Below, one piece after another: positions 1 to 64,000 of a stretch of 64,000 nucleotides of DNA. The DNA is from Rhodospirillaceae bacterium. Lineage in GTDB: Bacteria > Pseudomonadota > Alphaproteobacteria > Rhodospirillales > UBA2165. Numbering within the stretch: the stretch's first letter is position 1; each line of letters begins with the position of its first letter. The notes beneath the pieces were generated by a model. That model was not told where the DNA came from. It saw only the letters and a program-made list of their open reading frames with translations, and made no database searches. The translations under genes were made by a program, and so were the position numbers. The stretch is from NCBI GenBank assembly GCA_038127535.1, contig JAYPHU010000010.1, positions 21,786-85,785 of the forward strand. The letters are read 5' to 3'.

Positions 1-391
1 GATTTCGGGATAAGGTAAGAAAGACCGTATCCACAGGAAATCTCATCCCGTGGTCAACCATCGGCGGGGTAAACACCATCTCCCCTTCCTTGACGGTGAG
101 CAGCTCCGGCTCCTGGTCACTGCCGGTGGGACGATGGAAATACTCGATAAGGCCGGAAACCACATAGCAATAGTGCCAATCTGTTTTGTGATAGTGATTG
201 GCCCGCAGGGTGCCCGCCTTGGACTCGATCATCACCGCGCTTTTCATAATTACATCCGCCAGCGGCTGAATTTTTCCGCGAACATCTTCAAACGGCTTTT
301 CCAGCTTTACGACACCGTGAGCGGGCCAGCGGGACATTTCCTCATCGGACAAGAGCTCCAGAACCGGAAATTTGGAAGATGAACTGGTCAT
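1..391 (-). CDS. Cupin-fold sugar-modifying protein (NDP-sugar isomerase/epimerase-like); 3' end runs off the left edge
   Basis: Not in the supplied ORF track. ATG at 391 (plus-strand cat at 389-391) and the frame stays open to nt 2. Translation: MTSSSSKFPVLELLSDEEMSRWPAHGVVKLEKPFEDVRGKIQPLADVIMKSAVMIESKAGTLRANHYHKTDWHYCYVVSGLIEYFHRPTGSDQEPELLTVKEGEMVFTPPMVDHGMRF... It has a cupin-like RANHYHK ... G..E ... H pattern. Plus-strand ORF 50..382 is its antisense shadow. Confidence 0.7.
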   Translation of the reverse strand, partial: MTSSSSKFPVLELLSDEEMSRWPAHGVVKLEKPFEDVRGKIQPLADVIMKSAVMIESKAGTLRANHYHKTDWHYCYVVSGLIEYFHRPTGSDQEPELLTVKEGEMVFTPPMVDHGMRFPVDTVFLTLSRN

Positions 392-406
392 GGGAAATAC
401 CCGTCA

Positions 407-1141
407 CTAACGGAACAGATTGTAACGAAGGATACAATAGATGGCACTAACACCGTCTTTCCATCCGATTTTTTTACCTTCGTTATAAGTCCGGCCGGAA
501 TACCCGATTCCCACTTCATAGATCCTGGGTTTAGGATCGACCTTACTGATTTTGGCAGTTATCTCGGGCTCGAAGCCGAAGCGATTCTCTCGCAACTCAA
601 TTCTATCTAGAAGCTCTCGCGTCAAAACTTTGTAGCAAGTTTCCATGTCTGTCAGCGTCAAGTTCGTGAACATATTGGACAAGAACGTCAGGAATCGGTT
701 CCCCACCGCATGCCAAAAATAAAGCACCCGGTGCACGTCTCCTCCCACAAATCTGGACCCGAATACAGCTTCAGCTCGGCCATCCAAGATAGGGGCCAGC
801 AACTTAGGATACTCATCGGGGCTATATTCCAAGTCCGCATCCTGGATTAAAACAATATCTCCGGTACTGATTTCGAATCCTTTACGCACGGCCGCGCCCT
901 TGCCCATATTCACAGGATGCTGGTCTGCGACGATACGGTGATCGTTGGCCGCCAATCTCTCTATAATTTCGACGGATTTATCGGATGACGCATCATCAAC
1001 AATCACCAGTTCGAGACTAAGGTTAGACGTATCGGCGCTCAGAACCCGCTCAATGGCCACGGCCAATGTCTGCTCTTCATTGTAACAGGGCATTACCACA
1101 GAGAGCTTGTTAAACGTGGTTTCAGAAGTGCTGGTGTTCAT
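407..1141 (-). CDS. GT2 glycosyltransferase, polyprenyl-phosphate sugar synthase type (DPM1/ArnC/GtrB-like)
   Basis: VVMPCYNEEQTL, VIVDDASSDKS and the DxD-type QDADLEYSP motif. Size (244 aa) and C-terminal region are typical of polyprenol-P glycosyltransferases. Confidence 0.85.
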   Translation of the reverse strand: MNTSTSETTFNKLSVVMPCYNEEQTLAVAIERVLSADTSNLSLELVIVDDASSDKSVEIIERLAANDHRIVADQHPVNMGKGAAVRKGFEISTGDIVLIQDADLEYSPDEYPKLLAPILDGRAEAVFGSRFVGGDVHRVLYFWHAVGNRFLTFLSNMFTNLTLTDMETCYKVLTRELLDRIELRENRFGFEPEITAKISKVDPKPRIYEVGIGYSGRTYNEGKKIGWKDGVSAIYCILRYNLFR

Positions 1142-1172
1142 GGAATTCGCTCGTTCCGCTGACGTCTATATT

Positions 1173-2918
1173 CTACGGTCTTATCTTGGAGTCCACGAGT
1201 TGCTTCAGCGCTGAATTTGTCAGCCTGGACTGCTGAATTGTTTTCTCATTGCCAAGTTTTCGATTTTCAACATTGGTAACAGGCGCTTCGTCTCCTTGGG
1301 ACAAGAGCCGATTGAAGTCAAAATCATTCGGCACGCTGTGTAGTTCGAAATCGGATTTCTTCAATGACCAGTACTTAATTCCAATATTGGTCCATACATA
1401 GACCCAATAATTGAAATTGATATCAAGATTGTATCCAAGCCGGGCCGCACGTTTGGCCAGTAGAACCGCTTTTAACACAGCCAAAATATTTGCCGGCCGC
1501 TTCAGCAAAAAGATCATTCGCAGGAACATCATCTTGCGGCTTTCAGCGTTGCCCAATTGAAGCTTTAAATATTCAAGCGGAGATCCGTACCCCACCCCGT
1601 CAATAGGTACGAACAGTTTACTTTCCACAATTCGGTCCACGTGGTTTTTAAATCTTGCCAGTTGGAATTCCGCGTCCGTGTATTTGCGGATAAAGTCGAT
1701 AAATCCGTCGGCCAACGCCTCGGAACCCTGCAGGTACCTGACATTAGTCGTTATTTTCCGCCGGACCGTCGCGCTTTCATCATCCGACACGAGACGATCC
1801 GTCCGCTTCATCCTCGCGTAAAGCGGTGTACCCGGCAGCGCCATCAAAAAGGATGGATCGCCGCCAATCGTCCCGGTATCCCGCATAAAATCTAATGTTT
1901 CATCAAAAACAGTGGCTGTATCCGAGTCAAATCCGAAAATGAAACCCGGTGCGATGATGAATCCGTAAGACTGAATTGTCATTACAGCCGTCTCTAAATC
2001 CTTCGTGTTTTGAACCTTTGCAGTTTCTAATAAGGAGTTCTGATTGACGGACTCAAGGCCAATGAAGACGATCGAAAACCCGGCGCGCCTCATTTTGTCC
2101 ATAAGGTCCGGGAACTTGTACAGGTTGATCGTCAGCCAGGTGAATATGGAAATCTTGGCGTTGACTCTTGTCCTCCATTCAAGAATGGCATCCACGCACT
2201 TGCGGGCCCATGCGGTGTCTCCAATGAAGTTGTCGCAGGCAAATTGGAACTGAGTAATCCCCAGCCGGAAATACTCGTCCAACTCCGCCACGATGATTTC
2301 CGGATTCTTATTATTGGCACGGTTATTTCCCGGTAATACCCGAATATCGCAAAACTCACACAGGAAAGGGCAGCCCCGAGACACCTCGACTACGGCACCG
2401 TAATATGTCGGAGCCTGAGACCGGTATAAACTAAAGTCTACCGACTTCACTTTATCCATCGGATACCGCTCAGCGCGGATAATCTTTTCGATCTTGTCCC
2501 GTTCGCCAAGGGCAATTTTGTTCAAAAAATCTGGGAACGTTTGTTCCCCGTCGAGAATGAACAAATAGTCGAAAAACTCCAAATTGGATAGCTTGCCCTC
2601 TTGCTCCATGGACCAAGTAATCGGACCGCCCAACACGAAAATTGCATTTGGATACTTTTGTTTCAGCAGATCAAAAACCGGTCTAATCGACTCGATATCC
2701 TGATTGATCCCCGAAAAAGCAAAGATGTCTGCCGCCCCGATCTCATCCGGGTTGCTTATACAGCAATCATAGACCGTCATATCCCATTCGTCGGGCACAT
2801 AGGAGGCAAGTGTATAGGCCCACAGGGGACTAAAAAGTGTCCCGTAGTTTTGGTCGTAGTGAATATTTGGGGCGTGGATGAATGAAAGTTTCATTGTCGA
2901 GCGCAAATCTAACAGCAA
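1173..2918 (-). CDS. B12-binding (class B) radical SAM protein with a long C-terminal extension
   Basis: N-terminal Rossmann-like B12-binding region (FVLGGPITW). Radical SAM cluster motif VEVSRGCPFLCEFCD (CxxxCxxC). The track start at 2918 is TTG. An ATG at 2894 (MKLSFIHAPN...) is an equally plausible start. Confidence 0.85.
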   Translation of the reverse strand: MLLDLRSTMKLSFIHAPNIHYDQNYGTLFSPLWAYTLASYVPDEWDMTVYDCCISNPDEIGAADIFAFSGINQDIESIRPVFDLLKQKYPNAIFVLGGPITWSMEQEGKLSNLEFFDYLFILDGEQTFPDFLNKIALGERDKIEKIIRAERYPMDKVKSVDFSLYRSQAPTYYGAVVEVSRGCPFLCEFCDIRVLPGNNRANNKNPEIIVAELDEYFRLGITQFQFACDNFIGDTAWARKCVDAILEWRTRVNAKISIFTWLTINLYKFPDLMDKMRRAGFSIVFIGLESVNQNSLLETAKVQNTKDLETAVMTIQSYGFIIAPGFIFGFDSDTATVFDETLDFMRDTGTIGGDPSFLMALPGTPLYARMKRTDRLVSDDESATVRRKITTNVRYLQGSEALADGFIDFIRKYTDAEFQLARFKNHVDRIVESKLFVPIDGVGYGSPLEYLKLQLGNAESRKMMFLRMIFLLKRPANILAVLKAVLLAKRAARLGYNLDINFNYWVYVWTNIGIKYWSLKKSDFELHSVPNDFDFNRLLSQGDEAPVTNVENRKLGNEKTIQQSRLTNSALKQLVDSKIRP

Positions 2919-3103
2919 TCGATTTAAACAGTTGTGTTCAGGCTAAGTCACAAGAATAACTATCTTCTGATCAAATACCGCTGACAAACAGACATCGGAT
3001 AAACACTAACATGCCATCATACTTTGTCTTCTCCAACCAGGAAACTTGTGATGTTCGTCTCTCACAAACATCAGAGTATGACGGTTCCTTCTGCCGATCA
3101 TCG

Positions 3104-5020
3104 TCAGAGTTTGCAACTTTTCGTCTGAAGTTCGTAGACAGCTATAATTTGCGATACTTCACTTACCGTAGACAGGGTGCGCGACAAAAAACCCCGAGCT
3201 TCTAACTCAACAACTTTCTTCGCACACCCCATCTGAACCAACGACCGCCACTGTTGGCTGCCTGTTGTTTGGTCCGTACTTACTTCCGAAACAAGTAAGT
3301 GTGTTATTCCTTCTCTGGCCAGCCGGTTATACAGTTTAGACGGATTAGAAACCCCCGGGCGCACATCTATTTTCGCTTCTTGCACGAAATGTCCGTAGTA
3401 GAACGGAATCTGCAAATAGTAGTTCAAATTCCGGAATTCGGTATACAGCTTCGAAGACGGCGACAGATTTTGATTGGCCCACTTAATTGCCCCGTAACCG
3501 GATAGGGTTCGATCTAGATAAGCATCTTTCGATTCGGACGAAAGTTGGTACGCCACCGCGTTGATCGAAAACAAACCAAGCGCGCCCGACTGTATACCCA
3601 ATACGGCGACAAAGACGCTGACCAACAGCCGTTTTGCAAATGGCCGCGACGCCCAATGAACCGCCGCAATCGAAAACAGAGCTAAAGCGACGGGATACAA
3701 CGGCAGGAAATGACGAACCCGTTGTGAGGGCCCAAGGAAAAACCAAAGAATGTAGAGCGAAAGTAGAAACCAGCCGACAGGCAACAGCGAGGAAGAGCCT
3801 ATCTTGTCTCTGAACTTCCACAAACCAGCGATCGTCAGCGGCAACAGCAAAACCAACAATGGCCCAAAACCAACGCGTCCCGATTCCAAAATCCGTAAAC
3901 CGGCAAATGTCGCCAGGAACGGATAAGAAATCAGTCCCATCAGTGTCCGGGGAATTTCTTTTTCTTCGGTGGCGAGATACTTGGACAATGCTATGTGATG
4001 ATTCATGTCCCAGATAGCGCTGTCAGGCATTCCAAGAACCGCAAACAGTGTGGGGAAGAATGGATCGCCGCTGTTAAGCCAGTTCCAAAAATACCACTGC
4101 CCGCCGGCCAATAGAGCAACAAAACAAAATAGCCCCGCCAGCAGTACTATTTCTTTTGTCTCACATCGCTTCAAAGCGACCGCGCCAAAGGAAACGAAAA
4201 TTGCCGTCATATAGACCAGCCCGGAATATTTGGATCCGGCAAAAAATCCACAAGCCATTGCCGCGACGATTAGGAAGGATCGTTGCTGGTTCTCAGTGAA
4301 TCTTGCCAGACAGATCACAGCCAGTAGAACAAACATTGCTGAGCGGGATTCAATGTGACCGCTGCCGCTGCTGTAAATAAAGGCTGGAACGGAGGCAAAT
4401 GCCAAAACTATGGCTAGGCTCCAGTTTCGTGAAAGGTGGGGCCGAATAAACTGATAAAACAGAGCCAGCGCACCCCAGGCCGACATTGATACCCAGATGG
4501 TTAGAGCCTCTTCGCCACCAAGCGCGTATGCGGCAAGGTAGGTCATGTGGGTCATCAGTGGAATGGCACCATCCATCGCTCTCGGGATGAATTCCACTAC
4601 GCCCCGTTCCGCAAAGTGTTTCGGAATATCAAAATGATACGCAAGCGAGTCTGCATCTGAGGGCGGCGCCAGCCCCTCAATACCATCGAGGACTGCGAGC
4701 GCAACGAACGCCATAACCAGAATCCAAGTTATAGCATTAGCGGGTTCTGGCGACGTTGCAGTGACATGTGCGTGACGCCAAATGAAATAGACGCCCGGGC
4801 TGCCGACAACCATTAGAATTGACAAGGACGCCGGACCGATACCGCTAAAAACTCCGAGAAAGAATAGTGCCCAGCCCAATACGCCAAACCCGATGGCAAA
4901 CGACCAGGACGCATATTCCTGCCGGGTTAGCCGGTCCGTCACCCTAACCAACTTGAGCACAGCGGCGCCAAAGCCGATACAAGCAATGGCCTGCCAGATT
5001 GTCACCGCAAAGCCTGTCAT
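3104..5020 (-). CDS. GT-C fold integral membrane glycosyltransferase (ArnT/PMT, GT39/GT83-like)
   Basis: More than 10 hydrophobic segments. Acidic first-loop motif PPSDADSLAYHF. Soluble C-terminal domain of about 150 aa. I trimmed the track ORF (..5101) to the ATG at 5020, which forms an ATGA overlap with the stop of the upstream GT2 (tcat at 5017-5020). Confidence 0.75.
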   Translation of the reverse strand: MTGFAVTIWQAIACIGFGAAVLKLVRVTDRLTRQEYASWSFAIGFGVLGWALFFLGVFSGIGPASLSILMVVGSPGVYFIWRHAHVTATSPEPANAITWILVMAFVALAVLDGIEGLAPPSDADSLAYHFDIPKHFAERGVVEFIPRAMDGAIPLMTHMTYLAAYALGGEEALTIWVSMSAWGALALFYQFIRPHLSRNWSLAIVLAFASVPAFIYSSGSGHIESRSAMFVLLAVICLARFTENQQRSFLIVAAMACGFFAGSKYSGLVYMTAIFVSFGAVALKRCETKEIVLLAGLFCFVALLAGGQWYFWNWLNSGDPFFPTLFAVLGMPDSAIWDMNHHIALSKYLATEEKEIPRTLMGLISYPFLATFAGLRILESGRVGFGPLLVLLLPLTIAGLWKFRDKIGSSSLLPVGWFLLSLYILWFFLGPSQRVRHFLPLYPVALALFSIAAVHWASRPFAKRLLVSVFVAVLGIQSGALGLFSINAVAYQLSSESKDAYLDRTLSGYGAIKWANQNLSPSSKLYTEFRNLNYYLQIPFYYGHFVQEAKIDVRPGVSNPSKLYNRLAREGITHLLVSEVSTDQTTGSQQWRSLVQMGCAKKVVELEARGFLSRTLSTVSEVSQIIAVYELQTKSCKL

Positions 5021-6042
5021 ATTAGCCCCAACCGGCGAAGAACCGGTTCGACCAACCACGAAAATTGTTGCAGATAGCCTGCCAGGACAGCGATCACCCA
5101 TATCGAAAGGCCAAGATTGACGGCCAACTGCCAGCGAGAAGTATCCGCAGGTCCATTGCGGTCCAACTCGTCAGAAATGGCTTCGATCAGGTTGAGTGGA
5201 AGCAGCAAGATGGTCGTCGCCGCAGAAACGATATGGCGCTTGGCCAGATGAACGGATAGGGCTTCCCAATGCAACGCCAATACCCGGAATCCCAAACTGC
5301 CGATCGCCGAACCTGGATGACGTCGAAGTCCGGAGAAGTGCCGAATTGCAATTCGCAATGTGTGGCGTAAGCGGGACCTTGTTTGGCTGGTGATGCTGCC
5401 CTCGGTGATGTGGTAGCGGGTCAGCGGTTGATCAAACACGAGGCACCGCGGTCCAAACCGGTCAATGAGTCTCAGCCAAAGATCAAAATCCTGACCGATC
5501 CGCAAATCCGTATCGAAGCCGCCAGCGTCAACGATTGCATACCGACGAACAACCACCGAACTGGTGGAAATAAATCCTCGTTTGTAGAAACCATGAAACA
5601 ACATAGACCTGGAAGATTGATACCGTTTCGCAATATCCAGATAGGTTTCTTCCCCGTTTCTCTCAATCCATCCATTGTGCGCTATCAGTACCAGGTCGTT
5701 GCGATTAATCTGCTCCATGGAACGTTCAAGCTTCTCTGGAAACCACTCGTCGTCGGCATCTAGAAACGCCACGTATTCGCTCTCGGCAAATTTCAACGCT
5801 TTGTTCCTGGCGGCGCCGGCGCCTAGATTCTCCTGCTGGCTGATCCGAAAATCTATTGATCCGCAAAGAGCCCGGCAGGCCTCGGCCGTTTCAAAGGTGC
5901 CATCATCGGAACCATCGTCAACGACAATGATCTGAGATGGCGGCAGCGTCTGTTTTGCCGCGCTGGCAATGGCTCGGGTGATGGTGGCCGCCGATCGGTA
6001 CGCCGGAATTACCACGCTGATGGAGCTCAACTGGCCGGACAT
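5017..6042 (-). CDS. GT2 glycosyltransferase with C-terminal membrane anchor
   Basis: VVIPAYRSAATITRAI, IIVVDDGSDDGT, FLDADDEW (DxD). C-terminal hydrophobic segment LAVNLGLSIWVIAVLAGYL. Confidence 0.85.
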   Translation of the reverse strand: MSGQLSSISVVIPAYRSAATITRAIASAAKQTLPPSQIIVVDDGSDDGTFETAEACRALCGSIDFRISQQENLGAGAARNKALKFAESEYVAFLDADDEWFPEKLERSMEQINRNDLVLIAHNGWIERNGEETYLDIAKRYQSSRSMLFHGFYKRGFISTSSVVVRRYAIVDAGGFDTDLRIGQDFDLWLRLIDRFGPRCLVFDQPLTRYHITEGSITSQTRSRLRHTLRIAIRHFSGLRRHPGSAIGSLGFRVLALHWEALSVHLAKRHIVSAATTILLLPLNLIEAISDELDRNGPADTSRWQLAVNLGLSIWVIAVLAGYLQQFSWLVEPVLRRLGLI

Positions 6043-7697
6043 ATCTCGACATCACCAGTCCAGGGCAGGTTTGTATAGTTGGAAACTATAATTCTAAAAG
6101 ATGGCTCCGATTGACCGTAGGCCAAGGAGCGTCGCGCCGGCAAAACGGAGACTTCTCCCTTGGTCCGCAATACCACGGGGCCAATTTGGATCTCTCCGCC
6201 GCTCGCCGTTACTGGAAAAGGAGTGTGGAATACCCTGTACATCCGATGCCGGCCATTTCCCGCGACCTCGTCCCTCAAGCGAAGGCCCTCGCCCTTGAAC
6301 GCCCAACTCCGCCGCCAGCTATCGACACCGGAAAGACGCGCAACCGCGCGGGTCGTTAAAGAAAACCCGTTAGATGTGTCTTGATAGTCTGGGGAAGGTC
6401 CGCACACCTTCTCTCGAAATTCCTTCCCGTAGTACGGCTTATTCTCGGGGTAGGCCCCCTGTCCGTCTATGAGAAGAGTATTGTGACTCTTCGCCGAGAT
6501 GTCGTCTTCTCCTTCGGGTCCGTAGGACAATCTGCCGGGGTCAATCAAAACCCGTTGGTTGCCGTAGTGAAGTTCAAATCCGCCGAAATCCTGATGCGCG
6601 TGTCCGGGCTGCTCGGGCCAGCCCAGCGGCGGGGCATGCCAAATCGCTGACCACGAGCCCATTTGGCGGCGGCGCCAGGCGCTGGGTTTCAGAGAGGTTC
6701 TAGCTTCGACCCGGCAAGACAGAATCGTTTCCGGGGCCGTGCCGGACAGCCGTTCCAGCCAACCGGTCTTCTCACCAAACGCCAAACAAACCAGATCGTC
6801 CGGCGGACAGTCTGGTGAAATATCACCGATTAACGGAAGTCCGCCGGGCATGGCAAACATTGACGCTGCGGATAGGGCATGGCAGGCAATGTCTCCCAGC
6901 CTGGCCGCTTCTGGCCGGCCCGCCTCCTCTGCCGCTAACCAGCACTCGGCATACCATTTGGTCGCTAGCAAGTGGTAGTGGCTGGATCCTTCGTTGAGAA
7001 ACCCGTGGTCATCAAATATCCGGTCGGCTTCATGTAGCAAAATGCGTGAACCCGCCTCTATCCAATCGCTTGCGTTTAATTGGAGCCCCCCGAGGTACAA
7101 ACCTCTGCCGTTGTTGGCAAGATGGTTTCCTGTGTAGGCGTCACCATAAAATTCAAGCTGATCCCATATGGATGGCCCGTGGCGCGCTAATACAATATGG
7201 CTTTCATCGGCCGGTGACGGAACGCCATAGTTGCGAAAAAAGTAAAGCAAGTTTATCAGCCGTTCGGCGGCTGTATACGGATGCCACGGCCAGTTACCCG
7301 GCACCGGATTGCTATACACGGATAACCACTGACGCCACAATCTCACAGCCCAGTCAGGCTCGACATCTTTGTCATAAATCCAGGCAAAGCGGTGCAGGGC
7401 GAGCAGTTGCTCCGTATCGTGGAAACTCCGAGAATACAACTCGGCCTCCTCGCCCGGCAAAATCGTATAGGTGGCGCCGGCCAGCGTAATTTTCAGAGGC
7501 TCTAGAGGGAGCTCAAAATCCTTTTCGGCAAATGGTTGAGCGCCGGCAGGCTCCGCCAAATCGTCGAAGTCCTGCAAAAAATCGGGTTTGCGATGATGCG
7601 GCGGATTGGCTGGCCATCGGCCCAACAATCGGCCGAATACCCATCGGCGTAAAACCTTATCATGCGCGAGTGATTTGACTTTGCGAGAGATCGACAA
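6027..7697 (-). CDS. Heparinase II/III-like family protein
   Basis: HAHQDFGGFELHYGNQRVLIDPG block, typical of the heparinase II/III C-terminal domain, with an alpha-helical alginate-lyase-like N-terminal half. TTG start, and no ATG nearby. Confidence 0.7.
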   Translation of the reverse strand: MSISRKVKSLAHDKVLRRWVFGRLLGRWPANPPHHRKPDFLQDFDDLAEPAGAQPFAEKDFELPLEPLKITLAGATYTILPGEEAELYSRSFHDTEQLLALHRFAWIYDKDVEPDWAVRLWRQWLSVYSNPVPGNWPWHPYTAAERLINLLYFFRNYGVPSPADESHIVLARHGPSIWDQLEFYGDAYTGNHLANNGRGLYLGGLQLNASDWIEAGSRILLHEADRIFDDHGFLNEGSSHYHLLATKWYAECWLAAEEAGRPEAARLGDIACHALSAASMFAMPGGLPLIGDISPDCPPDDLVCLAFGEKTGWLERLSGTAPETILSCRVEARTSLKPSAWRRRQMGSWSAIWHAPPLGWPEQPGHAHQDFGGFELHYGNQRVLIDPGRLSYGPEGEDDISAKSHNTLLIDGQGAYPENKPYYGKEFREKVCGPSPDYQDTSNGFSLTTRAVARLSGVDSWRRSWAFKGEGLRLRDEVAGNGRHRMYRVFHTPFPVTASGGEIQIGPVVLRTKGEVSVLPARRSLAYGQSEPSFRIIVSNYTNLPWTGDVEICPAS

Positions 7698-7703
7698 GTG
7701 AGA

Positions 7704-8492
7704 TCAGGGCCGGCTAAAAAAGTATGTCAGTTGGTGTTCAGGCCAATTCGCCAGCAAATGATCCCGCTGCAGTCCGAACACACTGCCGCCAACATAGTTC
7801 GGGCCTCGAGTGCCGGTAGACAATGACTGATAGCCGATTTCCGCGGTTAATGTTTTTTCCCGCTTTCCCACATCAATCCCCGGGGCGCCATAGGGAACAC
7901 AAAAGTGGTGGCAAATCTGTCCCGTTTCCCGCTCTATCACTGTTTTTGAAACATAGAGCTCTTCTCGGACACTTGTTTCACTCAGCTGTCCCAGATGCGG
8001 ATGCGATACCGTATGAGACCCGATGGCCATGCCGGCGGCGATCATTGATCGGCAGTCATCCCAGGTCATAAACTCCAGGCCGTGGCGGGCCATATTCTGC
8101 CCGAACACGGCGCCCGCCTCTCCGGACCCGGGTTCAAGAGTTCGCCCGACGAATGAGGTCACCACAAAAAATGTGGCCGGTATCCCCAGTTCATCTATTA
8201 TGGGGAGAGCATGGGTAAAGCAGGACCGGAATCCATCGTCAAAGGACAGACAAAAGTACCGGCCATCCAGTTTCTCGCCGCTTTGAATAAGCGAGACTGC
8301 TGCGTCCTGAGAAACGAACTCGCCAAAGTTCTTCAAATAACGCAGCTGTCGCTCAAATCCTGCTCGCTCGTCATCAAAAACATGATGATAGTAAGGAAAT
8401 CTGATCCAGCCTGCGCTGTCGTCTATATTTTTCCCAATCGACAAGCAGCGGAGGGCAACCGATCTAAATAGGGTGCGAAGAGAGACTGACAT
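7704..8492 (-). CDS. Polysaccharide deacetylase (CE4 / NodB-homology)
   Basis: FCLSFDDGFRS (DD motif) and GSHTVSHPHL (His motif). I trimmed to the ATG at 8492 (MSVSLRTLF...), because the track start at 8651 would overlap the upstream GNAT gene by 128 nt. Confidence 0.8.
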   Translation of the reverse strand: MSVSLRTLFRSVALRCLSIGKNIDDSAGWIRFPYYHHVFDDERAGFERQLRYLKNFGEFVSQDAAVSLIQSGEKLDGRYFCLSFDDGFRSCFTHALPIIDELGIPATFFVVTSFVGRTLEPGSGEAGAVFGQNMARHGLEFMTWDDCRSMIAAGMAIGSHTVSHPHLGQLSETSVREELYVSKTVIERETGQICHHFCVPYGAPGIDVGKREKTLTAEIGYQSLSTGTRGPNYVGGSVFGLQRDHLLANWPEHQLTYFFSRP

Positions 8493-8523
8493 TAAATGTG
8501 TATTTCCCGCAGAGGCCTTGGTG

Positions 8524-9570
8524 CTAGAACGTATCCACGTCCCCGCCCATAATCCCCCAACTATCGTGATCGAGGATATCCGACTTGAGGTTTGCATCGC
8601 CGAGAGACCGAACAATGAACGGGGCATTTCGATGCCGATGGAACGCCGCACGGCGGAGCACTTTTTCTATTCGCTCAACATTGCACACGGTTTCAAGGAG
8701 CACGGCGCCAAATGCAGATGCCTCTCGAACTACACCGGCAAGAACTGCGGACAGAGCCCTTGGATCTTCTCCTAAAAGTTCAACCAAATGAGCCCGATTG
8801 TCCGCCACCGCTCCCCAGACATCACTCTGCATACCCCAAACGCCAGCGGCCACAATCTCTCCGTGCAACCATGCAGTGACCCAGCGATATTTATTTTCCG
8901 CTTCCGTCGAATATCGCCACCGCATCCACGCGAGGGAACGGTCAACACCGCAGGATGAATGATGATTTTCCCACAGCGACAGCAACGGCTGCAGGTCCTC
9001 GTCCGGCGGTGTTCCGGATTGAATTTCAAACGGGCCGACCCGGCCGGTTGGTAGAACGGCCGCTACCATATCGGCAAGCGGGCCAAGAAGGTCTGGAATC
9101 TTGGGGTGACGTGACGGCTTAATAGGCCGCATCCAGTGCATAACATCGCCGGTATGGCTCCATCCCAGCTTGCGCACAAAACCGGGATAGCTTAACGGAT
9201 TCGGAAACCCGTACATAGTCATGTAGCCTCGGGCCCCCGCAATCTCATAACAGGCGTTTGCCAGCGTTGTGAACACCCCCCGCCCCTGGTAATCGGGATG
9301 CGTCATGGTATCCATGGACTGCGCCCCCAGCATTTTCTTTCCGGCGATCCGCAGTGGCGTCGGCCAAAGCGTGTAAGCGCCGGCCAACCGATCACCATCA
9401 ACGGCCAACGCAACGGGGCAAATTCCTATCGGATTAGATAGATAGCGCCAACGGTCATAGCTTTCGGGGCGGTAATATCCCCAGACATTAAAATAAAGCT
9501 CTCTCAGCGCACCAAAATCGTCAGGCGTCATCTCCCGAAATTTAAGTTCAGAATTTGATTTTGCTGTCAT
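8524..9570 (-). CDS. GNAT-family N-acetyltransferase (two-domain, 348 aa)
   Basis: Acetyl-CoA motif QGRGVFTTLANACYEIA. ATGA overlap with the upstream gene at 9567-9570. Confidence 0.75.
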   Translation of the reverse strand: MTAKSNSELKFREMTPDDFGALRELYFNVWGYYRPESYDRWRYLSNPIGICPVALAVDGDRLAGAYTLWPTPLRIAGKKMLGAQSMDTMTHPDYQGRGVFTTLANACYEIAGARGYMTMYGFPNPLSYPGFVRKLGWSHTGDVMHWMRPIKPSRHPKIPDLLGPLADMVAAVLPTGRVGPFEIQSGTPPDEDLQPLLSLWENHHSSCGVDRSLAWMRWRYSTEAENKYRWVTAWLHGEIVAAGVWGMQSDVWGAVADNRAHLVELLGEDPRALSAVLAGVVREASAFGAVLLETVCNVERIEKVLRRAAFHRHRNAPFIVRSLGDANLKSDILDHDSWGIMGGDVDTF

Positions 9571-11180
9571 CGTTTACCATCAGAAAACAGCACCGAGCGC
9601 CAGACGCTGTAATCGGGTTCTGAAAAAACCGAGTTTGGTCTAATTTTCGGACGATCTGAGGACCCGCACAAAACTCTACCTAAGTTCTGAAATGTTACGG
9701 AGGGGATTTTCAACCCATCTGGTAATATATCCAATGCAATTTTAGTGCTTGGTAGAAATTGGAACGTCGGCAATCCAGCTAAGATAGCCTCCAACCCTAC
9801 CGTCGTAGCGGAATAGACCACTGCTGAGAGCGCCCCTTGATCCTGAAGACGCTTGTTCGTTCTATGAATTCGAGGAGTCCCCATGAAGTAGTACGGGGTC
9901 ATCGGATGGTCCTTGATTAAAACATCCCGGTCTAAATTCGGTAGCGATTCAAAAGCATCAACCATCTCTGCGGAAATATCCCGATCAAACGGTAAGGCCA
10001 CAAAAATGGGCGCAGACTGATCATACGAATGTTTCACATTCGGTAATGTTCGGAGTGCTCCCCCTAACACAACACTCTCCTCTGTGTAGCCCAGTTGCTT
10101 TAACCTAACTTGCGACACGGGTCCGCTCGCTACAATTGTTTCAGGGAAGGTCTTGGCAATACCCTTGTCAGGAGTAGGAAAATAATTCAGTTCCTGTCTT
10201 CCAATAGTAGCATGCTGATAGCCTACCGTCCTGGTGCCGATTTTACGGGCATCACGCACAAAAACGCGCTCCCAGGAATGATTCTCCCAAGGCCATGAGA
10301 CTATTTTTGGCCTAGACTCTTCTAGCCATGCTGATTGACAAATTTGCTGCCAACGAATAATGGCTGGTTGAGCAGTTCCGCTTTCTATCGCTGCAGCTCT
10401 CCGGACGAGCCATCCGTTTGGTCCTGCTAAATCGGATCTTTTAGGTCGCCATTTGACCAATGGAAGCGCTAACGTAGCCATGGGCGCCCCCCATGCATGG
10501 AGACTGAAATTGCGCTTATCGCCTGTCAGTTCCTTGGCGCGGCGCAGACGGCAATCGACGTGAAACACCCTGACGATATTTTCGAACCTCTTCATCATAT
10601 CACCAAAATAACCGTCCTCGCCATCTCGGTTCGCTTGCGGGTGCCCATATACCAGCAAACTAACGGATCCGGCGGGAAACATTTTGCGCTGACCACGCAG
10701 AAAAAGAGAGGAAAAAAACAGTTCCACGGACAAGGCGATCCGTGCCACGTAACCTCGCAAAACCATTCGTAATTTTTGTTTCCATAGTAAGGGCGGTGGA
10801 CCCGCTTTTATTCCCTCAAGGGCTGCCAGGTGGCGATACATCCATGGATCGTCACAAAGAACCGTCACATCTTTATCCTGAATGATCCATTTTTTCACGA
10901 CCTCTGTCCAAGCTAGCATCTGTCCGAAATCCGATGCATTGGCGGCACAGGCAGGCATATGAGCTAAAATGGACGAGGGAACAGATGATAATTTTCGTGC
11001 GGCCGCGATCCATGCATCTTCGATGTCATCGAAGGCTCGGGCCAACTCTTCTGCAATATCTTCGACGAACGGCGCTTTAATCGCCGAAATCGTTGAGGCC
11101 GAAAGGGTTCCGATCGAGCACCATGGTCCGATTATTTTGAGAGACAGTGCCCGTTTCGATGTTACAAGGGTTACCGGCAT
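9567..11180 (-). CDS. Orphan GT-B-like surface-carbohydrate biosynthesis protein (paralog 1 of 3)
   Basis: No family motif recognised with certainty. The C-terminal half has a Rossmann-like pattern with GYQHATIG, VLIKDHPMTPY (K-x-H-P) and SATTVGLEAILAGLP. Trimmed to the ATG at 11180 (MPVTLVTSK...) to avoid overlap with the methyltransferase gene. Confidence 0.6.
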   Translation of the reverse strand: MPVTLVTSKRALSLKIIGPWCSIGTLSASTISAIKAPFVEDIAEELARAFDDIEDAWIAAARKLSSVPSSILAHMPACAANASDFGQMLAWTEVVKKWIIQDKDVTVLCDDPWMYRHLAALEGIKAGPPPLLWKQKLRMVLRGYVARIALSVELFFSSLFLRGQRKMFPAGSVSLLVYGHPQANRDGEDGYFGDMMKRFENIVRVFHVDCRLRRAKELTGDKRNFSLHAWGAPMATLALPLVKWRPKRSDLAGPNGWLVRRAAAIESGTAQPAIIRWQQICQSAWLEESRPKIVSWPWENHSWERVFVRDARKIGTRTVGYQHATIGRQELNYFPTPDKGIAKTFPETIVASGPVSQVRLKQLGYTEESVVLGGALRTLPNVKHSYDQSAPIFVALPFDRDISAEMVDAFESLPNLDRDVLIKDHPMTPYYFMGTPRIHRTNKRLQDQGALSAVVYSATTVGLEAILAGLPTFQFLPSTKIALDILPDGLKIPSVTFQNLGRVLCGSSDRPKIRPNSVFSEPDYSVWRSVLFSDGKR

Positions 11181-11235
11181 GAAATGATAGCGTCGGCGCT
11201 TAAGACGGAAACTGGTTTCGTAAACGCTGTAGCGT

Positions 11236-11931
11236 TTAGCGTGAAATTTGCCACGTACGCGTGATAATCTCGGGGTAGGGTGAAACGGCGAACTCAGAAA
11301 CTCCATGCCTGTATCCCCGCTGCTCAATTCTGTCAGCGTCGGCGAACATGGATTCGATCACCTCCAAGGCATCCGCTTCATTTATGATATTATAAGGCAA
11401 AACTGTGGCGCCAGCAGCTATCTCGCTGCGCGAAAAATCGGTTCGGAAATAGGAGATGGCTTTATCTTCAACGGTCTCCTCTTCCGTCTCACGCAAATCG
11501 AAAATTAGGTTTCTTTCGGTGAATTGCCACGCCAAAGCAAGTGTTTCCTTCCAAACCTCATGCAAGTGAAGTATTCCGAGGCAAAGTACGAGGTCGAAAC
11601 GGGCATCGTTCAAAATCGATAGGTCTGCCTCGTCGACCTTATGAAACGAGTGCTGAGGAAACTTTTCACGAGCCAGATCAATCATCCGTTGGTTAATATC
11701 AACACCTGTATAACTGAACCGTCGAATATTTTCGGATATTATCCCGGCAAATCCGCCCTGGGCGCACCCGACGTCAAGAACGCTCACGCCTTCTTTGAGG
11801 TTGTCCTTTAAGAAGAACCATTCCGATGGATAGACGTCTTCTGTCTTAAGCCGGTGGTGGTCGAAATAGTTCAACGCATCGGGAACGCCCCAAGCGCGAG
11901 CATTACCTAGCCTATTCCTTCGTACAGTCAC
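11236..11931 (-). CDS. Class I SAM-dependent methyltransferase
   Basis: Motif I VLDVGCAQGGFAG. GTG start. Confidence 0.8.
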   Translation of the reverse strand: MTVRRNRLGNARAWGVPDALNYFDHHRLKTEDVYPSEWFFLKDNLKEGVSVLDVGCAQGGFAGIISENIRRFSYTGVDINQRMIDLAREKFPQHSFHKVDEADLSILNDARFDLVLCLGILHLHEVWKETLALAWQFTERNLIFDLRETEEETVEDKAISYFRTDFSRSEIAAGATVLPYNIINEADALEVIESMFADADRIEQRGYRHGVSEFAVSPYPEIITRTWQISR

Positions 11932-12015
11932 AGTTCAAGGTTGCCATTCTTGATGGACGCTGCAGTAGTTGGAGTCATTTTCTGTATTTAAGATAGGCTA
12001 GTCCATATTCGCGGA

Positions 12016-13062
12016 CTACTTGACAGCGACGATATTCCACGAAAACCCGGCGATATTGCCCAGATATAACTCGATAGGCGTGTCGGGCACTACAGTACGA
12101 CCGTAAACCAGACGTCCACCGGAGTGTTCCTTATATCCCAGTAACCGTAATATACCGTGTCGAATTTGGGTCAGCCTGGGAATACAAAAATTGTCAAATT
12201 GAAAGCTTGCCTTGCGGAGCCTAATTTCCTTGAAATCTCCGAGTAAGCCCCGAATTTCGTTCGCTGAATATACCCTGGTATAAGGATTTTTGGTTTCGCC
12301 AAATTTTGGCTTTCCCTCTGTCAGCCTTCCGATCCATTGTGCCTCGGGCCAACATAACATCTCTCCGGTAAAGAGTGCGCGCGGCACTATATTGAACCAA
12401 TAGATCGCCGAGTGACGCGAATAAAGCATTAATACGGCTTTGCCGCCCGGCTTAAGGACGCGATTGACCTCGGCAATACACTGTTCGGTATTGGTTGAAT
12501 GATGGAGAACGCCGTTGGAATAAACGATATCAAAATAATCGTCGACAAAGGGCAAATTTTCGGCATCGGCGTTAAATACGGAACTGTCGAGGCCGGAAAC
12601 CAGTTGTAATTTGCGCGCCGTCGCTGCTGCGCGTTCAGGCGTAATATCTACAGCAGTAACATTTGCACCGTGATGCTTGAACAAAGCAGAATGGGCGCCC
12701 GACCCAGACCCGATCTCCAAAACGCGCTTCCCAGCGAGTTCGTTAACCGGCATCTCGACGACGGCCAAGTGCCGTCGCTGATGGAACAAATCCTCCAACT
12801 CTTCTAGCTGGCCCGAAAATTTCTCTCTGTCGATATTTTCTTCATGCCCAAGATACGCTTGCTTGTAGAGATCAGCCCACCAAGATTGGATGTCAGCCTT
12901 AAGGTCGCCTTCCATAAAAGGCCTAATCAGTGAAAACATACGAATTTCGGATTGAGCGGGAAAATTCGCCCGGCAGTTTCCGCAAATTACGCGGGATGGG
13001 GCTTCAAACGTCAACTTGCGAGCACAACAGTTTGGGCACCTTAAATAATCGGGCAGTTTCAT
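12016..13062 (-). CDS. Class I SAM-dependent methyltransferase with N-terminal zinc ribbon
   Basis: CPNC...x...CGNC ribbon at the N-terminus. Motif I VLEIGSGSGAHSA. FDIVYSNGVLHH. Confidence 0.8.
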   Translation of the reverse strand: MKLPDYLRCPNCCARKLTFEAPSRVICGNCRANFPAQSEIRMFSLIRPFMEGDLKADIQSWWADLYKQAYLGHEENIDREKFSGQLEELEDLFHQRRHLAVVEMPVNELAGKRVLEIGSGSGAHSALFKHHGANVTAVDITPERAAATARKLQLVSGLDSSVFNADAENLPFVDDYFDIVYSNGVLHHSTNTEQCIAEVNRVLKPGGKAVLMLYSRHSAIYWFNIVPRALFTGEMLCWPEAQWIGRLTEGKPKFGETKNPYTRVYSANEIRGLLGDFKEIRLRKASFQFDNFCIPRLTQIRHGILRLLGYKEHSGGRLVYGRTVVPDTPIELYLGNIAGFSWNIVAVK

Positions 13063-13101
13063 CGTCAGTCCTAGAATCGGAATTTCCTTATCATTAAAAT
13101 T

Positions 13102-13875
13102 TCAATACTGACCCCACAATGCGTCTTCACGGATGTGCGATTCGACGCGTTCGATATCGTCTGGACTATCCACAGAAAAACTGGGTTGGTAGGCAATGGG
13201 GGCGATATATTGATGGTATCCGTTATCATAAAGGCGATTCGAATCACACGCTTCTTTTAGCTCAAGGGGGCTTTCCGGAAGTTTGGTAAACAGTTTCAGA
13301 AAATGCCAACGGAAGCCGAAAATTCCATAGATTCGCTTGGCGCCAAGTTCCGGCGAGAACATACCGGGCTTGCAATGAGGGATCGGCTGGCGGGATGTGT
13401 ATAAGATGCGGCCGTCGAGATCGTGAATAATTTTAAGAATATCCGGGTTTTGATACTGCGCGTCGTCGACGATATTCATGGCGAGCACGGTGCCGTTGAT
13501 ATCCGCGCGCGCCTCCATCGGCTTGATGGTCGCTGCGATCATATCCGGATACATCATGGGTTCATCCCCTTGGACGTTAAGAACGATATCGCCGTCGCCA
13601 ATACCGACCCCGCAATTCTCGGTCGCTTCCGCAACCCGGTCGAGGGCCCGCGTATGCGTGTCCGCCGTCATAATAACGGGGTATCCTTTCGATTCGGCAA
13701 ATTCTCGGATTTCATCGTCGCAAGTCGCCAGGAACAATCCATCCCAACGATCAAATAGTTTTGCACGTTCGAAAACGTGTTCGATCATCGGCCGGCCGCA
13801 AATCGGGTGAAGGGGTTTGCCGGGAAACCGGCTGGCCGCCATACGGGCCGGAATTATGCCAATGATTTTCGTCAT
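13102..13875 (-). CDS. KdsB/KpsU-like 3-deoxy-2-ulosonate cytidylyltransferase (paralog A, 257 aa)
   Basis: IIGIIPARMAASRFPGKPL and NVQGDEPM motifs of CMP-Kdo synthetase-type enzymes. Confidence 0.8.
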   Translation of the reverse strand: MTKIIGIIPARMAASRFPGKPLHPICGRPMIEHVFERAKLFDRWDGLFLATCDDEIREFAESKGYPVIMTADTHTRALDRVAEATENCGVGIGDGDIVLNVQGDEPMMYPDMIAATIKPMEARADINGTVLAMNIVDDAQYQNPDILKIIHDLDGRILYTSRQPIPHCKPGMFSPELGAKRIYGIFGFRWHFLKLFTKLPESPLELKEACDSNRLYDNGYHQYIAPIAYQPSFSVDSPDDIERVESHIREDALWGQY

Positions 13876-13943
13876 TTTGCCAGATACGCCTTTTCCAATT
13901 CATAATTTCCCACGAGAGATTCGGACCTGTTAGTAACAGCCGT

Positions 13944-15464
13944 TCAAAAGACCATATAAATAAAGTCGTTGGAGTGAGACCCCTTTGCGACAACCACCAA
14001 CAGTCCGATTAAACCGAACACGCTGACCAGAGGAACTATCGCACTACGTGGAAACAAGCGGTGGCCAGCGTCCCGTTCAATGCACGCTGCCATTATCTCT
14101 CTAGTATTCGGCAATACCAAAACGAATATTCCCAAACAAAACAGAACACCCAATGTCCCATATTGATATGGAAGTGTTTCAGAAAACTGAACCCCGACAG
14201 ACGTAAGCACAGTCGAGCCGTCATCGAACAACGCGCGCCAGGAAGCCGGCAGAATCAAGCCGTTCAAACCTATCATACCCCGTAACGTCGCAATCGCATC
14301 GGACCAGCTTTCCGCTCGGAAGAACACCCAAGTCACAACAACCGCAAGCAAGGTGATGGTTCTGGAGACGGCGCGCCCAAACCAAGAAGAACGATTCAAC
14401 TCTAAGCCCAGTGCTTTGCGGCCTTCACGCCACAAATGATTGATGACGATAAATACGCCATGAAGGAAACCCCAGAATACGAACGTCCATGCGGCGCCAT
14501 GCCACAAACCGCCGAGAAGCATTGTAATTAAAATATTCAGATAGCGCCGTTGCGTGCCGTTTCTATTGCCGCCAAGCGGGATATAAAGATAATCCTTTAG
14601 AAATCTTGAAAGCGTCATGTGCCAACGCTGCCAAAACTCAATAATACTTTTCGCCTTGTAGGGCGAATTGAAGTTCTCCGGCAACCGGATGCCAAACATT
14701 CTGGCCAGACCGATTGCCATATCTGAGTAACCGGAGAAATCAAAATAGATTTGGAATGTATAAGCGAGAGTTCCGACCCAGGCCTGGATCATGGTCGGAT
14801 CCTGGCCGGAAATATTTTGAAAAAAGTTCTCCGCGTGTGCACCGATACCATCGGCGATAACAACCTTCTTCTGGAGCCCGATAATGAATATCGCCACACC
14901 TGAAAAAAATTCCGAAACGTTGAATTGTTTGGTGTCGCGCGCCTTGAATTGGGGAATAATTTCCTGGTGGTGAACAATAGGGCCGGCAATCAACTGAGGA
15001 AAGAAACTGACAAACAGGACATAGTCCAGAAGACTGGTATCCGTTACGTAGCCTTTGTGAACGTCCACCAGATAGGCAATTTGCTGGAAAGTAAAAAACG
15101 AGATTGCCAAAGGTAGGATGATTTCCGGCGACGGCAGGGAGGCGGCGAATACCGTGTTAACTGAACCGACGAAGAACCCGAAATACTTGAACACCCCGAT
15201 TATTGCCAGATTGAAAACGACCCCGGTGATTAAGAGGGGTCTCGATCTACGCGACATCAATGCCCGGCCAATCAGATAGTTGACGAGAATCGATCCGAGC
15301 AACAAAGTCAGATATGGGGGATTCCAATAAGCATAAAAAAATAGGGAACAGACCGCGAGCCATCCGAAAACAGTCGTCCGCCCAGTATACCGCGCCACAA
15401 AAAGATAAACGCCAAATACGATCGGTAGAAATATGAAAACGAATGACTCTGAACTAAATAACAC
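13944..15464 (-). CDS. MBOAT-family membrane O-acyltransferase (AlgI/DltB-like)
   Basis: WQRWHMTLSRFLKDYLYIPLGGNR and LLGGLWHGAAW (conserved His) in a polytopic protein. GTG start overlaps the upstream stop by 1 nt. Confidence 0.9.
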   Translation of the reverse strand: MLFSSESFVFIFLPIVFGVYLFVARYTGRTTVFGWLAVCSLFFYAYWNPPYLTLLLGSILVNYLIGRALMSRRSRPLLITGVVFNLAIIGVFKYFGFFVGSVNTVFAASLPSPEIILPLAISFFTFQQIAYLVDVHKGYVTDTSLLDYVLFVSFFPQLIAGPIVHHQEIIPQFKARDTKQFNVSEFFSGVAIFIIGLQKKVVIADGIGAHAENFFQNISGQDPTMIQAWVGTLAYTFQIYFDFSGYSDMAIGLARMFGIRLPENFNSPYKAKSIIEFWQRWHMTLSRFLKDYLYIPLGGNRNGTQRRYLNILITMLLGGLWHGAAWTFVFWGFLHGVFIVINHLWREGRKALGLELNRSSWFGRAVSRTITLLAVVVTWVFFRAESWSDAIATLRGMIGLNGLILPASWRALFDDGSTVLTSVGVQFSETLPYQYGTLGVLFCLGIFVLVLPNTREIMAACIERDAGHRLFPRSAIVPLVSVFGLIGLLVVVAKGSHSNDFIYMVF

Positions 15465-16483
15465 TATGGCAGGTTCTTTGTCGTGTGTAACAGTTGCCAG
15501 GCCAACGCTTTCGCCGCAAGTTCATGCCCAACTGGCCGCCAATGGCCGTCATTTACAAAATGATATCGCATCGGGTTTCCATCGCGCTCCTGTACACGAC
15601 GCATATCGATATAATTTAATCCGGAACGCTCAAGGGCTAGAATCAAAGCGTCGTGAATTTGACGTTCAGACGCTTGGTTGTTGCCAATCCACAATCCACG
15701 GCTCGGTATCACCATGATCACAACCCGATAAGTCTCAGCGATTTTTTTAAGGCTGTTCAGCGTGGATTTTACCGCCCGCCTATCAAGATCTCGCCGATGT
15801 ACCTCCGACAAAGGAACAATAAGCCCGACCTTAACAGCAATGGCGCGAAACCATTGAATTCGGCCCAAAACCGACGTCGCCAAAAAATAAAGGCTGGAAT
15901 GCTCCAATAAAAACCCCTTAACGGTGTTCAAGTTGAATAATGTCCCCGGCGGCGGACGCGCCGCTTCGGATCGGACAACGGGCTTTACAGCGGCAATGTC
16001 GTAATCGTTGATGTCGTCGTACATGTTCAAAAGGATAATTACGTCTTTGGCGGCCGAGCCACGAGCACGCGCGTACCGTAACAATTTATCGTATCCAGGA
16101 ACATCGGTCGGTACAGCAACATTGAAGACTCGCCGACCGATCAACTTTTCCAACCGTTCCGATACCCGATCCTGTTGTTCCACACCCCAACCGAATGCGA
16201 AAGAATCCCCAACCAGGATGACATCTTTGTCGGTTGCCGTGCTTAAATCTTTTAAATCTCGCAGTCCATGCTCGTTAAAAACAACTGACACGTTGTAATC
16301 GCCCGAATTTTTTACCTGACGGAAATGGCCGTTAGCGGGCCCGAGAACAGGTAAATCCGGCTTCTCCGGATTAAATCGTAAATGGTTGTTGGGATTATAA
16401 TCGGGCAGCGTAAGACGGACGCCTAACTCCTGTATAATTAGCGCAAGCGCAACTCCACAGAACCCCAGCGCCAACCTACCCAA
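15464..16483 (-). CDS. SGNH/GDSL-like acyl-transfer partner of the MBOAT (AlgJ/AlgX/PatB-like role), N-terminal membrane anchor
   Basis: Block I LVGDSFAFGWG. Block V-like FVNDGHW. N-terminal hydrophobic anchor. TTG start. Confidence 0.7.
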   Translation of the reverse strand: MGRLALGFCGVALALIIQELGVRLTLPDYNPNNHLRFNPEKPDLPVLGPANGHFRQVKNSGDYNVSVVFNEHGLRDLKDLSTATDKDVILVGDSFAFGWGVEQQDRVSERLEKLIGRRVFNVAVPTDVPGYDKLLRYARARGSAAKDVIILLNMYDDINDYDIAAVKPVVRSEAARPPPGTLFNLNTVKGFLLEHSSLYFLATSVLGRIQWFRAIAVKVGLIVPLSEVHRRDLDRRAVKSTLNSLKKIAETYRVVIMVIPSRGLWIGNNQASERQIHDALILALERSGLNYIDMRRVQERDGNPMRYHFVNDGHWRPVGHELAAKALAWQLLHTTKNLP

Positions 16484-16497
16484 AAGTACCGAGTTTC

Positions 16498-17541
16498 TCA
16501 GTTTACCGAATCCCCGAAATCACATTGACGAGCCCAATCAGGATCGGCCCGGTAGATTCGATCAACCAATTGCATCGTCCGTAATGCATCGTCGGATGAG
16601 CCGTTGATGATTTCGCCGCCTTCGATAATCGCCGTCGCAAACTCATCGATTTCACTGGACCAGGAAGGATCGCTCTCATAACAGGTTGTCACTTCCTTTG
16701 GATCACCTTGGTCGTCTTCGGCGGCGTAGGCGACGGTCATTGTTTCATCACCATAACTCTTGGATCCCGATAATATCCCGGACAAGGTAACAGCTCCTTT
16801 TTCAAGAGTGATATCCAGTTGGAACATGTGCTTCCATTGCGTGGCCGACGAGTGAAGCATGGCGACGACACCATCTGAAGTACGCATCAACGCATAAGCG
16901 TTATCTTCGACATCATGCTTCCAATAATCATTGCTGACGAAACTATGAATTGTTTCGAATTCGCCGGCGAACAACCGCATTAAATCGACCATGTGGATTC
17001 CTTGGTCCAACAGGATTCCGCCACCGGCAACGGCTTTTTTAGTACGCCAATCGGAATGTTGCCCGAAGCTGATAAATTTTGATTTTCCGTATACACCACG
17101 CAGGTTCATGACACGCCCTAGTTCGCCGGAGGCAACGATATTGAGCGCATCCTGGACGGAGTCGTGATAGCGGTGGTTAAAACCGTATTTCAGCTTAAGC
17201 GTGGGCTGTTTTGCTTCGACTGCGCGAACACGGATAACGTCTTCCACCGTCCGGCCGGGCGGCTTTTCGCAAAACACGTGAATACCGCTCTCGAGACCGG
17301 CGATGGTCACTTCAGGCGCGATGTCATTCGTCATACACACGAATAACGCATCGAGATCTTCGCCAATAAGGTCCTGATAGTTTTTGAATTTTTTCAAACT
17401 CCTGCCGGATAATTCGGAATCTGAAGAATTACGATCACAAACGGCAACAGTAACGAGATCCGGGTGCTGGTCGATAAAATGATGGCGCCGTTTGCCGACA
17501 ATGCCATAACCGGCAATTCCTACGCGCAAAGGCTTTGTCAT
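16498..17541 (-). CDS. Gfo/Idh/MocA-family NAD(P)-dependent oxidoreductase
   Basis: VGIAGYGIVGKRR Rossmann start and VFCEKPPGRT (EKP motif). Confidence 0.85.
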   Translation of the reverse strand: MTKPLRVGIAGYGIVGKRRHHFIDQHPDLVTVAVCDRNSSDSELSGRSLKKFKNYQDLIGEDLDALFVCMTNDIAPEVTIAGLESGIHVFCEKPPGRTVEDVIRVRAVEAKQPTLKLKYGFNHRYHDSVQDALNIVASGELGRVMNLRGVYGKSKFISFGQHSDWRTKKAVAGGGILLDQGIHMVDLMRLFAGEFETIHSFVSNDYWKHDVEDNAYALMRTSDGVVAMLHSSATQWKHMFQLDITLEKGAVTLSGILSGSKSYGDETMTVAYAAEDDQGDPKEVTTCYESDPSWSSEIDEFATAIIEGGEIINGSSDDALRTMQLVDRIYRADPDWARQCDFGDSVN

Positions 17542-18632
17542 AGTATTTTCTGGATTCGGTAGAGATCCGAAATCGCCTCGTTGGCGCGTCCGAGCCGCGT
17601 CGACTCACCATCGGAATCGGGATGAATCCAATTACTTTCCTCATCGGACCGATAAAAAGCGTGTAGGAGTTTTAAGCTCCCCAGGCAATCCTCTCGGCTG
17701 ACCGGGTATTCGGCTCCCTCCCGAAAATGTCGGACGATATCGCGGTACATCTTTTCGTGCCCGTTTCCATAAACACTGAAACCGAAATCCTCGGAGTTGG
17801 CCTCGCAAGCCGACGGATCAGGCGTAAAGACCTGAAGCTCGTTGACTGCAATTCCTCCCAGTTGAGCCAACCCCTCGGATCCGACGATACTGAGCGATGC
17901 CTCGAAATCGTCTGGGCGAGCGGCAGTGGTGACTTCAAGGTTCCCGACGGCGCCGGACGCATAGGTAAACGTCGCCACCACCGTATCCTCGGCTTCGATA
18001 TCGGCGCCAAGGGTTCGCATGGTCGCGCTTACTTCCTCAATTTCACCGCCGAGATAACGAAGTAGGTCGATATGATGGATTCCCTGGTTGGTAAGCGCGC
18101 CACCGTCGTGGGACATGGTTCCACGCCAGGGCGCTAAATCATAATATCGTTGTGGGCGGCACCAGCGGGTGCGCACACCGACGACTCTGATCTCGCCCAA
18201 CTCGCCCTGCTCGAGGGCTCGCCTAACGCGTTGAACAGCCAGGTTATAGCGGTTTTGAAAAACGGGAAAAATTTTAACCCCGGCTTTATCGGCGGCGGTA
18301 CTCGCCCGCAACAAGTCACTCGGTTTTAGAAATGTCGGCTTCTCGACGATAATATTCTTTCCATAAAGCTCGATGATTTCCAGGCCGTGCTCGAAATGCA
18401 TACCCGAGGGCGTTATGACGGCAACCGTATCGATCTCCGGATGATCGCGGAGCATCTGGTGATAGTTGGTGTAATGACCAGCGCTAAATTCATTGGCGTA
18501 ATTTTCAGCCTTCTCGGAAACCAGATCGCAAACTGCAATTAGATTCGCGTCATCGACCATATCGATGGCGCGTGCGTGCTGTCCGGCAATCCGCCCGCAT
18601 CCGATTAAAGCGATGTTTATTGACTTTAACAA
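17538..18632 (-). CDS. Gfo/Idh/MocA-family NAD(P)-dependent oxidoreductase
   Basis: IALIGCGRIAGQHARA and IIVEKPTFL. ATGA overlap at 17538-17541 with the downstream paralog. Confidence 0.85.
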   Translation of the reverse strand: MLKSINIALIGCGRIAGQHARAIDMVDDANLIAVCDLVSEKAENYANEFSAGHYTNYHQMLRDHPEIDTVAVITPSGMHFEHGLEIIELYGKNIIVEKPTFLKPSDLLRASTAADKAGVKIFPVFQNRYNLAVQRVRRALEQGELGEIRVVGVRTRWCRPQRYYDLAPWRGTMSHDGGALTNQGIHHIDLLRYLGGEIEEVSATMRTLGADIEAEDTVVATFTYASGAVGNLEVTTAARPDDFEASLSIVGSEGLAQLGGIAVNELQVFTPDPSACEANSEDFGFSVYGNGHEKMYRDIVRHFREGAEYPVSREDCLGSLKLLHAFYRSDEESNWIHPDSDGESTRLGRANEAISDLYRIQKIL

Positions 18633-18640
18633 AGGGGCTC

Positions 18641-19852
18641 CTACTCTTTTTCTACTGCTGTATTCCCCATGAGGCGCGAGCGCACACGTTGGACGGTATT
18701 GCGGATAGGGTTTTGAAGGTTTTCCGGTAGTTTGACGAGTGTCTTACGTGCATGATCTTTCGCCATGAAAAACGCTAAATTATTGTTACTGCGCCGATGC
18801 AAAATCAGGCTCTGTCGAAGAATTTTCAAAGACACTTCAGAATCAACCAGACCACGTTCCGTTACCTTAACGATGCTGCGGTCGATTTGTGCAAACATTT
18901 CGTCAAATTGGTCATGATCAAATTTTAGGTAATTTTTCTGGAAACCTAACGAATTGTCCGGATTTGCGACCAGATTGATATCCGGTTCGGCATCATACTT
19001 CAGTCCTAAGGCAACGAATCGTTCGATTTCTTCACAGTTGACTCGGTTCAGCGTCATGCTGATAGAAAATTCAAAATCCGTTTTGTTTTTTCTTTGCTTC
19101 AACCATTCGAGATTTTCGAGCACCTCGTTCCACGAAGCTTTTCGCCCACGAAGACGCAAGGCATCAAAACTTTCTTCGGTCGCGGCATCCAGCGAAACCG
19201 CCACGCCGAGCAACTCCTTGGTTGCCAGAATAGCCTTAACCCGCTCGGTAAACAAAGTCGCATTCGTAATAAAGTAATATTTACACCCGTCGGTCAGTTG
19301 ATCATTTTCCATAAAGTCCAGAACCGGGCGGTACAAGAACGGTTCTCCACCAAACGGGAGTACGACTTGAAAATGCGGAGACATTTCGGTGATCTGCTGC
19401 ATAAATGACGCTGGCAGCTTGAGCCGCATCAACGCGTCGTCGCGCTGATAACAGTGATAACAATCGAGATTGCAGGCATAGCTATAGGCAAAGCGCATCC
19501 AACGGGGTTTCGATTCTAGGGTTGTGAGCCGCTGATCGAACTCGATCTCGTTCTGGGCCGCATTCTGACGTGCTAGGCTTTGTGTGGGTAAGTCTTCGTA
19601 CCAACTCAGATTCCGATATCGTTTTCCGCCCTGTAGAATGGGGCAGGTGTGTGGGCACAACAAATGGGCGCCCTCATTAGCCATCTTTTTGCGTATACTC
19701 TGGAACCTTTCACCGTTCCAGATGTCTTCCACGGAACCCTCGTTGACATTTCCCAACACGGTCGCGTTGTCGCAACACATGGTTACGTTGCCATTGGGAT
19801 TATTTACTTCAAAGTGAGTCCAAGGATGGTCGCAAACGAATTTATTTTTCAT
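18641..19852 (-). CDS. Radical SAM enzyme with an N-terminal twitch/SPASM-like Cys domain
   Basis: C7-x13-G21-x4-C26C27 ... LGNV ... EDIWNG ... C66-x3-C70 precedes the core cluster motif C127-x3-C131-x2-C134 (YACNLDCYHC). Confidence 0.8.
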   Translation of the reverse strand: MKNKFVCDHPWTHFEVNNPNGNVTMCCDNATVLGNVNEGSVEDIWNGERFQSIRKKMANEGAHLLCPHTCPILQGGKRYRNLSWYEDLPTQSLARQNAAQNEIEFDQRLTTLESKPRWMRFAYSYACNLDCYHCYQRDDALMRLKLPASFMQQITEMSPHFQVVLPFGGEPFLYRPVLDFMENDQLTDGCKYYFITNATLFTERVKAILATKELLGVAVSLDAATEESFDALRLRGRKASWNEVLENLEWLKQRKNKTDFEFSISMTLNRVNCEEIERFVALGLKYDAEPDINLVANPDNSLGFQKNYLKFDHDQFDEMFAQIDRSIVKVTERGLVDSEVSLKILRQSLILHRRSNNNLAFFMAKDHARKTLVKLPENLQNPIRNTVQRVRSRLMGNTAVEKE

Positions 19853-19877
19853 TCGTTAAATTTCCGAATTTTTATGA

Positions 19878-20975
19878 TCATACTTCGATGCACTCCGATA
19901 TGGTTGCGACGACAGGCCGGAACTGCTCAACGGTCGTTACTGAAAATCGGCTATATCTTGAAAGGCAGGGCTCAAAAAACGATTGTCGATAATATACTAT
20001 CGAGTCCAAACGATTATGAATTTCGGGGGCATAATGGCCAAAACCGACCAACTGAAAATTACCCTCCGTTTTCGGCACCTCAAATCCCAATTGGCGCATT
20101 GATTCGGCGAAATAGTCTTTGCCGTTCAAGAGCCTTCGAATTGAGGCGTCCATTTCCTGCATGTTGTCCAGCAAGTGATCCAAAATTGCGGCGGCAAATC
20201 CGCCCAGCTCATACATAGGCTTAACTTTGTGAAGTATGTCGGTTAATTCGGGCGATGCGACACAGTAGCCAATACGAATTCCGGCTAGTCCCCATGACTT
20301 ACTGGCGCTACGAATAACAACCAAATGTGGATACTTCTCCGTTAGCCCTAGGACGGTTTTAGGATAGAAAGGCACATAGACTTCGTCGACGAGCATAATC
20401 GCCCCAACATTACCCGCAGCCTGAGTAAGCGCCTCAAGTTGCTCAGGTTCGAACACCGATCCTGTCGGACTATCTGGGTTGGGGAGACAGACAAGTTTTG
20501 GCCGGAGATCGTGAATCGCCGAAACAAACCGATCGAACCCTATTACAGGACCGTTCTCAGAATACTCATACGGAATCGTTTTTTGGTGGGCACCGAAAAT
20601 TTTGCAATAGACGTCATACATTGCAAAGGTCGGATGAGTCCGCAGCACAAAGTCTCCTGGATTAATAAACGCCTGAAATACGGAGCTTATGGCTGCGTCA
20701 GAGCCGTTTGTTAATAGCAACTTGTCCGCACTCACGCCCAAAAAAGAGGCTAGTTTTCTGTAGACCGGCGCAACATTCGGATAAGTGGCAACGGCCTGAT
20801 TTGGCAAGTCCGACACTACACCGACAATATGGGCAAGTAATTCTGGATCCAAATTCTCATTTTTGTCGAGCCAAAGCTTTTCAGTTTTCCTCCCGCCATC
20901 TTTCAGCCAGTCAGGGCGAACCAGAGAAATATCGGATACGGAATCTCGAGGTTTAGGGGTAGTATACTTCGTCAT
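19878..20975 (-). CDS. Class I/II PLP aminotransferase (HisC-like)
   Basis: PLP-lysine motif SASKSWGLAGIRIGY. LPNPDSPTG. Confidence 0.8.
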   Translation of the reverse strand: MTKYTTPKPRDSVSDISLVRPDWLKDGGRKTEKLWLDKNENLDPELLAHIVGVVSDLPNQAVATYPNVAPVYRKLASFLGVSADKLLLTNGSDAAISSVFQAFINPGDFVLRTHPTFAMYDVYCKIFGAHQKTIPYEYSENGPVIGFDRFVSAIHDLRPKLVCLPNPDSPTGSVFEPEQLEALTQAAGNVGAIMLVDEVYVPFYPKTVLGLTEKYPHLVVIRSASKSWGLAGIRIGYCVASPELTDILHKVKPMYELGGFAAAILDHLLDNMQEMDASIRRLLNGKDYFAESMRQLGFEVPKTEGNFQLVGFGHYAPEIHNRLDSIVYYRQSFFEPCLSRYSRFSVTTVEQFRPVVATISECIEV

Positions 20976-21041
20976 CGTGAAAAATTCATTGGGTGGTTTC
21001 TATACGGTCATTGAAGAGATTTACAAGGTGGCACCGTCAGA

Positions 21042-22832
21042 TCACTGAGCTATCTCGCCAGCAGTAGTAAATTGCCTAAAATCCGGACAAGTTTCGATAA
21101 GCGAATCAAAATCACCCACCGCTGTCACTCGCCCCTCCTTCATGAAGACCAGGCGGTCGCATTGGCGGACCGTATTTAATCGATGCGCTATAATCAAAAC
21201 CGTCATGTCACTGGACAACGAATTTATCGATTTCGTTATTTCCCGTTCTGTCTCGTTATCAAGAGCAGACGTTGCTTCATCGAGAACTAATAACTGTGGA
21301 TCAATGTAAAGGGCGCGCGCAATGGCTAATCGTTGGATTTGCCCGGCTGAAAGACCATGACCGCCCTCGCCTATCTGTTCGTCAATTCCGTTTGGCAGGG
21401 TTTCAACAACGTCTTCTAGACGGGAGAGATTGAGAGTTTCGTGGATACGATCATCGTCAATATCCGAGTCGTCAATTCCGAAAGCAATATTTTTCCGGAC
21501 TGTATCGTTCAACACACGAATGTTTTGAGGGACGTAACCAATTCGTTTCTGCCAATTCGACATGTTTTCGGACGGATCAACTCCATCGACCTTTATCGTT
21601 CCCGACGTTGGCGTAAGGAGACCCATAATGATATCGACGACCGTAGTTTTGCCCGACCCTGACCGGCCGACGAACCCGATCCGCTCTCCAGGGCGGATGA
21701 TAAGATCGAATTCATTTATCGCAGCAAGTGACGTATTGGGATAGACATAGGACACATTGGCCAAATGTATCTGACTGTCGAACCTAATAACGCGCGCGGT
21801 TGTTCGTTGGGGCTGGTCGACCACCACGTTGTATTGTTGCAAATCGGCGTACAGCTCGTTGATATAGGCTGTACGATCTCGAAGTGCCGCAATATTCGAG
21901 AGAATTCTGTTCAGCGTCGGCATCAACCGGAAACAGGCCATGCCGAAGAGACCGAGCACGGACACGGCTTCGCTAGGTGAACGGTTAGATGTTAATGCCA
22001 GCGCCGCTACTATCAACGCGACAACCAGAAACGATTCCAATCCTAACCGCGGCAAATGTATGGCCGTTGACGTGTTCGTGTAATACCACGCGCGCCAATG
22101 GGCGATCTGGCTAAACGAGCGAGAAAACGCCTCATGGCTATGCGATAACTTAATATGACGTATATTGGCCAACGTCTCCGTAATCAGGCCGATGAGGCTC
22201 CCTTCATAGCGCATACCGTCATGTCCCCAGCGAACAAAAGCCCGGGCGGTCGATTTCTGGAGGAAATAAGAGAAACCAAGCAGTACAGCAGCGGAAACGC
22301 TGATTGCAACCGGCTCAACGAGCATCAGAAGCACAACGATGCCTGCTAGCATCAGGATGTCCAAAACAATCAATATAACGAAGCGCAGGCCCTCAAAAGC
22401 CTGGCCGCAACCGGTCACCAAGTTTCTCAGCAACTCCGAATAGGGTCGCCGCAAATGAAATACCAGGGGCTGATGCAGGTAGGTCTTATAAAGTTGCGTC
22501 GAGAAATTCGCGCCTTTCAAATACATCACGATATTGACGAGATACACAATCCCCAACTGCAGCAAACTTTTGAAAATAAAAACAGCGATAAAGATTGCGG
22601 CAATAACTTTAAGGCCCGCATCCTTGAAAACATCGGGTAAATATTGAAAAACCGAAATCGTCGCCCCCACCTCGCCCTCACCCAAGAGCGCAAGGTGGAT
22701 AACGGGCAATATCAAAGCAATGCTGAACATCTCGAACAGGGCAAGCGCTAGCATCGGTATCAAAAGCAGACCCAGGTGAACACGATCCGGCAGGCTGACA
22801 AACATTGTTAGCTTTTTTAAAAGCTCAATCAT
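21042..22832 (-). CDS. ABC exporter, fused permease-ATPase half transporter (MsbA/PglK-like)
   Basis: Six N-terminal hydrophobic helices. Walker A GRSGSGKTT, signature LSAGQIQR, Walker B LLVLDEATSALD. Confidence 0.9.
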   Translation of the reverse strand: MIELLKKLTMFVSLPDRVHLGLLLIPMLALALFEMFSIALILPVIHLALLGEGEVGATISVFQYLPDVFKDAGLKVIAAIFIAVFIFKSLLQLGIVYLVNIVMYLKGANFSTQLYKTYLHQPLVFHLRRPYSELLRNLVTGCGQAFEGLRFVILIVLDILMLAGIVVLLMLVEPVAISVSAAVLLGFSYFLQKSTARAFVRWGHDGMRYEGSLIGLITETLANIRHIKLSHSHEAFSRSFSQIAHWRAWYYTNTSTAIHLPRLGLESFLVVALIVAALALTSNRSPSEAVSVLGLFGMACFRLMPTLNRILSNIAALRDRTAYINELYADLQQYNVVVDQPQRTTARVIRFDSQIHLANVSYVYPNTSLAAINEFDLIIRPGERIGFVGRSGSGKTTVVDIIMGLLTPTSGTIKVDGVDPSENMSNWQKRIGYVPQNIRVLNDTVRKNIAFGIDDSDIDDDRIHETLNLSRLEDVVETLPNGIDEQIGEGGHGLSAGQIQRLAIARALYIDPQLLVLDEATSALDNETEREITKSINSLSSDMTVLIIAHRLNTVRQCDRLVFMKEGRVTAVGDFDSLIETCPDFRQFTTAGEIAQ

Positions 22833-22905
22833 GGAAATCTGTTTCTGATCAAACAGCGGCTCAGGTTTGGATTAAACAAACTGGCCCGGAACAATCGGCT
22901 TCCGG

Positions 22906-24102
22906 TCAATCGATTTCCCGAAAGTACGGTAAAGTAAGTGGGTCACCTGCCAAAACACGGAAGAAAAGTCCGTAATAATATCGAACGCGCCGGATATACG
23001 CGTAACCGGCGGCGATAACCGCATGAAATTTCCCCCTACTCAGACAATTGAATAAATAAACGGGGCTGACGAACCGTAATTCGTAGGTCGTAGGCAAGGG
23101 GATCGCAAAAAAGGAAAGAGCTCCGTGAATGAATAACGGCCTGTGTTTTCGATCAAAGCCGCAATGATCGAGTCTATTTTTTAATATGAAGTCGAGAACG
23201 AATTTTTCCGTCCCGAGAAGTTTCTGCTGCCAGTTATTGCTTCTAATCCGGCTCGTAAACTCCCGCTCATCCATACCAGGCTCTCCCTGCACGGGAGATA
23301 AATTATCGCCCCACCATCTTAGGCCGGCCCATGTTGATTTCATTACGCACGGATGAAATTCAACGCCAAGCCAGCAGCAAAGCGATCGCAAGACGGACTC
23401 GTTTGACAAATCCTCCATCCGCATAACTCGGAACCGGTCGGCAAGCGCAAACAGCGGTGCAGGATCGTCGATCAATCGTTTTAAGGCGAGGCGTGGAAGC
23501 GACGGTTCATCGATCAATTTTGCTTCTCGGAGAACCTGTTCCATTTTGGAAACGTATGCCGCACGTGGATCTCTCGTCGTGGCTATCATTTTGCTTTGCG
23601 GAAAATCTTCGAAATACGGGTCCAGCCGGCTGATGTCATGGATATGGTGAAAGAATACTTTCTTGATCATCGGATCTTGCCCAAGCGCCAACGCATAGGA
23701 AACGTAAACGGCCGATAAAACGTTTTTTCTCGTTACCGCCCGATTTTTAAAAAGGGCTGCCATATGGCCTTTAAACGCTGGAATATCGATACTAATCGAT
23801 TGATCCATGCTCTCGCCCAACCGATCCTTCCGTTCGACGACATCGTATTTCGACCGGAATTTGTCGATATGGCTGCCGATAAATTCTTGGGTGATATCTT
23901 CGATATCTAAATATTCGGAGCAGACGGTGCTTTTAGCGTTCTGCCAAAACTCGTGAAAAAATAAAATCCCATTGAAATTGAATATTTCCGGATGAGAGTC
24001 GAGCTGGCTTTGCAATGCGTCGCTCCCGGCCCGCCCCGTAGCCACCAGCCCGCACCAACCGCAACGATCAACATGAGCCCAGATTTGATCATAGTTTATC
24101 AC
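22906..24102 (-). CDS. Putative PAPS-dependent sulfotransferase
   Basis: 5'-PSB-like ATGRAGSDAL and 3'-PB-like TTRDPRAAYVS. GTGA overlap with the APS kinase stop at 24099-24102. Confidence 0.6.
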   Translation of the reverse strand: MINYDQIWAHVDRCGWCGLVATGRAGSDALQSQLDSHPEIFNFNGILFFHEFWQNAKSTVCSEYLDIEDITQEFIGSHIDKFRSKYDVVERKDRLGESMDQSISIDIPAFKGHMAALFKNRAVTRKNVLSAVYVSYALALGQDPMIKKVFFHHIHDISRLDPYFEDFPQSKMIATTRDPRAAYVSKMEQVLREAKLIDEPSLPRLALKRLIDDPAPLFALADRFRVMRMEDLSNESVLRSLCCWLGVEFHPCVMKSTWAGLRWWGDNLSPVQGEPGMDEREFTSRIRSNNWQQKLLGTEKFVLDFILKNRLDHCGFDRKHRPLFIHGALSFFAIPLPTTYELRFVSPVYLFNCLSRGKFHAVIAAGYAYIRRVRYYYGLFFRVLAGDPLTLPYFREID

Positions 24103-24647
24103 TCGCCACCGGCCTCCACGGTGAAATCTGGAAGCGCCACCCTTAACCGCGGCACGGCCATTGCCACCTCCCGAGCCATTTCCACCGGCGAACGCCGATT
24201 ATCCGCGTCCAAAACCATGTCTGGGTTGACCGGCTCATGCCACTCGATATCCATGCCCACGACATTGCCCATTTTCCCATCCCGAGCCTGCGCGTAGAGA
24301 GCCTTGGTATCCCGCGCTATCACGGTATCCAGAGAAGCGTGAAGATAGACTTCGAAGTAGTCGTCTAGATTGGTCCTGTTCCAGTCCAATAAATCGGCAT
24401 TGCCGTATAGGACGGCAACAATAACGACCAACCCCTGCTCCGCCAGAACCTTCGACATGGCCTGTAAGCGCCCAACCTGCAAAATCCGATCCGTTTCGGA
24501 ATAGCCGAGGTTATGCCCAAAGGCAGCCCGAACGATATCGCCGTCCAGAATGACGAGTTCAGGAAGCCGAGGCTTTAAGAGATCTCGCAACGCCGAACAC
24601 AGCGTCGTTTTACCGGCCCCGGAAAGGCCCGTGATCCATACAATCAT
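24099..24647 (-). CDS. cysC: Adenylylsulfate (APS) kinase
   Basis: MIVWITGLSGAGKTT P-loop, LDGDIVR, YSETDR. Confidence 0.9.
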   Translation of the reverse strand: MIVWITGLSGAGKTTLCSALRDLLKPRLPELVILDGDIVRAAFGHNLGYSETDRILQVGRLQAMSKVLAEQGLVVIVAVLYGNADLLDWNRTNLDDYFEVYLHASLDTVIARDTKALYAQARDGKMGNVVGMDIEWHEPVNPDMVLDADNRRSPVEMAREVAMAVPRLRVALPDFTVEAGGE

Positions 24648-24678
24648 TTTGTGTCGAAATGTCCTGTGATTTAATTTT

Positions 24679-25860
24679 TTAAACGAGTGTTTTACGGGTT
24701 ACCGCATCAGGCGACGACGAAGACGTCTGGGTTTCAAAGGATTCAAAGCTTTTGCGGGCAAGGTCACGAGCAGCCGGCCCATCGATACTCCGGATATTGT
24801 TGGCTGCACGCGCCCGGGTTATCAGCCCGTCACCCATTTCGGCAATATCTTCCGAACGCAGATACGGGGATATATACTTGCCAAGGTCCAATCCCCTCAA
24901 CCATCTATCTAATAGATCGGGAAATTCCTGTGTTTGGGCGCCAAAGGCATCCGCAGCGATCGCCACGCGGTCCGCATCTTCGTCCATATTAAAACGCGCG
25001 ACTTCCGGTAACGTGAAGCTGCAGGCGAACCCATGCGGCATATCGTATCGCGCCGTAAACGGATAGGACAATGAATGGGCAAGCGCTGTCTGGGTTGTGC
25101 CCATGGCCAAGCCACTCAAAACCGCAGCCGTTTGCATTTGCCGGCGCGATTCCACATTTTCGGCATCTTTCATGACTATCGGCAAGTGGACCTTAATAAT
25201 CTGGATGGCGTTAGCAGCAATCTGATCCGACAAATCCGTTTGATTGCGGTTCCAGATGGATTCAAGAGCATGTGATAATGCGTCCAGCCCGCTCGCCAAC
25301 GTAACGTCCGGGGGCATGGATAGGCATAGCGCTGCATCGAGAACTGCGGCCATAGGAAATAGTTTCGGATGCGTAAAAGAAAACTTAACCTGATCGTCGC
25401 CCCAAACGGTCGCCCACTGAGTAACTTCCGATCCGGTGCCGGAGGTTGTAGGGACGGCAATAACCGGTAACGGCTCAAAGTCGGGGGGCAGGTTCTCACC
25501 GTCTCTCAAATGACTCGTCATTACCTCGTCATTTTTCCCCAGACCACAATATCCCGCGATCGATTTTGCACAATCGATAACCGACCCGCCTCCCAGGGCA
25601 ACAATAATTTCGGCGTCACCGGTCAGCTTATCGGCCAAACCGACGACATCGGAAACCTTCGGGTTTTCGGGTATCGTTTCAATACACGCAACCGGTTCTC
25701 CGGCAAATCGGTATACCGATTCCAGCGCCCCGCGTGCGCGCCATCCTCTGCTGGTCGCAATCGCCCAGGACCGGCCTGAAATGAGCTGGCCAATCGCCTC
25801 CCCGTAGGCCTGCGTATAATATACGCGCGTCGGGCTGTAATAAGGACGGTTCAGAACCAT
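24679..25860 (-). CDS. Iron-containing (group III) alcohol dehydrogenase; by context a phosphonoacetaldehyde reductase candidate
   Basis: LGGGSVIDCAK and LSHALES His region of Fe-ADHs. Its ATG lies 10 nt inside the end of the HEPD/MPnS-like gene. Confidence 0.75.
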   Translation of the reverse strand: MVLNRPYYSPTRVYYTQAYGEAIGQLISGRSWAIATSRGWRARGALESVYRFAGEPVACIETIPENPKVSDVVGLADKLTGDAEIIVALGGGSVIDCAKSIAGYCGLGKNDEVMTSHLRDGENLPPDFEPLPVIAVPTTSGTGSEVTQWATVWGDDQVKFSFTHPKLFPMAAVLDAALCLSMPPDVTLASGLDALSHALESIWNRNQTDLSDQIAANAIQIIKVHLPIVMKDAENVESRRQMQTAAVLSGLAMGTTQTALAHSLSYPFTARYDMPHGFACSFTLPEVARFNMDEDADRVAIAADAFGAQTQEFPDLLDRWLRGLDLGKYISPYLRSEDIAEMGDGLITRARAANNIRSIDGPAARDLARKSFESFETQTSSSSPDAVTRKTLV

Positions 25861-27212
25861 TGGGACGTTTCTTCGATTGCGCGTTTTTTCCCGCTCGGCG
25901 CGAACGAGGCAAATTCGTCGAGGACGGAATCAGTGAAAGCTCCCGGTACGCGAATCATCGCCAGTTTGCCGTCTTCCGCACCCGTAACTCTCTCGAAGCG
26001 ATGGGTAACCAATGGGAGCACATAGGCCGAATCTCCTGGCTGCAAGGTCCGGCGCTGGTCGTCCGCCCAAACCAGATCAACCGGCGCATCGCCATAATTA
26101 TAGATATATTCGTGCAGCGCATGATACATATCACCCCCCGGTCCACCGAGAACGGCAACGTCAAAGCCTTTGAGCAATGGTTGATGCGAACAGCGGGCAA
26201 GCTCAACCAATTGATAGGCCGGTTGATTTCCATCAGGATATCCGCGCCCTGGGGTGGTGCTTAGTTTGCGCACCACAACGCGTCTCTCGGATGGAACGGA
26301 ATCGGCCATGAGATCGGCCGGTCGAACGTTCAGCAGCTGCGCCACAGACTGTACCTCGTCCCATGTCGGCACTTCACCATCGAGAAGGGCCTGGGCGCGA
26401 GGTGCCTCGCACCCGTTTTCGATCATGCGTGAAACGAAACTCGGGACGGTCATGCTCTCGGCGGCCAACTGACGCTTCATCCTAAGGGCGAACGGCGCAT
26501 CGACGTCTAAATTTCCGGCATGATCCATGAGTGACTGACCATCGACCGAGGCGAATTCACGATAGGCACGGCGAACCTCCCCGCCATAGGTGATGGCGAT
26601 GATCAAGCCCCTTGTCTCCGAATCCCGGCTGGTGAAACTATGAGGAACAAACGGCGTGATATAGTTCGAATCGCCGGTATTCATTTCTTCGCAATAACGG
26701 CGTCCATCGATTTCCCAGTAAAAATTCACGGGGCCGATGAAAAAGGTCGTTTGGTGCATAAAATGTCCCTTGTTATAGGCGACATCAGGGTTTTCGGGAT
26801 CGGCGTTGTCGACATAGCGTATTTCGGCGATCCACTCCGGCTTAAAGGGCGCAAGCTGGCTCATGGCCGTATCGCGGTATTCATAGTAGGGAGATGTCGA
26901 TCCGGTACGATCGACCCTGTCGAAAATACGCGAAGACCGGCGGGATTGTTCGGCGGTCATGACCAGAACACCGTTGTCGGTGTCGTCGCTGTCCAGCCAA
27001 ATATCGGCAAGCGAAATCGGATAAACTTCGGCCATAGTTTTCATAACGTTCTCGGCGGTCGTCAAATCCGTCTGTCCGGCAATCGTGGATTCGATAATTT
27101 CCAATGGGATGCCGATATCCTGCGCGAGCGCTGACGGAGTGCGTTTAAGATCGTTTGCCTCACTTAGTATACGTGCGCCCAGTTTTTGCAGAAACTGACC
27201 CTGTTTGGTCAT
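25851..27212 (-). CDS. HEPD/MPnS-family (HTH-cupin)x2 non-heme iron oxygenase; methylphosphonate synthase-like
   Basis: Two repeats of an XRE-like HTH plus a cupin. First cupin: GH150FMHQ154TTFFIGPVNF164 ... YI185TPFVPH191. ATGA overlap with the upstream nucleotidyltransferase at 27209-27212. Confidence 0.7.
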   Translation of the reverse strand: MTKQGQFLQKLGARILSEANDLKRTPSALAQDIGIPLEIIESTIAGQTDLTTAENVMKTMAEVYPISLADIWLDSDDTDNGVLVMTAEQSRRSSRIFDRVDRTGSTSPYYEYRDTAMSQLAPFKPEWIAEIRYVDNADPENPDVAYNKGHFMHQTTFFIGPVNFYWEIDGRRYCEEMNTGDSNYITPFVPHSFTSRDSETRGLIIAITYGGEVRRAYREFASVDGQSLMDHAGNLDVDAPFALRMKRQLAAESMTVPSFVSRMIENGCEAPRAQALLDGEVPTWDEVQSVAQLLNVRPADLMADSVPSERRVVVRKLSTTPGRGYPDGNQPAYQLVELARCSHQPLLKGFDVAVLGGPGGDMYHALHEYIYNYGDAPVDLVWADDQRRTLQPGDSAYVLPLVTHRFERVTGAEDGKLAMIRVPGAFTDSVLDEFASFAPSGKKRAIEETSQWF

Positions 27213-28015
27213 ATGGATTCCTCGTTCAGAGATTGAAGGGTGCTCAACCGTTGGCGGTCGGCAATAGTGTTCAATCGATTATAATCTTGGAGCGTGTCGA
27301 GTTCGGCCCACCCACGTTCGACCAACGCCGCGTCGATGCGGTGCCCCCTGTCGACAAGCTCCTGGAACATATCCGTTATGTAGGCGATACGCCAAGCACG
27401 AGCCCGTTGAAACGGTTCTTCGGGGTCAAGCCGTTTGTCTAGTTCGTCAAACGTCTCCCGCATGAGCGTAGTTCCGTCCGCGCTCATACGCCATAAACCA
27501 AGGAATTCACCTTGTTCTTCTATCTTTTCCTGCGGCTCCTTCAGCCCTTTTCCAAATCTATGCAATCTGCCGTCGGCGTCGAAGTGGGCGTTCTCGGCTT
27601 CTTCGGGGGGATGTTCCGAACGGCCGATATAATAATCTTTCCAATCCGTATCGACCGCCGCGACGATGTCGCCGCCGGTGTTTACAAGCGCTGTGTAGAT
27701 GCCGGGTTCGACCCAAATATCCGAATAGGTACAAATCAACGGCCCGTCGAGTGCATCCCGGGCACACATCAATGAATGCAGGATATTATTGTTTTCGTAG
27801 TTGTTATTCCGGACGAAGCGGACGCTATCTGTTTGGACGGCCTCGCTCATATGGCCGACGATAACGATAATTTCATCGCAACCGGCGGCACGAAGATTAT
27901 CTTTCGCGCTTTCAATCAGGGGGCGCCCGCCGACCGGTAACATGCATTTAGGGCGCACTATTGTCAGTGGACGCATACGCATCCCCATCCCCGCCGCGAT
28001 AATTACCCCTTTCAT
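27209..28015 (-). CDS. LicC/PntC-like nucleotidyltransferase (cytidylyltransferase candidate for a phosphonate or phospho-alcohol)
   Basis: MKGVIIAAGMGMRMRPLT (GxGxR) with a small-molecule NTP-transferase fold length (268 aa). ATGA overlap at 28012-28015. Confidence 0.75.
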   Translation of the reverse strand: MKGVIIAAGMGMRMRPLTIVRPKCMLPVGGRPLIESAKDNLRAAGCDEIIVIVGHMSEAVQTDSVRFVRNNNYENNNILHSLMCARDALDGPLICTYSDIWVEPGIYTALVNTGGDIVAAVDTDWKDYYIGRSEHPPEEAENAHFDADGRLHRFGKGLKEPQEKIEEQGEFLGLWRMSADGTTLMRETFDELDKRLDPEEPFQRARAWRIAYITDMFQELVDRGHRIDAALVERGWAELDTLQDYNRLNTIADRQRLSTLQSLNEESI

Positions 28016-28911
28016 TGTTTCGGTCTTCTTTCAAAAAAATTGTTGGTATCGATTGTTTCGGTGTCAGGCTCCCCGCCGGACGTCGAAACCCGGAGCTTCA
28101 AGTCAAAACCGGCATCAACCATCTCTTGCGTGATGAATTCGAAGTTTTGCCGGTTTGCCGTCGTATTAGTCGGCGGCAATTCAATCATCACTGTCTTCAA
28201 ACGTGTGTCCCGAAGCGTCGTCTGGGCTCCTCTGATTACCCTCTCCTGAATACCGTCGATATCCACTTTCATGTGGGTTGGAAATGGCACATCAAACGTT
28301 TCCAGGAAAGAATCGATCGAAAACCCGATGGCCGGAAATTGCTTCACCGCATCGACGGGACTCCCGTGATTGTCGAGCGTTTGACCGAACACCCCACCGG
28401 CACCGCCGGCCATATCACCCTCCACCGGAACGGAAAGGGGAGAAACCTCTGTCTTGTCTGACAACGCTAAACAGAATGGCCAAACGCGGTCGGCTAGACC
28501 ATTCAAGTGGATCGTCTCGACTATATTGGCATGATTCTGAGGCAACGGATCGAATGCCAGAACGCTCGCGTCCGACTTGACGGCCGCATAAAGGCTAAAA
28601 ATTCCGATATTAGATCCGATGTCCCAGAAGTTGTCGGCCTTCGCGAAACCGGCGATCCACCGCAGTGTATCGGGCTCCCTCTCGAGCATCCTCTCAACGC
28701 GGATTCGAACCAAATCGCTGTCGATACGAAATTTGATTTCATCGCCACCTATGTCGACGGAATAACTGCGATCGAAACGGTCGAGAGAGACAGCTAGTAA
28801 CTTGAAGTAAAAAGCCGGAGAAACTGACCGGGCCAAGGTTTCAAACGAATTTATTAAAAGATTGAATGACCGGTGGGCAATCGAGGAGTTCAAATCGTTA
28901 GGTCGTGGCAT
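28012..28911 (-). CDS. FkbM-family methyltransferase
   Basis: FWDIGSNIGIFSLYAA motif. Trimmed to the ATG at 28911 (MPRPNDL...), preceded by GAGAAGG. The track start at 29010 would overlap the SDR gene. Confidence 0.75.
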   Translation of the reverse strand: MPRPNDLNSSIAHRSFNLLINSFETLARSVSPAFYFKLLAVSLDRFDRSYSVDIGGDEIKFRIDSDLVRIRVERMLEREPDTLRWIAGFAKADNFWDIGSNIGIFSLYAAVKSDASVLAFDPLPQNHANIVETIHLNGLADRVWPFCLALSDKTEVSPLSVPVEGDMAGGAGGVFGQTLDNHGSPVDAVKQFPAIGFSIDSFLETFDVPFPTHMKVDIDGIQERVIRGAQTTLRDTRLKTVMIELPPTNTTANRQNFEFITQEMVDAGFDLKLRVSTSGGEPDTETIDTNNFFERRPKQ

Positions 28912-28921
28912 GGGGCCTTCT

Positions 28922-29635
28922 CTATTCTCCACCCGCGATCGTAACCGTTTGGCCGGTGACATAGGTATTGTCTTCCGAACCGTACCAATAGACAAAATTC
29001 GCAATTTCACCGGGCAGTGCCATTCGCCCCATCGGTATCATCGAAACGCGTGCCGACATATCTTTCCCTGAATCTCGATCATGGATTCGTGTTTCGGTAA
29101 CGCCAACCCTAACGGTATTGATCAGGACGTTGCTGGCTGCCCATTTCCTATAGTCGGACGGCAAAAATTCTAGTGCATGCTTGGTCAGGGAGTATCCAAA
29201 TGTCGATGATCCTCCGCCAAATTTCGCCCCGATACTGCTGAGGTTAATTATCCTGCCCCACCCGCGCTCAACCATCGGCGGCACGGCCATCCGAGTTATG
29301 AGAACCGCCGGCACAACGTTGACTGCAAATAAGTGCATTAGATCCTGTGGCTGAATATCGGCGAACGGCTTCGCCTGCAACTCAGCGGCCGCATTGATTA
29401 CGCAGTCGCTTTCCTCAATCGCGGATCTAATGTCACTGAGTTTCGATTCCAGCGCGGCATGATTCGAAAAATCAATTTGGACCGGCGTTACTCTGTCCGA
29501 CGATTCCGTCAAACGCCAAAACGAATTTTGCCCTCTATTGTAATGGGCGAGAACCTGCCAACCCTTTTCGAGATAAAGCCGGCAAAGTTCGATCCCGATA
29601 TCCGAACTGGCCCCGGTTATAAAAACTTGGCGCAT
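28922..29635 (-). CDS. Short-chain dehydrogenase/reductase (SDR)
   Basis: ITGASSDIGIELC (TGxxxxIG) and YSLTKHALE (YxxxK). Confidence 0.85.
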   Translation of the reverse strand: MRQVFITGASSDIGIELCRLYLEKGWQVLAHYNRGQNSFWRLTESSDRVTPVQIDFSNHAALESKLSDIRSAIEESDCVINAAAELQAKPFADIQPQDLMHLFAVNVVPAVLITRMAVPPMVERGWGRIINLSSIGAKFGGGSSTFGYSLTKHALEFLPSDYRKWAASNVLINTVRVGVTETRIHDRDSGKDMSARVSMIPMGRMALPGEIANFVYWYGSEDNTYVTGQTVTIAGGE

Positions 29636-29637
29636 CG

Positions 29638-30597
29638 TTAACCTTTTGACGAAATCGTACCCTTCGGCACGATCCTTTCAAATTTCTCCCAGGCCTCGAC
29701 ATGGTCCGAACCCATTAGGGTTCCTTTTACGTCACACAATCTGCATGGCCCGAAATCTCGGTCTGCGGCGGCTAACCGTTTCCGCGCGATTCTCATTCGG
29801 CGTCCGGCCCAGATCTCCAGGAAATTCGATTCGTTCATGTTCCCTACCACGAGCATTTTTCCCCAATCATGAGGGCACATTAAAACGTCGCCCGTATAAT
29901 CCATAAAAAAGGTGTAGTGAGGGTAATTACACGCGGCCTTGATTGGCTCGGGTGGTGTATCAATCGAGTACTCCGCCGAATCCATCATTCCTGCCCGGTT
30001 ACTTAATGTAATGCCAAAGTCCTGTTCCGGTGGCAAATACCGTTTTCGAATGACGAACTGATGGGAATCCAGCCCTTCATCGCGACACAAATTTTCGAAA
30101 CGTTCCACATCCTCGGGGCCGTCATAGACGCTTATCAGAAGCGTCGAAAGACCGTTTTCAAATAACAGTTTTAGGCGTTTAGCGTCGAGAACGTCCCCAT
30201 TGGTGACAAGCTCCAGACGAACTTCGGGAAGGTTTGAACGGACAATTTTAAGTAGGTTAAAAATATTCTTATCAAGTAGTGGCTCTACAAAACCGGAAAA
30301 TAGAAATATGCCTTTGTAATTTAGTTCCGCGAGTTGCCGAACTAGCTTTTCGATAAGCTCGTCGGAAATGAACTCCTTCACGTCGGGGAAGGCTGGGGCG
30401 CTTCGCGGGCAAAACGAGCAGGTTCGATTACATGTTCCGGACTCGCTGATTTCAACCACCGAAGGCAACGGCACCTTATCGCCATGAAATGTAAGGTTTT
30501 CGTCAACGATCGACGACTTCCTTTTTATGGAAGGATCGAGGAAAGTTTTGCCCCTGTTGGTTCTCACGTTCATGGCGTCTAATTCGTTAGTTTTCAA
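29638..30597 (-). CDS. Radical SAM enzyme with canonical C-terminal twitch/SPASM-like domain
   Basis: SGTCNRTCSFCPR (CxxxCxxC). C-terminal C-x12-G-x4-C (CNYPHYTFFMDYTGDVLMC) ... LEIW ... CRLC. The track start is TTG (TTGA overlap). An ATG at 30573 is the alternative. Confidence 0.8.
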   Translation of the reverse strand: MKTNELDAMNVRTNRGKTFLDPSIKRKSSIVDENLTFHGDKVPLPSVVEISESGTCNRTCSFCPRSAPAFPDVKEFISDELIEKLVRQLAELNYKGIFLFSGFVEPLLDKNIFNLLKIVRSNLPEVRLELVTNGDVLDAKRLKLLFENGLSTLLISVYDGPEDVERFENLCRDEGLDSHQFVIRKRYLPPEQDFGITLSNRAGMMDSAEYSIDTPPEPIKAACNYPHYTFFMDYTGDVLMCPHDWGKMLVVGNMNESNFLEIWAGRRMRIARKRLAAADRDFGPCRLCDVKGTLMGSDHVEAWEKFERIVPKGTISSKG

Positions 30598-32342
30598 TGA
30601 AGCCGATCAAGGATCTCACATTTCATATCCCGTGCAATATCGCCGTCAACAACTTCGCCCATAGACTTACCCGACAGATCGATAAGCCCTGCCAATTGTT
30701 GAGTGGGGTAATACCATGTACCGGCCTCAGCCTCGCGAATGCGTTTGGCCGCCGTGGCGGAGTCTTTGACACATATGTCAGGAATCTCACGAAACATCGC
30801 TGTCGGCTGAAACGATGCTGTATCAAGCGCGAATGCCTGCATACCGAGCTGGGCCGCCTCGAACAATACGGACGAAGGGTCCGAAAACGCATATTTGCCT
30901 TTAAACATCAGGTCGTAGACGGGTTCGGTCGTGTATCTCACGTTTGGACGGCCGGCACTGCATTTTTCGACTAGCCGATCGCCGATTTCGCTTTCGTTCA
31001 TAACGCGCTTCACCTGCAGATAAACGGTTCTCTCGGGAAACGCCGCCGACAGGCCCCGCACAATATCGACAACGTCATCATGGTCCGAAAAGACGCCAAT
31101 AAAAAACACGATGTCGTTAGGCTTCGGCCTAAGCCGGTTTTGAAGTTGTGCATCTGTTAAACTATGGCTGGCGGCACCGATAACCCCCATATCCGCAGGC
31201 CAATGATCCCGGTAATGCCTCTCATAATGACTTGGGCCATATACGTAAAAGCGGTCAAAACTAACATAGCGCAAATGCGGAAATAGGTCGCAGTAGACGG
31301 GTATGCCGTCGGACATTCCGAACGACTTCGCACCTATTTTTTTTAGTTCTTGGTGCCGAAGAATATGATCGACATTGTAAGGGTCGCGCCCCCAAAAATA
31401 CCGCGGCCGGAACCTCAATACCAACCCTCTGATCTGAACACGCTTTTGCGCCAAATTCACTATCCAGAAAAAAAGACTCGGAGGAAAGTAACGGCCGGCC
31501 CTAGCCAAATCCCATGTATGCCGAATAAATTCGTCGAGATAACTCAGGGTGTCCGCAAGGCTAAACCTGCCGTCACGCCGCTCACAAACCGCCACCGGAT
31601 CCAGGCCATCAAGCTTGCTGCGGTCAACCGGCCCCATTCGCCCGACCAAAACGATATCGCCCCACCGGCGCAGGGCTTTTAGCATCGATATGTCTCTGGA
31701 ATCTTCCATATGGTCGGTCGCCATAAAGACGTCATTCAATCTTTCAACTTTCAAGCGCGTCCGCGATAAAATAAATAACACTCCCCGTACAACAACCATC
31801 ACGGCAATCAAGGCATTCACCATCATCCTTGGCAGGGATTGACGCATCTTGTCGGACGCAGACCCCGGTGAGGCGTATTCCCGGCTCATCGCCAGAAGAT
31901 CTTCGGGAACACCCACATTCTTCGCGGAATTCAACTCCTTGTCGGCAAACAGCTTCGAAAGGAGCAACGCCTCGACTTGGCGGTCCCAACTCAGTTGGCA
32001 GACCGCCTTTCGGGCCGCCATGGCATAATCCGGTATTTGGCGGTCTAGCCGCTCAAACTCGTAATACCGTTCGAGCCAGGGTTCGACGATGCGAAAAATG
32101 TCATAAAGTAAGACACTGGGCGGATAGAGCATCACCATCTTAAGTTCCGGATAACGTTTGCCCAGATCCCTTGCCCAACCTCGGCTCTTAGCCCATTGCG
32201 CCAAGGATTCGAGCAACCGTTGGCTTGGCCCAAAAGCCCCGTGGACCGATAAAATCAAGGGCGACCGCCTGAAAGCGACTTCCAACAGAAATCTCGGACA
32301 ACTTGATTCCGTTAGCCGGATGACAACTGGATTACGCGACAT
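30594..32342 (-). CDS. Orphan GT-B-like surface-carbohydrate biosynthesis protein (paralog 2 of 3)
   Basis: 582 aa with no motif I can assign. The C-terminal half is patterned like the 9567 and 35986 proteins (FGMSDG..., GPSHYERHY, FFIGVFSD..., SSVLFEAAQLGMQAF). Confidence 0.6.
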   Translation of the reverse strand: MSRNPVVIRLTESSCPRFLLEVAFRRSPLILSVHGAFGPSQRLLESLAQWAKSRGWARDLGKRYPELKMVMLYPPSVLLYDIFRIVEPWLERYYEFERLDRQIPDYAMAARKAVCQLSWDRQVEALLLSKLFADKELNSAKNVGVPEDLLAMSREYASPGSASDKMRQSLPRMMVNALIAVMVVVRGVLFILSRTRLKVERLNDVFMATDHMEDSRDISMLKALRRWGDIVLVGRMGPVDRSKLDGLDPVAVCERRDGRFSLADTLSYLDEFIRHTWDLARAGRYFPPSLFFWIVNLAQKRVQIRGLVLRFRPRYFWGRDPYNVDHILRHQELKKIGAKSFGMSDGIPVYCDLFPHLRYVSFDRFYVYGPSHYERHYRDHWPADMGVIGAASHSLTDAQLQNRLRPKPNDIVFFIGVFSDHDDVVDIVRGLSAAFPERTVYLQVKRVMNESEIGDRLVEKCSAGRPNVRYTTEPVYDLMFKGKYAFSDPSSVLFEAAQLGMQAFALDTASFQPTAMFREIPDICVKDSATAAKRIREAEAGTWYYPTQQLAGLIDLSGKSMGEVVDGDIARDMKCEILDRLH

Positions 32343-34269
32343 TCAAAATGACCTTCAGAACGTCGCCCGATTGACTTTTTTCCCATCCCTCCTTGAACTC
32401 TGAAAGCGGCATTGAACATTCGAAATAGGGGGCAAGATCCAATTCAGCGAGAAGACCAATTGCTTCTAAGAAATCTTCCCTTGCGCTTCCAACGGACCCG
32501 ACCACTGCCTTGTCGTATGCCGCAATCGTTTCAAAAGAGAACTCGGTTGGCCCGTAGGGAAGGCCGAGAAGCAAATGTGTCGATCCCGCCCGCGTCGCGC
32601 GCAAGCAATTTTCCAATGCGTCCCGGCTTCCCGTCACCTCGACTATGACGTCGAATTCGGAAAGGTCACCGATATCGTCATGGGTTGTGATGTTTGCACC
32701 GGCGATTTTCGCTAAGCGTGCCGGGTTCCGGTCGACGGCCGCAACCGAATGTCCGCGATGAGCGAGAACCTTGGCAACCAAATGGCCGAGCGGACCGGCC
32801 CCGACAACGGCACATTTTTTTGGACAGGTTTCCAGCACCCATCCGATCCGGCGCAATCCTTTCAGGACAACCGCCAACGGTTCCGTCAACGCCGCGAGCC
32901 GAAGATCTAAATCGGACGGCAAGCGGTGCACGAAACGGGCCGGCGTCATGACATAGTCAGCGTAGGCTCCATTTCGGCGCATGACGCCGATCTCCGCGCG
33001 GTCCGGACAAGCAATATTGTTGCCACTGCGGCAATAACGGCAATTTCCGCAACTTTGTATGGGCTCGACGACAACTCGGTCACCCTCGTTCAAATCCTTT
33101 ACGTTCATACCCACTGCTACAATTCGTCCAGAGAATTCGTGACCTGGGACGATCGGGAATCCGGCTAAACCGTCATCAAAATAGCCCAAAGATCCGTCGG
33201 CAACCTCAAGGTCCGTGGCGCACACGGCAACATGTGCGACCTGTATCAACACGGATGATGGGGTTAATTCCTCAACGGTATAGGGCTCTAACCTTGCTTC
33301 GCCAGGACCGCGAATAACGACGGCATGGGCCGGCCGGTCGAAGAGAAGTTCATGACGTTCGTTTTTGGTCATTACGGTATGCTTTTCAAGCGCGCCTTTG
33401 ACCGAACCGGCGTTCTTATGAAATCGAAAATAAAGAACTTCGCGAAACCGCTGCATGCGCGTCAATCGTCCGGTCACGGGATTGCCGGTGGATTTAAAAG
33501 CCGCAACCAAATCAGCCAGAGTCATTCCGAATTCTCGGATCAGGAGCTTTGGAATATGACGGCGCCCAGTGGCCCCGAATAAACGGGCACTGACAGCCTC
33601 GCGAAAATAGCGGCGCCGGATTTGGGCCCAGCTCTCTTCATGTATATGTTCGATCGCCGCGCGCGGTTCATATAAAACCCTATATCCCCTGTCGATCCAG
33701 TGCGTCGCCCATTCAATATCCTCGAGCCCCAATAATGCTTCGTCAAACCCGCGCTCAAGCCATAGATCACGCCGGATCGCGGAATTCGCATTATTGACGA
33801 ACAAATGCCCTCGTTTTTCTTCCCTGGGGACCGGTCCGAAAACCCGTTCGAAGTCTTCCGCTTCCGAGAAGCGAGAACTTGGCACCCCCTTCTGCCGCCC
33901 ATACGTCATCGCAACAGTCACATCATTTTTCATCGGCGCGATCAGTGTTTCCAGCCAATCGTCACCGTCGGGAATAGTGTGAGCTGAAACGATCACCGCG
34001 TACTGCCCTCGCGCTTCCCGGAGCCCCACGTTCAGCGAATAACCGAAGGTAAAATCTTCACTGCTGATCCGCAACAACCGATCCGCCCGCTCGGAGGCGA
34101 TGCGGCGCGTATCGTCGTAGGATCCAGAGTCCACGGCAATTACCTCGAAATCACGGTAAGTCTGCCGGTCGAACGCATCGAACAAGGCCGGTAAATGCCG
34201 GGCCTCATTGAACGCACGCACGATAATCGAGGTCTCGATCTGATCGCCCGAACTTGTTTTAACGTCCAT
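32332..34269 (-). CDS. Fusion protein: N-terminal GT2 glycosyltransferase plus C-terminal zinc-dependent MDR alcohol/polyol dehydrogenase
   Basis: GT2 part: SIIVRAFNEARHL, VIAVDSGSYDDT. MDR part: PGHEFSGRIVAVG, structural-Zn CGNCRYCRSGNNIAC, and VVGAGPLGHL Rossmann. One uninterrupted 645-codon frame. Confidence 0.8.
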   Translation of the reverse strand: MDVKTSSGDQIETSIIVRAFNEARHLPALFDAFDRQTYRDFEVIAVDSGSYDDTRRIASERADRLLRISSEDFTFGYSLNVGLREARGQYAVIVSAHTIPDGDDWLETLIAPMKNDVTVAMTYGRQKGVPSSRFSEAEDFERVFGPVPREEKRGHLFVNNANSAIRRDLWLERGFDEALLGLEDIEWATHWIDRGYRVLYEPRAAIEHIHEESWAQIRRRYFREAVSARLFGATGRRHIPKLLIREFGMTLADLVAAFKSTGNPVTGRLTRMQRFREVLYFRFHKNAGSVKGALEKHTVMTKNERHELLFDRPAHAVVIRGPGEARLEPYTVEELTPSSVLIQVAHVAVCATDLEVADGSLGYFDDGLAGFPIVPGHEFSGRIVAVGMNVKDLNEGDRVVVEPIQSCGNCRYCRSGNNIACPDRAEIGVMRRNGAYADYVMTPARFVHRLPSDLDLRLAALTEPLAVVLKGLRRIGWVLETCPKKCAVVGAGPLGHLVAKVLAHRGHSVAAVDRNPARLAKIAGANITTHDDIGDLSEFDVIVEVTGSRDALENCLRATRAGSTHLLLGLPYGPTEFSFETIAAYDKAVVGSVGSAREDFLEAIGLLAELDLAPYFECSMPLSEFKEGWEKSQSGDVLKVILNVA

Positions 34270-35210
34270 TATGGTGAATCTTTTAGGACGGCTACCAATT
34301 GATCGATGGTGCTACGATGGACGTTATTCCAGGCACGCGGACTGGAATTGCTGTTATGGGGCGCTAGCATCACGTTATCCATCGACCTAAGCGGACTGTC
34401 GGCGGGCAATGGTTCGTCTTCAAACACATCGAGCCCAACGCCACCAATTTCGCCAGACTTAAGCGCAGCCACCAATGCCGACTCATCCACAACCGGGCCG
34501 CGCGCAGTATTGATCATCACGGCGGTCGATTTCATACGGCGAAATTGGTCGTGACTTAATAGATGATGCGAGGTTTCGTTAAGATCGCAGTTAACACTGA
34601 TGAAGTCGGATTCCGCAAGCAAATGATCCAAACTGGTCATTTGAACGCCCAGTTCCGTTTGCTGATGCCGATCGATCTCCCGAATATCGGTTCCCCGCAA
34701 TTCAAAACCAAAGCCTCTTGCGCGCCTCAAAACCGCCGAACCAACGTCTCCGACACCAATAACACCCAAAACCGATTCATTCAGCGCTCGGCCCGGCAAT
34801 TTGTCCCAAACGCCGTTTTTCATCATGCGGTCCATCCAGGGCAAGCGCCGAGCGAAGCATAGGATATACCCCATAACCGAGTCGGCGACTGGCTGAGAAA
34901 AGGCGTTCGGTGTCCGGCAAACTCGAATACCGCGGCGTTCAGCCTCTTCTGACGCGATCGAATCAATTCCGGTACCCCATTTGGCAATAACTTTTAGCTT
35001 GGGCGCCGCATCGAGAACGCGCTCGGTTATTCGGTCGTCACCACATATGATGCCGTCCATGTCGCCGACAACGGCAAGCAAATCGTGTTCTTCGAGACGC
35101 TCTTCGACGTCGGCTGTGGTTACTTTGATATCGTGAGCCGCAAATTCTTCGGCGAATTGACCGACAACGGGCAGTAGATAGGGCGCGCTAATTAAAACAT
35201 TCCAGGTCAA
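34269..35210 (-). CDS. D-isomer-specific 2-hydroxyacid dehydrogenase (PGDH-like)
   Basis: VLGVIGVGDVGSAV (GxGxxG), NTARGPVVDE, APHNSNSS. TTG start in a TTGA overlap with the upstream stop. Confidence 0.85.
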   Translation of the reverse strand: MTWNVLISAPYLLPVVGQFAEEFAAHDIKVTTADVEERLEEHDLLAVVGDMDGIICGDDRITERVLDAAPKLKVIAKWGTGIDSIASEEAERRGIRVCRTPNAFSQPVADSVMGYILCFARRLPWMDRMMKNGVWDKLPGRALNESVLGVIGVGDVGSAVLRRARGFGFELRGTDIREIDRHQQTELGVQMTSLDHLLAESDFISVNCDLNETSHHLLSHDQFRRMKSTAVMINTARGPVVDESALVAALKSGEIGGVGLDVFEDEPLPADSPLRSMDNVMLAPHNSNSSPRAWNNVHRSTIDQLVAVLKDSP

Positions 35211-35980
35211 GAGTTCTTTTCTCCGGCTTCAAGATATTCCGCACACAATGGATCTGACCTCATCAGAGTTTCAACGCGGGTCAGGTCGGACGGAGTGTCG
35301 ACGGCGAAGGTAGAAAACGACGTTTCAACCATATGGACCCGCACACCGTTTTCAATGAATCTCAGCATGTCTATGGATTCGGATATTTCCAGCGGGGTCG
35401 GTGCCAGGGAGGCAAAGTTTTCGAGGGCGTTTCGCCGGAACGGCATGATGCAGACCTGTTTGTAAGCGGGAATCTCCTTAAAGGCCGCCTTGCCCGGATG
35501 AGGTATGGCCGAGCGCGACATGTACAAGGCGCGCCCGTCTAATCCGGTGACGACCTTAATCGTATTAGGATCGCGCCATTCTTCCTCCGATTCGATCTTC
35601 TTCATTAGGTTGACACAGGGTATCGAAGAGTCGCCGGTCATCGCCGCAACAGCCGCGTCTATCATATCGGGGTGAACCATTGGTTCATCACCCTGCACCA
35701 TGACGGCGATTTCGGCGTCTAAACTCTCCATCGCTTCGGCGATGCGGTCGCTAGCCCGTTCGTGTCGATCCGAGGTCATACTGTACTGTCCGCCAAACCG
35801 CTCAACAGCTTGGCAGATTTCGGTATCACAGGTGGCAACATAAACGCCGGACAACGACTTGCACATGGCGGTTCGATGATAAACGTGCTCGATCATGCTG
35901 AGCCCTAGGATCGGTGCCAGCGGCTTGCCCGGAAACCGCGAAGATCCCATGCGCGCAGGTAGGATGGCGACTGTGGACAT
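35207..35980 (-). CDS. KdsB/KpsU-like 3-deoxy-2-ulosonate cytidylyltransferase (paralog B, 257 aa)
   Basis: VAILPARMGSSRFPGKPL and MVQGDEPM. Trimmed to the ATG at 35980 (MSTVAIL...). Same length as paralog A at 13102..13875. Confidence 0.8.
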   Translation of the reverse strand: MSTVAILPARMGSSRFPGKPLAPILGLSMIEHVYHRTAMCKSLSGVYVATCDTEICQAVERFGGQYSMTSDRHERASDRIAEAMESLDAEIAVMVQGDEPMVHPDMIDAAVAAMTGDSSIPCVNLMKKIESEEEWRDPNTIKVVTGLDGRALYMSRSAIPHPGKAAFKEIPAYKQVCIMPFRRNALENFASLAPTPLEISESIDMLRFIENGVRVHMVETSFSTFAVDTPSDLTRVETLMRSDPLCAEYLEAGEKNS

Positions 35981-35985
35981 AATAT

Positions 35986-37926
35986 TTATTCCTCTGCGGT
36001 CGACATGAGGTTGGAGACGACCTCCCACGTACGGCGCGCCGGATTCGGAATTTCTCCAAGCGCTGCGTGGTTTTCTATCAAGGCGCCAAAATCTGGAAAA
36101 TGCTCCGATTTGACCGCTTCGGCGATTTCATCCACGTCTTCATAAAACGAGCTATCCGCAAGATAATCACGATTGACTGCACTGTGTTTAAAAACGACCG
36201 GAAAATACGGTTTTCCCGCACCGAGAACCTCGATCATTGCGGCTGATACCGCGGGGCCGATTGCGATATCGGCCCAGGCAAGAGATTCCGAAAACGGTTC
36301 ATCTTTCCGGATGTTGATGTCTAAATCATAGTAATCGGCGATCGTAGCGTAATAGGCTTGGTTATAAGGGCCTGGATGGATTTTCAACTGAATCTCATAT
36401 TCGCCGCTTTCAAAAAGTTTGCGGACCAAGTTAACCGTAAAGTCGTACTGCATGGCCTGTGGACACAAGTGATCTTCACCAGTTGGAACAAATTGCAGAA
36501 GGAGAATGCGTTTTACCTGGTCAGGTTCCATCGCTTGATAGCCGGCGCTAACCGCCAAGGGATTTCCTGTTCTAATTTGGCCAACCGGCGAGCCCATATT
36601 GTCGAGCCATTTTTCGTTTGCAATGCCCCAGGTAAAAAACCAATCGATCGGAGAGGTGACGCGGGAATCAGCGCCGAGAATACTCATTTTGACGTCTTGG
36701 ATATATTGCCCGTGCCAAGTTGCAATGGTCTTTATGCCTAATTTCCTCCCTACGGTATAAAGAATGTGCCCCAAATAATAATCGAGTCCGTCTGACAAAA
36801 GCATCCGCGGTTGAAGCATATTTAATAGGGATTCGATATGCTTAACTTCACGTGCCATTTCCCCCAAGCGGCCCGTGGATATGATATTTTTGATCGCGTA
36901 TTCAAGGATCAGCTTGAAACGATCGTCTTTTGGCCTATCTGCTAACCGGGTCAATTCTTGCTCGATCACGAGGACCCGCGCTTGATCGCCTTTGGTAAGG
37001 TTGGGTATTGATGAATTAATTGGAACCACACCGCGAATTAGGTTCCGAAAGGTCCACCGCCACTTCAATTTGTTCGGCAGCCAAGGAGCATAAATGCATG
37101 CAAAAAAGTCGCTTTGATCAAAGGCCGAGATAAGTGGCATTGAAGTAAGCTGGGTGGAGGCAACCAAAATACGTGGCTTAGTCGGATTTATGGATAACCG
37201 AAGGCGTCCCACAATACCCCAAATTGTGACCAAAGAAGACTGCAGGCCATTAATAAACGTGTTTTTCAGTTTTGGTTTTGCGGGCGGTCTCCATTTGTAG
37301 TCTGCCGAAAACGGGAGGTTGGGATCGTCATCATCCGGCGGATCGCTCGCATCTATTGTTTCGATTGAATGGCGATCCGACACCGTTTCTACCAATTCCA
37401 ACCTGGCTTTTGTATCGAGGAGGTTATGCTCAGCACGAAAATCGACAAATATAATTTGGCGGGGTGAATAACGAGCGATCATGGTTTCGAGCGCTCTCAC
37501 CAATCGATCGTATTCCTGGTTGATGAGGGAAATTTCCCTTGAAAACCTCGCTCCTAAAGATACACCCCGGAACTCGGTCGGATCAGGTCCATCCGAATAG
37601 AGCCAATCATTGACCTTCACAAACATATCGGAACGCTGGTCCAAATCGGCACGATTTATACTTTCTGCCTCGTAGTGAACGCAGTGGCGGCCTTCGGCAA
37701 TCGCCTGCTGCCAAAGAAGCCACCCATGCGCGACCAGCAAGATACTGTCATCGAATGGATCAAACTTGGAGAAATGCCGAGGGTGCGACACCAACGCCAA
37801 GCATGAGTAACGTTCTCGCATATAATCCGGGTTCTGGCCGAATTGGTACAGAACAGGTTTACTTCGACTACTCGTATCGATGAGTGATCGCTGTGCATTC
37901 CCGACCGAATCGTTTTTCATGAACAA
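35986..37926 (-). CDS. Orphan GT-B-like surface-carbohydrate biosynthesis protein (paralog 3 of 3)
   Basis: 646 aa. C-terminal half has ATWHGQYI, IQLKIHPGPY (K-x-H-P) and AAMIEVLGAGKP, patterned like the 9567 protein. Confidence 0.6.
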   Translation of the reverse strand: MFMKNDSVGNAQRSLIDTSSRSKPVLYQFGQNPDYMRERYSCLALVSHPRHFSKFDPFDDSILLVAHGWLLWQQAIAEGRHCVHYEAESINRADLDQRSDMFVKVNDWLYSDGPDPTEFRGVSLGARFSREISLINQEYDRLVRALETMIARYSPRQIIFVDFRAEHNLLDTKARLELVETVSDRHSIETIDASDPPDDDDPNLPFSADYKWRPPAKPKLKNTFINGLQSSLVTIWGIVGRLRLSINPTKPRILVASTQLTSMPLISAFDQSDFFACIYAPWLPNKLKWRWTFRNLIRGVVPINSSIPNLTKGDQARVLVIEQELTRLADRPKDDRFKLILEYAIKNIISTGRLGEMAREVKHIESLLNMLQPRMLLSDGLDYYLGHILYTVGRKLGIKTIATWHGQYIQDVKMSILGADSRVTSPIDWFFTWGIANEKWLDNMGSPVGQIRTGNPLAVSAGYQAMEPDQVKRILLLQFVPTGEDHLCPQAMQYDFTVNLVRKLFESGEYEIQLKIHPGPYNQAYYATIADYYDLDINIRKDEPFSESLAWADIAIGPAVSAAMIEVLGAGKPYFPVVFKHSAVNRDYLADSSFYEDVDEIAEAVKSEHFPDFGALIENHAALGEIPNPARRTWEVVSNLMSTAEE

Positions 37927-37974
37927 ATAGGGAGTCGGCTCAATTTAATCCGGAATCGGCGACTCCGCGAGAAT

Positions 37975-39474
37975 TTAGGTATTGCCTTTATTATTGGCAT
38001 TCCAAATACGTTCATACTCATTGATCCTGCGGATATCCCGCTTGACCATCATTTCCCGCAAACCGACGAGTTCAACGGCATTGAAATTGCGTGATATCGT
38101 TGCGGATATAGATGTAGCATCGCCGAGATCGAGGATAAATGCCTCAAGATTACCTTCATACTGCCGCTCGATATCCTTACGAAATACGGTAAACCATTCT
38201 GAACCAGGGTAAGGCGTTGCGAAATGCGGCTTTACCATTATTCCGAGAACGTCCCAAGCCTCCATATTTAGGCGAATTGACTCGAAATCTTCGTCCGGAA
38301 ACCCAATAATTTGATTTGGGATCGGACGGATTCCAGATTCCAGCGTCCAAAAGAAACTACGGAAATTCGAATCCCTGGACGCCCCTTTTCCAATGGTTTT
38401 TAAAACATGAGGCGCAAACGACTCGTAACCATAAACCAGATGCGAGCAGCCAGCTTCTCGCATAATTTTTAATATTTCTTGCGTGCAAAGCGTAGCATGG
38501 CTGGTTCCTCCCCAATGAACACCGTCCCAGGTTCCGTCTTTATTCTTTTTTGGCGCCAATTCGTATTCGTGCCATAAACGGCATATCTCCTTGAGCCACG
38601 TTCTCCCTGAAAATTTGTCCATTGTCATTAAATTTTCGTCGAGAAAACCAATAAAATCGACCTTGTACTTGTCGCGCATGTGTCGCGCCATACGAACGAC
38701 ATATTCCGGACTGTGATAGCGAATGGTCCGGGTATAATTTCCTGGCCGATCGAAGACGACGGAAACTTTCCCGTTTTTGTTTTCTTCGTAATGCATGTCG
38801 CCGGCGATTCCCAAATGATAACAGAAGCGGCAAATCAACGAACAGCCATACGAAGCGTTTATGTCCAACCGCCGCTTCGATAACATTCCTTCTTCGGAGT
38901 AAAGTGCTTCACTATTCTTAAAATAAACTTCCTCAAGGGGGAACAGATCCCATGCCGGATACGGCAACTGGTCGAGATCATCAATCAATTGACGTTGCGG
39001 CGATATCGCAGTCTCACCTTTTGGAAGACGCGAAATCGTGCCATTGATTTTACGCCAATCCGGTTTTCCGGAGTCTACGGCCTCGAGAATTTCAGGAAAG
39101 GTTTCGAAGGCTTCACCTATCACTCCAACGTCTACCTCGGGAAGCCAAGACATCATTTCATATGGCAATGATGTCAAAATTCCTCCGCCCAGCACAATCA
39201 GTGCCTTGGGGCAAACGGTGCGGGCGATACGGACGATCTTTTTCACAGATCCATAGGCTGTAGTAATCCCGCCGAGCGCAATAACCTCCCATTCGTCCGC
39301 GGCCAGAACTTCCTCGATAACGCTGTCCTTTTCGCGCCAGGCGTTGTGGTCATAAACTTGGACAAGGTGCCCCCGATCCACTGAAATGGCCGCCAACAGG
39401 GCGATTCCATAGGGAACATGTCTCGGAACATCTTCTTCCCGGACCAGTGGATTAATAAAAAGAACTTTTACCAT
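37975..39474 (-). CDS. B12-binding (class B) radical SAM protein
   Basis: N-terminal B12-binding-like region (VIALGGITTAYGS ... IVLGGG). SYGCSLICRFCYH (CxxxCxxC). Confidence 0.85.
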   Translation of the reverse strand: MVKVLFINPLVREEDVPRHVPYGIALLAAISVDRGHLVQVYDHNAWREKDSVIEEVLAADEWEVIALGGITTAYGSVKKIVRIARTVCPKALIVLGGGILTSLPYEMMSWLPEVDVGVIGEAFETFPEILEAVDSGKPDWRKINGTISRLPKGETAISPQRQLIDDLDQLPYPAWDLFPLEEVYFKNSEALYSEEGMLSKRRLDINASYGCSLICRFCYHLGIAGDMHYEENKNGKVSVVFDRPGNYTRTIRYHSPEYVVRMARHMRDKYKVDFIGFLDENLMTMDKFSGRTWLKEICRLWHEYELAPKKNKDGTWDGVHWGGTSHATLCTQEILKIMREAGCSHLVYGYESFAPHVLKTIGKGASRDSNFRSFFWTLESGIRPIPNQIIGFPDEDFESIRLNMEAWDVLGIMVKPHFATPYPGSEWFTVFRKDIERQYEGNLEAFILDLGDATSISATISRNFNAVELVGLREMMVKRDIRRINEYERIWNANNKGNT

Positions 39475-39504
39475 TTTAAACTCTGCCTCTTTTTATGCTT
39501 TTTC

Positions 39505-40548
39505 CTATCCGTGGCTACTCAGAAAGTCTTCCAGCGGCTGAAAATTGATGTGTTCACCAAAAAGAATGCCTCCACCGGTACAATTGTAAGTAAGGCTTTC
39601 CGACTCCGCTGCCATCTCTAAAAAACACTCCCGATACCACATATAGGCGGGATCGGTATAAAACCATGTATCGATATGAGGATTGTGAACCCACATGAAA
39701 ATTGAATCCAATTCCGCTTCACCGACCAGATCGACGGCCTCATGATAGTATTGGGTCGCCGTATAAGGCGTATCAGAGTAGTACGAGAAATCCATCCCCG
39801 TTAGAGCAACGTGCTTTATTCCGAGCACTTCACACGCGATCATCCAACTTGCGGCACCAACATTGCCGCCCGCGTTTATGCATGGAAGCTTATTGAGACG
39901 ATATAGCTCTCGCGTAACGCTGGTCTGCTCATCCGGGTCATCAAGCATCGGGTTCCACCAAAATATTTGCATTCCAGCCCGCACCACCCGCCGAATTACT
40001 TGGTCAGACGTGCAGCTGGCGAGAGCTATCCGCATATCCCCAGCGTTTCGATCGATCAATTCAATCATTTCGCGGTTTGTTTCCAATTCACGAGCGAATC
40101 CCGTATCCATATCTTGCCGACGGTAATAGTCGTCCTGTTCGATCATGTCCTGAGTTAATTCCGGATCACCAAACCATCGGATAATACGCCCGGGAAGCGG
40201 ATCAACCGAAACGACCAAATCAGGCATAACGTCGTTTTGGAGACAATAACGCATCGCACTTTCCGTCGCGATTATCGCCCCGCCATAGTCAACCTTCTTA
40301 ATCGCCTTTATTGGATCCTGGTGACGGATACTTGGACCGGCAGCAATAATAACGGCGCTGTCTTTCGGCTTAAATTTTTGTCCCTTCAGCGCCGCGATCG
40401 ATCTACCGTTTTCCAGATAGCGTACGTTAGCGCGCGCATTTGTTAGGGAACGGTCGCGAATCCGGTCAGCCGTCATGTTCTCCATGTTTTCGACCAACCG
40501 ACGGCCAACGTCGCCGTGTTTAACCGGCGGCGTAACTGAGCTATTCAT
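39505..40548 (-). CDS. DUF115 / Maf (motility-associated-factor)-type putative nonulosonic-acid transferase
   Basis: SAVIIAAGPSIRH ... GAIIATESAMRYCLQNDVMPDLVVSVDP, the pattern I associate with the DUF115/MAF_flag10 core. Confidence 0.65.
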   Translation of the reverse strand: MNSSVTPPVKHGDVGRRLVENMENMTADRIRDRSLTNARANVRYLENGRSIAALKGQKFKPKDSAVIIAAGPSIRHQDPIKAIKKVDYGGAIIATESAMRYCLQNDVMPDLVVSVDPLPGRIIRWFGDPELTQDMIEQDDYYRRQDMDTGFARELETNREMIELIDRNAGDMRIALASCTSDQVIRRVVRAGMQIFWWNPMLDDPDEQTSVTRELYRLNKLPCINAGGNVGAASWMIACEVLGIKHVALTGMDFSYYSDTPYTATQYYHEAVDLVGEAELDSIFMWVHNPHIDTWFYTDPAYMWYRECFLEMAAESESLTYNCTGGGILFGEHINFQPLEDFLSSHG

Positions 40549-40571
40549 CGCTCGAAGCTGTTCGATAGAAG

Positions 40572-40742
40572 TTAATTATCGTCAAGATTCCATTTCACTT
40601 TTTTCTTCGAAACGAACGCGATACTACCACCAAGCCTTTTCATAGCTCTTCTTTCAAACTCCTCTTCGAGATCGGACGCGTCTCCTTTGCTAGTCGAAAC
40701 CTTTTTTTTCGGTTCGAAATTTCCCTTTAAAACATCTGACAT
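40572..40742 (-). CDS. Small hypothetical protein (56 aa, Lys/Glu-rich); below the ORF-track size cut-off
   Basis: ATG at 40742 preceded by AAAGGAA 8-9 nt upstream. Translation: MSDVLKGNFEPKKKVSTSKGDASDLEEEFERRAMKRLGGSIAFVSKKKVKWNLDDN, then TAA at 40572-40574. It fills the otherwise empty 223-nt gap between two genes. No homology evidence. Confidence 0.35.
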   Translation of the reverse strand: MSDVLKGNFEPKKKVSTSKGDASDLEEEFERRAMKRLGGSIAFVSKKKVKWNLDDN

Positions 40743-40771
40743 TTCTCGGTTCCTTTTATCTATTGAGCGGA

Positions 40772-41452
40772 TTAGGTTTTGAACATCGATTGTAACAACA
40801 TAGCGCGGGCCAGGACGATATCCATCTCGGAATCAACGTCGACCGAACGTTCCCGAGGCATTACGTGGCCAACGGTATCGTTTCCAAAGAAACTTTTTTG
40901 GGTTCTCAGCCAATCAGATTTAGCGACATACACCGCACCGTTTACAGTAAAATGTTGTGGAAGGTCTTGGCGATTTACAAGCGGTCCGTCGGCACTAGCA
41001 AAAGGATGAATCCGACCTGTCCCATCACGATTGAAGTAATGGTATGGAGATTTATCCGCTGGTGTGATCGACACACAAGATGATGCGTTCAATTTCACGC
41101 AGGTCTCTATGCAGTCGTCAATATCGCCAGCGGTTCTAAGGGGCGAGGTCGCCTGTAAAAGCACGACCATATCATAGCTGCGATCAATTGAATCAAGAGC
41201 GTGCGTTAAAACGTCATAAATTAGGCTGTCATCTCGCCCGAGTTCGGCAGGCCGCGTAAAAGGAATATCGGCGTTCCACTCCGTTGCGACCGCAATGATT
41301 TCCCGATCATCCGAGGAAACGATCGTCCGGTCGAGATATATTGACGCGTTTGCAGCCTCGATCGACCAAGCAATCATGGGTTTACCGCCAACATCTAGAA
41401 CATTCTTGCGCGCAAGGCCCTTCGACCCTCCTCGTGCGGTAATAACAGCCAA
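40772..41452 (-). CDS. neuA: Acylneuraminate (nonulosonate) cytidylyltransferase, NeuA/LegF-like
   Basis: MAVITARGGSKGLARKNV and LLQATSPLR motifs of CMP-NeuAc synthetase-type enzymes. Confidence 0.85.
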   Translation of the reverse strand: MAVITARGGSKGLARKNVLDVGGKPMIAWSIEAANASIYLDRTIVSSDDREIIAVATEWNADIPFTRPAELGRDDSLIYDVLTHALDSIDRSYDMVVLLQATSPLRTAGDIDDCIETCVKLNASSCVSITPADKSPYHYFNRDGTGRIHPFASADGPLVNRQDLPQHFTVNGAVYVAKSDWLRTQKSFFGNDTVGHVMPRERSVDVDSEMDIVLARAMLLQSMFKT

Positions 41453-41475
41453 TATGGAAAGGTTTTTATACAGCG

Positions 41476-42117
41476 TTAGTTTACTGCAAAAAAGTTGCGT
41501 AATATCTGCAACCCTGTTTCACCGCTTTTTTCAGGGTGAAATTGGCACCCACAGATATTCTCCCTCTGAACGGCGGCGGAAATCCGATAACCGTCGAAAT
41601 CGCTGTCAGCAAGACGAACATCGTCTTCGACAGGCACCGCCGAAAAGGAATGAACAAAATAGCATGTTGCGTCTTGCCGTATACCCTCCAAGAGGGTGCC
41701 GTTCCACGCGCGTCCTGTCACGGGCACCTGCAATGGCGACCAGCCAATGTGCGGCACCTTTCTGCGAATATTATTGTCGCCCTTTTTCGGTATCTCTCGA
41801 ATGCTGCCCTGAATGAGACCTAAACCGCGATGTACCCCGAACTCCTTGCTCTCTTCAAACAACAGCTGCATGCCTAGGCAAATACCGAGGATAGGCCTTC
41901 CCGATACGGCATGGTCTAAAATAGGTTCGATTAGCTTTCGACGGGACAGTTCTGCCATAGCATCGCCGAATGCGCCGACACCCGGAAGAATCAACCGGCC
42001 GACGCTGGCGACCTGTTCTGGGCTACTCGCGAACCCTACGTCGACACCGCAATATTCCAACGCTTTGCGTATGCTGAACAGATTGCCGCGATCATAATCT
42101 ATTATGGCAGTATGCAT
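41476..42117 (-). CDS. hisH: Glutamine amidotransferase subunit, HisH paralog (glycan-associated)
   Basis: GICLGMQLLFE (nucleophile Cys) and CGCQFHPEKSG (His/Glu). Trimmed to the ATG at 42117 (MHTAIIDYDRGN...). Confidence 0.85.
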   Translation of the reverse strand: MHTAIIDYDRGNLFSIRKALEYCGVDVGFASSPEQVASVGRLILPGVGAFGDAMAELSRRKLIEPILDHAVSGRPILGICLGMQLLFEESKEFGVHRGLGLIQGSIREIPKKGDNNIRRKVPHIGWSPLQVPVTGRAWNGTLLEGIRQDATCYFVHSFSAVPVEDDVRLADSDFDGYRISAAVQRENICGCQFHPEKSGETGLQILRNFFAVN

Positions 42118-42878
42118 TGGAAGTCTTGACGCACAAAGCGGCCGCACGACGCAGCAGTCGATCGAATATCATGTAAGCTTAATTTGTTGTAATGCAAAAC
42201 GTTCGCGATTGCTACGGCGTCCGCGCAACCAGTCACGACGACGTCGTGGACATGATCGACACTCCCCAAACCGCCGCTTGCGATAACCGGGACGTCTACA
42301 ACGGAGGCTATCGCACGGACCAGGGCAATATCAAATCCTTTTAACGTTCCTTCGCGGTCGATGGATGTAACGAGAATCTCACCGGCACCCAAATTTTCGG
42401 CTTCGCGCGCCCACTCAATAGCATCCCACTCCGAAGGTTCACGACCATTATCACCATAAGCCTTCCATCCGCCGGCAGTTGATTTCGCTTGAATCGACAA
42501 GACCACACACTGAGATCCCAATTGCCTTGACATATCCCTTATCAAATCGGGATTTTTGATCGCGGCCGTGTTAATGGCTATTTTATCAGCTCCGGCCCGC
42601 AATAAAATCCGGGCATCGTCTACGCTCCGAATGCCACCACCAACCGTGATTGGCACAAATACTTTTTCCGCCGTGCGGCTGACCAAATCGACAATCGTGT
42701 TGCGTTCGTAAAGGCTTGCCACTGAATCAATGTATATAATTTCATCGATACCTTCGCGGTAATATCGTTCCGCAAATGACCGTGGGTCACCGACCTTGCG
42801 CAACCCTTCCAAATGGGTGCCTTTGATGAGGTATGGTGCCTTGACATCCAGCCTTGCTATCAAACGAAGATTAGCCAT
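42102..42878 (-). CDS. hisF: Imidazole-glycerol-phosphate-synthase cyclase-like subunit, HisF paralog (glycan-associated)
   Basis: LIARLDVK, DEIIYIDSVAS, VGGGIRS, IASGGLGS. Confidence 0.85.
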   Translation of the reverse strand: MANLRLIARLDVKAPYLIKGTHLEGLRKVGDPRSFAERYYREGIDEIIYIDSVASLYERNTIVDLVSRTAEKVFVPITVGGGIRSVDDARILLRAGADKIAINTAAIKNPDLIRDMSRQLGSQCVVLSIQAKSTAGGWKAYGDNGREPSEWDAIEWAREAENLGAGEILVTSIDREGTLKGFDIALVRAIASVVDVPVIASGGLGSVDHVHDVVVTGCADAVAIANVLHYNKLSLHDIRSTAASCGRFVRQDFQCILP

Positions 42879-42884
42879 TTAATA

Positions 42885-44207
42885 TTATGCGTCCTCGGAC
42901 CAAGCAGCCGAGCGCAATGCCCATTCTCCATTTTCTATTTTCCAAATATGCGGCGAACGAAAATTGTCGCACAAGAGGTTGAAATATTCACGATCCAAAA
43001 TCGGTGACTCGAACGCCTTATGGGCTGTTTTGAATTCTTCTTTGGGAATGGAAAGATAGCGGAACAATTCTTCGGCAAATCTTTTCGGAAACTCACCATC
43101 ATAACGCCGGACCAGAGCGACACCTTCCTCTCTTGTGATATCGTCGGACCGAATTTCCTGGGCGGCGTCCGCCGTGGCCCTACCAATGCCGAATTTGATG
43201 AACGTCGTGAAATAGTGGAAATCATCCATCCGGTCATCAATGGAATTATACTTGCTGTAGGTCCCAGGCGTTCGCTCGGGCGAGGGTTCAAATCCACAAT
43301 GTTCCTGTGAGTAGTAATAACAACTCTGCGGATGCCACTTGAGATAATATCCAAGATAGTGAACCTCGGTTCCTACCCGCTCAAGTTCGCCCAGCTTCGC
43401 GGGAAGGTACGGATTGAGATCCACGCTTTCTACGCCGAACGTATTTTTTAAGTCGTCGACACTGACACCGCCGATAAAAATATTCCTGTCGTCGGTTTCG
43501 GTAAAAAAGGAATTATCACGCAACGCCGTCGAGACATCGGATCGCGGATTTCCATATTCGGCTTCGTTTTCGCCATAGAAAACCAGAGGAATGTCATAAA
43601 GCGCTGAATATCGCGGGGCCAGTGCTTTCTGTCCGATAATGAAGGGCTGAAACGGGTGAAAAAGAACGTCAACCGCCAATCTTGTGAGAAGCCGATGCAC
43701 TCGGCCGTTCGGCGTAACCAACACGTTGTCAAATCCAGCATGGATCCAGCGCTGAAAATTGCGCCACCCCCAGTCCGTATATATGTGGGGCGCCCAAGTC
43801 ACGGTCAAAGGATGCATGTTGAACTCGGTTTTTAATACGTGGGCGGCATAAAAACTATCCTTTCCACCAGAACCGGGAACCAAGCAGTCGTAATGCCCGT
43901 CATTTCTCCTAAACCGGTCACATAACTCTTCTAACATCTGGCGGCGTTCCGACCAGTCGATCGATTTTTTTTCTTGGGCTACGTGGCACGCGTCGCAAAT
44001 TCCGTCTTCATCCAAATTGATCGTTTTTTTACTGGAAGTCGCGACGTGTCTGAACTCAACAGCGGAATTGGGGCGTTGATTGGATATCACACAGGTACGG
44101 CAAAAGCACACCTCTTGCGGAAGGCCATATCGCGCAGGCTTTTCCGAAAGCGCCGGCAAGAAGTGATTGGGATCGATGGGCGAGGGGCGAGAAATACGTA
44201 TCGTCAT
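42885..44207 (-). CDS. N-acetyl sugar amidotransferase (WbpG/LfnA/PseA-like PP-loop enzyme)
   Basis: Cys pairs CRTC ... CDAC. PP-loop VPGSGGKDS. Trimmed to the ATG at 44207 (MTIRISRP...), 1 nt after the upstream stop. Confidence 0.8.
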   Translation of the reverse strand: MTIRISRPSPIDPNHFLPALSEKPARYGLPQEVCFCRTCVISNQRPNSAVEFRHVATSSKKTINLDEDGICDACHVAQEKKSIDWSERRQMLEELCDRFRRNDGHYDCLVPGSGGKDSFYAAHVLKTEFNMHPLTVTWAPHIYTDWGWRNFQRWIHAGFDNVLVTPNGRVHRLLTRLAVDVLFHPFQPFIIGQKALAPRYSALYDIPLVFYGENEAEYGNPRSDVSTALRDNSFFTETDDRNIFIGGVSVDDLKNTFGVESVDLNPYLPAKLGELERVGTEVHYLGYYLKWHPQSCYYYSQEHCGFEPSPERTPGTYSKYNSIDDRMDDFHYFTTFIKFGIGRATADAAQEIRSDDITREEGVALVRRYDGEFPKRFAEELFRYLSIPKEEFKTAHKAFESPILDREYFNLLCDNFRSPHIWKIENGEWALRSAAWSEDA

Positions 44208-44208
44208 T

Positions 44209-45267
44209 TTATTTTTCACTAAATACGGAACTGAATTCACCGTTCGCGCGGCGGTAATCTTCATATTGGCCAATGTCGAGCCAGTACTCTCTCACCGGGA
44301 ATGCTGCCGGAAAATCTCCTTGGTCGATCAGCATTTGGAATAAATCTGTCATGTTCAGCGGCGATCCTTTCTCTATTATCGACAAAACGGTTGGTTCCAG
44401 AACATAGATTCCGGCGTTCACATAATACGTTTTCGATGGCTTTTCGATTAAACGCGTTATTTTTCCATGGCCGATATCCACGACGCCGTAAGGAACTTGG
44501 AATTCAAATTCTCGAACGCACATTGTTGCTTGAGCGCCGTGTTCCGAATGAAATGCGAGTAATTGACTAAAATTCGTCTTGGTCAGAACGTCGGCGTTCA
44601 TGACAATCAACGGGTGCTCTATTTCTTCCTGGATAAGGCTGAGCGAACCAGCCGTTCCCAAGCTGTTATCTTCCTCGAGGTAGACAATATCCACACCCCA
44701 ACGGTCGCCGTCGCCAATATATTCCTTTACGCGATCGGCCATATAATTGACCGAAATAAAAAATCGGTTGAAATTGTATCCGACAAACGACTCCAGGATT
44801 GTTTCCAACAGCGGCTTCCGGCCAACCTCCAGAAGCGGTTTAGGCAGATGATCCGTCATAGGGCGCAGTCGTTGGCCTAATCCCCCAGCCATTAATACAA
44901 CCCAATTGTCCAGTGGCGCCGCAGTTTCGATATCGTCACGGATAACCAAGCCGACTACCGTTCCGGTGGTGTCGAGCAAAGGTAGTTGCCGCACACTGGC
45001 ACGTAACATGATCTCGTTATGGACAGCCTTCTCGACGTCCGGAGAACTCACAAGCGGATTGGGGTTCATAACGTCTTCAACCGTGCTTGATAGCGAGTGC
45101 GTCCGGATTAGGCCACGCCGGATATCACCGTCGGTAACCGTTCCCAAAAGGCGGTGGCCGGTATCAACGACAAGACAGATTTGCAAAGAACTCGCGTCGA
45201 TGATTTCGATCGCACGCTCCAGCGTTTCTTGAGGAAAAACCAGAGTATTTCTCCAATCTTTCACCAT
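44209..45267 (-). CDS. CBS-domain nucleotidyltransferase (PtmE-like sugar-1-phosphate nucleotidyltransferase of legionaminic-acid-type pathways)
   Basis: Tandem CBS region (GTVTDGDIRRG ... LPLLD). NTP-transferase core VLMAGGLGQRLRPMT. Confidence 0.8.
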   Translation of the reverse strand: MVKDWRNTLVFPQETLERAIEIIDASSLQICLVVDTGHRLLGTVTDGDIRRGLIRTHSLSSTVEDVMNPNPLVSSPDVEKAVHNEIMLRASVRQLPLLDTTGTVVGLVIRDDIETAAPLDNWVVLMAGGLGQRLRPMTDHLPKPLLEVGRKPLLETILESFVGYNFNRFFISVNYMADRVKEYIGDGDRWGVDIVYLEEDNSLGTAGSLSLIQEEIEHPLIVMNADVLTKTNFSQLLAFHSEHGAQATMCVREFEFQVPYGVVDIGHGKITRLIEKPSKTYYVNAGIYVLEPTVLSIIEKGSPLNMTDLFQMLIDQGDFPAAFPVREYWLDIGQYEDYRRANGEFSSVFSEK

Positions 45268-45283
45268 TTCCGATCCTTCCGCT

Positions 45284-46414
45284 TCACTTCGAACGTCTGC
45301 GCCGGGCTACGATCAGATCGTCTGTATCATAATGCCGTGTCGCTTTCTCGCCCAAATAAGACCAGAACATTTTCGGCGATACACCATTTCCGGGCCGTTT
45401 GATTCCGAGGTTTTGTTCGGTAAAAACATCGCCTTTTCTGATTGGCTGGCGGGCGACAAGACTTTTTCGGGCAATGGGCATATTCTTTAACTCGGATTCT
45501 GTTGGAGCTTTTTTTGTTGACCCCAGCGCAGCCTCTACCTCGCGAATTTGACGTACGAATTCTATTAATTCATTTGGTATCAGAGATGCTTTATGATCGG
45601 GACCGGGCAACGTTCGGTCCAAAGTGAAATGTTTTTCGATTATTCTTGCCCCTAATGCCACAGCAGCAGGTGCGGCTGAAATTCCAAACGAATGATCGGA
45701 GAACCCGACGGTCGTTCCAAAATTTGCTCGAATTTCTCCGATTGCCCCTAAATTTAGTTCGTCGATGGGAGCCGGGTATTCAGTCGTGCAGTGCAACAAT
45801 GAAACTTGATCGGTAATCCAATCCCGAACCGAGCTTTTCATTCGGGATTTTTTGAACCCGACCTCATATCGCGTCGGCTTCACTCCTTCATGCCCAGCGG
45901 CCAAGTATCCCAACGCGGAATCGATCTCGGAAATATTCGCCATTCCGGTTGAAAGAAAAACTCGATTGGCCAAACTGCCGACGCGAACGAGCAACGGAGC
46001 GTTCGTTATTTCGCCGGACGGTACTTTGATCGTATCGAGGCCTAGGCCATACACCAGAAATTCCAGACTCAATATGTCGAACGGGGTTGAAAGAAAATCG
46101 ATTTTATTGTGGCGGGCGTGTCGGACCAATTCACGATGAGCTTCTTTATCGAGCTCCAGTTTCCGGACCATTTCGAGTTGCGATGCTTCGTTTTTGACAT
46201 TTTTCACTTGATACGAAGCCATGGGCGCGTGGCTAGATATAACTTCGTCGGGAACGAATGTCTGAAACTTAACGGCATCGGCCCCGGCCGCCGCGGCGGC
46301 TTTTATCATCGTCTTTGCCCGCCGCAGACTTCCGTTATGATTAACCCCGGCTTCTGCTATAATATATACTTTTTGATTTTTTGATTTGTTAGACAACATG
46401 ATGAACCTGGACAT
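45284..46414 (-). CDS. neuB: Nonulosonic acid synthase (NeuB/LegI-like) with C-terminal SAF domain
   Basis: VYIIAEAGVNHNG, FSDHS, and a C-terminal SAF-like RKSLVARQPIRKGDVFTEQNLGIKRPG. Alternative ATG at 46399. Confidence 0.9.
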   Translation of the reverse strand: MSRFIMLSNKSKNQKVYIIAEAGVNHNGSLRRAKTMIKAAAAAGADAVKFQTFVPDEVISSHAPMASYQVKNVKNEASQLEMVRKLELDKEAHRELVRHARHNKIDFLSTPFDILSLEFLVYGLGLDTIKVPSGEITNAPLLVRVGSLANRVFLSTGMANISEIDSALGYLAAGHEGVKPTRYEVGFKKSRMKSSVRDWITDQVSLLHCTTEYPAPIDELNLGAIGEIRANFGTTVGFSDHSFGISAAPAAVALGARIIEKHFTLDRTLPGPDHKASLIPNELIEFVRQIREVEAALGSTKKAPTESELKNMPIARKSLVARQPIRKGDVFTEQNLGIKRPGNGVSPKMFWSYLGEKATRHYDTDDLIVARRRRSK

Positions 46415-47567
46415 CGATTAGGTCGTAGAATTGTTTTCTTTTCAGATCTTCTGCATTTGTTTGCCTGAGCGTGTCCGCGATGATATTCGACGCGTTCCCA
46501 ATAAGATAAGGAGAGCTCCCGTCACAATATTTTTCTCGGAATCCCAGATCGAGGCATTTCAATAAGCCATCGCGAATAGCTTCTCGCGAGGGATCGCAGT
46601 CAACCACCGAATTGGCCCGGAGCCTTCCTTTCTGCCGATCACCTATGTTGAGCGTGGGGGTTCCAAGGATCGGCGCTTCGAGCATTCCGCTCGATGAATT
46701 TCCAACTACCGCTGCTGATAGGGCAATAGCGCCGAGATAGAAGGTCTGACCAAGCGATTCAATAACCGCAACTCGTTCTGAATTCCTAGCAGAATAATCA
46801 CGAAAATAGTCGGAGATAAAATCGGACTTCGGATCGGCATTTACACCCGTAATGAGAACCATACGGTCGGGAAATTCGTCGATGGCCTTTGTGAGTTCGG
46901 TGACCGCCACCAAGTCGTCGATCCCGAGAGTGACAGGGTGATAGGTGACCAGGAAGAATTCTTCCCGGAGTTTTTGTCCTGCGCGTTTTGAAAGATCGCC
47001 CAGATTCGGAAGCTCGATACGGCCCAAAAAATCGATTCCTGGCGCACCCGATAAAATGACTCGCGCCGGGGCCTCTCCCAACTGGACAATCCTTTTTCGA
47101 TAAGCTTCCGCAGCCGCAAAATGTAGATGGGCCATTTTCGAAATTGCGTGACGAAACGATTCGTCCATTGCGCCTTCGGTAATTTCTCCGCCGTGGATGT
47201 GGGCGATTGGCACCCGCATTATCGTCGCCGCCATTGCCGCCGCCATCATCTCATAGCGGTCACCGAGAATGACCACGATCTCCGGCTTTAATCTGTCCAA
47301 CGACTCTGCCAGTTTGCCGACAGCCATGCCGACAGCATTCGCCACGGACAAATTTGTATCATCAAAAAGATCTATCTCCACTTTTTCGTGTATATCAAAC
47401 CCGTCAGCCTCGATCTCACGATAAGTAAGGCCAAACTTCTCCCTCAAATGTGCGCCGGTGACGATCCATTGCAGATCGGATTCGGGATCATCTTCGATAA
47501 TGCGCGCTAGCCAGCGTAAGTGGCCATATTCGGCCCGAGAGCCCGTTACGATACAAATAATTCGCAT
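46389..47567 (-). CDS. neuC: Hydrolysing NDP-N-acetylhexosamine 2-epimerase (NeuC/LegG-like)
   Basis: MRIICIVTGSRAEYG, VPIAHIHGGE, GNSSSG. Confidence 0.9.
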   Translation of the reverse strand: MRIICIVTGSRAEYGHLRWLARIIEDDPESDLQWIVTGAHLREKFGLTYREIEADGFDIHEKVEIDLFDDTNLSVANAVGMAVGKLAESLDRLKPEIVVILGDRYEMMAAAMAATIMRVPIAHIHGGEITEGAMDESFRHAISKMAHLHFAAAEAYRKRIVQLGEAPARVILSGAPGIDFLGRIELPNLGDLSKRAGQKLREEFFLVTYHPVTLGIDDLVAVTELTKAIDEFPDRMVLITGVNADPKSDFISDYFRDYSARNSERVAVIESLGQTFYLGAIALSAAVVGNSSSGMLEAPILGTPTLNIGDRQKGRLRANSVVDCDPSREAIRDGLLKCLDLGFREKYCDGSSPYLIGNASNIIADTLRQTNAEDLKRKQFYDLIDVQVHHVV

Positions 47568-47622
47568 CGCTTGACTCGCGGCCTTTGACGGTCATAAAAG
47601 GCCTTGTCCGAAAACATGGACG

Positions 47623-48531
47623 TTAAAAGCACTCGGATTTGTAGGTGCGCGCGATACCGTCTAGGAGCGCAACATGAGGCCGGTACCCCAAAACGGTTTG
47701 CGCCTTCGAGATATCAACATTGAAACGAGAAATCGGTTCGCGAAGATCTGGTTTTTCCGACACGACCACCTTCCCGCGACCAACCGTTTGGACGCAAGCC
47801 CCAGCAATCTCATTAATACTGACCATATTCCCGTGGCCGATGTTGAAAATGCCTTCGGCGCCACGATCGGTGACTAGGATTATTGCCTGCGCCACGTCAT
47901 CTGCGTGAACGAGATTGATGCGATCGTCAGTCGGTGGATCCAGCTCCAACTCTTCTCCTCGGCTCGCTTTGGCGAGGAAAGATGAGATCAACTTATCCGA
48001 ACTTTGTCCCGTTCCATAAATTGCCGTTGCCCTTAAAATGGAAACATGAAGCCCTTTCCCGCGCAGGTTAATAAGTACCTGCTCACCAAGCGACTTCGAA
48101 AAACCATATTCACCCAATTGTTCGCCGGAGGCCAATGGAGCATTTTCATCTTTGAGAGAGGCACCATCCGAATCAGAGTATACAATCGCGCCCGAGAGAT
48201 ATATGAGCATAATCCCCCTCTCGGCTGCCCACTCTCCCAGGCAAAGGCACGCCCGAACATTAGCGTCGAACCAATCAGGCGAACGATATCGCTGCCCGCC
48301 CTCGGGGGTCTCCGCACCGATATGCAGGAATGCCTGGACGTCCGGAAACATTTCGTCGAGTTCTTCCGCCGACTTCCAATCCGACAAATCCCAGACAACC
48401 CAACCCGGCCGATGGGAGTTTACAGATCGCGAACTGCATATGCTTTCAACCCCCCTTTGATCGAGACGGCTCAGCAAATGGCGACCAACGATACCGGAAG
48501 CGCCGCTAACAGCAACCTTGCTTAAAGGCAT
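47623..48531 (-). CDS. NAD-dependent epimerase/dehydratase (extended SDR)
   Basis: VSGASGIVGRHL and YGFSKSLGE (YxxxK). Confidence 0.8.
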   Translation of the reverse strand: MPLSKVAVSGASGIVGRHLLSRLDQRGVESICSSRSVNSHRPGWVVWDLSDWKSAEELDEMFPDVQAFLHIGAETPEGGQRYRSPDWFDANVRACLCLGEWAAERGIMLIYLSGAIVYSDSDGASLKDENAPLASGEQLGEYGFSKSLGEQVLINLRGKGLHVSILRATAIYGTGQSSDKLISSFLAKASRGEELELDPPTDDRINLVHADDVAQAIILVTDRGAEGIFNIGHGNMVSINEIAGACVQTVGRGKVVVSEKPDLREPISRFNVDISKAQTVLGYRPHVALLDGIARTYKSECF

Positions 48532-49559
48532 GCATCGTGTCGCAGAAGAGATAACGATTCGATATCCTTTTCATTAGCCGTTTCAAAATAAATTTCCTCC
48601 AAATAACGCATGGCGACTCCGTTCTTTATTTCCGGCTGAACGATGTTTTCGCGAAGAAGAAAACTGCGGATTGCGAACTCAGGATCATTGAATCCGAAAT
48701 GTGCACGAATCGCCGTCGTACCCGAGAATCGAGCATTGAACTCAAACGGAACGGGGCCGTCCGAACCGACCATTAACTGGATATTGAACGGCCCAACGAT
48801 GCCGAGGTTTTCGACGCAGTTGCGAACGACCTCGGATATATTTGGAAAATCACCCACCTCGGCAATCCATGTGTCGCCGCCTCTAAGCGCGCGCCTTGCC
48901 GTAAATGGGCCAAATAGCGTGTTATCGGACGCGACGAAGACACTGCTGGTAAATTCATAGGATAACGCCGGACTTGGCTCGGCGATCATCCTTTGGAGCA
49001 TTGGGTTCGGCACATGATCAAACAACTGGGATAATTCATCCGAAGTCTTTATCAAATGAACATTCCGCGCCGAAGAGCCTGTTCTGGATTTTAGAACAAG
49101 CGGGTACCCGAATTCCTTGGCGTCGCCTAGTGCCTCTTCATGCGAGCGCGGAACAGAAGATTGCGCATGAGGCAGTCCCAAACGCTTCAGATGGCCGACG
49201 GTTTTCCACTTGTCATCGGCCAAATCGATTATTTCAGGCCCTGATACAACGATTACCGCGCCCGTATCGCGCTCGAGATCCATCCGATGCCGGGAAAAGA
49301 ATAAAAGATCGTGTTCAGAGCCAATGAGCACGAGGTCGATGTTTTCACTGCGTAACAATTCGGCAATCTCATTGTACTTCCCATCGATTTCAAGGCGGGG
49401 TAATAAAACCGCTGCATCGGTCCAATGAAAGCCAACGGCGTTGGGCGTGATATCCGCGCCAACGATTTCGAGGTCCAATTTACTCGCTTTCAGGGCCTTG
49501 ATAATCGCCTGCCCCACGCCACCGCCAACACCGGTTACGAGTACTCTTAAAGCTGCCAC
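48522..49559 (-). CDS. ATP-grasp family ligase
   Basis: Pre-ATP-grasp Rossmann start RVLVTGVGGGVGQAIIKAL. Central GYPLVLKSRTGSSARNV. C-terminal FEFNARFSGTT, typical of CPSase-like ATP-grasp proteins. Confidence 0.7.
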   Translation of the reverse strand: MAALRVLVTGVGGGVGQAIIKALKASKLDLEIVGADITPNAVGFHWTDAAVLLPRLEIDGKYNEIAELLRSENIDLVLIGSEHDLLFFSRHRMDLERDTGAVIVVSGPEIIDLADDKWKTVGHLKRLGLPHAQSSVPRSHEEALGDAKEFGYPLVLKSRTGSSARNVHLIKTSDELSQLFDHVPNPMLQRMIAEPSPALSYEFTSSVFVASDNTLFGPFTARRALRGGDTWIAEVGDFPNISEVVRNCVENLGIVGPFNIQLMVGSDGPVPFEFNARFSGTTAIRAHFGFNDPEFAIRSFLLRENIVQPEIKNGVAMRYLEEIYFETANEKDIESLSLLRHDACL

Positions 49560-50266
49560 GGATTTTCCGCTCCGGTCATGATCCGATGTATTTTACCGAC
49601 CTCTGCCGTGCTGTGCGCATTCGAGCCAAAGGACACTCTCGCTCCCGCACTAAGACACCATTCGAGAAACTTAGATGGTTTCGGGTGGTAGCGAGCATTG
49701 ATTTCGAATGCGATGTCCGTCTCCGCAGCAAGTTCAATCACTTCTTTTATCAGGTCGTCGGGCGGAGCAACCCCGAAACGTCGGTAGCTCATGCCAAACG
49801 GATGACCGAGCACATCAATCGGGCTATTGCGCAGAGCGGCGCACATCAATTCGAACTCCATATCGATCGCCAAAGCTGCTGATCTGTTTTTTGTTCCCGC
49901 ATCGGAATCCGTTTCGCCGGGGAACCGATGGACGCTGGCCATGACTTGATCACAACAAGCAAGAATATTATCGGTGGCATCCAACGCTCCGCTTTTATCC
50001 AGGATCTTGACTTCCACCCCGACATACGCGCGACAAGGGCTCGCAGGAAGGCTGCGAATTTCGTCCGCGAATTTTGGAAACCAACCACCACTGGAACCGC
50101 GCGCGTGCTCGCTGAACGCGATTGCTATCATCCCTGTGAGAACTGCTTGATCGTACATCTCGATCGACGAGTTTTCGCCGTCGGTCCAATTTGTATGCAT
50201 GTGAAGATCGACCGGCGGAATTTCGGCGTCATTCCACAACTCTTCAACGAATCGCGGCGGTTTCAT
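49547..50266 (-). CDS. PHP-family phosphoesterase (HisJ-like)
   Basis: VDLHMHTNWTDG (HxH), FSEHA, and later His residues of the PHP trinuclear site. Confidence 0.75.
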   Translation of the reverse strand: MKPPRFVEELWNDAEIPPVDLHMHTNWTDGENSSIEMYDQAVLTGMIAIAFSEHARGSSGGWFPKFADEIRSLPASPCRAYVGVEVKILDKSGALDATDNILACCDQVMASVHRFPGETDSDAGTKNRSAALAIDMEFELMCAALRNSPIDVLGHPFGMSYRRFGVAPPDDLIKEVIELAAETDIAFEINARYHPKPSKFLEWCLSAGARVSFGSNAHSTAEVGKIHRIMTGAENPWQL

Positions 50267-51423
50267 TGGATCAAACGTTCGAACAAGGGTACGAATACGT
50301 CGCCGGACAACCCGTATTTCGTTCTTCCGTCTGCGACGATCTCGCCGAAATAGGTCATCGCCGAAACAAAAATGACGGATACCTGTTTGTAGGACTCATC
50401 GCTGCAATGGCGGATCGGTTGAAGCGCCGCAGGCAGATATTTTCCTTTTTTGGAAATATCGCCATCAAAACATATGATGCGGTCCGAGTGGATATTAGTG
50501 GAATGCAAAAAGGAATTCAGGCCATTTGTAGCGCCGTGGAAACCAACCAGCTTGCCGCGTTCAAGGTGGCTAATTACCAGTTCTTGGCCGCGGGCCACAG
50601 AGTCTCTAAAAGCATTGCCAGCTTTCACCAGACTACCTGTTTCACGTATTTTATGTAGCTTTTGTGCGGGTAAATCGGTTTTCTCGGCAGCAATCCAAAG
50701 GCTGTCTTCGTGAGAGTCAAATGCGACCGGCTCCAAACCCGCAGACCGCAAAAGGTTCAGTGCAGATTCCCTATCGAAATAAGAAAGATGTTCATGCGAT
50801 ACCACGTTCAGATCACCGGACTCGAATTGTCGCTCCGTGTCCGGAAATGACAATATTGCTCGCCCCCCTTGCCGGAGCGACCTGTGGATCTCCGTCAGAA
50901 ACGAATAGGGATCGTCCACATGTTCAAGGCAATTGAACGATAGAACCCGGTCGAATGTCCTTTGCGAAAGCTGGCGCGAAGGAAAGTAATCGGTGATGAT
51001 TTCAATCTCCTGATCCGAGCACTTTCTCAATGCAGGATCGATGACGACCGGTTTTGCGGTTTCAAATTCGTGCGCTATCTCCGCTGACACAAGTCCGGAG
51101 CCTCCACCAATTTCCAGAACGCCGGCCCCCGCACAGAAATCACCATTCTCCAAGATAAATTTGATCTGCGTGCGGCCGAGGCGATTGGCCCAGTCAGACA
51201 ATCCCGGAGGTAGCGTAAAATGGACATAACTCTCGTTTCCGTATGCCTCAACGATTTCTCGGCGCGTTTCTATCGGCGTGGTTTGCCGAAAATAACCCAT
51301 AGAATCTTGGCCAAGACTGAGCGGCAACAGCGGCCCCATCCCTGGTGACTCCTGCGGGCCGTGCCAAACAGGCAGCGACGGAAAACGGATTTCAGCTCCA
51401 CAAATTTCCAAAAAGTCCTTCAT
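50263..51423 (-). CDS. SAM-dependent methyltransferase with C-methyltransferase-type C-terminal domain (TylCIII-like architecture)
   Basis: Motif I VLEIGGGSGLVS. C-terminal LVGFHGATNGLNSFL ... FDGDISKKGKYLP, resembling the sugar C-methyltransferase accessory domain. Confidence 0.7.
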   Translation of the reverse strand: MKDFLEICGAEIRFPSLPVWHGPQESPGMGPLLPLSLGQDSMGYFRQTTPIETRREIVEAYGNESYVHFTLPPGLSDWANRLGRTQIKFILENGDFCAGAGVLEIGGGSGLVSAEIAHEFETAKPVVIDPALRKCSDQEIEIITDYFPSRQLSQRTFDRVLSFNCLEHVDDPYSFLTEIHRSLRQGGRAILSFPDTERQFESGDLNVVSHEHLSYFDRESALNLLRSAGLEPVAFDSHEDSLWIAAEKTDLPAQKLHKIRETGSLVKAGNAFRDSVARGQELVISHLERGKLVGFHGATNGLNSFLHSTNIHSDRIICFDGDISKKGKYLPAALQPIRHCSDESYKQVSVIFVSAMTYFGEIVADGRTKYGLSGDVFVPLFERLIQ

Positions 51424-53480
51424 TCAGCGAATTCTTTTGAATTTGTGGGGCGTACTTTATAGAAGAAGAAATCCGCGCTAATTTCTTCGGACATTTTTCG
51501 AAGGGTGAACCCTTTTTTTTCCGAAGAGAACTGTTCCCGTTGGCGTTCAATTGCAGTGCGCTGCTGTTCCGGCAGAAAGAACTCGTAATCGTACCGGTCG
51601 CTCGAGCTAAGCTGCGCAGGCCGGCCTTTGTACCCGCTTTGTCTCCATGCCAGCAGATCGTAGTGAAAACTTTTACGCTTCACTTCAACGAGATCGTCCT
51701 GACCGGTTAATTCAATCCGCGTCTCGGCACCGAAGGATAGCACTTCATCGCAAAGAGCCAAAAATTCTTCGGCTTCATCCAAGCCATGATCCGCTGCCAA
51801 CTCCTTGGCAACATTTAGCAAAAGCGCATTGAAGGCCTCGTAATGCTGCAAAAGTATTTCGTAGGTGTATTGATAATTGAGCTTTCCGTATTGCCCGCTA
51901 CGCAACCGCTCGAGATTGTCGGGTATCTCCCAATAATCCGCCAGCGCTCCCATGGTCGGAAAGTTTTCCAGGTCGTGATCTGCCCGAAACCGTTCGTAAA
52001 GTCTCCCGATTTCTCCGTCGCTTGATTTAGCCGCCTCGGAAATTTTTAAAATAACATCGACGGGATGAATGCCCGCTTGATAGAAAAGATGCAAATAGTC
52101 GTAATACCATTTTCGACCCCACATCATTTGAATCAGAAAGTGAACAAAGCGGAAACCGCGCAACTCATCGACAGGCATCGAAGATGTTTCTAAAACAACC
52201 TCCTGTCCCTCGAAAATAGCCCTATTCTCGTAAACGCCGAACGCATTGTCGTGCAATCGCCAACCTGTCCGCAGGAAATACTTCTCCCGCGACTCTTCGG
52301 AATCCATTTCGGTTCCCGGAAGGAGGTGGAGGTTGTAGTTAAATACTTCGGCTCCGACATCGATCATGCGCCGGATGCTGTCCAAATGGGTTTCACTGGT
52401 TTCGTTAGGCAACCCAAGAATTAGCTCGGTAAATAAGGATGCTCCCGCACCTTCGGACTGCAACGCTTTAGTCATCTCGACCACATCTTCGAGTTTAAGA
52501 TTTCGCCTCTTGATGGCTTCGAGCACTTGGGGATTGAGCGATTGCATGGAAGCCCCCACTTCGCCGATATCGCCCAAGGCGCGGGCGACGCGCAATACCC
52601 GGTCGGGTCGGCTCTTATTCCATTGAGCGGAAACATGACTAGGATAGCCGTACCTTTTCTGACAATCGCGCAGATTTTCAGCAATCGATCGGTCGCGGTC
52701 CAAGATCGAAAAATTTGCGTCTGCGATAAATAGGTTCATCGATTTCTTGCAATTACGTCCCAGGTACTCAATTTCATCGAAAACCCGCTGATCGGAGAAC
52801 CGCGCAAGCTTTCCCGTACCAATACCCCATGCGCAAAACGTACACCGGTAGGGGCACGAGCGGTTTGTTTCCAGGATTGGCACGAACGGCTCATCAAAGA
52901 ATTCATCCATTGAGCCGTTGAGGTAAGGCGACGGAATTTCGTCGAGATCCCGGATCACGTCCAATTCAGAGCCAATATGAATTCGATTATGACCCTGGAG
53001 ATCATTAATCAATGCGCCGTCCAACACATCCGATACGAAACGCTTGCGGTCGCCATTTAGCGAAAGGAAGCGTTCCACCAAGGAAGCAAATCCGCGTTCG
53101 CCTTGATTGACGACGTAAGCGTCACAAGCCGACGAAGCGGAAAAAAATTTTCGCGCCGCCTCATCATTAGCGTTGGCGCTGGTAAAATTCGGCCCACCAC
53201 CGACGCACAAAGCGTTCGGAACTTCCTGACGAGTGATGTCAAAAACCAACGCATTGAGATTTGCGTTCCAAACGTAATGGGACAGCCCAACGACATCGGG
53301 TTTTTCGCGCTTGATGGCGTCGATCATCTGTTGGGGACGCTTAAACAGACGAAATTCAAGGTCTTCGGCGACCATTTTGTCCGTGTAGGCAGCGATGTAG
53401 CCAACATTGAGCGGAAAGGTCCAAAGACTGACCTTCTCCCAATCATGCACCAGATCAGCGAGAAAAATCTTAAGGCTCAT
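51420..53480 (-). CDS. B12-binding (class B) radical SAM protein, 686 aa
   Basis: N-terminal B12-binding-like region (VVGLSHYVWN ... VGGGPNF). ETNRSCPYRCTFCAWG (CxxxCxxC). First gene after the 334-nt leader. Confidence 0.85.
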   Translation of the reverse strand: MSLKIFLADLVHDWEKVSLWTFPLNVGYIAAYTDKMVAEDLEFRLFKRPQQMIDAIKREKPDVVGLSHYVWNANLNALVFDITRQEVPNALCVGGGPNFTSANANDEAARKFFSASSACDAYVVNQGERGFASLVERFLSLNGDRKRFVSDVLDGALINDLQGHNRIHIGSELDVIRDLDEIPSPYLNGSMDEFFDEPFVPILETNRSCPYRCTFCAWGIGTGKLARFSDQRVFDEIEYLGRNCKKSMNLFIADANFSILDRDRSIAENLRDCQKRYGYPSHVSAQWNKSRPDRVLRVARALGDIGEVGASMQSLNPQVLEAIKRRNLKLEDVVEMTKALQSEGAGASLFTELILGLPNETSETHLDSIRRMIDVGAEVFNYNLHLLPGTEMDSEESREKYFLRTGWRLHDNAFGVYENRAIFEGQEVVLETSSMPVDELRGFRFVHFLIQMMWGRKWYYDYLHLFYQAGIHPVDVILKISEAAKSSDGEIGRLYERFRADHDLENFPTMGALADYWEIPDNLERLRSGQYGKLNYQYTYEILLQHYEAFNALLLNVAKELAADHGLDEAEEFLALCDEVLSFGAETRIELTGQDDLVEVKRKSFHYDLLAWRQSGYKGRPAQLSSSDRYDYEFFLPEQQRTAIERQREQFSSEKKGFTLRKMSEEISADFFFYKVRPTNSKEFAE

Positions 53481-53628
53481 TCGAAATCGCGGCTAAGACG
53501 GCTGGAACAATCAATGACAACAAGTTTGGAAAAATCGTCGCACTCGGCAGGGGCAAAAATCGCTTTATTCAAGCCCCGCGAAATGGTGCAGCTCAATATT
53601 ATCGTTCGGAAACCCAATCGGATTTACC

Positions 53629-53640
53629 CAAGCTACCGCA
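53629..53640 (-). promoter_or_regulatory. ops-like element (candidate RfaH recruitment/pause site)
   Basis: The minus (sense, non-template) strand reads TGCGGTAGCTTG. The ops consensus as I recall it is GGCGGTAGnnTG. Only position 1 differs among the fixed positions. It lies in a non-coding leader about 150 nt upstream of the 53480 start codon. An RfaH-like gene is encoded at 57130..57633. Confidence 0.4.
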
Positions 53641-53660
53641 GGCCGGGTGAAAAGACACGA

Positions 53661-53693
53661 CCAAGCGTTCATCACCTGAACAGTAACGCTTGG
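53661..53693 (-). terminator. Perfect 9-bp inverted repeat hairpin (candidate terminator/attenuator)
   Basis: CCAAGCGTT, then 15 nt, then AACGCTTGG. On the minus strand it is followed by TCGTGTCTTTTC and preceded by a T7 run. The loop is long and the U-tract is interrupted. Confidence 0.3.
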
Positions 53694-53743
53694 CGCAAAA
53701 AAAGCAAGGAAAATTAAGCCCAAAACGCCATATATTTAAAACC

Positions 53744-53764
53744 GCCACTATATTTCTTAGTGGC
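53744..53764 (-). terminator. Short hairpin just downstream of the aminotransferase gene (weak terminator candidate)
   Basis: GCCACTA, then 7 nt, then TAGTGGC. On the minus strand it is followed by GGTTTTAAATATA. Confidence 0.2.
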
Positions 53765-53814
53765 CGATGTTGTTGCTATGTTCACGGCGCCTTACCGCAA
53801 AAATTTAGCCAAAC

Positions 53815-54972
53815 TTATTGGTCAGCTAAACGGGGGCTGGAAGGCAAACAAATCAACTGGTTATACAACAATTCAGTCATTCTCAGATCAGCCCGAGGTG
53901 CATCCTTGTAAGCGTCCAACAAGTGAATTGGACGCCACAAGGGGCGGCTCATGAAACCGGCATCATTAAGTTCCTGCAATAATATGTCTCGAAAAGACGC
54001 CGATTCTGAACTGAGACGGACCGTGTTCAGCCAATAATTACTGAGGCATTCCGGTGGCTCGGATATAAATACTGCTGAACTAAGGCCATCAAACGCTTGA
54101 CGATAGTACTGAGCAAGCAGGCGTTTTCGCGCCACGAAATCGCTCAGATTCTCCAGCTGACCGCAACCGAGCGCCGCGTTCAAGTTCGGCATTCGGTAGT
54201 TATATCCTATTCCGTCGTGGATGAATTCCCAGCGATGGGCAATTTTCGCATTTGTCGTGAGGTGCCGGGCCCGTTCCGCTATACGATCATTCGACGTTAC
54301 TATTGCGCCACCGCCACCTGTAGTGACAATTTTGTTTCCGTTGAAACTGAATACCGAGACGAGCCCATCATTCCCAGTGTGGCGCCCATGATAATAAGAC
54401 CCAAGAGATTCTGTTGCATCTTCGATCAAGATGATTCCGTAACGCCTGCAGACCTCGGCAAGCGCATCCAGTTGCGCCGGATGGCCGAATACATGAACGC
54501 AAATAAGCGCCTTGATCGATCGGCCCGTCTTTGAGTTAACCAGTTTACCGTTTGAATCCCTGTCATAATTACTTAAATGCTGATCAAGCTTAACCGGATC
54601 GATTCCGAACGTGTATTGCTCGGCATCAACAAAATGAGGCACGGCGCCGGCGTGGGCAACCGCGTTTGCGGTAGCAACGAATGTCAAAGATGGAATGACG
54701 ACCTCGTCACCCCGCCCGACACCGGACGTCGTTAACGCGGCATGAAGTCCAGCTGTTCCCGAGGAAACAGCAATCGCATGTTTTGTTCCGATGATCTCGC
54801 ACAGCATGCCTTCAAAGCGATTTACATATGAACCGGCAGTAGACACCCATTCCGTATCCAAACACTCCTTCACATAGGCCCATTCGTTTCCGGTAATCTC
54901 GGGCGCATGCAATGGCGCCCCGTCCTTTACGACAGAACGTACGGCTGCGACAATCCGTTCGACTTCTTTCAT
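53815..54972 (-). CDS. DegT/DnrJ/EryC1/StrS-family sugar aminotransferase (LegC/PglE-like)
   Basis: PLP-Lys region VSVFSFNGNKIVTTGGGGAI. HAPEITGNEWAYVKECLD at the N-terminus. Confidence 0.9.
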   Translation of the reverse strand: MKEVERIVAAVRSVVKDGAPLHAPEITGNEWAYVKECLDTEWVSTAGSYVNRFEGMLCEIIGTKHAIAVSSGTAGLHAALTTSGVGRGDEVVIPSLTFVATANAVAHAGAVPHFVDAEQYTFGIDPVKLDQHLSNYDRDSNGKLVNSKTGRSIKALICVHVFGHPAQLDALAEVCRRYGIILIEDATESLGSYYHGRHTGNDGLVSVFSFNGNKIVTTGGGGAIVTSNDRIAERARHLTTNAKIAHRWEFIHDGIGYNYRMPNLNAALGCGQLENLSDFVARKRLLAQYYRQAFDGLSSAVFISEPPECLSNYWLNTVRLSSESASFRDILLQELNDAGFMSRPLWRPIHLLDAYKDAPRADLRMTELLYNQLICLPSSPRLADQ

Positions 54973-55811
54973 TTCACTGCTTCAACGTACAGCGATTTGT
55001 CAGGATAAGTGGTATCCAATCCCAACATTCTTTTTATTTCGAAAAAATCGCCCGTCGTCAGCCAGCCGCCCTCACCCTTAAGTTCGTTAAACCGGCTGGC
55101 CTGCGGAGACGAACGATAGACATTCGTGAATCCGGCATCCTGCAACATTTGTTCGAGTTTTTGATAATTAAACCAGTTGATGTGGTAACCGCCTTTCTCT
55201 TGTTGCACGGCACGAGATGCGTCGAGCGTGTAGCGATCGGCAAAATCTTCGGGCGAGAGTTGAGAGAATTCCCGCCGTATTTCCTCCGCCGACACCGAAT
55301 CAAGCATGGCTGTCGCGATCTGTTCGACGACCGCCTGTTCTATTGTCAAATCTCGCGCGGACGCAGCTAAAAAATAGGATAAATCGTTGCGGTCCGCAGC
55401 ATCCCGAATCAAGTCGTAGTCCGGCATATTTAGGCGCACTGCGCCACCTGGCCGAAGACAGCGATAGATTTCCATCAAAATGCTTGGGCAGTTTTCCTGA
55501 GGTATATGTTCCAAGGTATGAGACGAGTAAAAAAAATCGACACTATTGTCGTCAAATGGAAAGTGGCTTAGCGCCATCATATCGACATCGATATCGATGT
55601 AACGGCGCTGGAATGGGTAATAAGAGGAAACGTGATCCAATACTTTCCAATGTGGCCGAAAAAATAATCCTCCACCGATATTTACCATAAGACGTGCGCG
55701 TTCTCGTGATGGAAACAGCATCGCGTGTATTCGTTTGCGGACGAGAAGAAGTCGAGTGAGAATCTGGAATTTGGCGATCAGGAATAATCGTTGCGCTAAT
55801 GTGTTCATCAC
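54969..55811 (-). CDS. Class I SAM-dependent methyltransferase
   Basis: MVNIGGG ... FFYSSHTLEHIP ... IYRCLRPGGAVRL (Methyltransf_11-like blocks). GTG at 55811 or ATG at 55808. Confidence 0.75.
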   Translation of the reverse strand: MMNTLAQRLFLIAKFQILTRLLLVRKRIHAMLFPSRERARLMVNIGGGLFFRPHWKVLDHVSSYYPFQRRYIDIDVDMMALSHFPFDDNSVDFFYSSHTLEHIPQENCPSILMEIYRCLRPGGAVRLNMPDYDLIRDAADRNDLSYFLAASARDLTIEQAVVEQIATAMLDSVSAEEIRREFSQLSPEDFADRYTLDASRAVQQEKGGYHINWFNYQKLEQMLQDAGFTNVYRSSPQASRFNELKGEGGWLTTGDFFEIKRMLGLDTTYPDKSLYVEAVK

Positions 55812-56848
55812 TGATTCGAGTCGAGTGGATAATCGATATCATAATTGCCGAAGAACCGGGGTGGAGATTGAATGTCGCGAAACAGGCCTTGATCCATTGC
55901 CTTGATCAACTCCCCAACTCCATCTTCAACGCTAACGGCCGGAACGAAACCTATCTTTTCCCGGATTTTTGAAAAGTCGACTCGATAGTTCCGCGGATCA
56001 GAACCTTTCTCCTGGAAACAAACTTTCCCACGTTGCAGCCGGTCGGTGATCGTATCCACGATCATCCGTTTCGTAAAATTATTAATGTCGCCACCGGCAT
56101 TGAAAACGTCAAAGGCAACATCATCAACGTCAGCTTCAAGAACCATTTGCACAGCACGGGCAAAATCTCGGACGTGACAATAAGGCCTCCAAGTATCCGG
56201 ATCATAAACCAGAAGCTCCCTCCCCAGGTAAAGTTCGCGGGTAAACTCACTCACCGTTAGATCAAATCGCATGCGGGGGCTCAAACCGAAGGCTGTTGCG
56301 AAACGCAAAATCGTCGGAATGAAACCTGAATCTCGCGGAAGCTGCAAAATCTTTCGTTCGATATTTACTTTTGCGACGGCATACGCGGACAACGGATTTA
56401 ACTCGAAATCTTCGCTAGCAAGTTCATCCGTTTCGATCAGACCATAATTGGAACAGGTAGAAACATATATTACCCGGCCCAGCCTACGGTCGGACAGTAG
56501 ATCGAACGTTTGATCATAGGCTCGGTCATTAATCCACTCGGACTGTTCCGGAAATTTTCGCGTTATTGGATCACCTACCAAACCGGCCAAAAATACGATA
56601 TCGGTTATGCCATCCAGAGCGGCGATCATTTGATCCGAATTTGCAATATCTCCATAGCAAAATTCAAACCCTGGCTGGTTATAAAAAATTGGAACGACGG
56701 TCTGATTGTCGTAAATAAGCCGGTCAAACATGCGTACTTGGTAACCGGCTCGAATCAGGTGGTCGGCCATTATTGTTCCAATGTAACCGGCGCCTCCGAC
56801 AAGAAGCAATTTTCGTTCGCAACAAGTTATGCTTGAATTATTGGACAA
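55808..56848 (-). CDS. NAD-dependent NDP-sugar epimerase/dehydratase (extended SDR)
   Basis: LLLVGGAGYIGT and YAVAKVNIE (YxxxK). TTG start preceded by GAGAAAGG. Confidence 0.85.
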   Translation of the reverse strand: MSNNSSITCCERKLLLVGGAGYIGTIMADHLIRAGYQVRMFDRLIYDNQTVVPIFYNQPGFEFCYGDIANSDQMIAALDGITDIVFLAGLVGDPITRKFPEQSEWINDRAYDQTFDLLSDRRLGRVIYVSTCSNYGLIETDELASEDFELNPLSAYAVAKVNIERKILQLPRDSGFIPTILRFATAFGLSPRMRFDLTVSEFTRELYLGRELLVYDPDTWRPYCHVRDFARAVQMVLEADVDDVAFDVFNAGGDINNFTKRMIVDTITDRLQRGKVCFQEKGSDPRNYRVDFSKIREKIGFVPAVSVEDGVGELIKAMDQGLFRDIQSPPRFFGNYDIDYPLDSNQ

Positions 56849-57129
56849 AAAATTTGGCCTTTCTCAAATTTTAGGACTTAATCTAGCGTACGCGCTTCTT
56901 GCGCAAGCCCGCCATGCTGGTTATTGGTTCAAAGTTACTCGCTCCCGACGATCCGAATGCCACGGCACTCTGCCCTTCCTGATTAGCGGCAAGCACCCAA
57001 CCGACTCCAGTCGAAAGAAATGCGTAATTCGGCCCCTCTAGAATATCGCAGCGATGATTTTACAGGAAAGATCCCCCGCGCTCTGAGTTACCAAGAAATC
57101 GGGCCACCACGCAGGTCATCGATTAGTTG

Positions 57130-57633
57130 TCATAGACAAGCGACGACGTTTTCGCTGTGTGTCGTAACTCGAGTTTGGCGGCCTAAAATATTCAACAATA
57201 TAACAACGCGGTCTTCGTCACATTCGCTTTCAAAAACTCCAAATTGGTCAGCCAATGAGCCATTGAGAATTCGCACTTGGTCACCTGGGCTCCGTGGCAA
57301 AAAGCGATCGAGGCGGATGACACCGGAACTGTCCTCATGTAGTTTAATATCATCGATAAGGTCTTCCGGAATTGGAGCGGGCCCATGGTTATGACAAACG
57401 ATGTGACTTACTCCGAATGTAGAATTGATGGCTCTCCAATTGGAACCAAAAATATCGATTTTTACAAATAGGTATCGGGGAAACAAAGGCGCTTTAACTT
57501 TCTCAACACGCCGGGCATGGCGGCGCATTTTGAAATAACGAGGCAGGTAGACCTCAATATTTTGGCTCATCAAATTGTAGTTCGCCTTCGTCTCACTGCG
57601 AGGTTTTGTATGAACGGCATACCAATTCTTCAT
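57130..57633 (-). CDS. rfaH: RfaH-like NusG paralog (operon-specific transcription antiterminator)
   Basis: MKNWYAVHTKPRSE, APLFPRYLFVKID, FGVSHIVCHNHGPAPIPEDLI. KOW-like PGDQVRILNGSLADQFGVFE ... RVVILLNILGRQTRV. It is collinear by eye with E. coli RfaH. Confidence 0.8.
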   Translation of the reverse strand: MKNWYAVHTKPRSETKANYNLMSQNIEVYLPRYFKMRRHARRVEKVKAPLFPRYLFVKIDIFGSNWRAINSTFGVSHIVCHNHGPAPIPEDLIDDIKLHEDSSGVIRLDRFLPRSPGDQVRILNGSLADQFGVFESECDEDRVVILLNILGRQTRVTTHSENVVACL

Positions 57634-57635
57634 TA

Positions 57636-58385
57636 TTATACCTCGTTATCCGGATCGGATTGCCAGACTGTACGAAGAAGCTTCGGGGCAAATATACGAT
57701 CTCCCGGAAACTTATCCGCGATCTCATCGCATATGGAATCGAGGTCGCCAAAATCCGTGACGATAACGGCATCAATGGATGATGGCTCTGGAAATGTCCG
57801 AACAATCGGGGTTCCACAAAAATCTGAAGAACGAGTGGCGTCATCGTAAATTGCCACTATAGTTACGTCGCTCTCGCGCGCGACCATCAGCGCAATTTCC
57901 GTCAAGTCGGAAAGACCGTGAAGCGACACTCGATGATGTCCCTTTTGCTCGCAACTACCAAATATTTCACTAAGTTCCTTCCGTGCAATACGAAAAAATT
58001 GGAAGCCTTGGCTAAGATATTCCGCAGTCAAGCGGCTTTTTTCGGAGAATCCCCGTGGAGTGAGGTAGTAGGCATAGCGGTTTGCAGGAACCTGCTGAAC
58101 TTTAATCCAGCCCTTCTTAATACAACGTTTTACATAGGCATTAGCGAGACCGAGAGCGATTCCGAGTTCCTTTGCAACTGAACGCTGGCTCACACTAGCG
58201 TCATTAGCAACGGCATTAAGAATGCCCAATGTAATCGCGAGACTGCCATCGGATTTGCCCCTATCGGCATAATCCCGATTAACGTTTTCACTTCCTTCCT
58301 TAAGAGTGTTCATAAAATGAACGTAGCAGGGCCAGCCTGGATCGTCAACTAGATAAAGTTCACCGATCGCGCTGAAATATCTCAC
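57636..58385 (-). CDS. EPS-associated MarR-like winged-helix regulator with a C-terminal Rossmann-like extension
   Basis: wHTH region SQRSVAKELGIALGLANAYVKRCIKKGWIKVQQVPANRYAYYLTPRGFSEK. About 110 extra C-terminal residues (RVSLHGLSDLTEIALMVARESDVTIVAIYDD ... IDAVIVTD). The track start is GTG at 58385, and an ATG at 58313 (MNTLKEG...) is an alternative. Confidence 0.7.
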   Translation of the reverse strand: MRYFSAIGELYLVDDPGWPCYVHFMNTLKEGSENVNRDYADRGKSDGSLAITLGILNAVANDASVSQRSVAKELGIALGLANAYVKRCIKKGWIKVQQVPANRYAYYLTPRGFSEKSRLTAEYLSQGFQFFRIARKELSEIFGSCEQKGHHRVSLHGLSDLTEIALMVARESDVTIVAIYDDATRSSDFCGTPIVRTFPEPSSIDAVIVTDFGDLDSICDEIADKFPGDRIFAPKLLRTVWQSDPDNEV

Positions 58386-58425
58386 TTCCCGCTACAACAG
58401 CTCGAATACGCCTCGTTGAAATTTA

Positions 58426-58455
58426 GTTATAGGCTAATATTGGAAAAATTTTCAA
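58426..58455 (-). promoter_or_regulatory. Candidate sigma70-type promoter for the regulator/rfaH-like unit
   Basis: Minus strand: TTGAAA (58455-58450), an 18-nt spacer, then TATAAC (58431-58426), roughly 40 nt upstream of the GTG at 58385. This is a visual match only. Confidence 0.3.
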
Positions 58456-58462
58456 TTTTCCA
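58441..58462. promoter_or_regulatory. Inverted repeat overlapping the candidate -35 (possible operator)
   Basis: TGGAAAA, then 8 nt, then TTTTCCA. It sits in the AT-rich part of the 438-nt intergenic region, directly upstream of the MarR-like gene. Confidence 0.3.
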
Positions 58463-58823
58463 CTCTTCCTTTTACAAGCGCTTCAATTAAAATCGCCACA
58501 GTTCTAGTTGCTTGGACGGTTGACGAGATCGTTGAGCTCATCGTTTGTAACGGCACCAAAGCGTTGAATCATGAGGCTGGCAAATTCGCCGTGCGCTAAT
58601 CCATCTCAAAATCTCAGCTATAGTCCATGTATCACGCTTTATCGGGTGGACGGCTCCCGCCGCACGAGATCTTGGGTCTCAGGTCAGTGCCAAAACGGCC
58701 TTTTGAGTGATTCTCGGGGAAATTCGACTCACCCCGCAACAATGTTAACGAAGAAAACAAGAGCGGTGTAGAACGACTAAAGAAAATTTGAAGTTCTTAA
58801 TTTTTTGAACGAAACGCGGACTT

Positions 58824-59573
58824 TCAAATCGAACGCCGGAACAGCCTTAGCTTCATCAGATAAAATAAGTTTCGTACCATGAATTTAATAAAGGAATAGA
58901 CAGAGTAGGCCCATTTGGATTCTCCGGCGATACGCTCCTGGAATATGACATCAATGGCGACAATCTCCTTTCCCGACGCGACAGCCTTATCATATGCGTA
59001 AACATCCAACTCATATGTATCGGGCGGACGTCTGAATTCTTCTAAAAAACTGCGATGAAACAATTTCGGTTGTGCGTTGATCTCCTCTAAATGATACCCA
59101 AGTACTAGGTCGGAAAAGAAAGTATGCATCATGGGAAAAATTTTCATTTTTCCACGGTCATTAGTCCTACGCCCCTTACCAAAACACGATTTGGGAGACG
59201 GATGGGCCATGACAGCATCGAACAACCGAAACGGATCCTCCGGCGGGCATTGAAAGTCTGCGTGCGACCATGCCAGATATTCCCCGTCCGCCGCCTTTAG
59301 TCCAGCCATAATTCCGTTACCGTAACCTATGTTGTCGTCGATCCGGATTATACGGAATTGAAAACTCGGATCTTTTTTTTGCTCCGCCTCAAGCATTTCC
59401 AGCGTTCCGTCCGTAGAGCCGTTATCAACGATAATCAACTCACAATTCTCACGATCCGCCATCACCCTGCGATATTCGCCGATCACGCGGGGCAACGATT
59501 CCACTTCGTTGAATGCTGGCAGTACGATAGAAAGCGTCCTCGGTCCGGTCTGTGGCGTTGGCCTTTCTGTCAT
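58824..59573 (-). CDS. GT2 glycosyltransferase, polyprenyl-phosphate sugar synthase type (DPM1/ArnC-like)
   Basis: LSIVLPAFNEVESL, IIVDNGSTDGT, and a C-terminal amphipathic/hydrophobic tail. The ATG at 59573 forms an ATGA overlap with the upstream stop. The track start at 59597 is also ATG. Confidence 0.85.
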   Translation of the reverse strand: MTERPTPQTGPRTLSIVLPAFNEVESLPRVIGEYRRVMADRENCELIIVDNGSTDGTLEMLEAEQKKDPSFQFRIIRIDDNIGYGNGIMAGLKAADGEYLAWSHADFQCPPEDPFRLFDAVMAHPSPKSCFGKGRRTNDRGKMKIFPMMHTFFSDLVLGYHLEEINAQPKLFHRSFLEEFRRPPDTYELDVYAYDKAVASGKEIVAIDVIFQERIAGESKWAYSVYSFIKFMVRNLFYLMKLRLFRRSI

Positions 59574-61120
59574 AAGGGCACGCCATCCCGTTCCCATTTA
59601 AAAACTCCCTTATGCCCCAGCCAGAAGAAAAACTCGTTTAATTCCTCTTCCGTACCTAAATGCACGTAATCGTCAACCGGATAGGCCGCTATATGCCCGT
59701 CCGTCTCGACCCAATGCTTGAAAATATCGTCGACAAGTACCTCTTGTCCGTCTGGTTGAGGAACGTCGCTTAGACTGGAAAACATCTTACCGTCACCGAT
59801 CCAGAAAAACCCCGTTAGTCCCGGACACGTATCGTCTGGGCGAGATTTGACATGAACCGCCGTAATCCGGTCGCCATCGATCGAGACATGGGTGTGATTG
59901 GGTGCTCGTTTCGACTGAGTTAATGACGGTGAAAAAGTAAAAACAACGGCCTCCGGAAGCGTTCTTTCAATAAAATCGGAAAATGCATCGGCATCAAACA
60001 ATCCATAGGCGTCACACGCCGTTAAAAAGAAATCTTGCCGATTGATCAGGGCTTGCCGTGATTCCCATAACGTTTCGAATTGCGACGACGTTTGATGAGA
60101 GATTAGAAAACACTGCGACTCGGCCAGAGGCTTCGACTGACTATCAATTTCCTTCGCAATTTTTTCTGTCGTCAAAATAACGCGTTCGCGCGCCGGAAAA
60201 AAATCGGAAACGAACTCGTACATTGGCCTACCGGCCACGTGAATGAGCGCCTTGGGTTTTTCCGATATTCCGCTCACTCGCGTCCCCAGCCCCGCCATGC
60301 AAACAACGTTTCCTTGGCGCTCTGTTACAGGTAGCCGGCCACCGCGGGACGCTTCGAGTTGTCTCATAACCCGCGACCAGTGCTCGAAATCGGCAAGCTG
60401 TTCGGGAACACCCCAATGAATAAAAAAATCTACCGGCTGCAGAGCCACCGTCAGCCGGTCTGCGACCAATCGATTGAAAGCCAGAGATGGGAAGAACTCT
60501 CCTGCAACCCGCTCATTTTCTTCGATCATATCGGAGATGGCCTTCATCATGATGTGCCCGCGTTTGAAATAAAATGCGCCGACGGATAACGGCTCATCCA
60601 TCCAATCGTCCGTAAACGGCTGCTTTTCCCTGATTTCAGCCATAAGTCCCGGAGCAGAGGTTTCCGGCCTGCAAAATGCGGAAAAGGAATTATCGATCAA
60701 ATGCGGATGAAACCCTTCATGGGTAAACACCATTCCATCCGCATCCAAATTCGACCGGACGTCTTCAAAATTCCATGTCCAAAATATGTCGCAATAAGCG
60801 ACGAAGAACGCTTCTTCGAGCGGCAGGTCGTTGCTCGCCTGATAGATTGAATAAGCCGGGCCGTCTTTGTGCGGTGAAACATAGTGGATTTGGCAATTTA
60901 AGGTGTCGCGCAAAAAGCGTTCCTGTTCCGGCCTTAAAAGATCTGGAGCGGTAATGACAATTCGATGCACATCCTCTGGAAAAGCATCGACCACATATTC
61001 GACCATCGGCCGACCTTGGATCGGAATGAACGGCTTATATTCTTTGAAGCCCCCCTCGCGAAAACGGGATCCCCGGCCAACCATCGGTATAATGAGATTA
61101 AGGGCGGTGGGCGACGGCAT
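59570..61120 (-). CDS. Tandem nucleotidyltransferase-fold protein (two NTP-transferase-like halves)
   Basis: First half: LIIPMVGRGSRFREGGFKEYKPFIPIQGRPMVEY. Second half: VVCMAGLGTRVSGISEKPKALIHVAGRPMYEF. Each half has the GxGxR ... KP ... G+PM pattern. Confidence 0.7.
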   Translation of the reverse strand: MPSPTALNLIIPMVGRGSRFREGGFKEYKPFIPIQGRPMVEYVVDAFPEDVHRIVITAPDLLRPEQERFLRDTLNCQIHYVSPHKDGPAYSIYQASNDLPLEEAFFVAYCDIFWTWNFEDVRSNLDADGMVFTHEGFHPHLIDNSFSAFCRPETSAPGLMAEIREKQPFTDDWMDEPLSVGAFYFKRGHIMMKAISDMIEENERVAGEFFPSLAFNRLVADRLTVALQPVDFFIHWGVPEQLADFEHWSRVMRQLEASRGGRLPVTERQGNVVCMAGLGTRVSGISEKPKALIHVAGRPMYEFVSDFFPARERVILTTEKIAKEIDSQSKPLAESQCFLISHQTSSQFETLWESRQALINRQDFFLTACDAYGLFDADAFSDFIERTLPEAVVFTFSPSLTQSKRAPNHTHVSIDGDRITAVHVKSRPDDTCPGLTGFFWIGDGKMFSSLSDVPQPDGQEVLVDDIFKHWVETDGHIAAYPVDDYVHLGTEEELNEFFFWLGHKGVFKWERDGVPL

Positions 61121-64000
61121 TAGTATGATCGTTTTTGAAGTATGTCCCTGACAGCGCGGTACTTGATCCGGATTTCCTCATTGTCGCTGCCCCTTATAAT
61201 CGACCAGCCGGCGAAAATCTGGCCGCCGGCGTTACAACACAAGCGCAAGGATTCAAGCGTCAGCCCGCCGTCAACCTCTATCAAGAAGGGGCGCCCATCC
61301 CGCCGCGCGTACCAATTGAGTGAGGAAATACGGTTAATGGTAGATTGGTCGAAGATCTGGCCGCCGTACCCGATCGGCACCCCCATCACAACGCACCAAT
61401 CAATACCCGCATCACACAACGTCTGCCAAAACTGGTCGTCAATATGTTGCGACGTCTCGACAATGACCCCGGCGCGCACATCGCGGGACTGGATCAATTG
61501 AATTGCGTTATGAAATTGCCGCTTATTTGCGAAGGCGCGCTCGTGAATGGCTATTCCCGAACAACCAGCATCGATATATTCCTCGAGCGGCGATTTGCCC
61601 GGACTTTGGGAAACATGCGGCTCCTCCATCATGAGATGAGCATGCAACGTCACGCCCGCGAAGGTTTTACGCAGGTATTTCGCCTTCTCCAATCCATTGA
61701 TTTCCCGGCTGATAAACCGGCCATCGCCAGCATCGATATGAAAATTCCGAACACCTTCCTCCCATAGGATTTTAGCGATTTCCTCGAAAGATGGACCGAA
61801 CGGCACCTCTATCAACGAAGCCGAGAATGCATAAGCTGCCTCGGGGTCGCTACGATCCTGAAACGATACTTTCGGTTTGTTCGCTTTCCAACTCAACAAA
61901 GCATCGACGATAGTATCGACATGATTGGGCTCATATCGATAAAACATGTACCGAAAATAGTTGACGTCAATTGGCGTCAAGCGGGGCGAGCGGATTGTAT
62001 CGATAATCGACCTTGCGTGCGCCTTTAACGATTGCAGCAATTGTTTCGATTCGGATACCGGCATCAAGTCCATCCGATCTCGAATTTCGGGCAACATGTA
62101 TTTGGCCCCGGCCGGACCACTCTCGACTTCATCGCGAAGTGTATTCGGCAATCCTTGAACAAGTGTCCTTAAAAAATCGCCGGCAACGTTGACTTTGTGA
62201 CAACCCTTTGTCGCACGCGCTAGAATATCCGGATGAGAATTTGTCGTGCCGTGTAAAACAGCCGAGACGAAATTAAAGCTCTTGATCCTCGAGCCCCAAT
62301 CGACCGCCGCTTCGACAGTAATGTCGCCCGTATCAAAGCTGTGGTGTGTCGTTCCCAAATTCCCGATAATGAGTGTCGGACGTGCATTCACCGCGCCTAC
62401 GCCGCGCGAACGGGCCGCTTCACGGTAAATTTTGGCAAAAGCGAACATTTCGTCGCCGCTCGGAATAAACGTCGAACTATCCGAACCGACGTAATTCAGT
62501 TCGCCAGCACAAACTTCATGGTCAAAAATATAAAGGGATTCTTGCTCGTCGAGCAGATCGGTCGCGTAATTGGCAATTTTACCGAACGCCGCTTCCATCT
62601 CGTCCGAAGACCTGTCTTTAGCGTCGAATAGCGCCGAACCATCGAGCACGAAGTGGGTCACAGCCCCATTGTTGACCGCATCGTGAAGAAACCGCTTTGC
62701 CCGGCCTTTAGGCCGATCCTGGCGAATATCCACGTGATCCAACCCGATACCGAATAGCGGCGGAATCGCCCCTTCCAACAAAATTTTGTCTCGAGCCGCC
62801 GTGAGGACCGCTTTGGACAAATCCAACGCGCCGCCCGAAGGTTTAAGATATCCGTGAACCTCGGTTCCATCCTCATCTGTCTCGCGCTGTCCGAGCGCAT
62901 TCAAGGATCCTTGCAGAACGATCGGCGTCCCCTTCTCTGAAGCCGCGCTGAGATAAGCGTTGCAATCCAGGGACTGGGACCGAATATCATATACATTGGC
63001 GCCAAGAATTGCCGATGCCTCATTTCTCAATGCCAGCCAAAGATAAACCTCGCCGAGAATGGTCGGCGATATCTCAACAAAATTTTCCAACGGAATCTGT
63101 TCCCGTGCCCCATGCGGCACATCGTCCCAGAGTTTATTCACCGGAAGACTTAGGTTCGGAAAATTCTTAAGTATGAATTGGGTCGCCCGCTTTCTAACGA
63201 GGCGCGAGGAATGCATTAGCATCGAAGAAAGTTGGCTGACCATCCGCACCCATTGAGCGCCTCCGCTGTCGATGCTCAAACAAAACAGATGCCCGTCCAA
63301 TATCCTGAATTCGGAGCACGATTTAGATACGAATTGCTCCAACTCAGCCCGCTCAGAATCCAGTATCCGGTCATACCTATTCTGATCCGCAGCAGTTTCT
63401 TCTGCGTCCCCGATACGCTCTGACCAATCCTGGCGGACGCTATCGAACGCGGCACGTAGATCAGCGTTACTGGACCACAGAACAACCAAATAATTTCCGG
63501 CGGAGAACGCGTTGGCACCGCAACATTTAACAATCTCCTTGAAAAACTTTAATTCGGAAAATTTTGAAAATCGATGTATCCAAACACTAGGACCACCGAA
63601 TAGACGCTCCAGAGCCCGAGAGGCGGTAATGTTTTCGTCCTCACGCCCGGTGTAAACCGGATCGAATTCGAACCCCTTGAGAAATCCGGGCTGCATAAAT
63701 GGCGTCGGTGTCAACAGAACAAGCTGATCGCTCTGTGCAAGAGCTCTGTTCGAATGAGGAGTCTGGTCGGTAATACTGAATTGCGCAGACGATGCCAGCG
63801 TGCCGAGTTCGCGATCGAAGCGGAACCGCAAATACCCTGTTCGCGAGGCTGTCTGAAGCAGCAAGCAATCATGGAGAACGTCGATCAGAAGATAGACGCA
63901 CTGGCCATCACAACTGACTTTTACGCCAATTGAAGCCGGGAGATTACGGTGAAAAATGTTGTGAAAGGCATTGGTATGGCCAAGCTCAACAGAACATTTA
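61120..64000 (-). CDS. Multidomain protein: unknown N-terminal region, then a class II (Zn) ketose-bisphosphate aldolase-like domain, then a ribulose-phosphate 3-epimerase-like domain; 5' end probably beyond the right edge
   Basis: Aldolase-like blocks: PIVLQGSLNA, GIGLDHV, THFVLDGS, HEVCAGELNYVG, IIGNLGTTHH, AVLHGTTNS, HKVNVAGD. RPE-like blocks: NFHIDAGDGRF, LHAHLMMEEP, VMGVPIGYGGQ, IEVDGG. The track start at 63864 is TTG, and the same frame has no stop up to nt 64000 (...KCSVELGHTNAFHNIFHRNLPASIGVKVSCDGQCVYLLIDVLHDC-LLLQTAS...). Confidence 0.75.
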   Translation of the reverse strand, partial: KCSVELGHTNAFHNIFHRNLPASIGVKVSCDGQCVYLLIDVLHDCLLLQTASRTGYLRFRFDRELGTLASSAQFSITDQTPHSNRALAQSDQLVLLTPTPFMQPGFLKGFEFDPVYTGREDENITASRALERLFGGPSVWIHRFSKFSELKFFKEIVKCCGANAFSAGNYLVVLWSSNADLRAAFDSVRQDWSERIGDAEETAADQNRYDRILDSERAELEQFVSKSCSEFRILDGHLFCLSIDSGGAQWVRMVSQLSSMLMHSSRLVRKRATQFILKNFPNLSLPVNKLWDDVPHGAREQIPLENFVEISPTILGEVYLWLALRNEASAILGANVYDIRSQSLDCNAYLSAASEKGTPIVLQGSLNALGQRETDEDGTEVHGYLKPSGGALDLSKAVLTAARDKILLEGAIPPLFGIGLDHVDIRQDRPKGRAKRFLHDAVNNGAVTHFVLDGSALFDAKDRSSDEMEAAFGKIANYATDLLDEQESLYIFDHEVCAGELNYVGSDSSTFIPSGDEMFAFAKIYREAARSRGVGAVNARPTLIIGNLGTTHHSFDTGDITVEAAVDWGSRIKSFNFVSAVLHGTTNSHPDILARATKGCHKVNVAGDFLRTLVQGLPNTLRDEVESGPAGAKYMLPEIRDRMDLMPVSESKQLLQSLKAHARSIIDTIRSPRLTPIDVNYFRYMFYRYEPNHVDTIVDALLSWKANKPKVSFQDRSDPEAAYAFSASLIEVPFGPSFEEIAKILWEEGVRNFHIDAGDGRFISREINGLEKAKYLRKTFAGVTLHAHLMMEEPHVSQSPGKSPLEEYIDAGCSGIAIHERAFANKRQFHNAIQLIQSRDVRAGVIVETSQHIDDQFWQTLCDAGIDWCVVMGVPIGYGGQIFDQSTINRISSLNWYARRDGRPFLIEVDGGLTLESLRLCCNAGGQIFAGWSIIRGSDNEEIRIKYRAVRDILQKRSY

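Follow-up and report, generated by a model that had tools for sequence, protein, structure and literature searches.

Five radical SAM (rSAM) enzymes, here termed R1 to R5, are encoded on the minus strand of the window, that is, the whole 64 kb stretch of DNA analysed in this study (Table 1). In agreement with the five radical SAM enzymes of the original prediction, each scored above the Pfam Radical_SAM cut-off and carries one intact CxxxCxxC motif (R1 C183/187/190; R2 C127/131/134; R3 C56/60/63; R4 C211/215/218; R5 C209/213/216). The predicted coordinates also held, save for the start of R1, which is probably not position 2918 but the ATG at 2894 (573 aa, the form called in public assemblies). 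The division into three class B proteins with a B12-type domain (R1, R4 and R5) and two twitch/SPASM-type proteins (R2 and R3) was likewise recovered, the B12-type domain being N-terminal and the twitch domain being of the single-cluster type in both R2 and R3. Only R4 exceeded the Pfam gathering score of 32.1 for the B12-binding domain, at 50.2 bits, with R1 (29.1) and R5 (27.4) below it. On the assumption that rSAM enzymes make up 1% of genes, finding five among 53 has a chance probability of about 2e-4. The description of the region as a glycan cluster is supported, and it is unusually rich in rSAM enzymes. A sixth rSAM, a 610 aa paralog of R1 with 52% identity, lies just beyond the window end. 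Conventional SAM methyltransferases, put at six or more by the prediction, numbered five in the window by Pfam.

Table 1. Genes and modules associated with the five rSAM enzymes of the window.
Feature	Position	Strand	Assignment and basis
Arn/Gtr-like block around R1	407..9570	-	Pfam
GT2	407-1141	-	Arn/Gtr-like block; Pfam
R1	1173..2894	-	Class B rSAM with DUF4070-like tail, 573 aa from ATG; longest ORF reaches 2918
GT-C/PMT_2-like	3104-5101	-	Arn/Gtr-like block; Pfam
GT2	5017-6042	-	Arn/Gtr-like block; Pfam
Heparinase II/III-like		-	Arn/Gtr-like block; Pfam
Polysaccharide deacetylase	7704-8651	-	Arn/Gtr-like block; Pfam
GNAT	8524-9570	-	Arn/Gtr-like block; Pfam
R2	18641..19852	-	403 aa rSAM with N-terminal twitch; SPASM at residues 7-70, rSAM at 125-280
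Phosphonate module	24679..28015	-	
Fe-ADH	24679-25860	-	Phosphonate module
Predicted methylphosphonate synthase	25851-27212	-	Phosphonate module
NTP-transferase	27209-28015	-	Phosphonate module
SDR	28922..29635	-	Conserved R3 partner; Pfam adh_short
R3	29638..30597	-	BtrN-like twitch rSAM, 319 aa; proposed to act as radical dehydrogenase on a sugar/ulosonic acid hydroxyl
KdsB-like CMP-ulosonic acid synthetase	35207..36028	-	R3 partner; NCBIfam PRK13368, 306.6 bits (cut-off 255)
R4	37975..39474	-	Class B rSAM, 499 aa; B12-binding 50.2 bits, rSAM 50 bits
MptE-like/Maf-PseD-like protein	39505..40548	-	347 aa, putative nonulosonic acid transferase, R4 partner; Pfam MptE-like 63.8 bits
Conserved 56-aa ORF	40572..40742	-	Unannotated; upstream of MptE-like gene
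Legionaminic-acid-type nonulosonic acid (Leg) module	40772..56848	-	Pfam and NCBIfam
CMP-synthetase	40772-41452	-	Leg module; Pfam
HisF/HisH	41476-42878	-	Leg module; Pfam
WbuX amidotransferase	42885-44273	-	Leg module; NCBIfam 365 bits (cut-off 203)
CBS-NTP-transferase	44209-45267	-	Leg module; Pfam
NeuB	45284-46414	-	Leg module; NCBIfam 443 bits (cut-off 400)
NeuC	46389-47567	-	Leg module; NCBIfam 416 bits (cut-off 236)
Methyltransferase, PHP, ATP-grasp, epimerase	47623-51423	-	Leg module; window-specific genes
R5	51420..53480	-	Class B rSAM, 686 aa, TokK/ThnK/CysS/KedN5 type; proposed cobalamin-dependent C-methylase of the Leg module
LegC	53815-54972	-	Leg module; NCBIfam 503 bits (cut-off 420)
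Dehydratase	55808-56848	-	Leg module
NusG-like protein and HTH regulator	57130..58385	-	Head of Leg operon; Pfam

The NusG-like/HTH pair that heads the Leg operon was also found ahead of Leg genes in four other loci (L006, L007, L012 and L032). Like the Campylobacter-type pathway, which comprises LegB, C, H, G, I, F and PtmE with Maf/PseD-type transferases, the window encodes LegC, NeuC-type and NeuB-type proteins, a CBS-NTP-transferase and a CMP-synthetase together with an MptE/Maf-like protein. It differs in having no LegH-type acetyltransferase, the position of which is taken by an ATP-grasp protein, a PHP protein and methyltransferases, and in the addition of two class B rSAM enzymes and the 56-aa ORF. 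The MptE-like protein is also half the size of Maf/PseD (347 aa against the 640 positions of the PseD model).

TokK and ThnK (carbapenem C6 alkylation) and CysS (cystobactamid alkoxy extension) are cobalamin-dependent rSAM enzymes that carry out sequential C-methylations, with KedN5 represented by family NF033712. R5 shares their three domains (cobalamin domain, rSAM core and helical C-terminal domain) and aligned with TokK (7kdx) over residues 23-510, cobalamin domain included, at E 1.8e-50, and with CysS at E 3.2e-37. Both Trp residues reported to be specific to the TokK/CysS-type methylases are retained, W71 and W218 of R5 aligning with W76 and W215 of TokK. The KedN5 model is the nearest in NCBIfam, although its curated cut-off of 700 bits was missed (195 bits), and the substrate-anchoring Arg280 of TokK is replaced by Ser. 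Whereas TokK and CysS belong to antibiotic clusters with pantetheinylated substrates, R5 occurs in Proteobacteria and candidate phyla in a setting of primary surface-glycan synthesis, namely that of legionaminic acid. Leg/NulO genes lie within 10 kb of the R5 homolog in 14 of the 18 loci of a clade with 44-66% identity, these 14 coming from Rhodospirillales, Magnetospirillum, Magnetovibrio, Pelagibacteraceae, Desulfovibrio and Falkowbacteria; in L007, L012 and the window, the LegB, LegC and NeuC genes flank or adjoin R5. The most likely role of R5 is cobalamin-dependent C-methylation of an intermediate of legionaminic acid synthesis. The proposal that the class B enzymes methylate unactivated carbon may be kept at least for R5, which groups with proven C-methylases, and the suggested link to ulosonic acids finds support in the legionaminic acid genes around R5, here and in the 14 related loci. 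Neither a link between an R5-type C-methylase and legionaminic acid nor a natural legionaminic acid with an additional C-methyl was found in the literature searched, and to our knowledge no such natural sugar is known.

The genes might also stand together through nothing but gene packing in hypervariable glycan islands, the true substrate of R5 being another sugar, a lipid or a peptide. Such islands are indeed mosaic and rich in transposases (e.g., L118), the distant R5 relatives (33-34% identity, L024-L029) mostly occur without Leg genes, and four loci of the close clade have no Leg match, although in these the contig is short or breaks off close to the gene. This explanation is nevertheless considered unlikely, as the position between or beside the LegB, LegC and NeuC genes recurs in several lineages, the association extends across four phyla, and R5 is retained whichever N-acyl transferase accompanies it, be it PglD-like, a formyltransferase or a GNAT.

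R4 belongs to a highly conserved family that extends across lineages, over 120 clusters of which were found at 70-77% identity, and the MptE-like gene adjoins it in every locus read. The order of small ORF, MptE-like gene and R4 following the CMP-synthetase gene was observed in four further loci (L007, L030, L032 and L119), one of which is a complete canonical Leg operon, while L009 has the three genes in a different order. Homologs of the 56-aa ORF (39-73% identity) were found beside the MptE-like gene in L007, L009, L010 and L030-33, L009 being the only one in which the homolog is not upstream of that gene, and a 57-aa gene has been called at the same position in L119. A search for family matches to this ORF returned none. 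The match of the MptE-like protein to the PseD domain is weak (43 bits, NCBIfam).

The genes next to R1 homologs encode GtrA, a GT-C (PMT_2) protein, a small GT2, a GNAT and a deacetylase. One homolog, P0263, lies on another contig and is surrounded by the GT2, GT-C, deacetylase and GNAT genes seen around R1, and other glycan contexts were noted in Gemmatimonadota and Deltaproteobacteria.

The methylase proposal does not carry over to R1 and R4, which cannot be called methylases since non-methylating class B members (AprD4, OxsB, BchE and HpnJ) appear equally close in sequence and modelled fold. In Foldseek, both domains of the AlphaFold models of R1 and R4 (pLDDT 84.8 and 76.8, respectively) matched TsrM, MgmA, OxsB, AprD4, TokK and CysS, with OxsB and AprD4 ranked alongside the methylases. 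One or both enzymes may use radical chemistry to dehydrate, deaminate or rearrange a sugar, after the models of the diol dehydratase AprD4, the ring-contracting OxsB and HpnJ, leaving R5 as the sole methylase; we give this a substantial chance, somewhat short of even. Consistent with it, AprD4 is the best solved-structure sequence match of the R4 profile (E 5.6e-6), and the top NCBIfam matches, HpnJ and BchE for R4 and MJ_1487, PhpK and BchE for R1, are all far under their cut-offs and similar in size. Ring contractions and rearrangements are also known among the class B enzymes (PMC8992657). R1 and R4 share with AprD4, OxsB, HpnJ and BchE a two-domain fold and comparably weak sequence scores, but they reach no curated cut-off and lie in contexts that have no relation to the synthesis of aminoglycosides, oxetanocin, hopanoids or bacteriochlorophyll. 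In favour of methylation, the B12-binding domain of R4 is clear, whereas AprD4, a non-methylating enzyme, is not known to bind cobalamin; the only solved relative of R1 at sequence level is the methylase MgmA (9ccb, E 2e-5); and the majority of characterised class B enzymes are methylases.

R3 aligned over nearly its full length with BtrN (4m7t, E 8.4e-24, residues 40-288), the butirosin 2-deoxy-scyllo-inosamine dehydrogenase and founding twitch-domain rSAM. It has a C-terminal SPASM/twitch match and, also towards the C-terminus, four auxiliary cysteines (Cys223/241/285/288) with a spacing like that of the BtrN auxiliary cluster. BtrN is located among aminoglycoside genes, while the partners of R3, in aquatic bacteria, are a KdsB-like cytidylyltransferase and a short-chain dehydrogenase (SDR). 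Out of 42 metagenome loci with R3, 35 have the cytidylyltransferase nearby and 31 have the SDR within the flanks, usually immediately adjacent to R3; a NeuB or KdsA gene is rarely near the trio. Given these partners, the substrate is probably an ulosonic acid or a nucleotide sugar, the ulosonic acid being our guess. The twitch domain of R2 also aligned with that of BtrN but has moved to the N-terminus, and R2 scored 105.8 bits against N_Twi_rSAM (cut-off 170). R2 is rare, with only 29 representative clusters at E <= 1e-30, and GT2 or GT1 domains are fused to its distant relatives.

The phosphonate module named in the prediction consists only of an Fe-ADH, a putative methylphosphonate synthase (MPnS) and an NTP-transferase; neither PEP mutase (PepM) nor Ppd was detected in the 64 kb window or in the approximately 10 kb read on each side. 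The window resembles the MPnS clusters of Nitrosopumilus, SAR11 and Rhodospirillales in combining MPnS, Fe-ADH and a nucleotidyltransferase amid glycan and sulfation genes, and departs from them in the absence of PepM and Ppd from the window and the flanks read. The oxygenase is nearer to MPnS (6b9s, E 1.4e-84) than to HEPD (6b9r, 6.2e-67) and has the His/Gln/His, Phe and Ile markers of MPnS, and the Fe-ADH is nearest to Phn_Fe-ADH (295 bits, under its cut-off). Judged by these homologies, this is a methylphosphonate synthase module. Since the oxygenase bears the MPnS markers, P-CH3 would be formed by C-C cleavage of 2-HEP, and P-methyl would therefore need no rSAM.

The original prediction had instead raised P-methyl chemistry for the class B enzymes, and the three could be imagined to decorate one glycan jointly, one of them performing P-methylation or a Fom3-like C-methylation on the phosphonate. 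The three phosphonate genes are in place, Fom3 acts on cytidylyl-2-hydroxyethylphosphonate, and weak similarities to PhpK and Sden_1168 were observed (40-65 bits). Their cut-offs of 575-600 bits were, however, missed about tenfold and reached by no rSAM of the window; no class B gene adjoins the phosphonate genes; in the loci read, homologs of the three class B enzymes occupy Leg or Arn-like blocks, and no MPnS homolog was detected there; and R3, the rSAM nearest the phosphonate genes, has no MPnS beside it in any of its 42 loci. Together with the MPnS markers, this makes joint decoration highly improbable.

A single tailoring line of five enzymes is likewise not what the neighbourhoods suggest, as each enzyme lies in a different conserved module that is met separately in other genomes. 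We lean modestly towards the window being part of a unidirectional surface-glycan island of more than 85 kb, in all likelihood from a Rhodospirillales-like alphaproteobacterium, assembled from portable modules each with its own rSAM, with substrates and products that we infer from the observed domain architectures, homologies and gene neighbourhoods. The Leg module would make a CMP-activated 5-acetamidino-type legionaminic acid, and R5, using methylcobalamin and a 5'-deoxyadenosyl radical, would add at least one methyl to an intermediate of the pathway at an sp3 carbon, the N-acyl side chain and the C9 methyl being candidates. The 56-aa protein, the MptE/Maf-like putative nonulosonate transferase and R4 may act on the finished sugar or the transfer product, R4 by methylation or by an AprD4- or OxsB-like rearrangement or elimination. 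The proposed substrate of R3 is a Kdo-like ulosonic acid that the KdsB-like cytidylyltransferase activates. R3 would oxidise one of its secondary hydroxyls, and the SDR next to R3 would re-reduce the ketone for a net epimerisation, or in some genomes an aminotransferase may aminate it instead. R2 may act on a further sugar or a cyclitol, in concert with two IolG-like oxidoreductases and a HisC/CobD-like PLP enzyme. R1 would modify a sugar that is loaded onto a lipid carrier by the Arn/Gtr-like set (small GT2, deacetylase and GT-C), which also carries out its extracytoplasmic transfer, and methylphosphonate from MPnS would be attached via the neighbouring nucleotidyltransferase without any rSAM. 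Homologs of R4, R5 and R1, whose listed matches include contigs of identical length, probably also occur on the same contigs elsewhere.

The roughly 53 genes of the window all lie on the minus strand and are separated by short intergenic gaps, so that the island reads as one very long operon-like unit. As the original prediction had it, five of them encode radical SAM (rSAM) enzymes, here called R1 to R5: all score 44.7-63.5 bits against the Pfam model PF04055 Radical_SAM (cut-off 29.5), and each protein carries one CxxxCxxC motif inside the rSAM core. The longest ORF for R1 (to 2918) opens with TTG, while public assemblies call an ATG at 2894. Measured against an assumed background of 1% rSAM genes, five in 53 corresponds to P ~2e-4, and the abundance of rSAM genes in the island is not a chance pattern. 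None of the five reached a curated NCBIfam cut-off. They mark separate, recurrent, uncharacterised modules; the enzyme classes are familiar, and the pathway context is apparently undescribed. Conventional SAM methyltransferases, of which at least six had been counted earlier, number five in the window by Pfam.

Coordinates of the features discussed, in window positions except where a flanking locus is named (L116, past window position 1; L004, past position 64000)
Feature	Position	Strand	Remarks
Flanking genes	L116 4376-9554		TylC3-type NDP-sugar C-methyltransferase (Methyltransf_13/14), initiating Glycos_transf_4, SDR, DHQ-synthase-like sugar-phosphate cyclase
R1	1173-2894	-	class B rSAM
580-650-aa protein	9567-11327	-	no Pfam match
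R2	18641-19852	-	N-terminal-twitch rSAM
Sulfotransferase-like protein and APS kinase	22906-24647	-	weak Sulfotransfer_3 match; adjoining ABC exporter
Phosphonate-type Fe-ADH	24679-25860	-	flanks MPnS
Putative methylphosphonate synthase (MPnS), 453 aa	25851-27212	-	6b9s E 1.4e-84, against 6e-67 for HEPD 6b9r
Nucleotidyltransferase	27209-28015	-	flanks MPnS
R3	29638-30597	-	BtrN-like twitch rSAM
580-650-aa protein	30594-32342	-	no Pfam match
580-650-aa protein	35986-37926	-	no Pfam match
R4	37975-39474	-	class B rSAM
56-aa ORF, unannotated	40572-40742	-	MSDVLKGNF...RLGGSIAFVSKKKVKW
Legionaminic acid (Leg) pathway stretch	40.8-56.8 kb
Genes between R5 and NeuC-type gene	47623-51423	-	methyltransferase (386 aa), PHP-domain protein, PylC-like ATP-grasp ligase, epimerase/reductase
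R5	51420-53480	-	TokK/CysS-like class B rSAM
1297-aa protein	61120-63864	-	extends into L004 6108-10001
IS1595 fragment	L004 142-372		upstream of the island
Sixth rSAM, 610 aa	L004 2602-4434		weak B12 and DUF4070 matches; 52% identical to R1

Three of the five had been assigned to class B (a B12-binding domain joined to the rSAM core), and the assignment is upheld by different routes. R4 exceeds the cut-off of the B12-binding model PF02310 (50.2 bits against 32.1); R1 and R5 score below it (29.1 and 27.4), and in R5 a 488-residue alignment to TokK takes in the cobalamin domain. The best solved-structure matches to AlphaFold models of R1 and R4 (pLDDT 84.8 and 76.8) were the cobalamin-type rSAM enzymes TsrM, MgmA, OxsB, AprD4, TokK and CysS, and the models superpose on TsrM, MgmA, OxsB, TokK and CysS across both domains (TMq 0.5-0.6). 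The predicted architecture thus points to class B for R1 and R4. These fold searches confirmed the class without telling methylases and non-methylases apart. AprD4 shares this fold yet is not known to bind cobalamin, so that cobalamin use is not provable from architecture alone. The other two enzymes had been predicted as twitch/SPASM-type. The accessory domain is N-terminal in R2, with five cysteines (7, 26, 27, 66 and 70), and C-terminal in R3, with four; since SPASM domains have at least seven, both appear to be single-cluster twitch enzymes, and the full SPASM alternative falls away.

The nearest NCBIfam model to R5 is KedN5 (NF033712), which represents methylcobalamin-dependent C-methylases, and at 195.5 bits against a cut-off of 700 R5 is, judged by this score, a relative of KedN5 and not a member of its family. 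Among solved structures R5 matched TokK at E 1.8e-50 and CysS at E 3.2e-37. Published reports describe these two enzymes as making successive methyl additions to an unactivated sp3 carbon (PMC8992657; bioRxiv 10.1101/2021.07.10.451909). Two tryptophans are common to TokK, ThnK and CysS and absent from other class B methylases: Trp76, which lies beneath the corrin, and the active-site residue Trp215 (bioRxiv 10.1101/2021.07.10.451909). W71 and W218 of R5 align with TokK W76 and W215 and show little or no variation across 20 family members; full-length homology and the presence of both tryptophans argue that R5 belongs to the TokK/ThnK/CysS subgroup. The substrate-binding Arg280 of TokK is replaced by Ser in R5, in keeping with a different substrate.

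The R5 family comprises more than 120 full-length clusters at 46% identity or above, and a scan using one genome per species recovered 24 R5 loci. Within the clade of 44-66% identity, Leg or other nonulosonic acid genes lie no more than 10 kb from the R5 homolog in 14 of the 18 loci, the remaining four being short contigs or contigs that end near the gene. The homolog is often found between or beside the dehydratase, LegC and NeuC genes, and it is constant while the nearby N-acyl transferase differs by locus (PglD-like, formyltransferase or GNAT). Hosts of the family include Paramagnetospirillum kuznetsovii, Magnetospirillum, Magnetovibrio, Rhodospirillales MAGs, Pelagibacteraceae single-cell genomes, Desulfovibrio and a Falkowbacteria MAG; the closest relatives of R5, like those of R1, are in Rhodospirillales. 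The homology to TokK and CysS, taken together with these neighbourhoods, leads to the proposal that R5 would C-methylate an intermediate of the Leg pathway. The earlier expectation that the class B enzymes methylate was right in spirit for R5 and is unproven for R1 and R4.

The Leg stretch itself was recognised by NCBIfam matches above curated cut-offs to LegC (503 against 420 bits), NeuC (416 against 236), NeuB (443 against 400) and the WbuX amidotransferase, which is accompanied by HisH and HisF. A CBS-NTP-transferase and a CMP-synthetase, the latter nearest PseF at 144 bits (below 206), round off the set. Sequence matches are therefore consistent with a Leg biosynthesis core of LegC, NeuC-type, NeuB-type and CMP-synthetase proteins. 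A NusG-like protein and an HTH regulator stand at its head, as they do in related loci. By Pfam, no hexapeptide-repeat protein that could be a LegH/PglD-type N-acetyltransferase was found in the window; such a protein does occur in the related loci L006 and L119. As LegH is missing and an ATP-grasp ligase is present, the 7-N-acyl group may be an acid joined on by ATP-grasp ligation instead of an acetyl group.

R4 belongs to a family of more than 120 clusters at 70-77% identity, found in Alphaproteobacteria, Opitutae and others. In all six contexts compared, the window included, it lies beside an MptE-like (Maf/PseD-related) protein of ~350 aa and an ORF of ~56 aa. The order small ORF, MptE-like gene, R4 is kept in five of the six, the related locus L009 having a different order. 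In four of those five this triad directly follows the Leg CMP-synthetase gene, and in L032 it is separated from the Leg genes; in L119 the surrounding genes form a classical Leg operon that includes LegH, PtmE, a GFO-family oxidoreductase and an SDR. Placement after the CMP-synthetase suggests action on the finished CMP-sugar or its transfer product. As to the reaction, NCBIfam scores of R4 to HpnJ, BchE, RiPP methylases and HpnR are uniformly weak and alike in size, and its fold search ranked methylases and non-methylases together. The best solved-structure sequence match of the R4 family profile is AprD4, a sugar diol dehydratase, and direct sequence matches of R1 and R4 to TokK and CysS are marginal at best. 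The 56-aa product had no family match. Small ORFs next to the MptE-like gene in loci of Magnetospirillum sp. ME-1, Xanthobacteraceae and Rhodospirillales share 39-73% identity with it, and the gene calls of a 4.1-Mb genome include a 57-aa gene at the equivalent site. Its role could be that of an accessory subunit or of an acceptor peptide. An apparent fusion of the small ORF to the MptE-like gene in L007 was ruled out, the long ORF being in another frame.

Taken as a whole, the data raise a prospect that is real though somewhat short of probable: R5 may define a widespread, unnamed family of cobalamin-dependent rSAM C-methylases in Leg biosynthesis, spread over Rhodospirillales, magnetotactic bacteria, SAR11-type Pelagibacteraceae, Desulfovibrio and candidate phyla. 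Its carriers would then show undescribed alkyl-extended nonulosonic acids and a B12-dependent glycan structure, and the R4 triad would represent a further B12/rSAM step, distinct from that of R5 and linked to nonulosonate transfer. Among the papers searched, none connected rSAM enzymes or cobalamin with the synthesis of surface glycans, whether nonulosonic acids (legionaminic and pseudaminic acid included), O-antigen or capsule, or with the glycosylation of flagellin. Nonulosonic acids, legionaminic and pseudaminic acid among them, decorate flagella, capsules and LPS and shape phage, grazer and immune recognition; to our knowledge, their known modifications are all N-/O-acylation or N-/O-methylation by ordinary enzymes. 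If correct, a B12-dependent radical C-methylase in the Leg pathway would be a new kind of sugar modification, would carry TokK/CysS-type chemistry from antibiotic pathways into primary surface-glycan synthesis, and would link the cell-surface structure of abundant aquatic bacteria to cobalamin supply. Four conserved modules emerge (R5 with Leg genes; small ORF, MptE-like gene and R4; KdsB-like gene, R3 and SDR; R1 with GT2 and GT-C), three of them in cultured strains.

R5-family genes of 44-50% identity were observed on SAR11-type contigs (L013, L016, L018, L019 and L021, from Pelagibacteraceae single-cell genomes or MAGs), some adjoining NeuB, NeuC or CMP-synthetase homologs. The presence of a cobalamin-type enzyme in SAR11-type bacteria is noteworthy given their usually stated B12 economy. 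In L118, whose R5 homolog (P0013) is 66% identical, the equivalent island is interrupted by genes for transposases, integrases or recombinases, at least six in all and with IS1595 and Transposase_mut types among them, and an IS1595 fragment lies upstream of the island studied here.

R3 aligns with BtrN (4m7t), the rSAM dehydrogenase of butirosin synthesis, over residues 40-288, almost its full length, at E 8.4e-24. Its accessory cysteines (223, 241, 285 and 288) show the spacing Cx17C...Cx2C, which matches that of C169/187/232/235 in BtrN. R3 thus has the BtrN-type arrangement of an rSAM core with a C-terminal twitch domain, whose four cysteines would hold one auxiliary 4Fe-4S cluster, and this homology, with a conserved neighbouring SDR or aminotransferase, suggests that it would oxidise a secondary alcohol to a ketone. 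A metagenome scan returned 80 loci with R3 relatives at ~60% identity, 42 of them at least 5 kb long. In the flanks of these 42, a KdsB-like cytidylyltransferase occurs 35 times and an SDR 31 times, usually immediately beside R3; subsets carry a 2-hydroxyacid dehydrogenase, an FkbM methyltransferase or a HisC-like aminotransferase, and NeuB is found once. R3 lies ~1.6 kb from the nucleotidyltransferase of the phosphonate module, but MPnS is present in none of the 42 loci, and membership of R3 in that module was rejected. The simplest reading is that R3 would oxidise a hydroxyl of a Kdo-like ulosonic acid by radical chemistry, and that stereo-inverting reduction or amination would come next.

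R2 matches SPASM over residues 7-70 and the rSAM domain over 125-280, and scores 105.8 bits against 170 for N_Twi_rSAM (NF033640). It is rare, with 29 representative clusters at E <= 1e-30 and a top full-length relative 55% identical, while its wider N-terminal-twitch family includes fusions to GT2 or GT1 glycosyltransferases. In the window R2 is accompanied by two IolG-like oxidoreductases and a HisC/CobD-like PLP enzyme; a single related locus, L050, was observed.

The phosphonate module bears on the earlier suggestion of P-methyl chemistry by the class B enzymes. The 453-aa protein aligns to 6b9s with H, Q, F, I and H at the marker columns, whereas HEPD (6b9r) carries Y and G in place of the F and I. 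The markers are H148, Q152 and H190 of NmMPnS as iron ligands (2-His-1-Gln) together with F162 and I184; Born and co-workers reportedly found in 2017 that the Phe and Ile holding the Gln in place separate MPnS from HEPD. The aligned residues thus argue for MPnS rather than HEPD. With MPnS present, the P-methyl group needs no rSAM enzyme. The models for PhpK (TIGR04479, cut-off 600) and Sden_1168 (NF038361, cut-off 575) were also missed by a wide distance (best scores 65.5 bits for R1 and 52.2 for R4), and the suggestion was set aside. Neither PEP mutase nor phosphonopyruvate decarboxylase (Ppd) was found by Pfam/NCBIfam in all 53 ORFs, or by a six-frame search for EDK(X)5NS in the window and the flanks read (~10 kb per side), and the phosphonate module is therefore locally incomplete. 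Marine methylphosphonate esters fuel aerobic methane production, and a bona fide MPnS in a sulfated, nonulosonate-containing glycan cluster would bear on their origin. MPnS has already been reported in Rhodospirillales and SAR11, in glycan-type neighbourhoods (PMC9381506).

Homologs of R1 at 48-67% identity occur in Rhodospirillaceae, Gemmatimonadota, Deltaproteobacteria, Sumerlaeota and Planctomycetota. On one 391-kb contig the neighbours of R1 in the window recur, namely a small GT2, a PMT_2-type GT-C, a heparinase II/III-like protein, a polysaccharide deacetylase and a GNAT, with GtrA in addition, and two remoter homologs also lie among other glycan genes. By analogy, the block may follow ArnC/ArnD/ArnT logic, with sugar transfer via a lipid carrier.

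The island further holds two KdsB-like cytidylyltransferases, an ABC exporter, an MBOAT and AlgX-like acetylation pair and an Arn/Gtr-like block (small GT2, GT-C, deacetylase and GNAT). The sulfotransferase-like protein and APS kinase suggest a sulfated glycan. One of the three 580-650-aa proteins weakly matches the TIGR04326 surface-carbohydrate family, and homologs of two recur in L008, L012, L050 and L061; all three could be unrecognised glycosyltransferases or polymerases.

The cluster runs on past both window ends. The L116 genes, with the BtrN-like and IolG-like genes and the PLP enzyme, hint at a cyclitol or branched-sugar component. At the other end a sixth rSAM gene sits a few kb outside the window; being a paralog of R1, it gives the island two copies of the R1 family, one per end. 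In the 1297-aa protein, whose ~880 N-terminal residues had no match, a C-terminal ribulose-phosphate 3-epimerase-like domain and a weak class II aldolase-like stretch are recognisable.

Follow-up and report, generated by a model that had tools for sequence, protein, structure and literature searches.

Which enzymes transfer the acidic sugars that this locus activates? The window (the whole stretch of DNA analysed, 64,000 nucleotides) holds what we take to be a 60-kb marine alphaproteobacterial surface-glycan locus. It encodes exactly three CMP-ulosonate synthetases, two KdsB-like and one NeuA/PseF-like; gene annotation and profile matches agree on this count, which the first-pass annotation had also given. 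To our knowledge, only a few transferases act on bacterial nonulosonic and Kdo-like sugars, and these are scattered across small CAZy families of recent definition; GT99, GT107, GT118 and GT140 are each founded on a single enzyme. Three large proteins, here called P1, P2 and P3, had been put forward as the transferases that match the three synthetases. All three ORFs are real, and the minus strand encodes each of them (Table 1). We propose that P1–P3 are probably CMP-ulosonate transferases with Kdo-like or legionaminic acid donors.

Table 1. Positions in the window of P1–P3, their sequence features and the neighbouring genes discussed in the text.
Feature	Position	Strand	Length or evidence
P1, GT-B protein with K-D-H-P, distant TIGR04326 relative	9567..11180	-	537 aa
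P1 residues 270-534, core common to P3	9579..10373	-	hhalign, P1 vs P3 family
P1 K423-D-H425-P426	9903..9914	-	directly after predicted strand 420-423
P1 Y321-Q322-H323, N-domain of core	10212..10220	-	H323 in 120/120 relatives
KdsB-like cytidylyltransferase no. 3	13102..13875	-	NF003952, E 2.4e-63, above cut-off
P2, GT-B protein without HP motif	30594..32342	-	582 aa
P2 K445, aligned with His of P3 HP motif	31008..31010	-	Lys in 32/32; YLQVKR vs QLKIHP
P2 residues 174-192 (MVNALIAVMVVVRGVLFIL), strongly hydrophobic helix	31767..31823	-	Kyte-Doolittle mean 2.49
KdsB-like cytidylyltransferase no. 2	35207..36028	-	called as 257 aa; NF009905, E 1e-91, above cut-off
P3, K-I-H-P protein	35986..37920	-	644 aa from the ATG used by gene callers; a TTG start gives 35986-37926
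P3 K513-I-H515-P516	36373..36384	-	LKIHPGPY in the translation
MptE/Maf-like (PseD-like) protein, candidate CMP-nonulosonate (Leg) transferase	39505..40548	-	PF01973; NF050051 PseD, E 2.2e-11, partial match
NeuA/PseF-like cytidylyltransferase, candidate CMP-legionaminic acid synthetase	40772..41452	-	TIGR03584, E 4.5e-42
Bona fide Epimerase_2 protein	46389-47567

The locus

The genes for the three proteins stand close to those for the synthetases. KdsB-like gene no. 3 is two genes upstream of P1, and KdsB-like gene no. 2 starts 6 nt past the P3 stop and is upstream of P2. The NeuA/PseF-like gene is surrounded by NeuB, NeuC, PtmE, WbuX, HisH and HisF genes, and the MptE/Maf-like gene lies just upstream of P3, an arrangement kept in the metagenomic loci L008, L009 and L014. 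The locus also has the features of a polysaccharide pathway, namely an ABC exporter, GT2s, a GT-C protein, an MBOAT protein and a NusG-type antiterminator.

A methylphosphonate synthase (MPnS-like) is encoded in the locus as well, with a PhpC-like Fe-ADH and a nucleotidyltransferase of its own, and a 516-aa double nucleotidyltransferase in the window adjoins a ribulose-phosphate epimerase fusion. The PEP mutase signature ED[KQ]x5NS is absent from all six frames of the window, and PepM and Ppd were not found within 10 kb upstream of it.

Homology among the three proteins

BLASTP and HMM searches within the window found no similarity among P1, P2 and P3. At the level of families, the C-terminal ~260 aa of P1 and P3 align with hhalign probabilities of 95.2–96.9 and E values of 2.7e-8 to 1.9e-10, and the P3-family HMM detects P1 relatives down to E 1e-6. 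This link needed a deeper P3 alignment, drawn from a representative search; shallow profiles of 9–34 sequences were not significant (E 0.037 to 0.29). The shared core consists of the last N-domain strands and the whole C-terminal Rossmann domain of P1, and corresponds to the C-terminal ~260–290 aa of P3. The C-terminal parts of P2 and P3 are colinear over 240 columns at E 1.3e-3, while P2 against P1 gives E 0.07. The description of the three as paralogs thus holds by sequence for P1 and P3; for P2 the sequence evidence is marginal and the likeness is one of fold only. The N-terminal halves of the three families, compared with each other, gave nothing significant, and the other ~560-aa Pfam-less proteins in related loci are members of none of the three families.

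To call these proteins orphans was an overstatement. P1 has more than 541 homologues and a match to TIGR04326 below its cut-off, 350 cluster representatives make up the P3 family, and for P2 there are 32 relatives plus 42 metagenome loci. The suggestion that they may represent uncharacterised families is supported: no curated Pfam or NCBIfam model scores P1–P3 above its cut-off, Pfam gives no match to P1, P2 or P3, and PDB sequences searched with their profiles returned nothing relevant. A profile search of genome contigs with the close P3 alignment found one MAG locus only, and no cultured organism with a known glycan.

The nearest curated model is TIGR04326, which matches residues 290–530 of P1 over profile positions 335–599 of 602 (E 5.5e-12, 44.8 bits). 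The P1-family consensus reaches 70.6 bits, again over the C-terminal ~270 positions only, and all 34 P1 relatives scanned match the model below its cut-off (best E 3.6e-23). Because scores of 45–70 bits compare with a curated cut-off of 250 bits over the 602-position model, P1 and TIGR04326 are, as judged from these alignments, sister families, and P1 is not a member. TIGR04326 does not match P3 itself and matches 4 of 55 P3 relatives; the P3 relative P0295 scores 23.5 bits. TIGR04396 is matched by three of the same 55. NF046086 (the BFO_1060 family) is matched by 2/55 P3 relatives (best E 4.4e-11) and 1/34 P1 relatives (E 0.0062), with no match to P1, P2 or P3 themselves at E<=1. We regard this as a remote relationship at the profile level, not as membership.

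Predicted structures

The GT-B fold suggested in the first-pass annotation is borne out. The AlphaFold (AF2) models of P1 (pLDDT 91.2, pTM 0.90) and P2 (pLDDT 93.1, pTM 0.91) have a clear GT-B fold, and Foldseek searches of the PDB at E<=1e-3 return GT-B proteins only, 79 matches for P1 (best E ~1e-7) and 174 for P2. P3 probably has the same fold, given the homology of its C-terminal part to the P1 core and weak Glyco_transf_4 matches in seven of nine close relatives; the homologous part follows an N-terminal region of ~350 aa.

The identity of the best structural matches raises the question of whether these are transferases at all. NeuC (5xvs, E 1.1e-7) tops the P1 list, which is led by UDP-GlcNAc 2-epimerases and GT4/GT1 proteins; the P2 matches include OGT, UDP-GlcNAc 2-epimerases, the Kdo transferase WaaA, PseG and TagF, and one P2 relative matches Epimerase_2 (E 0.007). 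P1–P3 could then be GT-B-fold nucleotide-sugar hydrolases or epimerases of the NeuC/PseG/WecB kind, acting in sugar biosynthesis. We consider this very improbable: TM-scores of 0.4–0.55 are the level given by any GT-B protein, the locus already encodes a bona fide Epimerase_2 protein, and PF02350 is unmatched by the families as a group. Nor would an epimerase of ~370 aa be expected to have the HP loop, the large extra N-terminal regions or the links to TIGR04326 and NF046086.

Bacterial OGTs head the P2 list, with alignments of ~594 columns. This recalls FlmG, an alphaproteobacterial protein of 596 aa with an N-terminal TPR region of ~310 aa and a C-terminal GT-B domain of ~290 aa (PMC7591256), a split that, likened by description, resembles that of P1–P3. 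Here the N-terminal region would bind an acceptor protein, be it flagellin, an S-layer protein or another, and offer it to the GT-B domain for the addition of a nonulosonic acid; the presence of the Maf/PseD-like gene just upstream of P3 would suit this reading. Nevertheless, the OGT TM-scores are low (0.32–0.35), Pfam shows neither TPR nor any other protein-binding domain in P1–P3, the window has no flagellin or S-layer genes, and the locus resembles a polysaccharide pathway. Protein O-glycosyltransfer is therefore, in our judgement, improbable.

Another match of P2 bears on CMP-sugar transferases: 5wcn, a polysialyltransferase with CDP, ranks third (E 1.2e-6). The P2 model also has a helix at residues 170–193 that spans the hydrophobic stretch listed in Table 1, and this helix is a possible membrane anchor.

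The HP motif and other conserved residues

The motifs quoted earlier are present in the translations, as VLIKDHPMTPY in P1 and LKIHPGPY in P3; P2 reads YLQVKR, with no HP at the matching place. K-x-H-P occurs in only three of the 53 window proteins, and P1 and P3 are two of the three; by composition, 0.93 occurrences would be expected in the 53 proteins and 0.08 in P1–P3. The motif is kept in orthologues, including its His as had been foreseen: K/R423, H425 and P426 are each found in 120/120 P1 relatives, and K/R513, H515 and P516 in 150/150, 148/150 and 137/150 P3 relatives. The NmB polysialyltransferase has the sequence IFIKLHPKE, where the substitutions H278A and P279A increase the Km for CMP-Neu5Ac (PMC2169525). 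The view of HP as a hallmark of CMP-sugar transferases suits P1 and P3, where the context is that of NmB, and does not extend to P2, which has Lys in place of His.

A terminal S/A-x-x-x-E-A/V-x-x-x-G block was also claimed, and in the form [ST]-x4-E-[AV]-x3-G all three proteins have it: TTVGLEAILAG in P1, SSVLFEAAQLG in P2 and SAAMIEVLGAG in P3, the Glu being present in 119/120, 32/32 and 142/150 relatives, respectively. In the acceptor-side domain, each protein has an acidic residue at the site of D/E-D/E-G. The motif as defined in PMC2169525 is absent from all three; P1 has an invariant W-E299-N300-H301 after strand 293–297, P2 has G-R-D320 in 32/32 relatives, and P3 has S-D377-G378 (D in 88/150, G in 68/150). 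The second invariant His of P1, H323, aligns with H403 of P3, which is found in only 97/150 relatives.

Two conserved His residues are needed in TagF-like enzymes (PMC5974469), and P1 has two that are invariant, H323 and H425. The main rival explanation is that P1–P3 are TagF-like phospho- or phosphono-transferases that use a CDP-polyol or CMP-methylphosphonate, pass the phosphoryl or phosphonyl group on to the glycan and release CMP. Both models have TagF (3l7l; P1 E 2e-4, P2 E 1.2e-5) and the TagF-like Cps3 polymerase (8qoy) in their Foldseek lists, and the Tannerella transferases discussed below are annotated with a 'TagB' domain. The window encodes the MPnS-like protein, the PhpC-like Fe-ADH, the nucleotidyltransferase and the 516-aa double nucleotidyltransferase, and for methylphosphonate esters no phosphonate transferase is known (PMC9381506). 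However, PF04464 is matched in none of the three families, and the gene neighbourhoods, considered next, lead us to rate the TagF-like explanation as unlikely.

Gene neighbourhood

In many metagenomic loci, genes of the P1, P2 and P3 families adjoin KdsB-like or NeuA/NeuB genes. P3 is flanked by a B12-rSAM gene on one side and a CTP_transf_3 gene on the other, in the window as well as in L008, L009 and L014, and is always beside ulosonate cytidylyltransferases. P1 is at most three genes from a KdsB-like gene in the window, L010, L012 and L013, and P2 has a CMP-ulosonate synthetase or NeuB gene within 5 kb in 20 of 25 informative metagenome loci. This neighbourhood is what points to the donors. 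In its favour over phosphonate transfer, P1 relatives are far commoner than MPnS and mostly occur without MPnS nearby (L010, L012, L013). On the other side, L011 and L033 have P1 relatives immediately next to the NTP-transferase/MPnS/Fe-ADH trio.

Of the 25 informative P2 loci, none has MPnS or its nucleotidyltransferase within 5 kb, and on this ground we reject P2 as a phosphonate transferase.

It is conceivable that one HP-type GT-B family, most plausibly P1, is the methylphosphonate-esterifying transferase of marine microbial polysaccharide; it would take CMP-phosphonate from the adjacent nucleotidyltransferase and release CMP by TagF-like chemistry. We hold this to be quite improbable. If true, it would be the step that places a methane-precursor phosphonate into marine high-molecular-weight organic matter.

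Proposed function

The reading that we prefer, CMP-ulosonate transfer, would make P1–P3 cytoplasmic or membrane-associated GT-B glycosyltransferases in surface-glycan assembly. The core of ~260 aa that P1 and P3 share, presumably catalytic, has a K-x-H-P loop of the sialyltransferase/TagF type that follows strand two of the nucleotide-binding domain. It also has another conserved His, in the domain on the acceptor side, and the [ST]-x4-E-A-x3-G helix generic to GT-B proteins. The HP-loop His would contact the phosphate of the CMP leaving group, and the donors would for that reason be CMP-activated 2-ulosonic acids, presumably those made by the neighbouring KdsB-like cytidylyltransferases, with CMP-legionaminic acid as a further possibility; the acceptor may be lipid-linked or polymeric. 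P2 shares the fold and the gene neighbourhood, with an invariant Lys for the His and a hydrophobic helix as a possible membrane anchor.

Counted against this reading are the generic nature of the best structural matches (epimerases and GT4/GT1 for P1, OGT for P2), the Maf-like transferase candidate and the other activated donors in the locus, the lack of any curated sialyl-, Kdo- or TagF-type Pfam match, and the departures in motifs, with no HP in P2 and, in place of D/E-D/E-G, W-E-N-H in P1 and only S-D-G in P3. The proposal that the three proteins are the matching transferases is in keeping with their synteny with KdsB-like or NeuA/NeuB genes, but a tidy pairing of three synthetases with three transferases is too simple, since the locus also has the Maf/PseD-like candidate, as well as a methylphosphonate pathway that brings a nucleotidyltransferase of its own.

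The mechanism proposed is conventional, and as likely transferases of CMP-activated acidic sugars, P1–P3 could plausibly be new families of enzymes whose kind is familiar. The candidate families are common in marine Alphaproteobacteria, with more than 500 sequence clusters for P1, ~350 cluster representatives for P3 and several dozen for P2, and they offer testable catalytic residues and defined cytidylyltransferase partners. Their characterisation would add glycosyltransferase families, show the substrates of unusual KdsB-like enzymes and help to decode heavily modified marine surface glycans, with their methyl, sulfate, acetamidino and possibly phosphonate groups.

Comparison with known systems

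The beta-Kdo and Pse transferases KpsC/KpsS (GT107), WbbB (GT99), KpsS1 (GT118) and KrkA (GT140) are deeply divergent, GT-B-derived and recently recognised (PMC12887879). They use CMP-ulosonic acids, as proposed for P1–P3, but their N-domain is reduced and displaced; canonical GT-B proteins can be aligned with P1 and P2 over ~400 columns. None of them is among the top 50 Foldseek matches of the P1 and P2 models, and PF05159 is unmatched by P1–P3; the likeness to KpsC/KpsS that had been suggested is not supported by these searches. TagF/TarF CDP-glycerol glycerophosphotransferases have a modified GT-B fold, a CMP leaving group and two essential His, one in the nucleotide-binding domain; they belong to PF04464, unmatched here, and the neighbours of P1–P3 are ulosonate, not glycerol-3-phosphate, cytidylyltransferases.

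In the bacterial sialyltransferases, the HP-loop His binds the CMP phosphate. The HP of GT38, GT52 and GT80 follows a β-strand of the nucleotide-binding domain, a feature found in P1 and P3 and not in P2, and the K-L-H-P of the GT38 polysialyltransferases (NmB) reads like their K-x-H-P, with a GT-B fold in both. The differences are that D/E-D/E-G is not conserved in P1–P3, that these have extra N-terminal regions of 270–350 aa, and that 5wcn (MhPST) is matched by the P2 model, the protein without HP. GT80 and GT52 are absent from the top 50 Foldseek matches of P1 and P2, and PF07388, PF07922 and PF11477 are unmatched by P1–P3 and their relatives, save for one P3 relative that matches PF07388 at E 0.22. 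As for TIGR04326, it is the LIC13510 family of surface carbohydrate biosynthesis proteins, itself uncharacterised, and its N-terminal half does not align with that of P1.

One of the closest parallels is offered by Tanf_01245 and TFUB4_00887 of Tannerella forsythia, BFO_1060 orthologues that are genetically implicated as transferases of Pse/Leg derivatives (PMC5420450). They are shorter (~445 aa vs 537–644 aa in P1–P3), come from Bacteroidota instead of Alphaproteobacteria, and have DXD and D/E-D/E-G motifs, neither of which is evident in P1. Like the proteins described here, they combine a GT-B/TagB-like domain with an HP motif and are encoded by genes that adjoin CMP-nonulosonate biosynthesis.

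Sequence relationships of the three proteins

Translation bore out the three open reading frames of the first-pass annotation and recovered the motifs quoted there. P1 is 537 aa long; for P3, gene callers choose the ATG at 37920 as the start (644 aa), not the TTG at 37926. K-x-H-P occurs in three of the 53 window proteins, against 0.93 expected by composition, and P1 and P3 are two of those three. None of P1, P2 and P3 matches Pfam. NCBIfam gives a single match: P1 residues 290-530 align with the C-terminal portion of TIGR04326, at E 5.5e-12 and far under the cut-off; this family, labelled "surface carbohydrate biosynthesis", is uncharacterised.

The three had been described as paralogs. BLASTP and HMM searches among them gave no similarity, and profile-profile comparison of the shallow family alignments from a word-indexed search (34, 30 and 9 sequences) was not significant; P1 and P3 were colinear there, HP on HP, at E 0.037. 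The P3 family proved larger than first seemed, with 350 cluster representatives at E<=1e-3 in an exhaustive representative search. With 120 P1 and 150 P3 sequences, hhalign aligned the two families at 95.2% probability (E 2.7e-8, 261 columns) and their C-terminal halves alone at 96.9% (E 1.9e-10), and the P3 HMM matches single P1 relatives with E values as low as 1e-6. Therefore, P1 and P3 are homologous over their C-terminal ~260-290 aa; by profile comparison, their N-terminal 270-350 aa are unrelated. For P2, hhalign gave E 1.3e-3 with P3, colinear over 240 columns, and E 0.07 with P1, a profile match that is suggestive, not proof, of homology. The term "paralogs" thus holds for the C-terminal halves of P1 and P3, and for P2 it does not extend beyond a common fold and this marginal match.

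Fold and conserved residues

The AlphaFold2 model of P1 (pLDDT 91.2, pTM 0.90) retrieved only GT-B proteins from the PDB with Foldseek: NeuC and other UDP-GlcNAc 2-epimerases, GT4/GT1 transferases, the Cps3 capsule polymerase and TagF. That of P2 (pLDDT 93.1, pTM 0.91) retrieved bacterial OGTs, epimerases, the polysialyltransferase-CDP complex 5wcn (rank 3), PseG, the Kdo transferase WaaA and TagF. TM-scores on target length were 0.4-0.55, a normal range for hinged proteins of two domains, and no particular GT family was picked out. A predicted GT-B core for P3 follows from its homology to P1 and from weak Glyco_transf_4 matches in seven of nine close relatives. The shared C-terminal layout noticed earlier is that of the GT-B nucleotide-binding domain in general, with an acidic tail on the first strand, the K-x-H-P loop at the end of the second, and an [ST]-x4-E-A-x3-G helix. 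This is why P2 resembles P1 and P3 although no sequence homology is detectable. In its N-terminal half (residues 1-300), P2 is mostly helical, the best Foldseek matches being the bacterial OGTs over ~594 columns, and midway in it lies a very hydrophobic 19-residue helix (residues 174-192, KD 2.49).

In P1, the loop D-H425-P426 directly follows a predicted strand, 420-423, and K/R423, H425, P426 and M427 are invariant among 120 relatives, as are E299, N300 and H323 in the other domain. Among 150 diverse relatives of P3, K/R513 and S/T559 are present in all, H515 in 148, E564 in 142 and P516 in 137. Accordingly, the histidine of the HP motif is conserved in orthologs, and the models, Foldseek matches and motif conservation together confirm the earlier GT-B and HP-motif readings. 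In P2, an invariant K445 aligns with the HP-motif histidine.

The HP motif was defined by Freiberger et al. in GT38, GT52 and GT80 sialyltransferases (PMC2169525). The meningococcal enzyme reads I-F-I-K-L-H-P-K-E, as seen from primers, and therefore the K-x-H-P context of P1 and P3 is the same; its H278A and P279A substitutions increase the CMP-Neu5Ac Km by a factor of three to five and leave the acceptor Km unchanged, and in PmST1 a hydrogen bond links H311 to the CMP phosphate (PMC2169525). The companion D/E-D/E-G motif of sialyltransferases is not clearly present in P1 or P3. In TagF-like enzymes, two histidines hold the donor pyrophosphate (PMC5974469), and the two-His pattern of P1 fits such an arrangement as well.

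Gene neighbourhood and proposed donor

All sizeable window ORFs lie on the minus strand and together form one ~60-kb surface-glycan locus, laid out in the table.

Features of the locus and of related loci L008, L009, L012 and L013 (gene order from Pfam calls on identical metagenome contigs and from our own profile scans)
Feature	Coordinates	Strand	Remark
1297-aa protein, last 914 aa	61120-63864	-	only recognisable part: ribulose-phosphate 3-epimerase domain, fragment residues ~680-900
516-aa protein	59570-61120	-	two nucleotidyltransferase domains; after the 1297-aa protein
NusG-like paralog and HTH_24 protein	57130-57633 and 57636-58385	-	locus head, at the start of the Leg-to-P1 gene string
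B12-binding radical SAM enzymes (three)	1173-2918, 37975-39474, 51420-53480	-	
Leg genes: dehydratase, DegT, NeuC, NeuB, PtmE		-	
WbuX	42885-44273	-	beside Leg genes; E 4e-109, above cut-off
HisF-like	42102-42878	-	beside Leg genes
HisH-like	41476-42147	-	beside Leg genes
NeuA/PseF-like cytidylyltransferase	40772-41452	-	CMP-Leg activation
56-aa ORF	40572-40742	-	between NeuA/PseF-like and MptE/Maf-like genes
MptE/Maf-like protein	39505-40548	-	then B12-radical SAM gene, then P3
P3	35986-37920	-	
KdsB-like cytidylyltransferase no. 2	35207-36028	-	directly after P3 in gene order
2-hydroxyacid dehydrogenase, GT2-ADH fusion		-	from KdsB-like no. 2 to P2
P2	30594-32342	-	
Radical SAM, SDR, methyltransferase genes		-	first in P2-P1 interval, then nucleotidyltransferase, 453-aa protein and Fe-ADH
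Radical SAM/SPASM enzymes (two)	18641-19852, 29638-30597	-	
Nucleotidyltransferase	27209-28015	-	flanks 453-aa protein
MPnS-like 453-aa protein	25851-27212	-	
PhpC/PsrA-like Fe-ADH	24679-25860	-	flanks 453-aa protein
APS kinase	24099-24647	-	further in P2-P1 interval
Sulfotransferase-like protein	22906-24102	-	Sulfotransfer_3 E 3e-5
ABC exporter, two GFO/IDH/MocA oxidoreductases, AlgX-like, MBOAT		-	further in P2-P1 interval
KdsB-like cytidylyltransferase no. 3	13102-13875	-	two methyltransferases, then P1
P1	9567-11180	-	
GNAT, deacetylase, heparinase-like protein, GT2s, GT-C		-	tail after P1
56-57-aa ORF, related loci	L008 7150-7323; L009 7119-7292		
KdsB-like gene with aldolase	L012 11610-13149; L013 11562-13081		also JGI 3300072015 contig with P1/P2-type relative P0139
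~560-aa proteins	L012 20251-21617; L013 2907-4586; P0145 contig 19264-20967		

The strongest argument that P1, P2 and P3 use CMP-activated ulosonic acids is their neighbourhood. The window, L008, L009 and L014 share one order: Maf-like and B12-radical SAM genes, then P3, then a CTP_transf_3 gene. In the window, L010, L012 and L013, a KdsB-like gene lies at most three genes from P1. A metagenome scan for P2 gave 42 loci, of which the 25 flanked by 5 kb or more were counted; 20 of these carry, within 5 kb, a homolog of a CMP-ulosonate synthetase or a NeuB, and four of the remaining five break off upstream, where the KdsB-like gene normally sits. Closer P2 relatives follow KdsB-like, 2-hydroxyacid dehydrogenase and GT2-ADH genes, and the most distant (22-25% identity) lie inside NeuB/NeuC/PtmE/NeuA clusters. 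The families also co-occur on other contigs: the relatives P0010 and P0154 with a P2 relative on one of 237 kb, and P0159 with P0124 on another.

In related loci, the KdsB-like gene beside P1 or P2 relatives has a pyruvate aldolase gene (HpcH/HpaI or HMGL-like) as its partner and, in many cases, one for a HAD phosphatase; the P1 relatives of L012 and L013 are accompanied by an HpcH/HpaI aldolase and a GFO oxidoreductase. This pairing is a hint that an unusual 3-deoxy-2-ulosonic acid is made by way of a pyruvate aldolase; the window has no aldolase of either type. Related loci also encode further ~560-aa proteins, outside the three families and without Pfam match, which may be additional unclassified transferases.

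Profile scans bear out the earlier count of cytidylyltransferases, two of them KdsB-like and one NeuA-like. The proposed pairing of three synthetases with three transferases gives no clean match, because the Maf/PseD-like protein upstream of P3 is also a candidate CMP-Leg transferase.

A real rival is TagF-like phosphonyl transfer by an enzyme of the P1/P2/P3 type, with CMP leaving, which is chemically close to the HP-type GT-B reaction. Over its full length, the 453-aa protein is related to methylphosphonate synthase, MPnS (6b9s, E 1.4e-84; HEPD 6b9r, E 6e-67). It has Gln, Phe and Ile aligned to NmMPnS Q152, F162 and I184, which we take to be the MPnS signature; at the second and third of these positions, the HEPD chain carries Tyr and Gly. 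Given this protein and its Fe-ADH and nucleotidyltransferase neighbours, methylphosphonate is probably added to the glycan of the locus; neither the window nor the 10 kb upstream of it yielded a PEP mutase or a phosphonopyruvate decarboxylase. The MPnS trio adjoins P1 in L011 and L033, yet it is absent near P1 in L010, L012 and L013, and phosphonyl transfer by P1 is a minority possibility. For P2, synteny argues against it (0/25 loci). Transfer of CMP-activated ulosonic acids is the best-supported candidate role for P1, P2 and P3, and we consider it fairly probable.

Other features of the locus

The NusG-like/HTH_24 pair suggests that a very long operon is transcribed with antitermination specific to this locus, in the manner of RfaH or UpxY. 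WbuX and the HisF-like and HisH-like proteins would provide an acetamidino group, indicating a 5-acetamidino legionaminic acid comparable to that of the Legionella O-antigen. The small ORF before the Maf-like gene, 56-57 aa, is kept in that place in every related locus seen and has no match in Pfam; it could encode a small partner of the Maf-like enzyme. APS kinase and the sulfotransferase-like protein, a pair found again in related loci, imply a sulfated glycan. Five radical SAM enzymes are unusually many for one glycan locus and suggest several C-methylations or other radical sugar modifications. The epimerase-domain protein, whose other ~1000 aa are without annotation, and the double nucleotidyltransferase may provide a route to CDP-pentitol or a similar donor.

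Relation to described families

In a member-by-member NCBIfam scan, all 34 P1 relatives match TIGR04326 (best E 3.6e-23), three match TIGR04396 and one NF046086. Among 55 diverse P3 relatives, four match TIGR04326, three TIGR04396, one TIGR04331 and two NF046086 (best E 4.4e-11); in one of them, P0295, the TIGR04326 match spans residues 459-607, the HP-bearing domain. The P2 family has no NCBIfam match and, in Pfam, only scattered GT-B models at E 0.007-0.1. These profiles place P1 and P3 in a loosely knit superfamily of HP-type GT-B enzymes that neighbour ulosonate genes, and outside every curated family within it. The families of P1, P2 and P3 are uncharacterised and, their kind of enzyme being well known, not categorically new; they are of moderate interest to glycobiologists. 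NF046086 is the BFO_1060 family. When the BFO_1060 orthologs Tanf_01245 and TFUB4_00887 are deleted, the Tannerella forsythia O-glycan loses its terminal Pse or Leg derivative; HP, D/E-D/E-G and a TagB/GT-B domain were noted in the Tannerella proteins by the authors (PMC5420450).

Follow-up and report, generated by a model that had tools for sequence, protein, structure and literature searches.

The window, by which we mean the whole 64-kb stretch of DNA that was analysed, is occupied by one glycan island on the minus strand, downstream of a NusG paralogue. The island carries nonulosonic-acid genes (NeuB, a NeuC-like epimerase, a CBS-NTP transferase, HisH/HisF-like proteins and DegT), a gene for a Maf-type (MptE-like) protein, three CTP_transf_3 genes, methyltransferases, an MBOAT and AlgX-like pair, APS-kinase-like and sulfotransferase-like genes, and an ABC transporter. 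Four radical SAM genes were found in it; the one at 18641–19852 is the subject here. The genes that bear on the analysis are as follows.

18641–19852 (stop codon included), minus strand: twitch-first radical SAM gene, an open reading frame with an ATG start, 403 aa
17538–18632, minus strand: GFO/IDH/MocA oxidoreductase (Pfam), directly downstream of the radical SAM gene with a gap of 8 nt
16498–17541, minus strand: second GFO/IDH/MocA oxidoreductase, overlapping the first by 4 nt
13102–13875, minus strand: KdsB-like cytidylyltransferase (NF003952; score 213.6 bits, cut-off 193)
9567–11327, minus strand: TIGR04326-like protein; the called gene (537 aa) is shorter than this maximal ORF
29638–30597, minus strand: second radical SAM enzyme, with a C-terminal twitch (Pfam); called product 311 aa

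The protein encoded at 18641–19852 could be divided into the following parts, all on the minus strand.

19643–19834, minus strand: N-terminal twitch domain, aa 7–70 (Pfam SPASM, matches to BtrN and to the neighbouring enzyme)
19505–19642, minus strand: linker, aa 71–116, with helices at 83–87 and 93–106, leading from the twitch to barrel strand beta1 (AlphaFold2 secondary structure)
18968–19504, minus strand: radical SAM core, aa 117–295, six beta-alpha units, GGEP at 168–171 (PF04055, AlphaFold2)
19451–19474, minus strand: C127-x3-C131-x2-C134, predicted SAM-cleaving [4Fe-4S] site (sequence, alignments A1 and A2)
18644–18967, minus strand: C-terminal helical extension, aa 296–403, without family assignment (five helices in the model)

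When the protein was compared with Pfam, SPASM (PF13186) was matched by residues 7–70 (E 1.6e-12; score 48 bits, gathering threshold 21.5) over positions 1–66 of the 67 in the profile, and Radical_SAM (PF04055) was matched by residues 125–280 (E 3.4e-17; 63.5 bits against 29.5). Both matches are far beyond chance. A preliminary description of this DNA had placed a SPASM-like cysteine domain ahead of the radical SAM core, and the Pfam coordinates bear this out. The protein is a radical SAM enzyme whose twitch domain stands ahead of the core, and the domain swap is real. Its twitch motif reads C7-x13-G21-x4-C26-C27, followed by C66-x3-C70, with LGNV at residues 33–36 and EDIWNG at 42–47. The cysteine spacings given earlier, including CxxxCxxC at C127/C131/C134, were all found correct when the sequence was read directly. 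The CxxxCxxC motif opens a (beta/alpha)6 partial barrel, as in members of the radical SAM superfamily.

Conservation was examined in two alignments, A1 (27 homologues, at least 51% identity) and A2 (66 sequences, down to ~20% identity). C26, C27, C66, C70 and the cysteines of CxxxCxxC were invariant in A1. K4, F5 and C7 were present in at least 90% of its members, C7 being missing from the N-terminally truncated P0011. Since the upstream aminotransferase gene ends at 19878 and the N-terminal residues are conserved in A1, the N-terminus is not a gene-call artefact. In A2, C7, C26, C70, C127, C131 and C134 were invariant, C27 and C66 were conserved in at least 90% of the sequences, and G21 was at least 90% conserved. 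GGEP at 168–171 was invariant in A1 and is the predicted SAM-binding motif. Residues 296–403 gave no Pfam match, and no conserved cysteine was found in them in the alignments; H352, N357 and P376 of this extension are conserved within the close clade.

The N-terminal cysteine region is a true twitch domain, homologous to twitch/SPASM domains. When the first 118 residues were compared with all PDB sequences, the only match at E<0.01 was the twitch domain of BtrN. Residues 18–66 aligned with BtrN 179–232, with the cysteines that follow the hairpin and those that follow the helix in register. The C-terminal twitch of SkfB was also matched, weakly, by the family profile in a profile search of the PDB. 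In a direct BLASTP comparison with the neighbouring radical SAM enzyme, the best alignment joined residues 4–58 to residues 220–276 of the neighbour (34% identity, E 7e-7). The CX9-15GX4C motif of twitch domains is present as C7-x13-G21-x4-C26, and in the AlphaFold2 model cysteines lie on either side of the hairpin and beyond the helix, as twitch topology demands. The order Cys, hairpin, Cys, helix, two Cys is the BtrN arrangement as given in the SkfB paper (PMC6231123). The domain does not, however, occupy the usual position of a twitch, C-terminal to the core.

The AlphaFold2 model, for which the 66-sequence alignment was the input, had a mean pLDDT of 94.5 and a pTM of 0.91, with the N-terminal blocks at 85–98. 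In the modelled twitch, a hairpin (strands 13–16 and 22–24) and a helix (48–60) are preceded by C7, separated by C26/C27 and followed by C66/C70. The core strands were modelled at 118–122, 163–167, 191–196, 214–220, 261–268 and 289–294, and the 45-residue, two-helix linker runs into beta1. The pTM of 0.91 indicates that, in the model, the twitch is docked with the barrel as one body. In canonical enzymes the partial barrel has a lateral opening between beta1 and beta6, and the SPASM/twitch domain closes it. Because both of these strands border the opening, the site would be reachable from either end of the core chain, and the N-terminal twitch may close it in the present enzyme as well.

When the model was searched against the PDB with Foldseek, whose alignment is sequential, only the core was matched (BlsE, viperin, SuiB, CteB, SkfB, MoaA, DesII and anSME). 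The matches covered mostly 190–270 columns, with TM-scores normalised to the query of at most 0.42. Taking Foldseek and the PDB profile search together, BlsE, viperin, SkfB, BtrN and MoaA were among the enzymes whose matches extended over the core. In the profile search of the PDB, the twitch was matched only in BtrN and SkfB, both of which carry it after the core. Neither search of the PDB returned a solved structure with the twitch first; to our knowledge, all solved SPASM/twitch enzymes place the auxiliary-cluster domain after the barrel.

The best NCBIfam match was to NF033640 (N_Twi_rSAM), with E 2.7e-30 and 105.8 bits against a curated cut-off of 170. The product name of this family is 'twitch domain-containing radical SAM protein'. 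Residues 4–300 were colinear with profile positions 2–315, and the enzyme follows the family in having twitch, then core, but scores below its cut-off. All 66 members of A2 matched NF033640, the best with an E-value of 2e-46. A RefSeq protein, WP_221067113.1, encoded on plasmid pRS11DPr1 of Methylomagnum ishizawai, passes the cut-off (174.4 against 170 bits); its SPASM match (32–94) lies ahead of Radical_SAM (140–299), and its gene lies amid glycosyltransferase, AsnB and UbiA genes. It resembles the present enzyme in domain order and in the placement of a family member in a glycan or lipid gene cluster. The two are, however, only ~25% identical; the present enzyme carries a C-terminal helical extension of its own, and its clade is restricted to Rhodospirillales.

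Our literature searches, including those for circular permutation together with SPASM, returned no paper that takes up the N-terminal placement of a twitch or SPASM domain in its own right, and in the literature searched such domains are C-terminal extensions. The RadicalSAM.org paper (PMC9477430) does mention that in some members of the SPASM/twitch megacluster the extra conserved cysteines precede the barrel, and that these members have no structures. GMGT synthase was considered as a SPASM-first precedent and was rejected, its SPASM domain being C-terminal. A characterised member of the twitch-first kind was not found in these searches. It had been allowed from the start that a family of this order and function might already be known; this holds for the order, which NF033640 records, but not for the function, as none is assigned to NF033640. 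The twitch-first order is thus already catalogued by NCBI, and is common (see below), and the enzyme is a divergent, uncharacterised member. Since the architecture is known and common, the present finding confirms and places the gene and is not a discovery of the architecture.

A search of 5.8 billion proteins gave 255 matches. The 120 of these that were listed are all ~400 aa long and 53–100% identical to the enzyme, with PF13186 listed before PF04055. In 1.84 billion representatives clustered at 50% identity, HMMER found 11,631 matches at E<=1e-3, 1,578 at E<=1e-10 and 29 at E<=1e-30. The best 150 representatives were then scored for architecture with one HMM for the twitch (T) and another for the core (R). 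TR was found in 103 of the 150, RT in 13, RTRT in nine, TRTR in four and RTR in two; TRT, TRRT and RTRTRT occurred once each, and 16 had R only or T only, being mostly fragments. The rarity of the order implied by the preliminary description did not hold, since 103 of the 150 nearest representatives at 50% identity are twitch-first. Many TR modules are housed in fusion proteins of 500–1600 aa, and the architecture is both widespread and diverse. Among the twitch-first representatives listed, most had a gap of ~35 aa between twitch and core.

Members of the enzyme's close clade were found only in Alphaproteobacteria, and nearly all assigned loci belong to Rhodospirillales (MAGs of Rhodospirillaceae and Magnetovibrionaceae, Phaeospirillum and Caenispirillum bisanense). 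The cultivable carriers include Phaeospirillum tilakii KCTC 15012 (locus L034) and C. bisanense (locus L031). No homologue was found in the phage collection; plasmids gave three, one of them a bona fide N_Twi_rSAM.

Gene neighbourhoods were counted over 30 related loci with a homologue of the enzyme, found by alignment A1. The first GFO/IDH/MocA oxidoreductase was present in 23 of the 30 (mean identity 50%) and shows weak similarity to IolG and UDP-GlcNAc 3-dehydrogenase. The second was also present in 23 (mean identity 63%), as was the KdsB-like cytidylyltransferase. The TIGR04326-like protein, which has no Pfam domain and resembles TIGR04326 (surface carbohydrate biosynthesis) weakly, was the most widely co-located neighbour (25/30). 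A methyltransferase was found near the homologue in 16 loci and an ABC exporter in 16. An adjacent HisC-like aminotransferase was also considered. BtrN and BtrS form an oxidation-transamination pair, and such an aminotransferase could have been a partner of the enzyme as BtrS is of BtrN; it occurred in only 2 of the 30 loci and was dropped as a conserved feature.

A more distant homologue, with 40% identity (loci L007 and L008), has as neighbours genes for CTP_transf_3, an HpcH/HpaI aldolase, a 2-hydroxyacid dehydrogenase and a HAD phosphatase, and P0088, with 54% identity (locus L006), has these neighbours too. The set at these three loci looks like an ulosonic-acid pathway.

From gene context and analogy we infer that the enzyme performs radical chemistry on a sugar or an ulosonic acid. 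We propose a Kdo-like sugar acid as the substrate of the radical step because the GFO/IDH/MocA and KdsB-like neighbours are conserved and ulosonic-acid-like gene sets accompany the homologues. The enzyme would thus tailor a sugar or ulosonic-acid intermediate (a Kdo-like acid or its precursor) of a surface or flagellar glycan. In the proposed reaction, the 5'-deoxyadenosyl radical would take a carbinol hydrogen from the substrate, and the substrate radical could then be oxidized through the auxiliary cluster, as in the dehydrogenation by BtrN, or lose the adjacent hydroxyl (dehydration). Oxidation of alcohol to ketone of the BtrN type, with the cluster as electron acceptor, is suggested by analogy, from the twitch homology and the oxidoreductase context. 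The two co-transcribed GFO/IDH/MocA oxidoreductases may act on the keto product, and the KdsB-like enzyme may provide the CMP-activated sugar. The module of radical SAM enzyme, two GFO/IDH/MocA oxidoreductases and KdsB-like enzyme is conserved in glycan islands of marine Rhodospirillales and may point to new sugar chemistry. The explanation that best joins the observations is a twitch-first enzyme with one predicted auxiliary cluster that tailors a glycan sugar and whose domain order arose by duplication, and we put its probability at about 0.72.

As to that order, we consider it most likely, as a hypothesis, that a gene for core and twitch was tandem-duplicated and that the outer domains were then lost. 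Fusions of the RTRT, TRTR and RTRTRT types occur among the relatives. The gaps from T to R are 40–58 aa in some RTRT proteins (P0266, P0164), near the ~35-aa linker of the TR proteins. The twitch signature of the nearest RT relatives is the same, with the CC doublet and C-x3-C after the helix. When 147 core domains were placed in a crude neighbour-joining tree, the TR and RT cores fell into two largely separate blocks. The fusions, the shared signature and the separate blocks are as permutation by duplication would predict, with one or a few origins. If so, the twitch-first set may exemplify permutation by duplication in a metalloenzyme.

A more specific reading is possible, though we find it doubtful as a whole: that the enzyme is a true circular permutant by tandem duplication, with its auxiliary cluster at the canonical Aux I site, and that it carries out an undescribed radical step on a CMP-activated Kdo-like acid. 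Such a step, shared by the Rhodospirillales clade and served by the two GFO/IDH/MocA partners, might be a deoxygenation, an epimerisation or an oxidation. If this were true, the modified ulosonic acid would decorate flagellin or another surface structure, and the canonical Aux I position would have been kept though the twitch is joined to the other end of the barrel. The twitch-first enzymes, a large catalogued set, can serve as a natural experiment on whether catalysis depends on where the auxiliary cluster lies rather than on how the chain is connected.

Independent domain shuffling, by which an N-terminal twitch would sit at another site or serve a partner subunit with no structural permutation, appears unlikely. 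Twitch-first modules are often embedded in the large fusions, which speaks for a mobile module. Shuffling of this kind fits poorly, however, with the linker of ~35 aa that most of the listed twitch-first representatives share, with the largely separate block formed by the twitch-first cores, and with the five-cysteine signature held in common with the nearest core-first relatives; the pTM, too, suggests one rigid body.

Returning to the preferred reading, the number of auxiliary clusters was considered from the cysteines. C127, C131 and C134 are the predicted ligands of the SAM-cleaving [4Fe-4S] cluster. The five conserved twitch cysteines are one more than a single [4Fe-4S] cluster needs. Together with a domain length of ~65 residues, they speak for a single auxiliary [4Fe-4S] cluster and against a second, and for the same two reasons we speak of a twitch and not of a SPASM domain. 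C7, C26 (or C27), C66 and C70 would be the ligands of this one, fully ligated cluster. Of the SPASM motif, CX9-15GX4C-gap-CX2CX5CX3C-gap-C, the CX2CX5 part and the final cysteine are absent. The earlier designation twitch/SPASM-like was thus right as to the twitch, with five cysteines and one predicted cluster, but the domain is not a full SPASM.

It is improbable, in our judgement, that the domain is nevertheless a full SPASM with two auxiliary clusters, the missing ligands being supplied by His, Asp or the substrate. The matched Pfam model bears the name SPASM, the last part of the CX2CX5CX3C motif has a likeness in C66-x3-C70, C27 is a fifth conserved cysteine, and H68 is conserved in the close clade. 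H68 is, however, not conserved across the wider family, the ~65 aa of the domain are the length of a twitch, and the C-terminal extension (residues 296–403) offers no conserved cysteine. Moreover, a SPASM domain has seven or eight cysteines (PMC6231123; PMC9477430), against the five conserved here.

Among known enzymes, BtrN (2-deoxy-scyllo-inosamine dehydrogenase, PDB 4M7S/4M7T), the prototype twitch enzyme, offers the closest parallel for the N-terminal domain. Both have their ligands in the order Cys, hairpin, Cys, helix, two Cys, and the substrate of BtrN is carbohydrate-like. BtrN differs in carrying the twitch after the core, in having C-x2-C where the present enzyme has C-x3-C, and in having no CC doublet; over the whole chain the similarity is low (E 3e-4). 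BlsE, viperin, MoaA and DesII were among the best core matches, and their nucleotide-linked substrates would fit the proposed sugar-nucleotide role. These matches extend over ~190–260 core columns, and none of the four has an N-terminal twitch.

Peptides are the substrates of most studied radical SAM-SPASM enzymes, weaker NCBIfam matches were obtained to PapB, DynA, StsB and MftC, and SkfB and SuiB were among the structural matches. All the same, it is very improbable that the enzyme is a peptide (RiPP) maturase and not a sugar-modifying enzyme. The matches to PapB, DynA, StsB and MftC are confined to the core, neither a RiPP recognition element nor a small ORF resembling a precursor was seen among the called genes of the neighbourhood, and the context was one of carbohydrate biosynthesis at every locus inspected.

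GDGT-MAS/Tes (PDB 7TOL/7TOM) is a radical SAM enzyme of solved structure in which an auxiliary [4Fe-4S] domain lies ahead of the core. Its N-terminal cluster is held by C73/C77/C80 and a His, and its fold is called neither SPASM nor twitch in the paper describing it. Unlike the present enzyme, GDGT-MAS retains a C-terminal SPASM-like domain and acts on lipids. Although its N-terminal rubredoxin and [4Fe-4S] domains are of non-homologous kinds, and short Cys-rich motifs can match by chance, it is hardly credible that our N-terminal region is likewise an unrelated metal-binding module (a zinc ribbon or rubredoxin-like) mimicking the SPASM motif, and this reading was rejected because the near-complete Pfam match, the BtrN twitch as sole PDB match, the BLASTP match to the neighbour and the hairpin-and-helix topology of the AlphaFold2 model agree, and it is refuted at the sequence level by these matches and by the conservation of the non-cysteine signature residues G21, G34-N35, W45-N46 and R54 (A1, A2). 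The preliminary description had named a zinc ribbon as the outcome that would overturn its proposal; the HMM search related the region to SPASM/twitch instead.

The neighbouring enzyme at 29638–30597 matched Radical_SAM at residues 54–166 and SPASM at 223–289 in Pfam, so it is canonical, and the cluster does hold both topologies, as had been claimed. Its cysteines read C56xxxC60xxC63, then C223-x12-G236-x4-C241 ... C285xxC288, and its residues 221–292 matched positions 3–73 of the N_Twi_rSAM profile. The two enzymes share a radical SAM core, a twitch (34% identical over 58 residues) and the same glycan island. They differ in that the neighbour has a four-cysteine twitch with a single cysteine after the hairpin, and the core-then-twitch order. 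The neighbour was co-located with a homologue of the twitch-first enzyme in one of the 30 related loci.

The window (1-64000) was found to carry more than 50 genes, every one on the minus strand, as a single co-directional glycan island. It resembles an island for the glycosylation of flagellin or surface structures, from a marine member of the Rhodospirillales. The following genes were located in it, and the number of CTP_transf_3 genes in the window was three.

39505-40548 (-), Maf-type MptE-like gene
41476-42878 (-), HisH/HisF-like, nonulosonic-acid genes
44209-45267 (-), CBS-NTP transferase, nonulosonic-acid gene
45284-46414 (-), NeuB, nonulosonic-acid gene
46389-47567 (-), Epimerase_2, nonulosonic-acid gene
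53815-54972 (-), DegT, nonulosonic-acid gene
57130-57633 (-), NusG paralogue
57636-58385 (-), HTH protein

Four radical SAM genes lay within the island, and such a density of radical chemistry in one sugar cluster is out of the ordinary.

18641-19852 (-), twitch-first radical SAM
29638-30597 (-), canonical twitch radical SAM
37975-39474 (-), B12-binding radical SAM, 499 aa
51420-53480 (-), B12-binding radical SAM, 686 aa

In the twitch-first enzyme, C27 (codon 19772-19774, -) is a fifth conserved cysteine, additional to the four cluster ligands, and it may donate a hydrogen atom or act as an alternative ligand. Of 107 twitch-first domains, 98 keep the CC doublet that follows the hairpin, as do most of the nearest core-first relatives. 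Neither BtrN, the prototype twitch enzyme, nor the neighbouring canonical enzyme (29638-30597) has the doublet.

Among the nearest relatives of the twitch-first enzyme, tandem fusions were observed, in which one polypeptide contains the complete radical SAM-twitch unit two or three times (R, radical SAM core; T, twitch domain; P-numbers, proteins from the best 150 representatives at 50% identity).

RTRT: P0139, P0152, P0156, P0164, P0175, P0182, P0217, P0222, P0266
RTRTRT: P0242
TRTR: P0134, P0159, P0172, P0177

The twitch-to-core gap was down to 40 aa in some of these fusions, which are possible intermediates of a permutation by duplication.

Putative genes for glycan modification were also present.

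13944-15464 and 15464-16483 (-), MBOAT (AlgI-like) and AlgX/AlgJ-like pair
22906-24102 (-), 398-aa protein, weak sulfotransferase similarity (PF13469; 24.8 bits, under the gathering score of 27)
24099-24647 (-), APS-kinase-like gene

The last two overlap by 4 nt, and the APS-kinase-like gene with its weak sulfotransferase-like partner suggests a glycan that is sulfated. The arrangement at 13944-16483 is typical of polysaccharide O-acetylation. When the related loci (those holding a homologue of the twitch-first enzyme) were compared, this pair was found in 7-8 of them. An ABC transporter gene grouped with those for an APS kinase and a sulfotransferase-like protein also recurs among related loci.

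No domain was matched in Pfam for four large proteins (about 460-650 aa) of the window.

9567-11327 (-)
30594-32342 (-)
35986-37926 (-)
42885-44273 (-)

The first, a candidate transferase or polymerase with weak TIGR04326 similarity, was the commonest co-located neighbour of the twitch-first enzyme (25 loci).

One gene runs past the window end; its full-length product in the source contig is 1297 aa, with a Ribul_P_3_epim domain.

61120-63864 and beyond (-), Ribul_P_3_epim protein
59570-61120 (-), IspD-like NTP transferase, following it

A GT2 gene also follows, and the three together may constitute a ribitol-phosphate or similar polyol-phosphate module.
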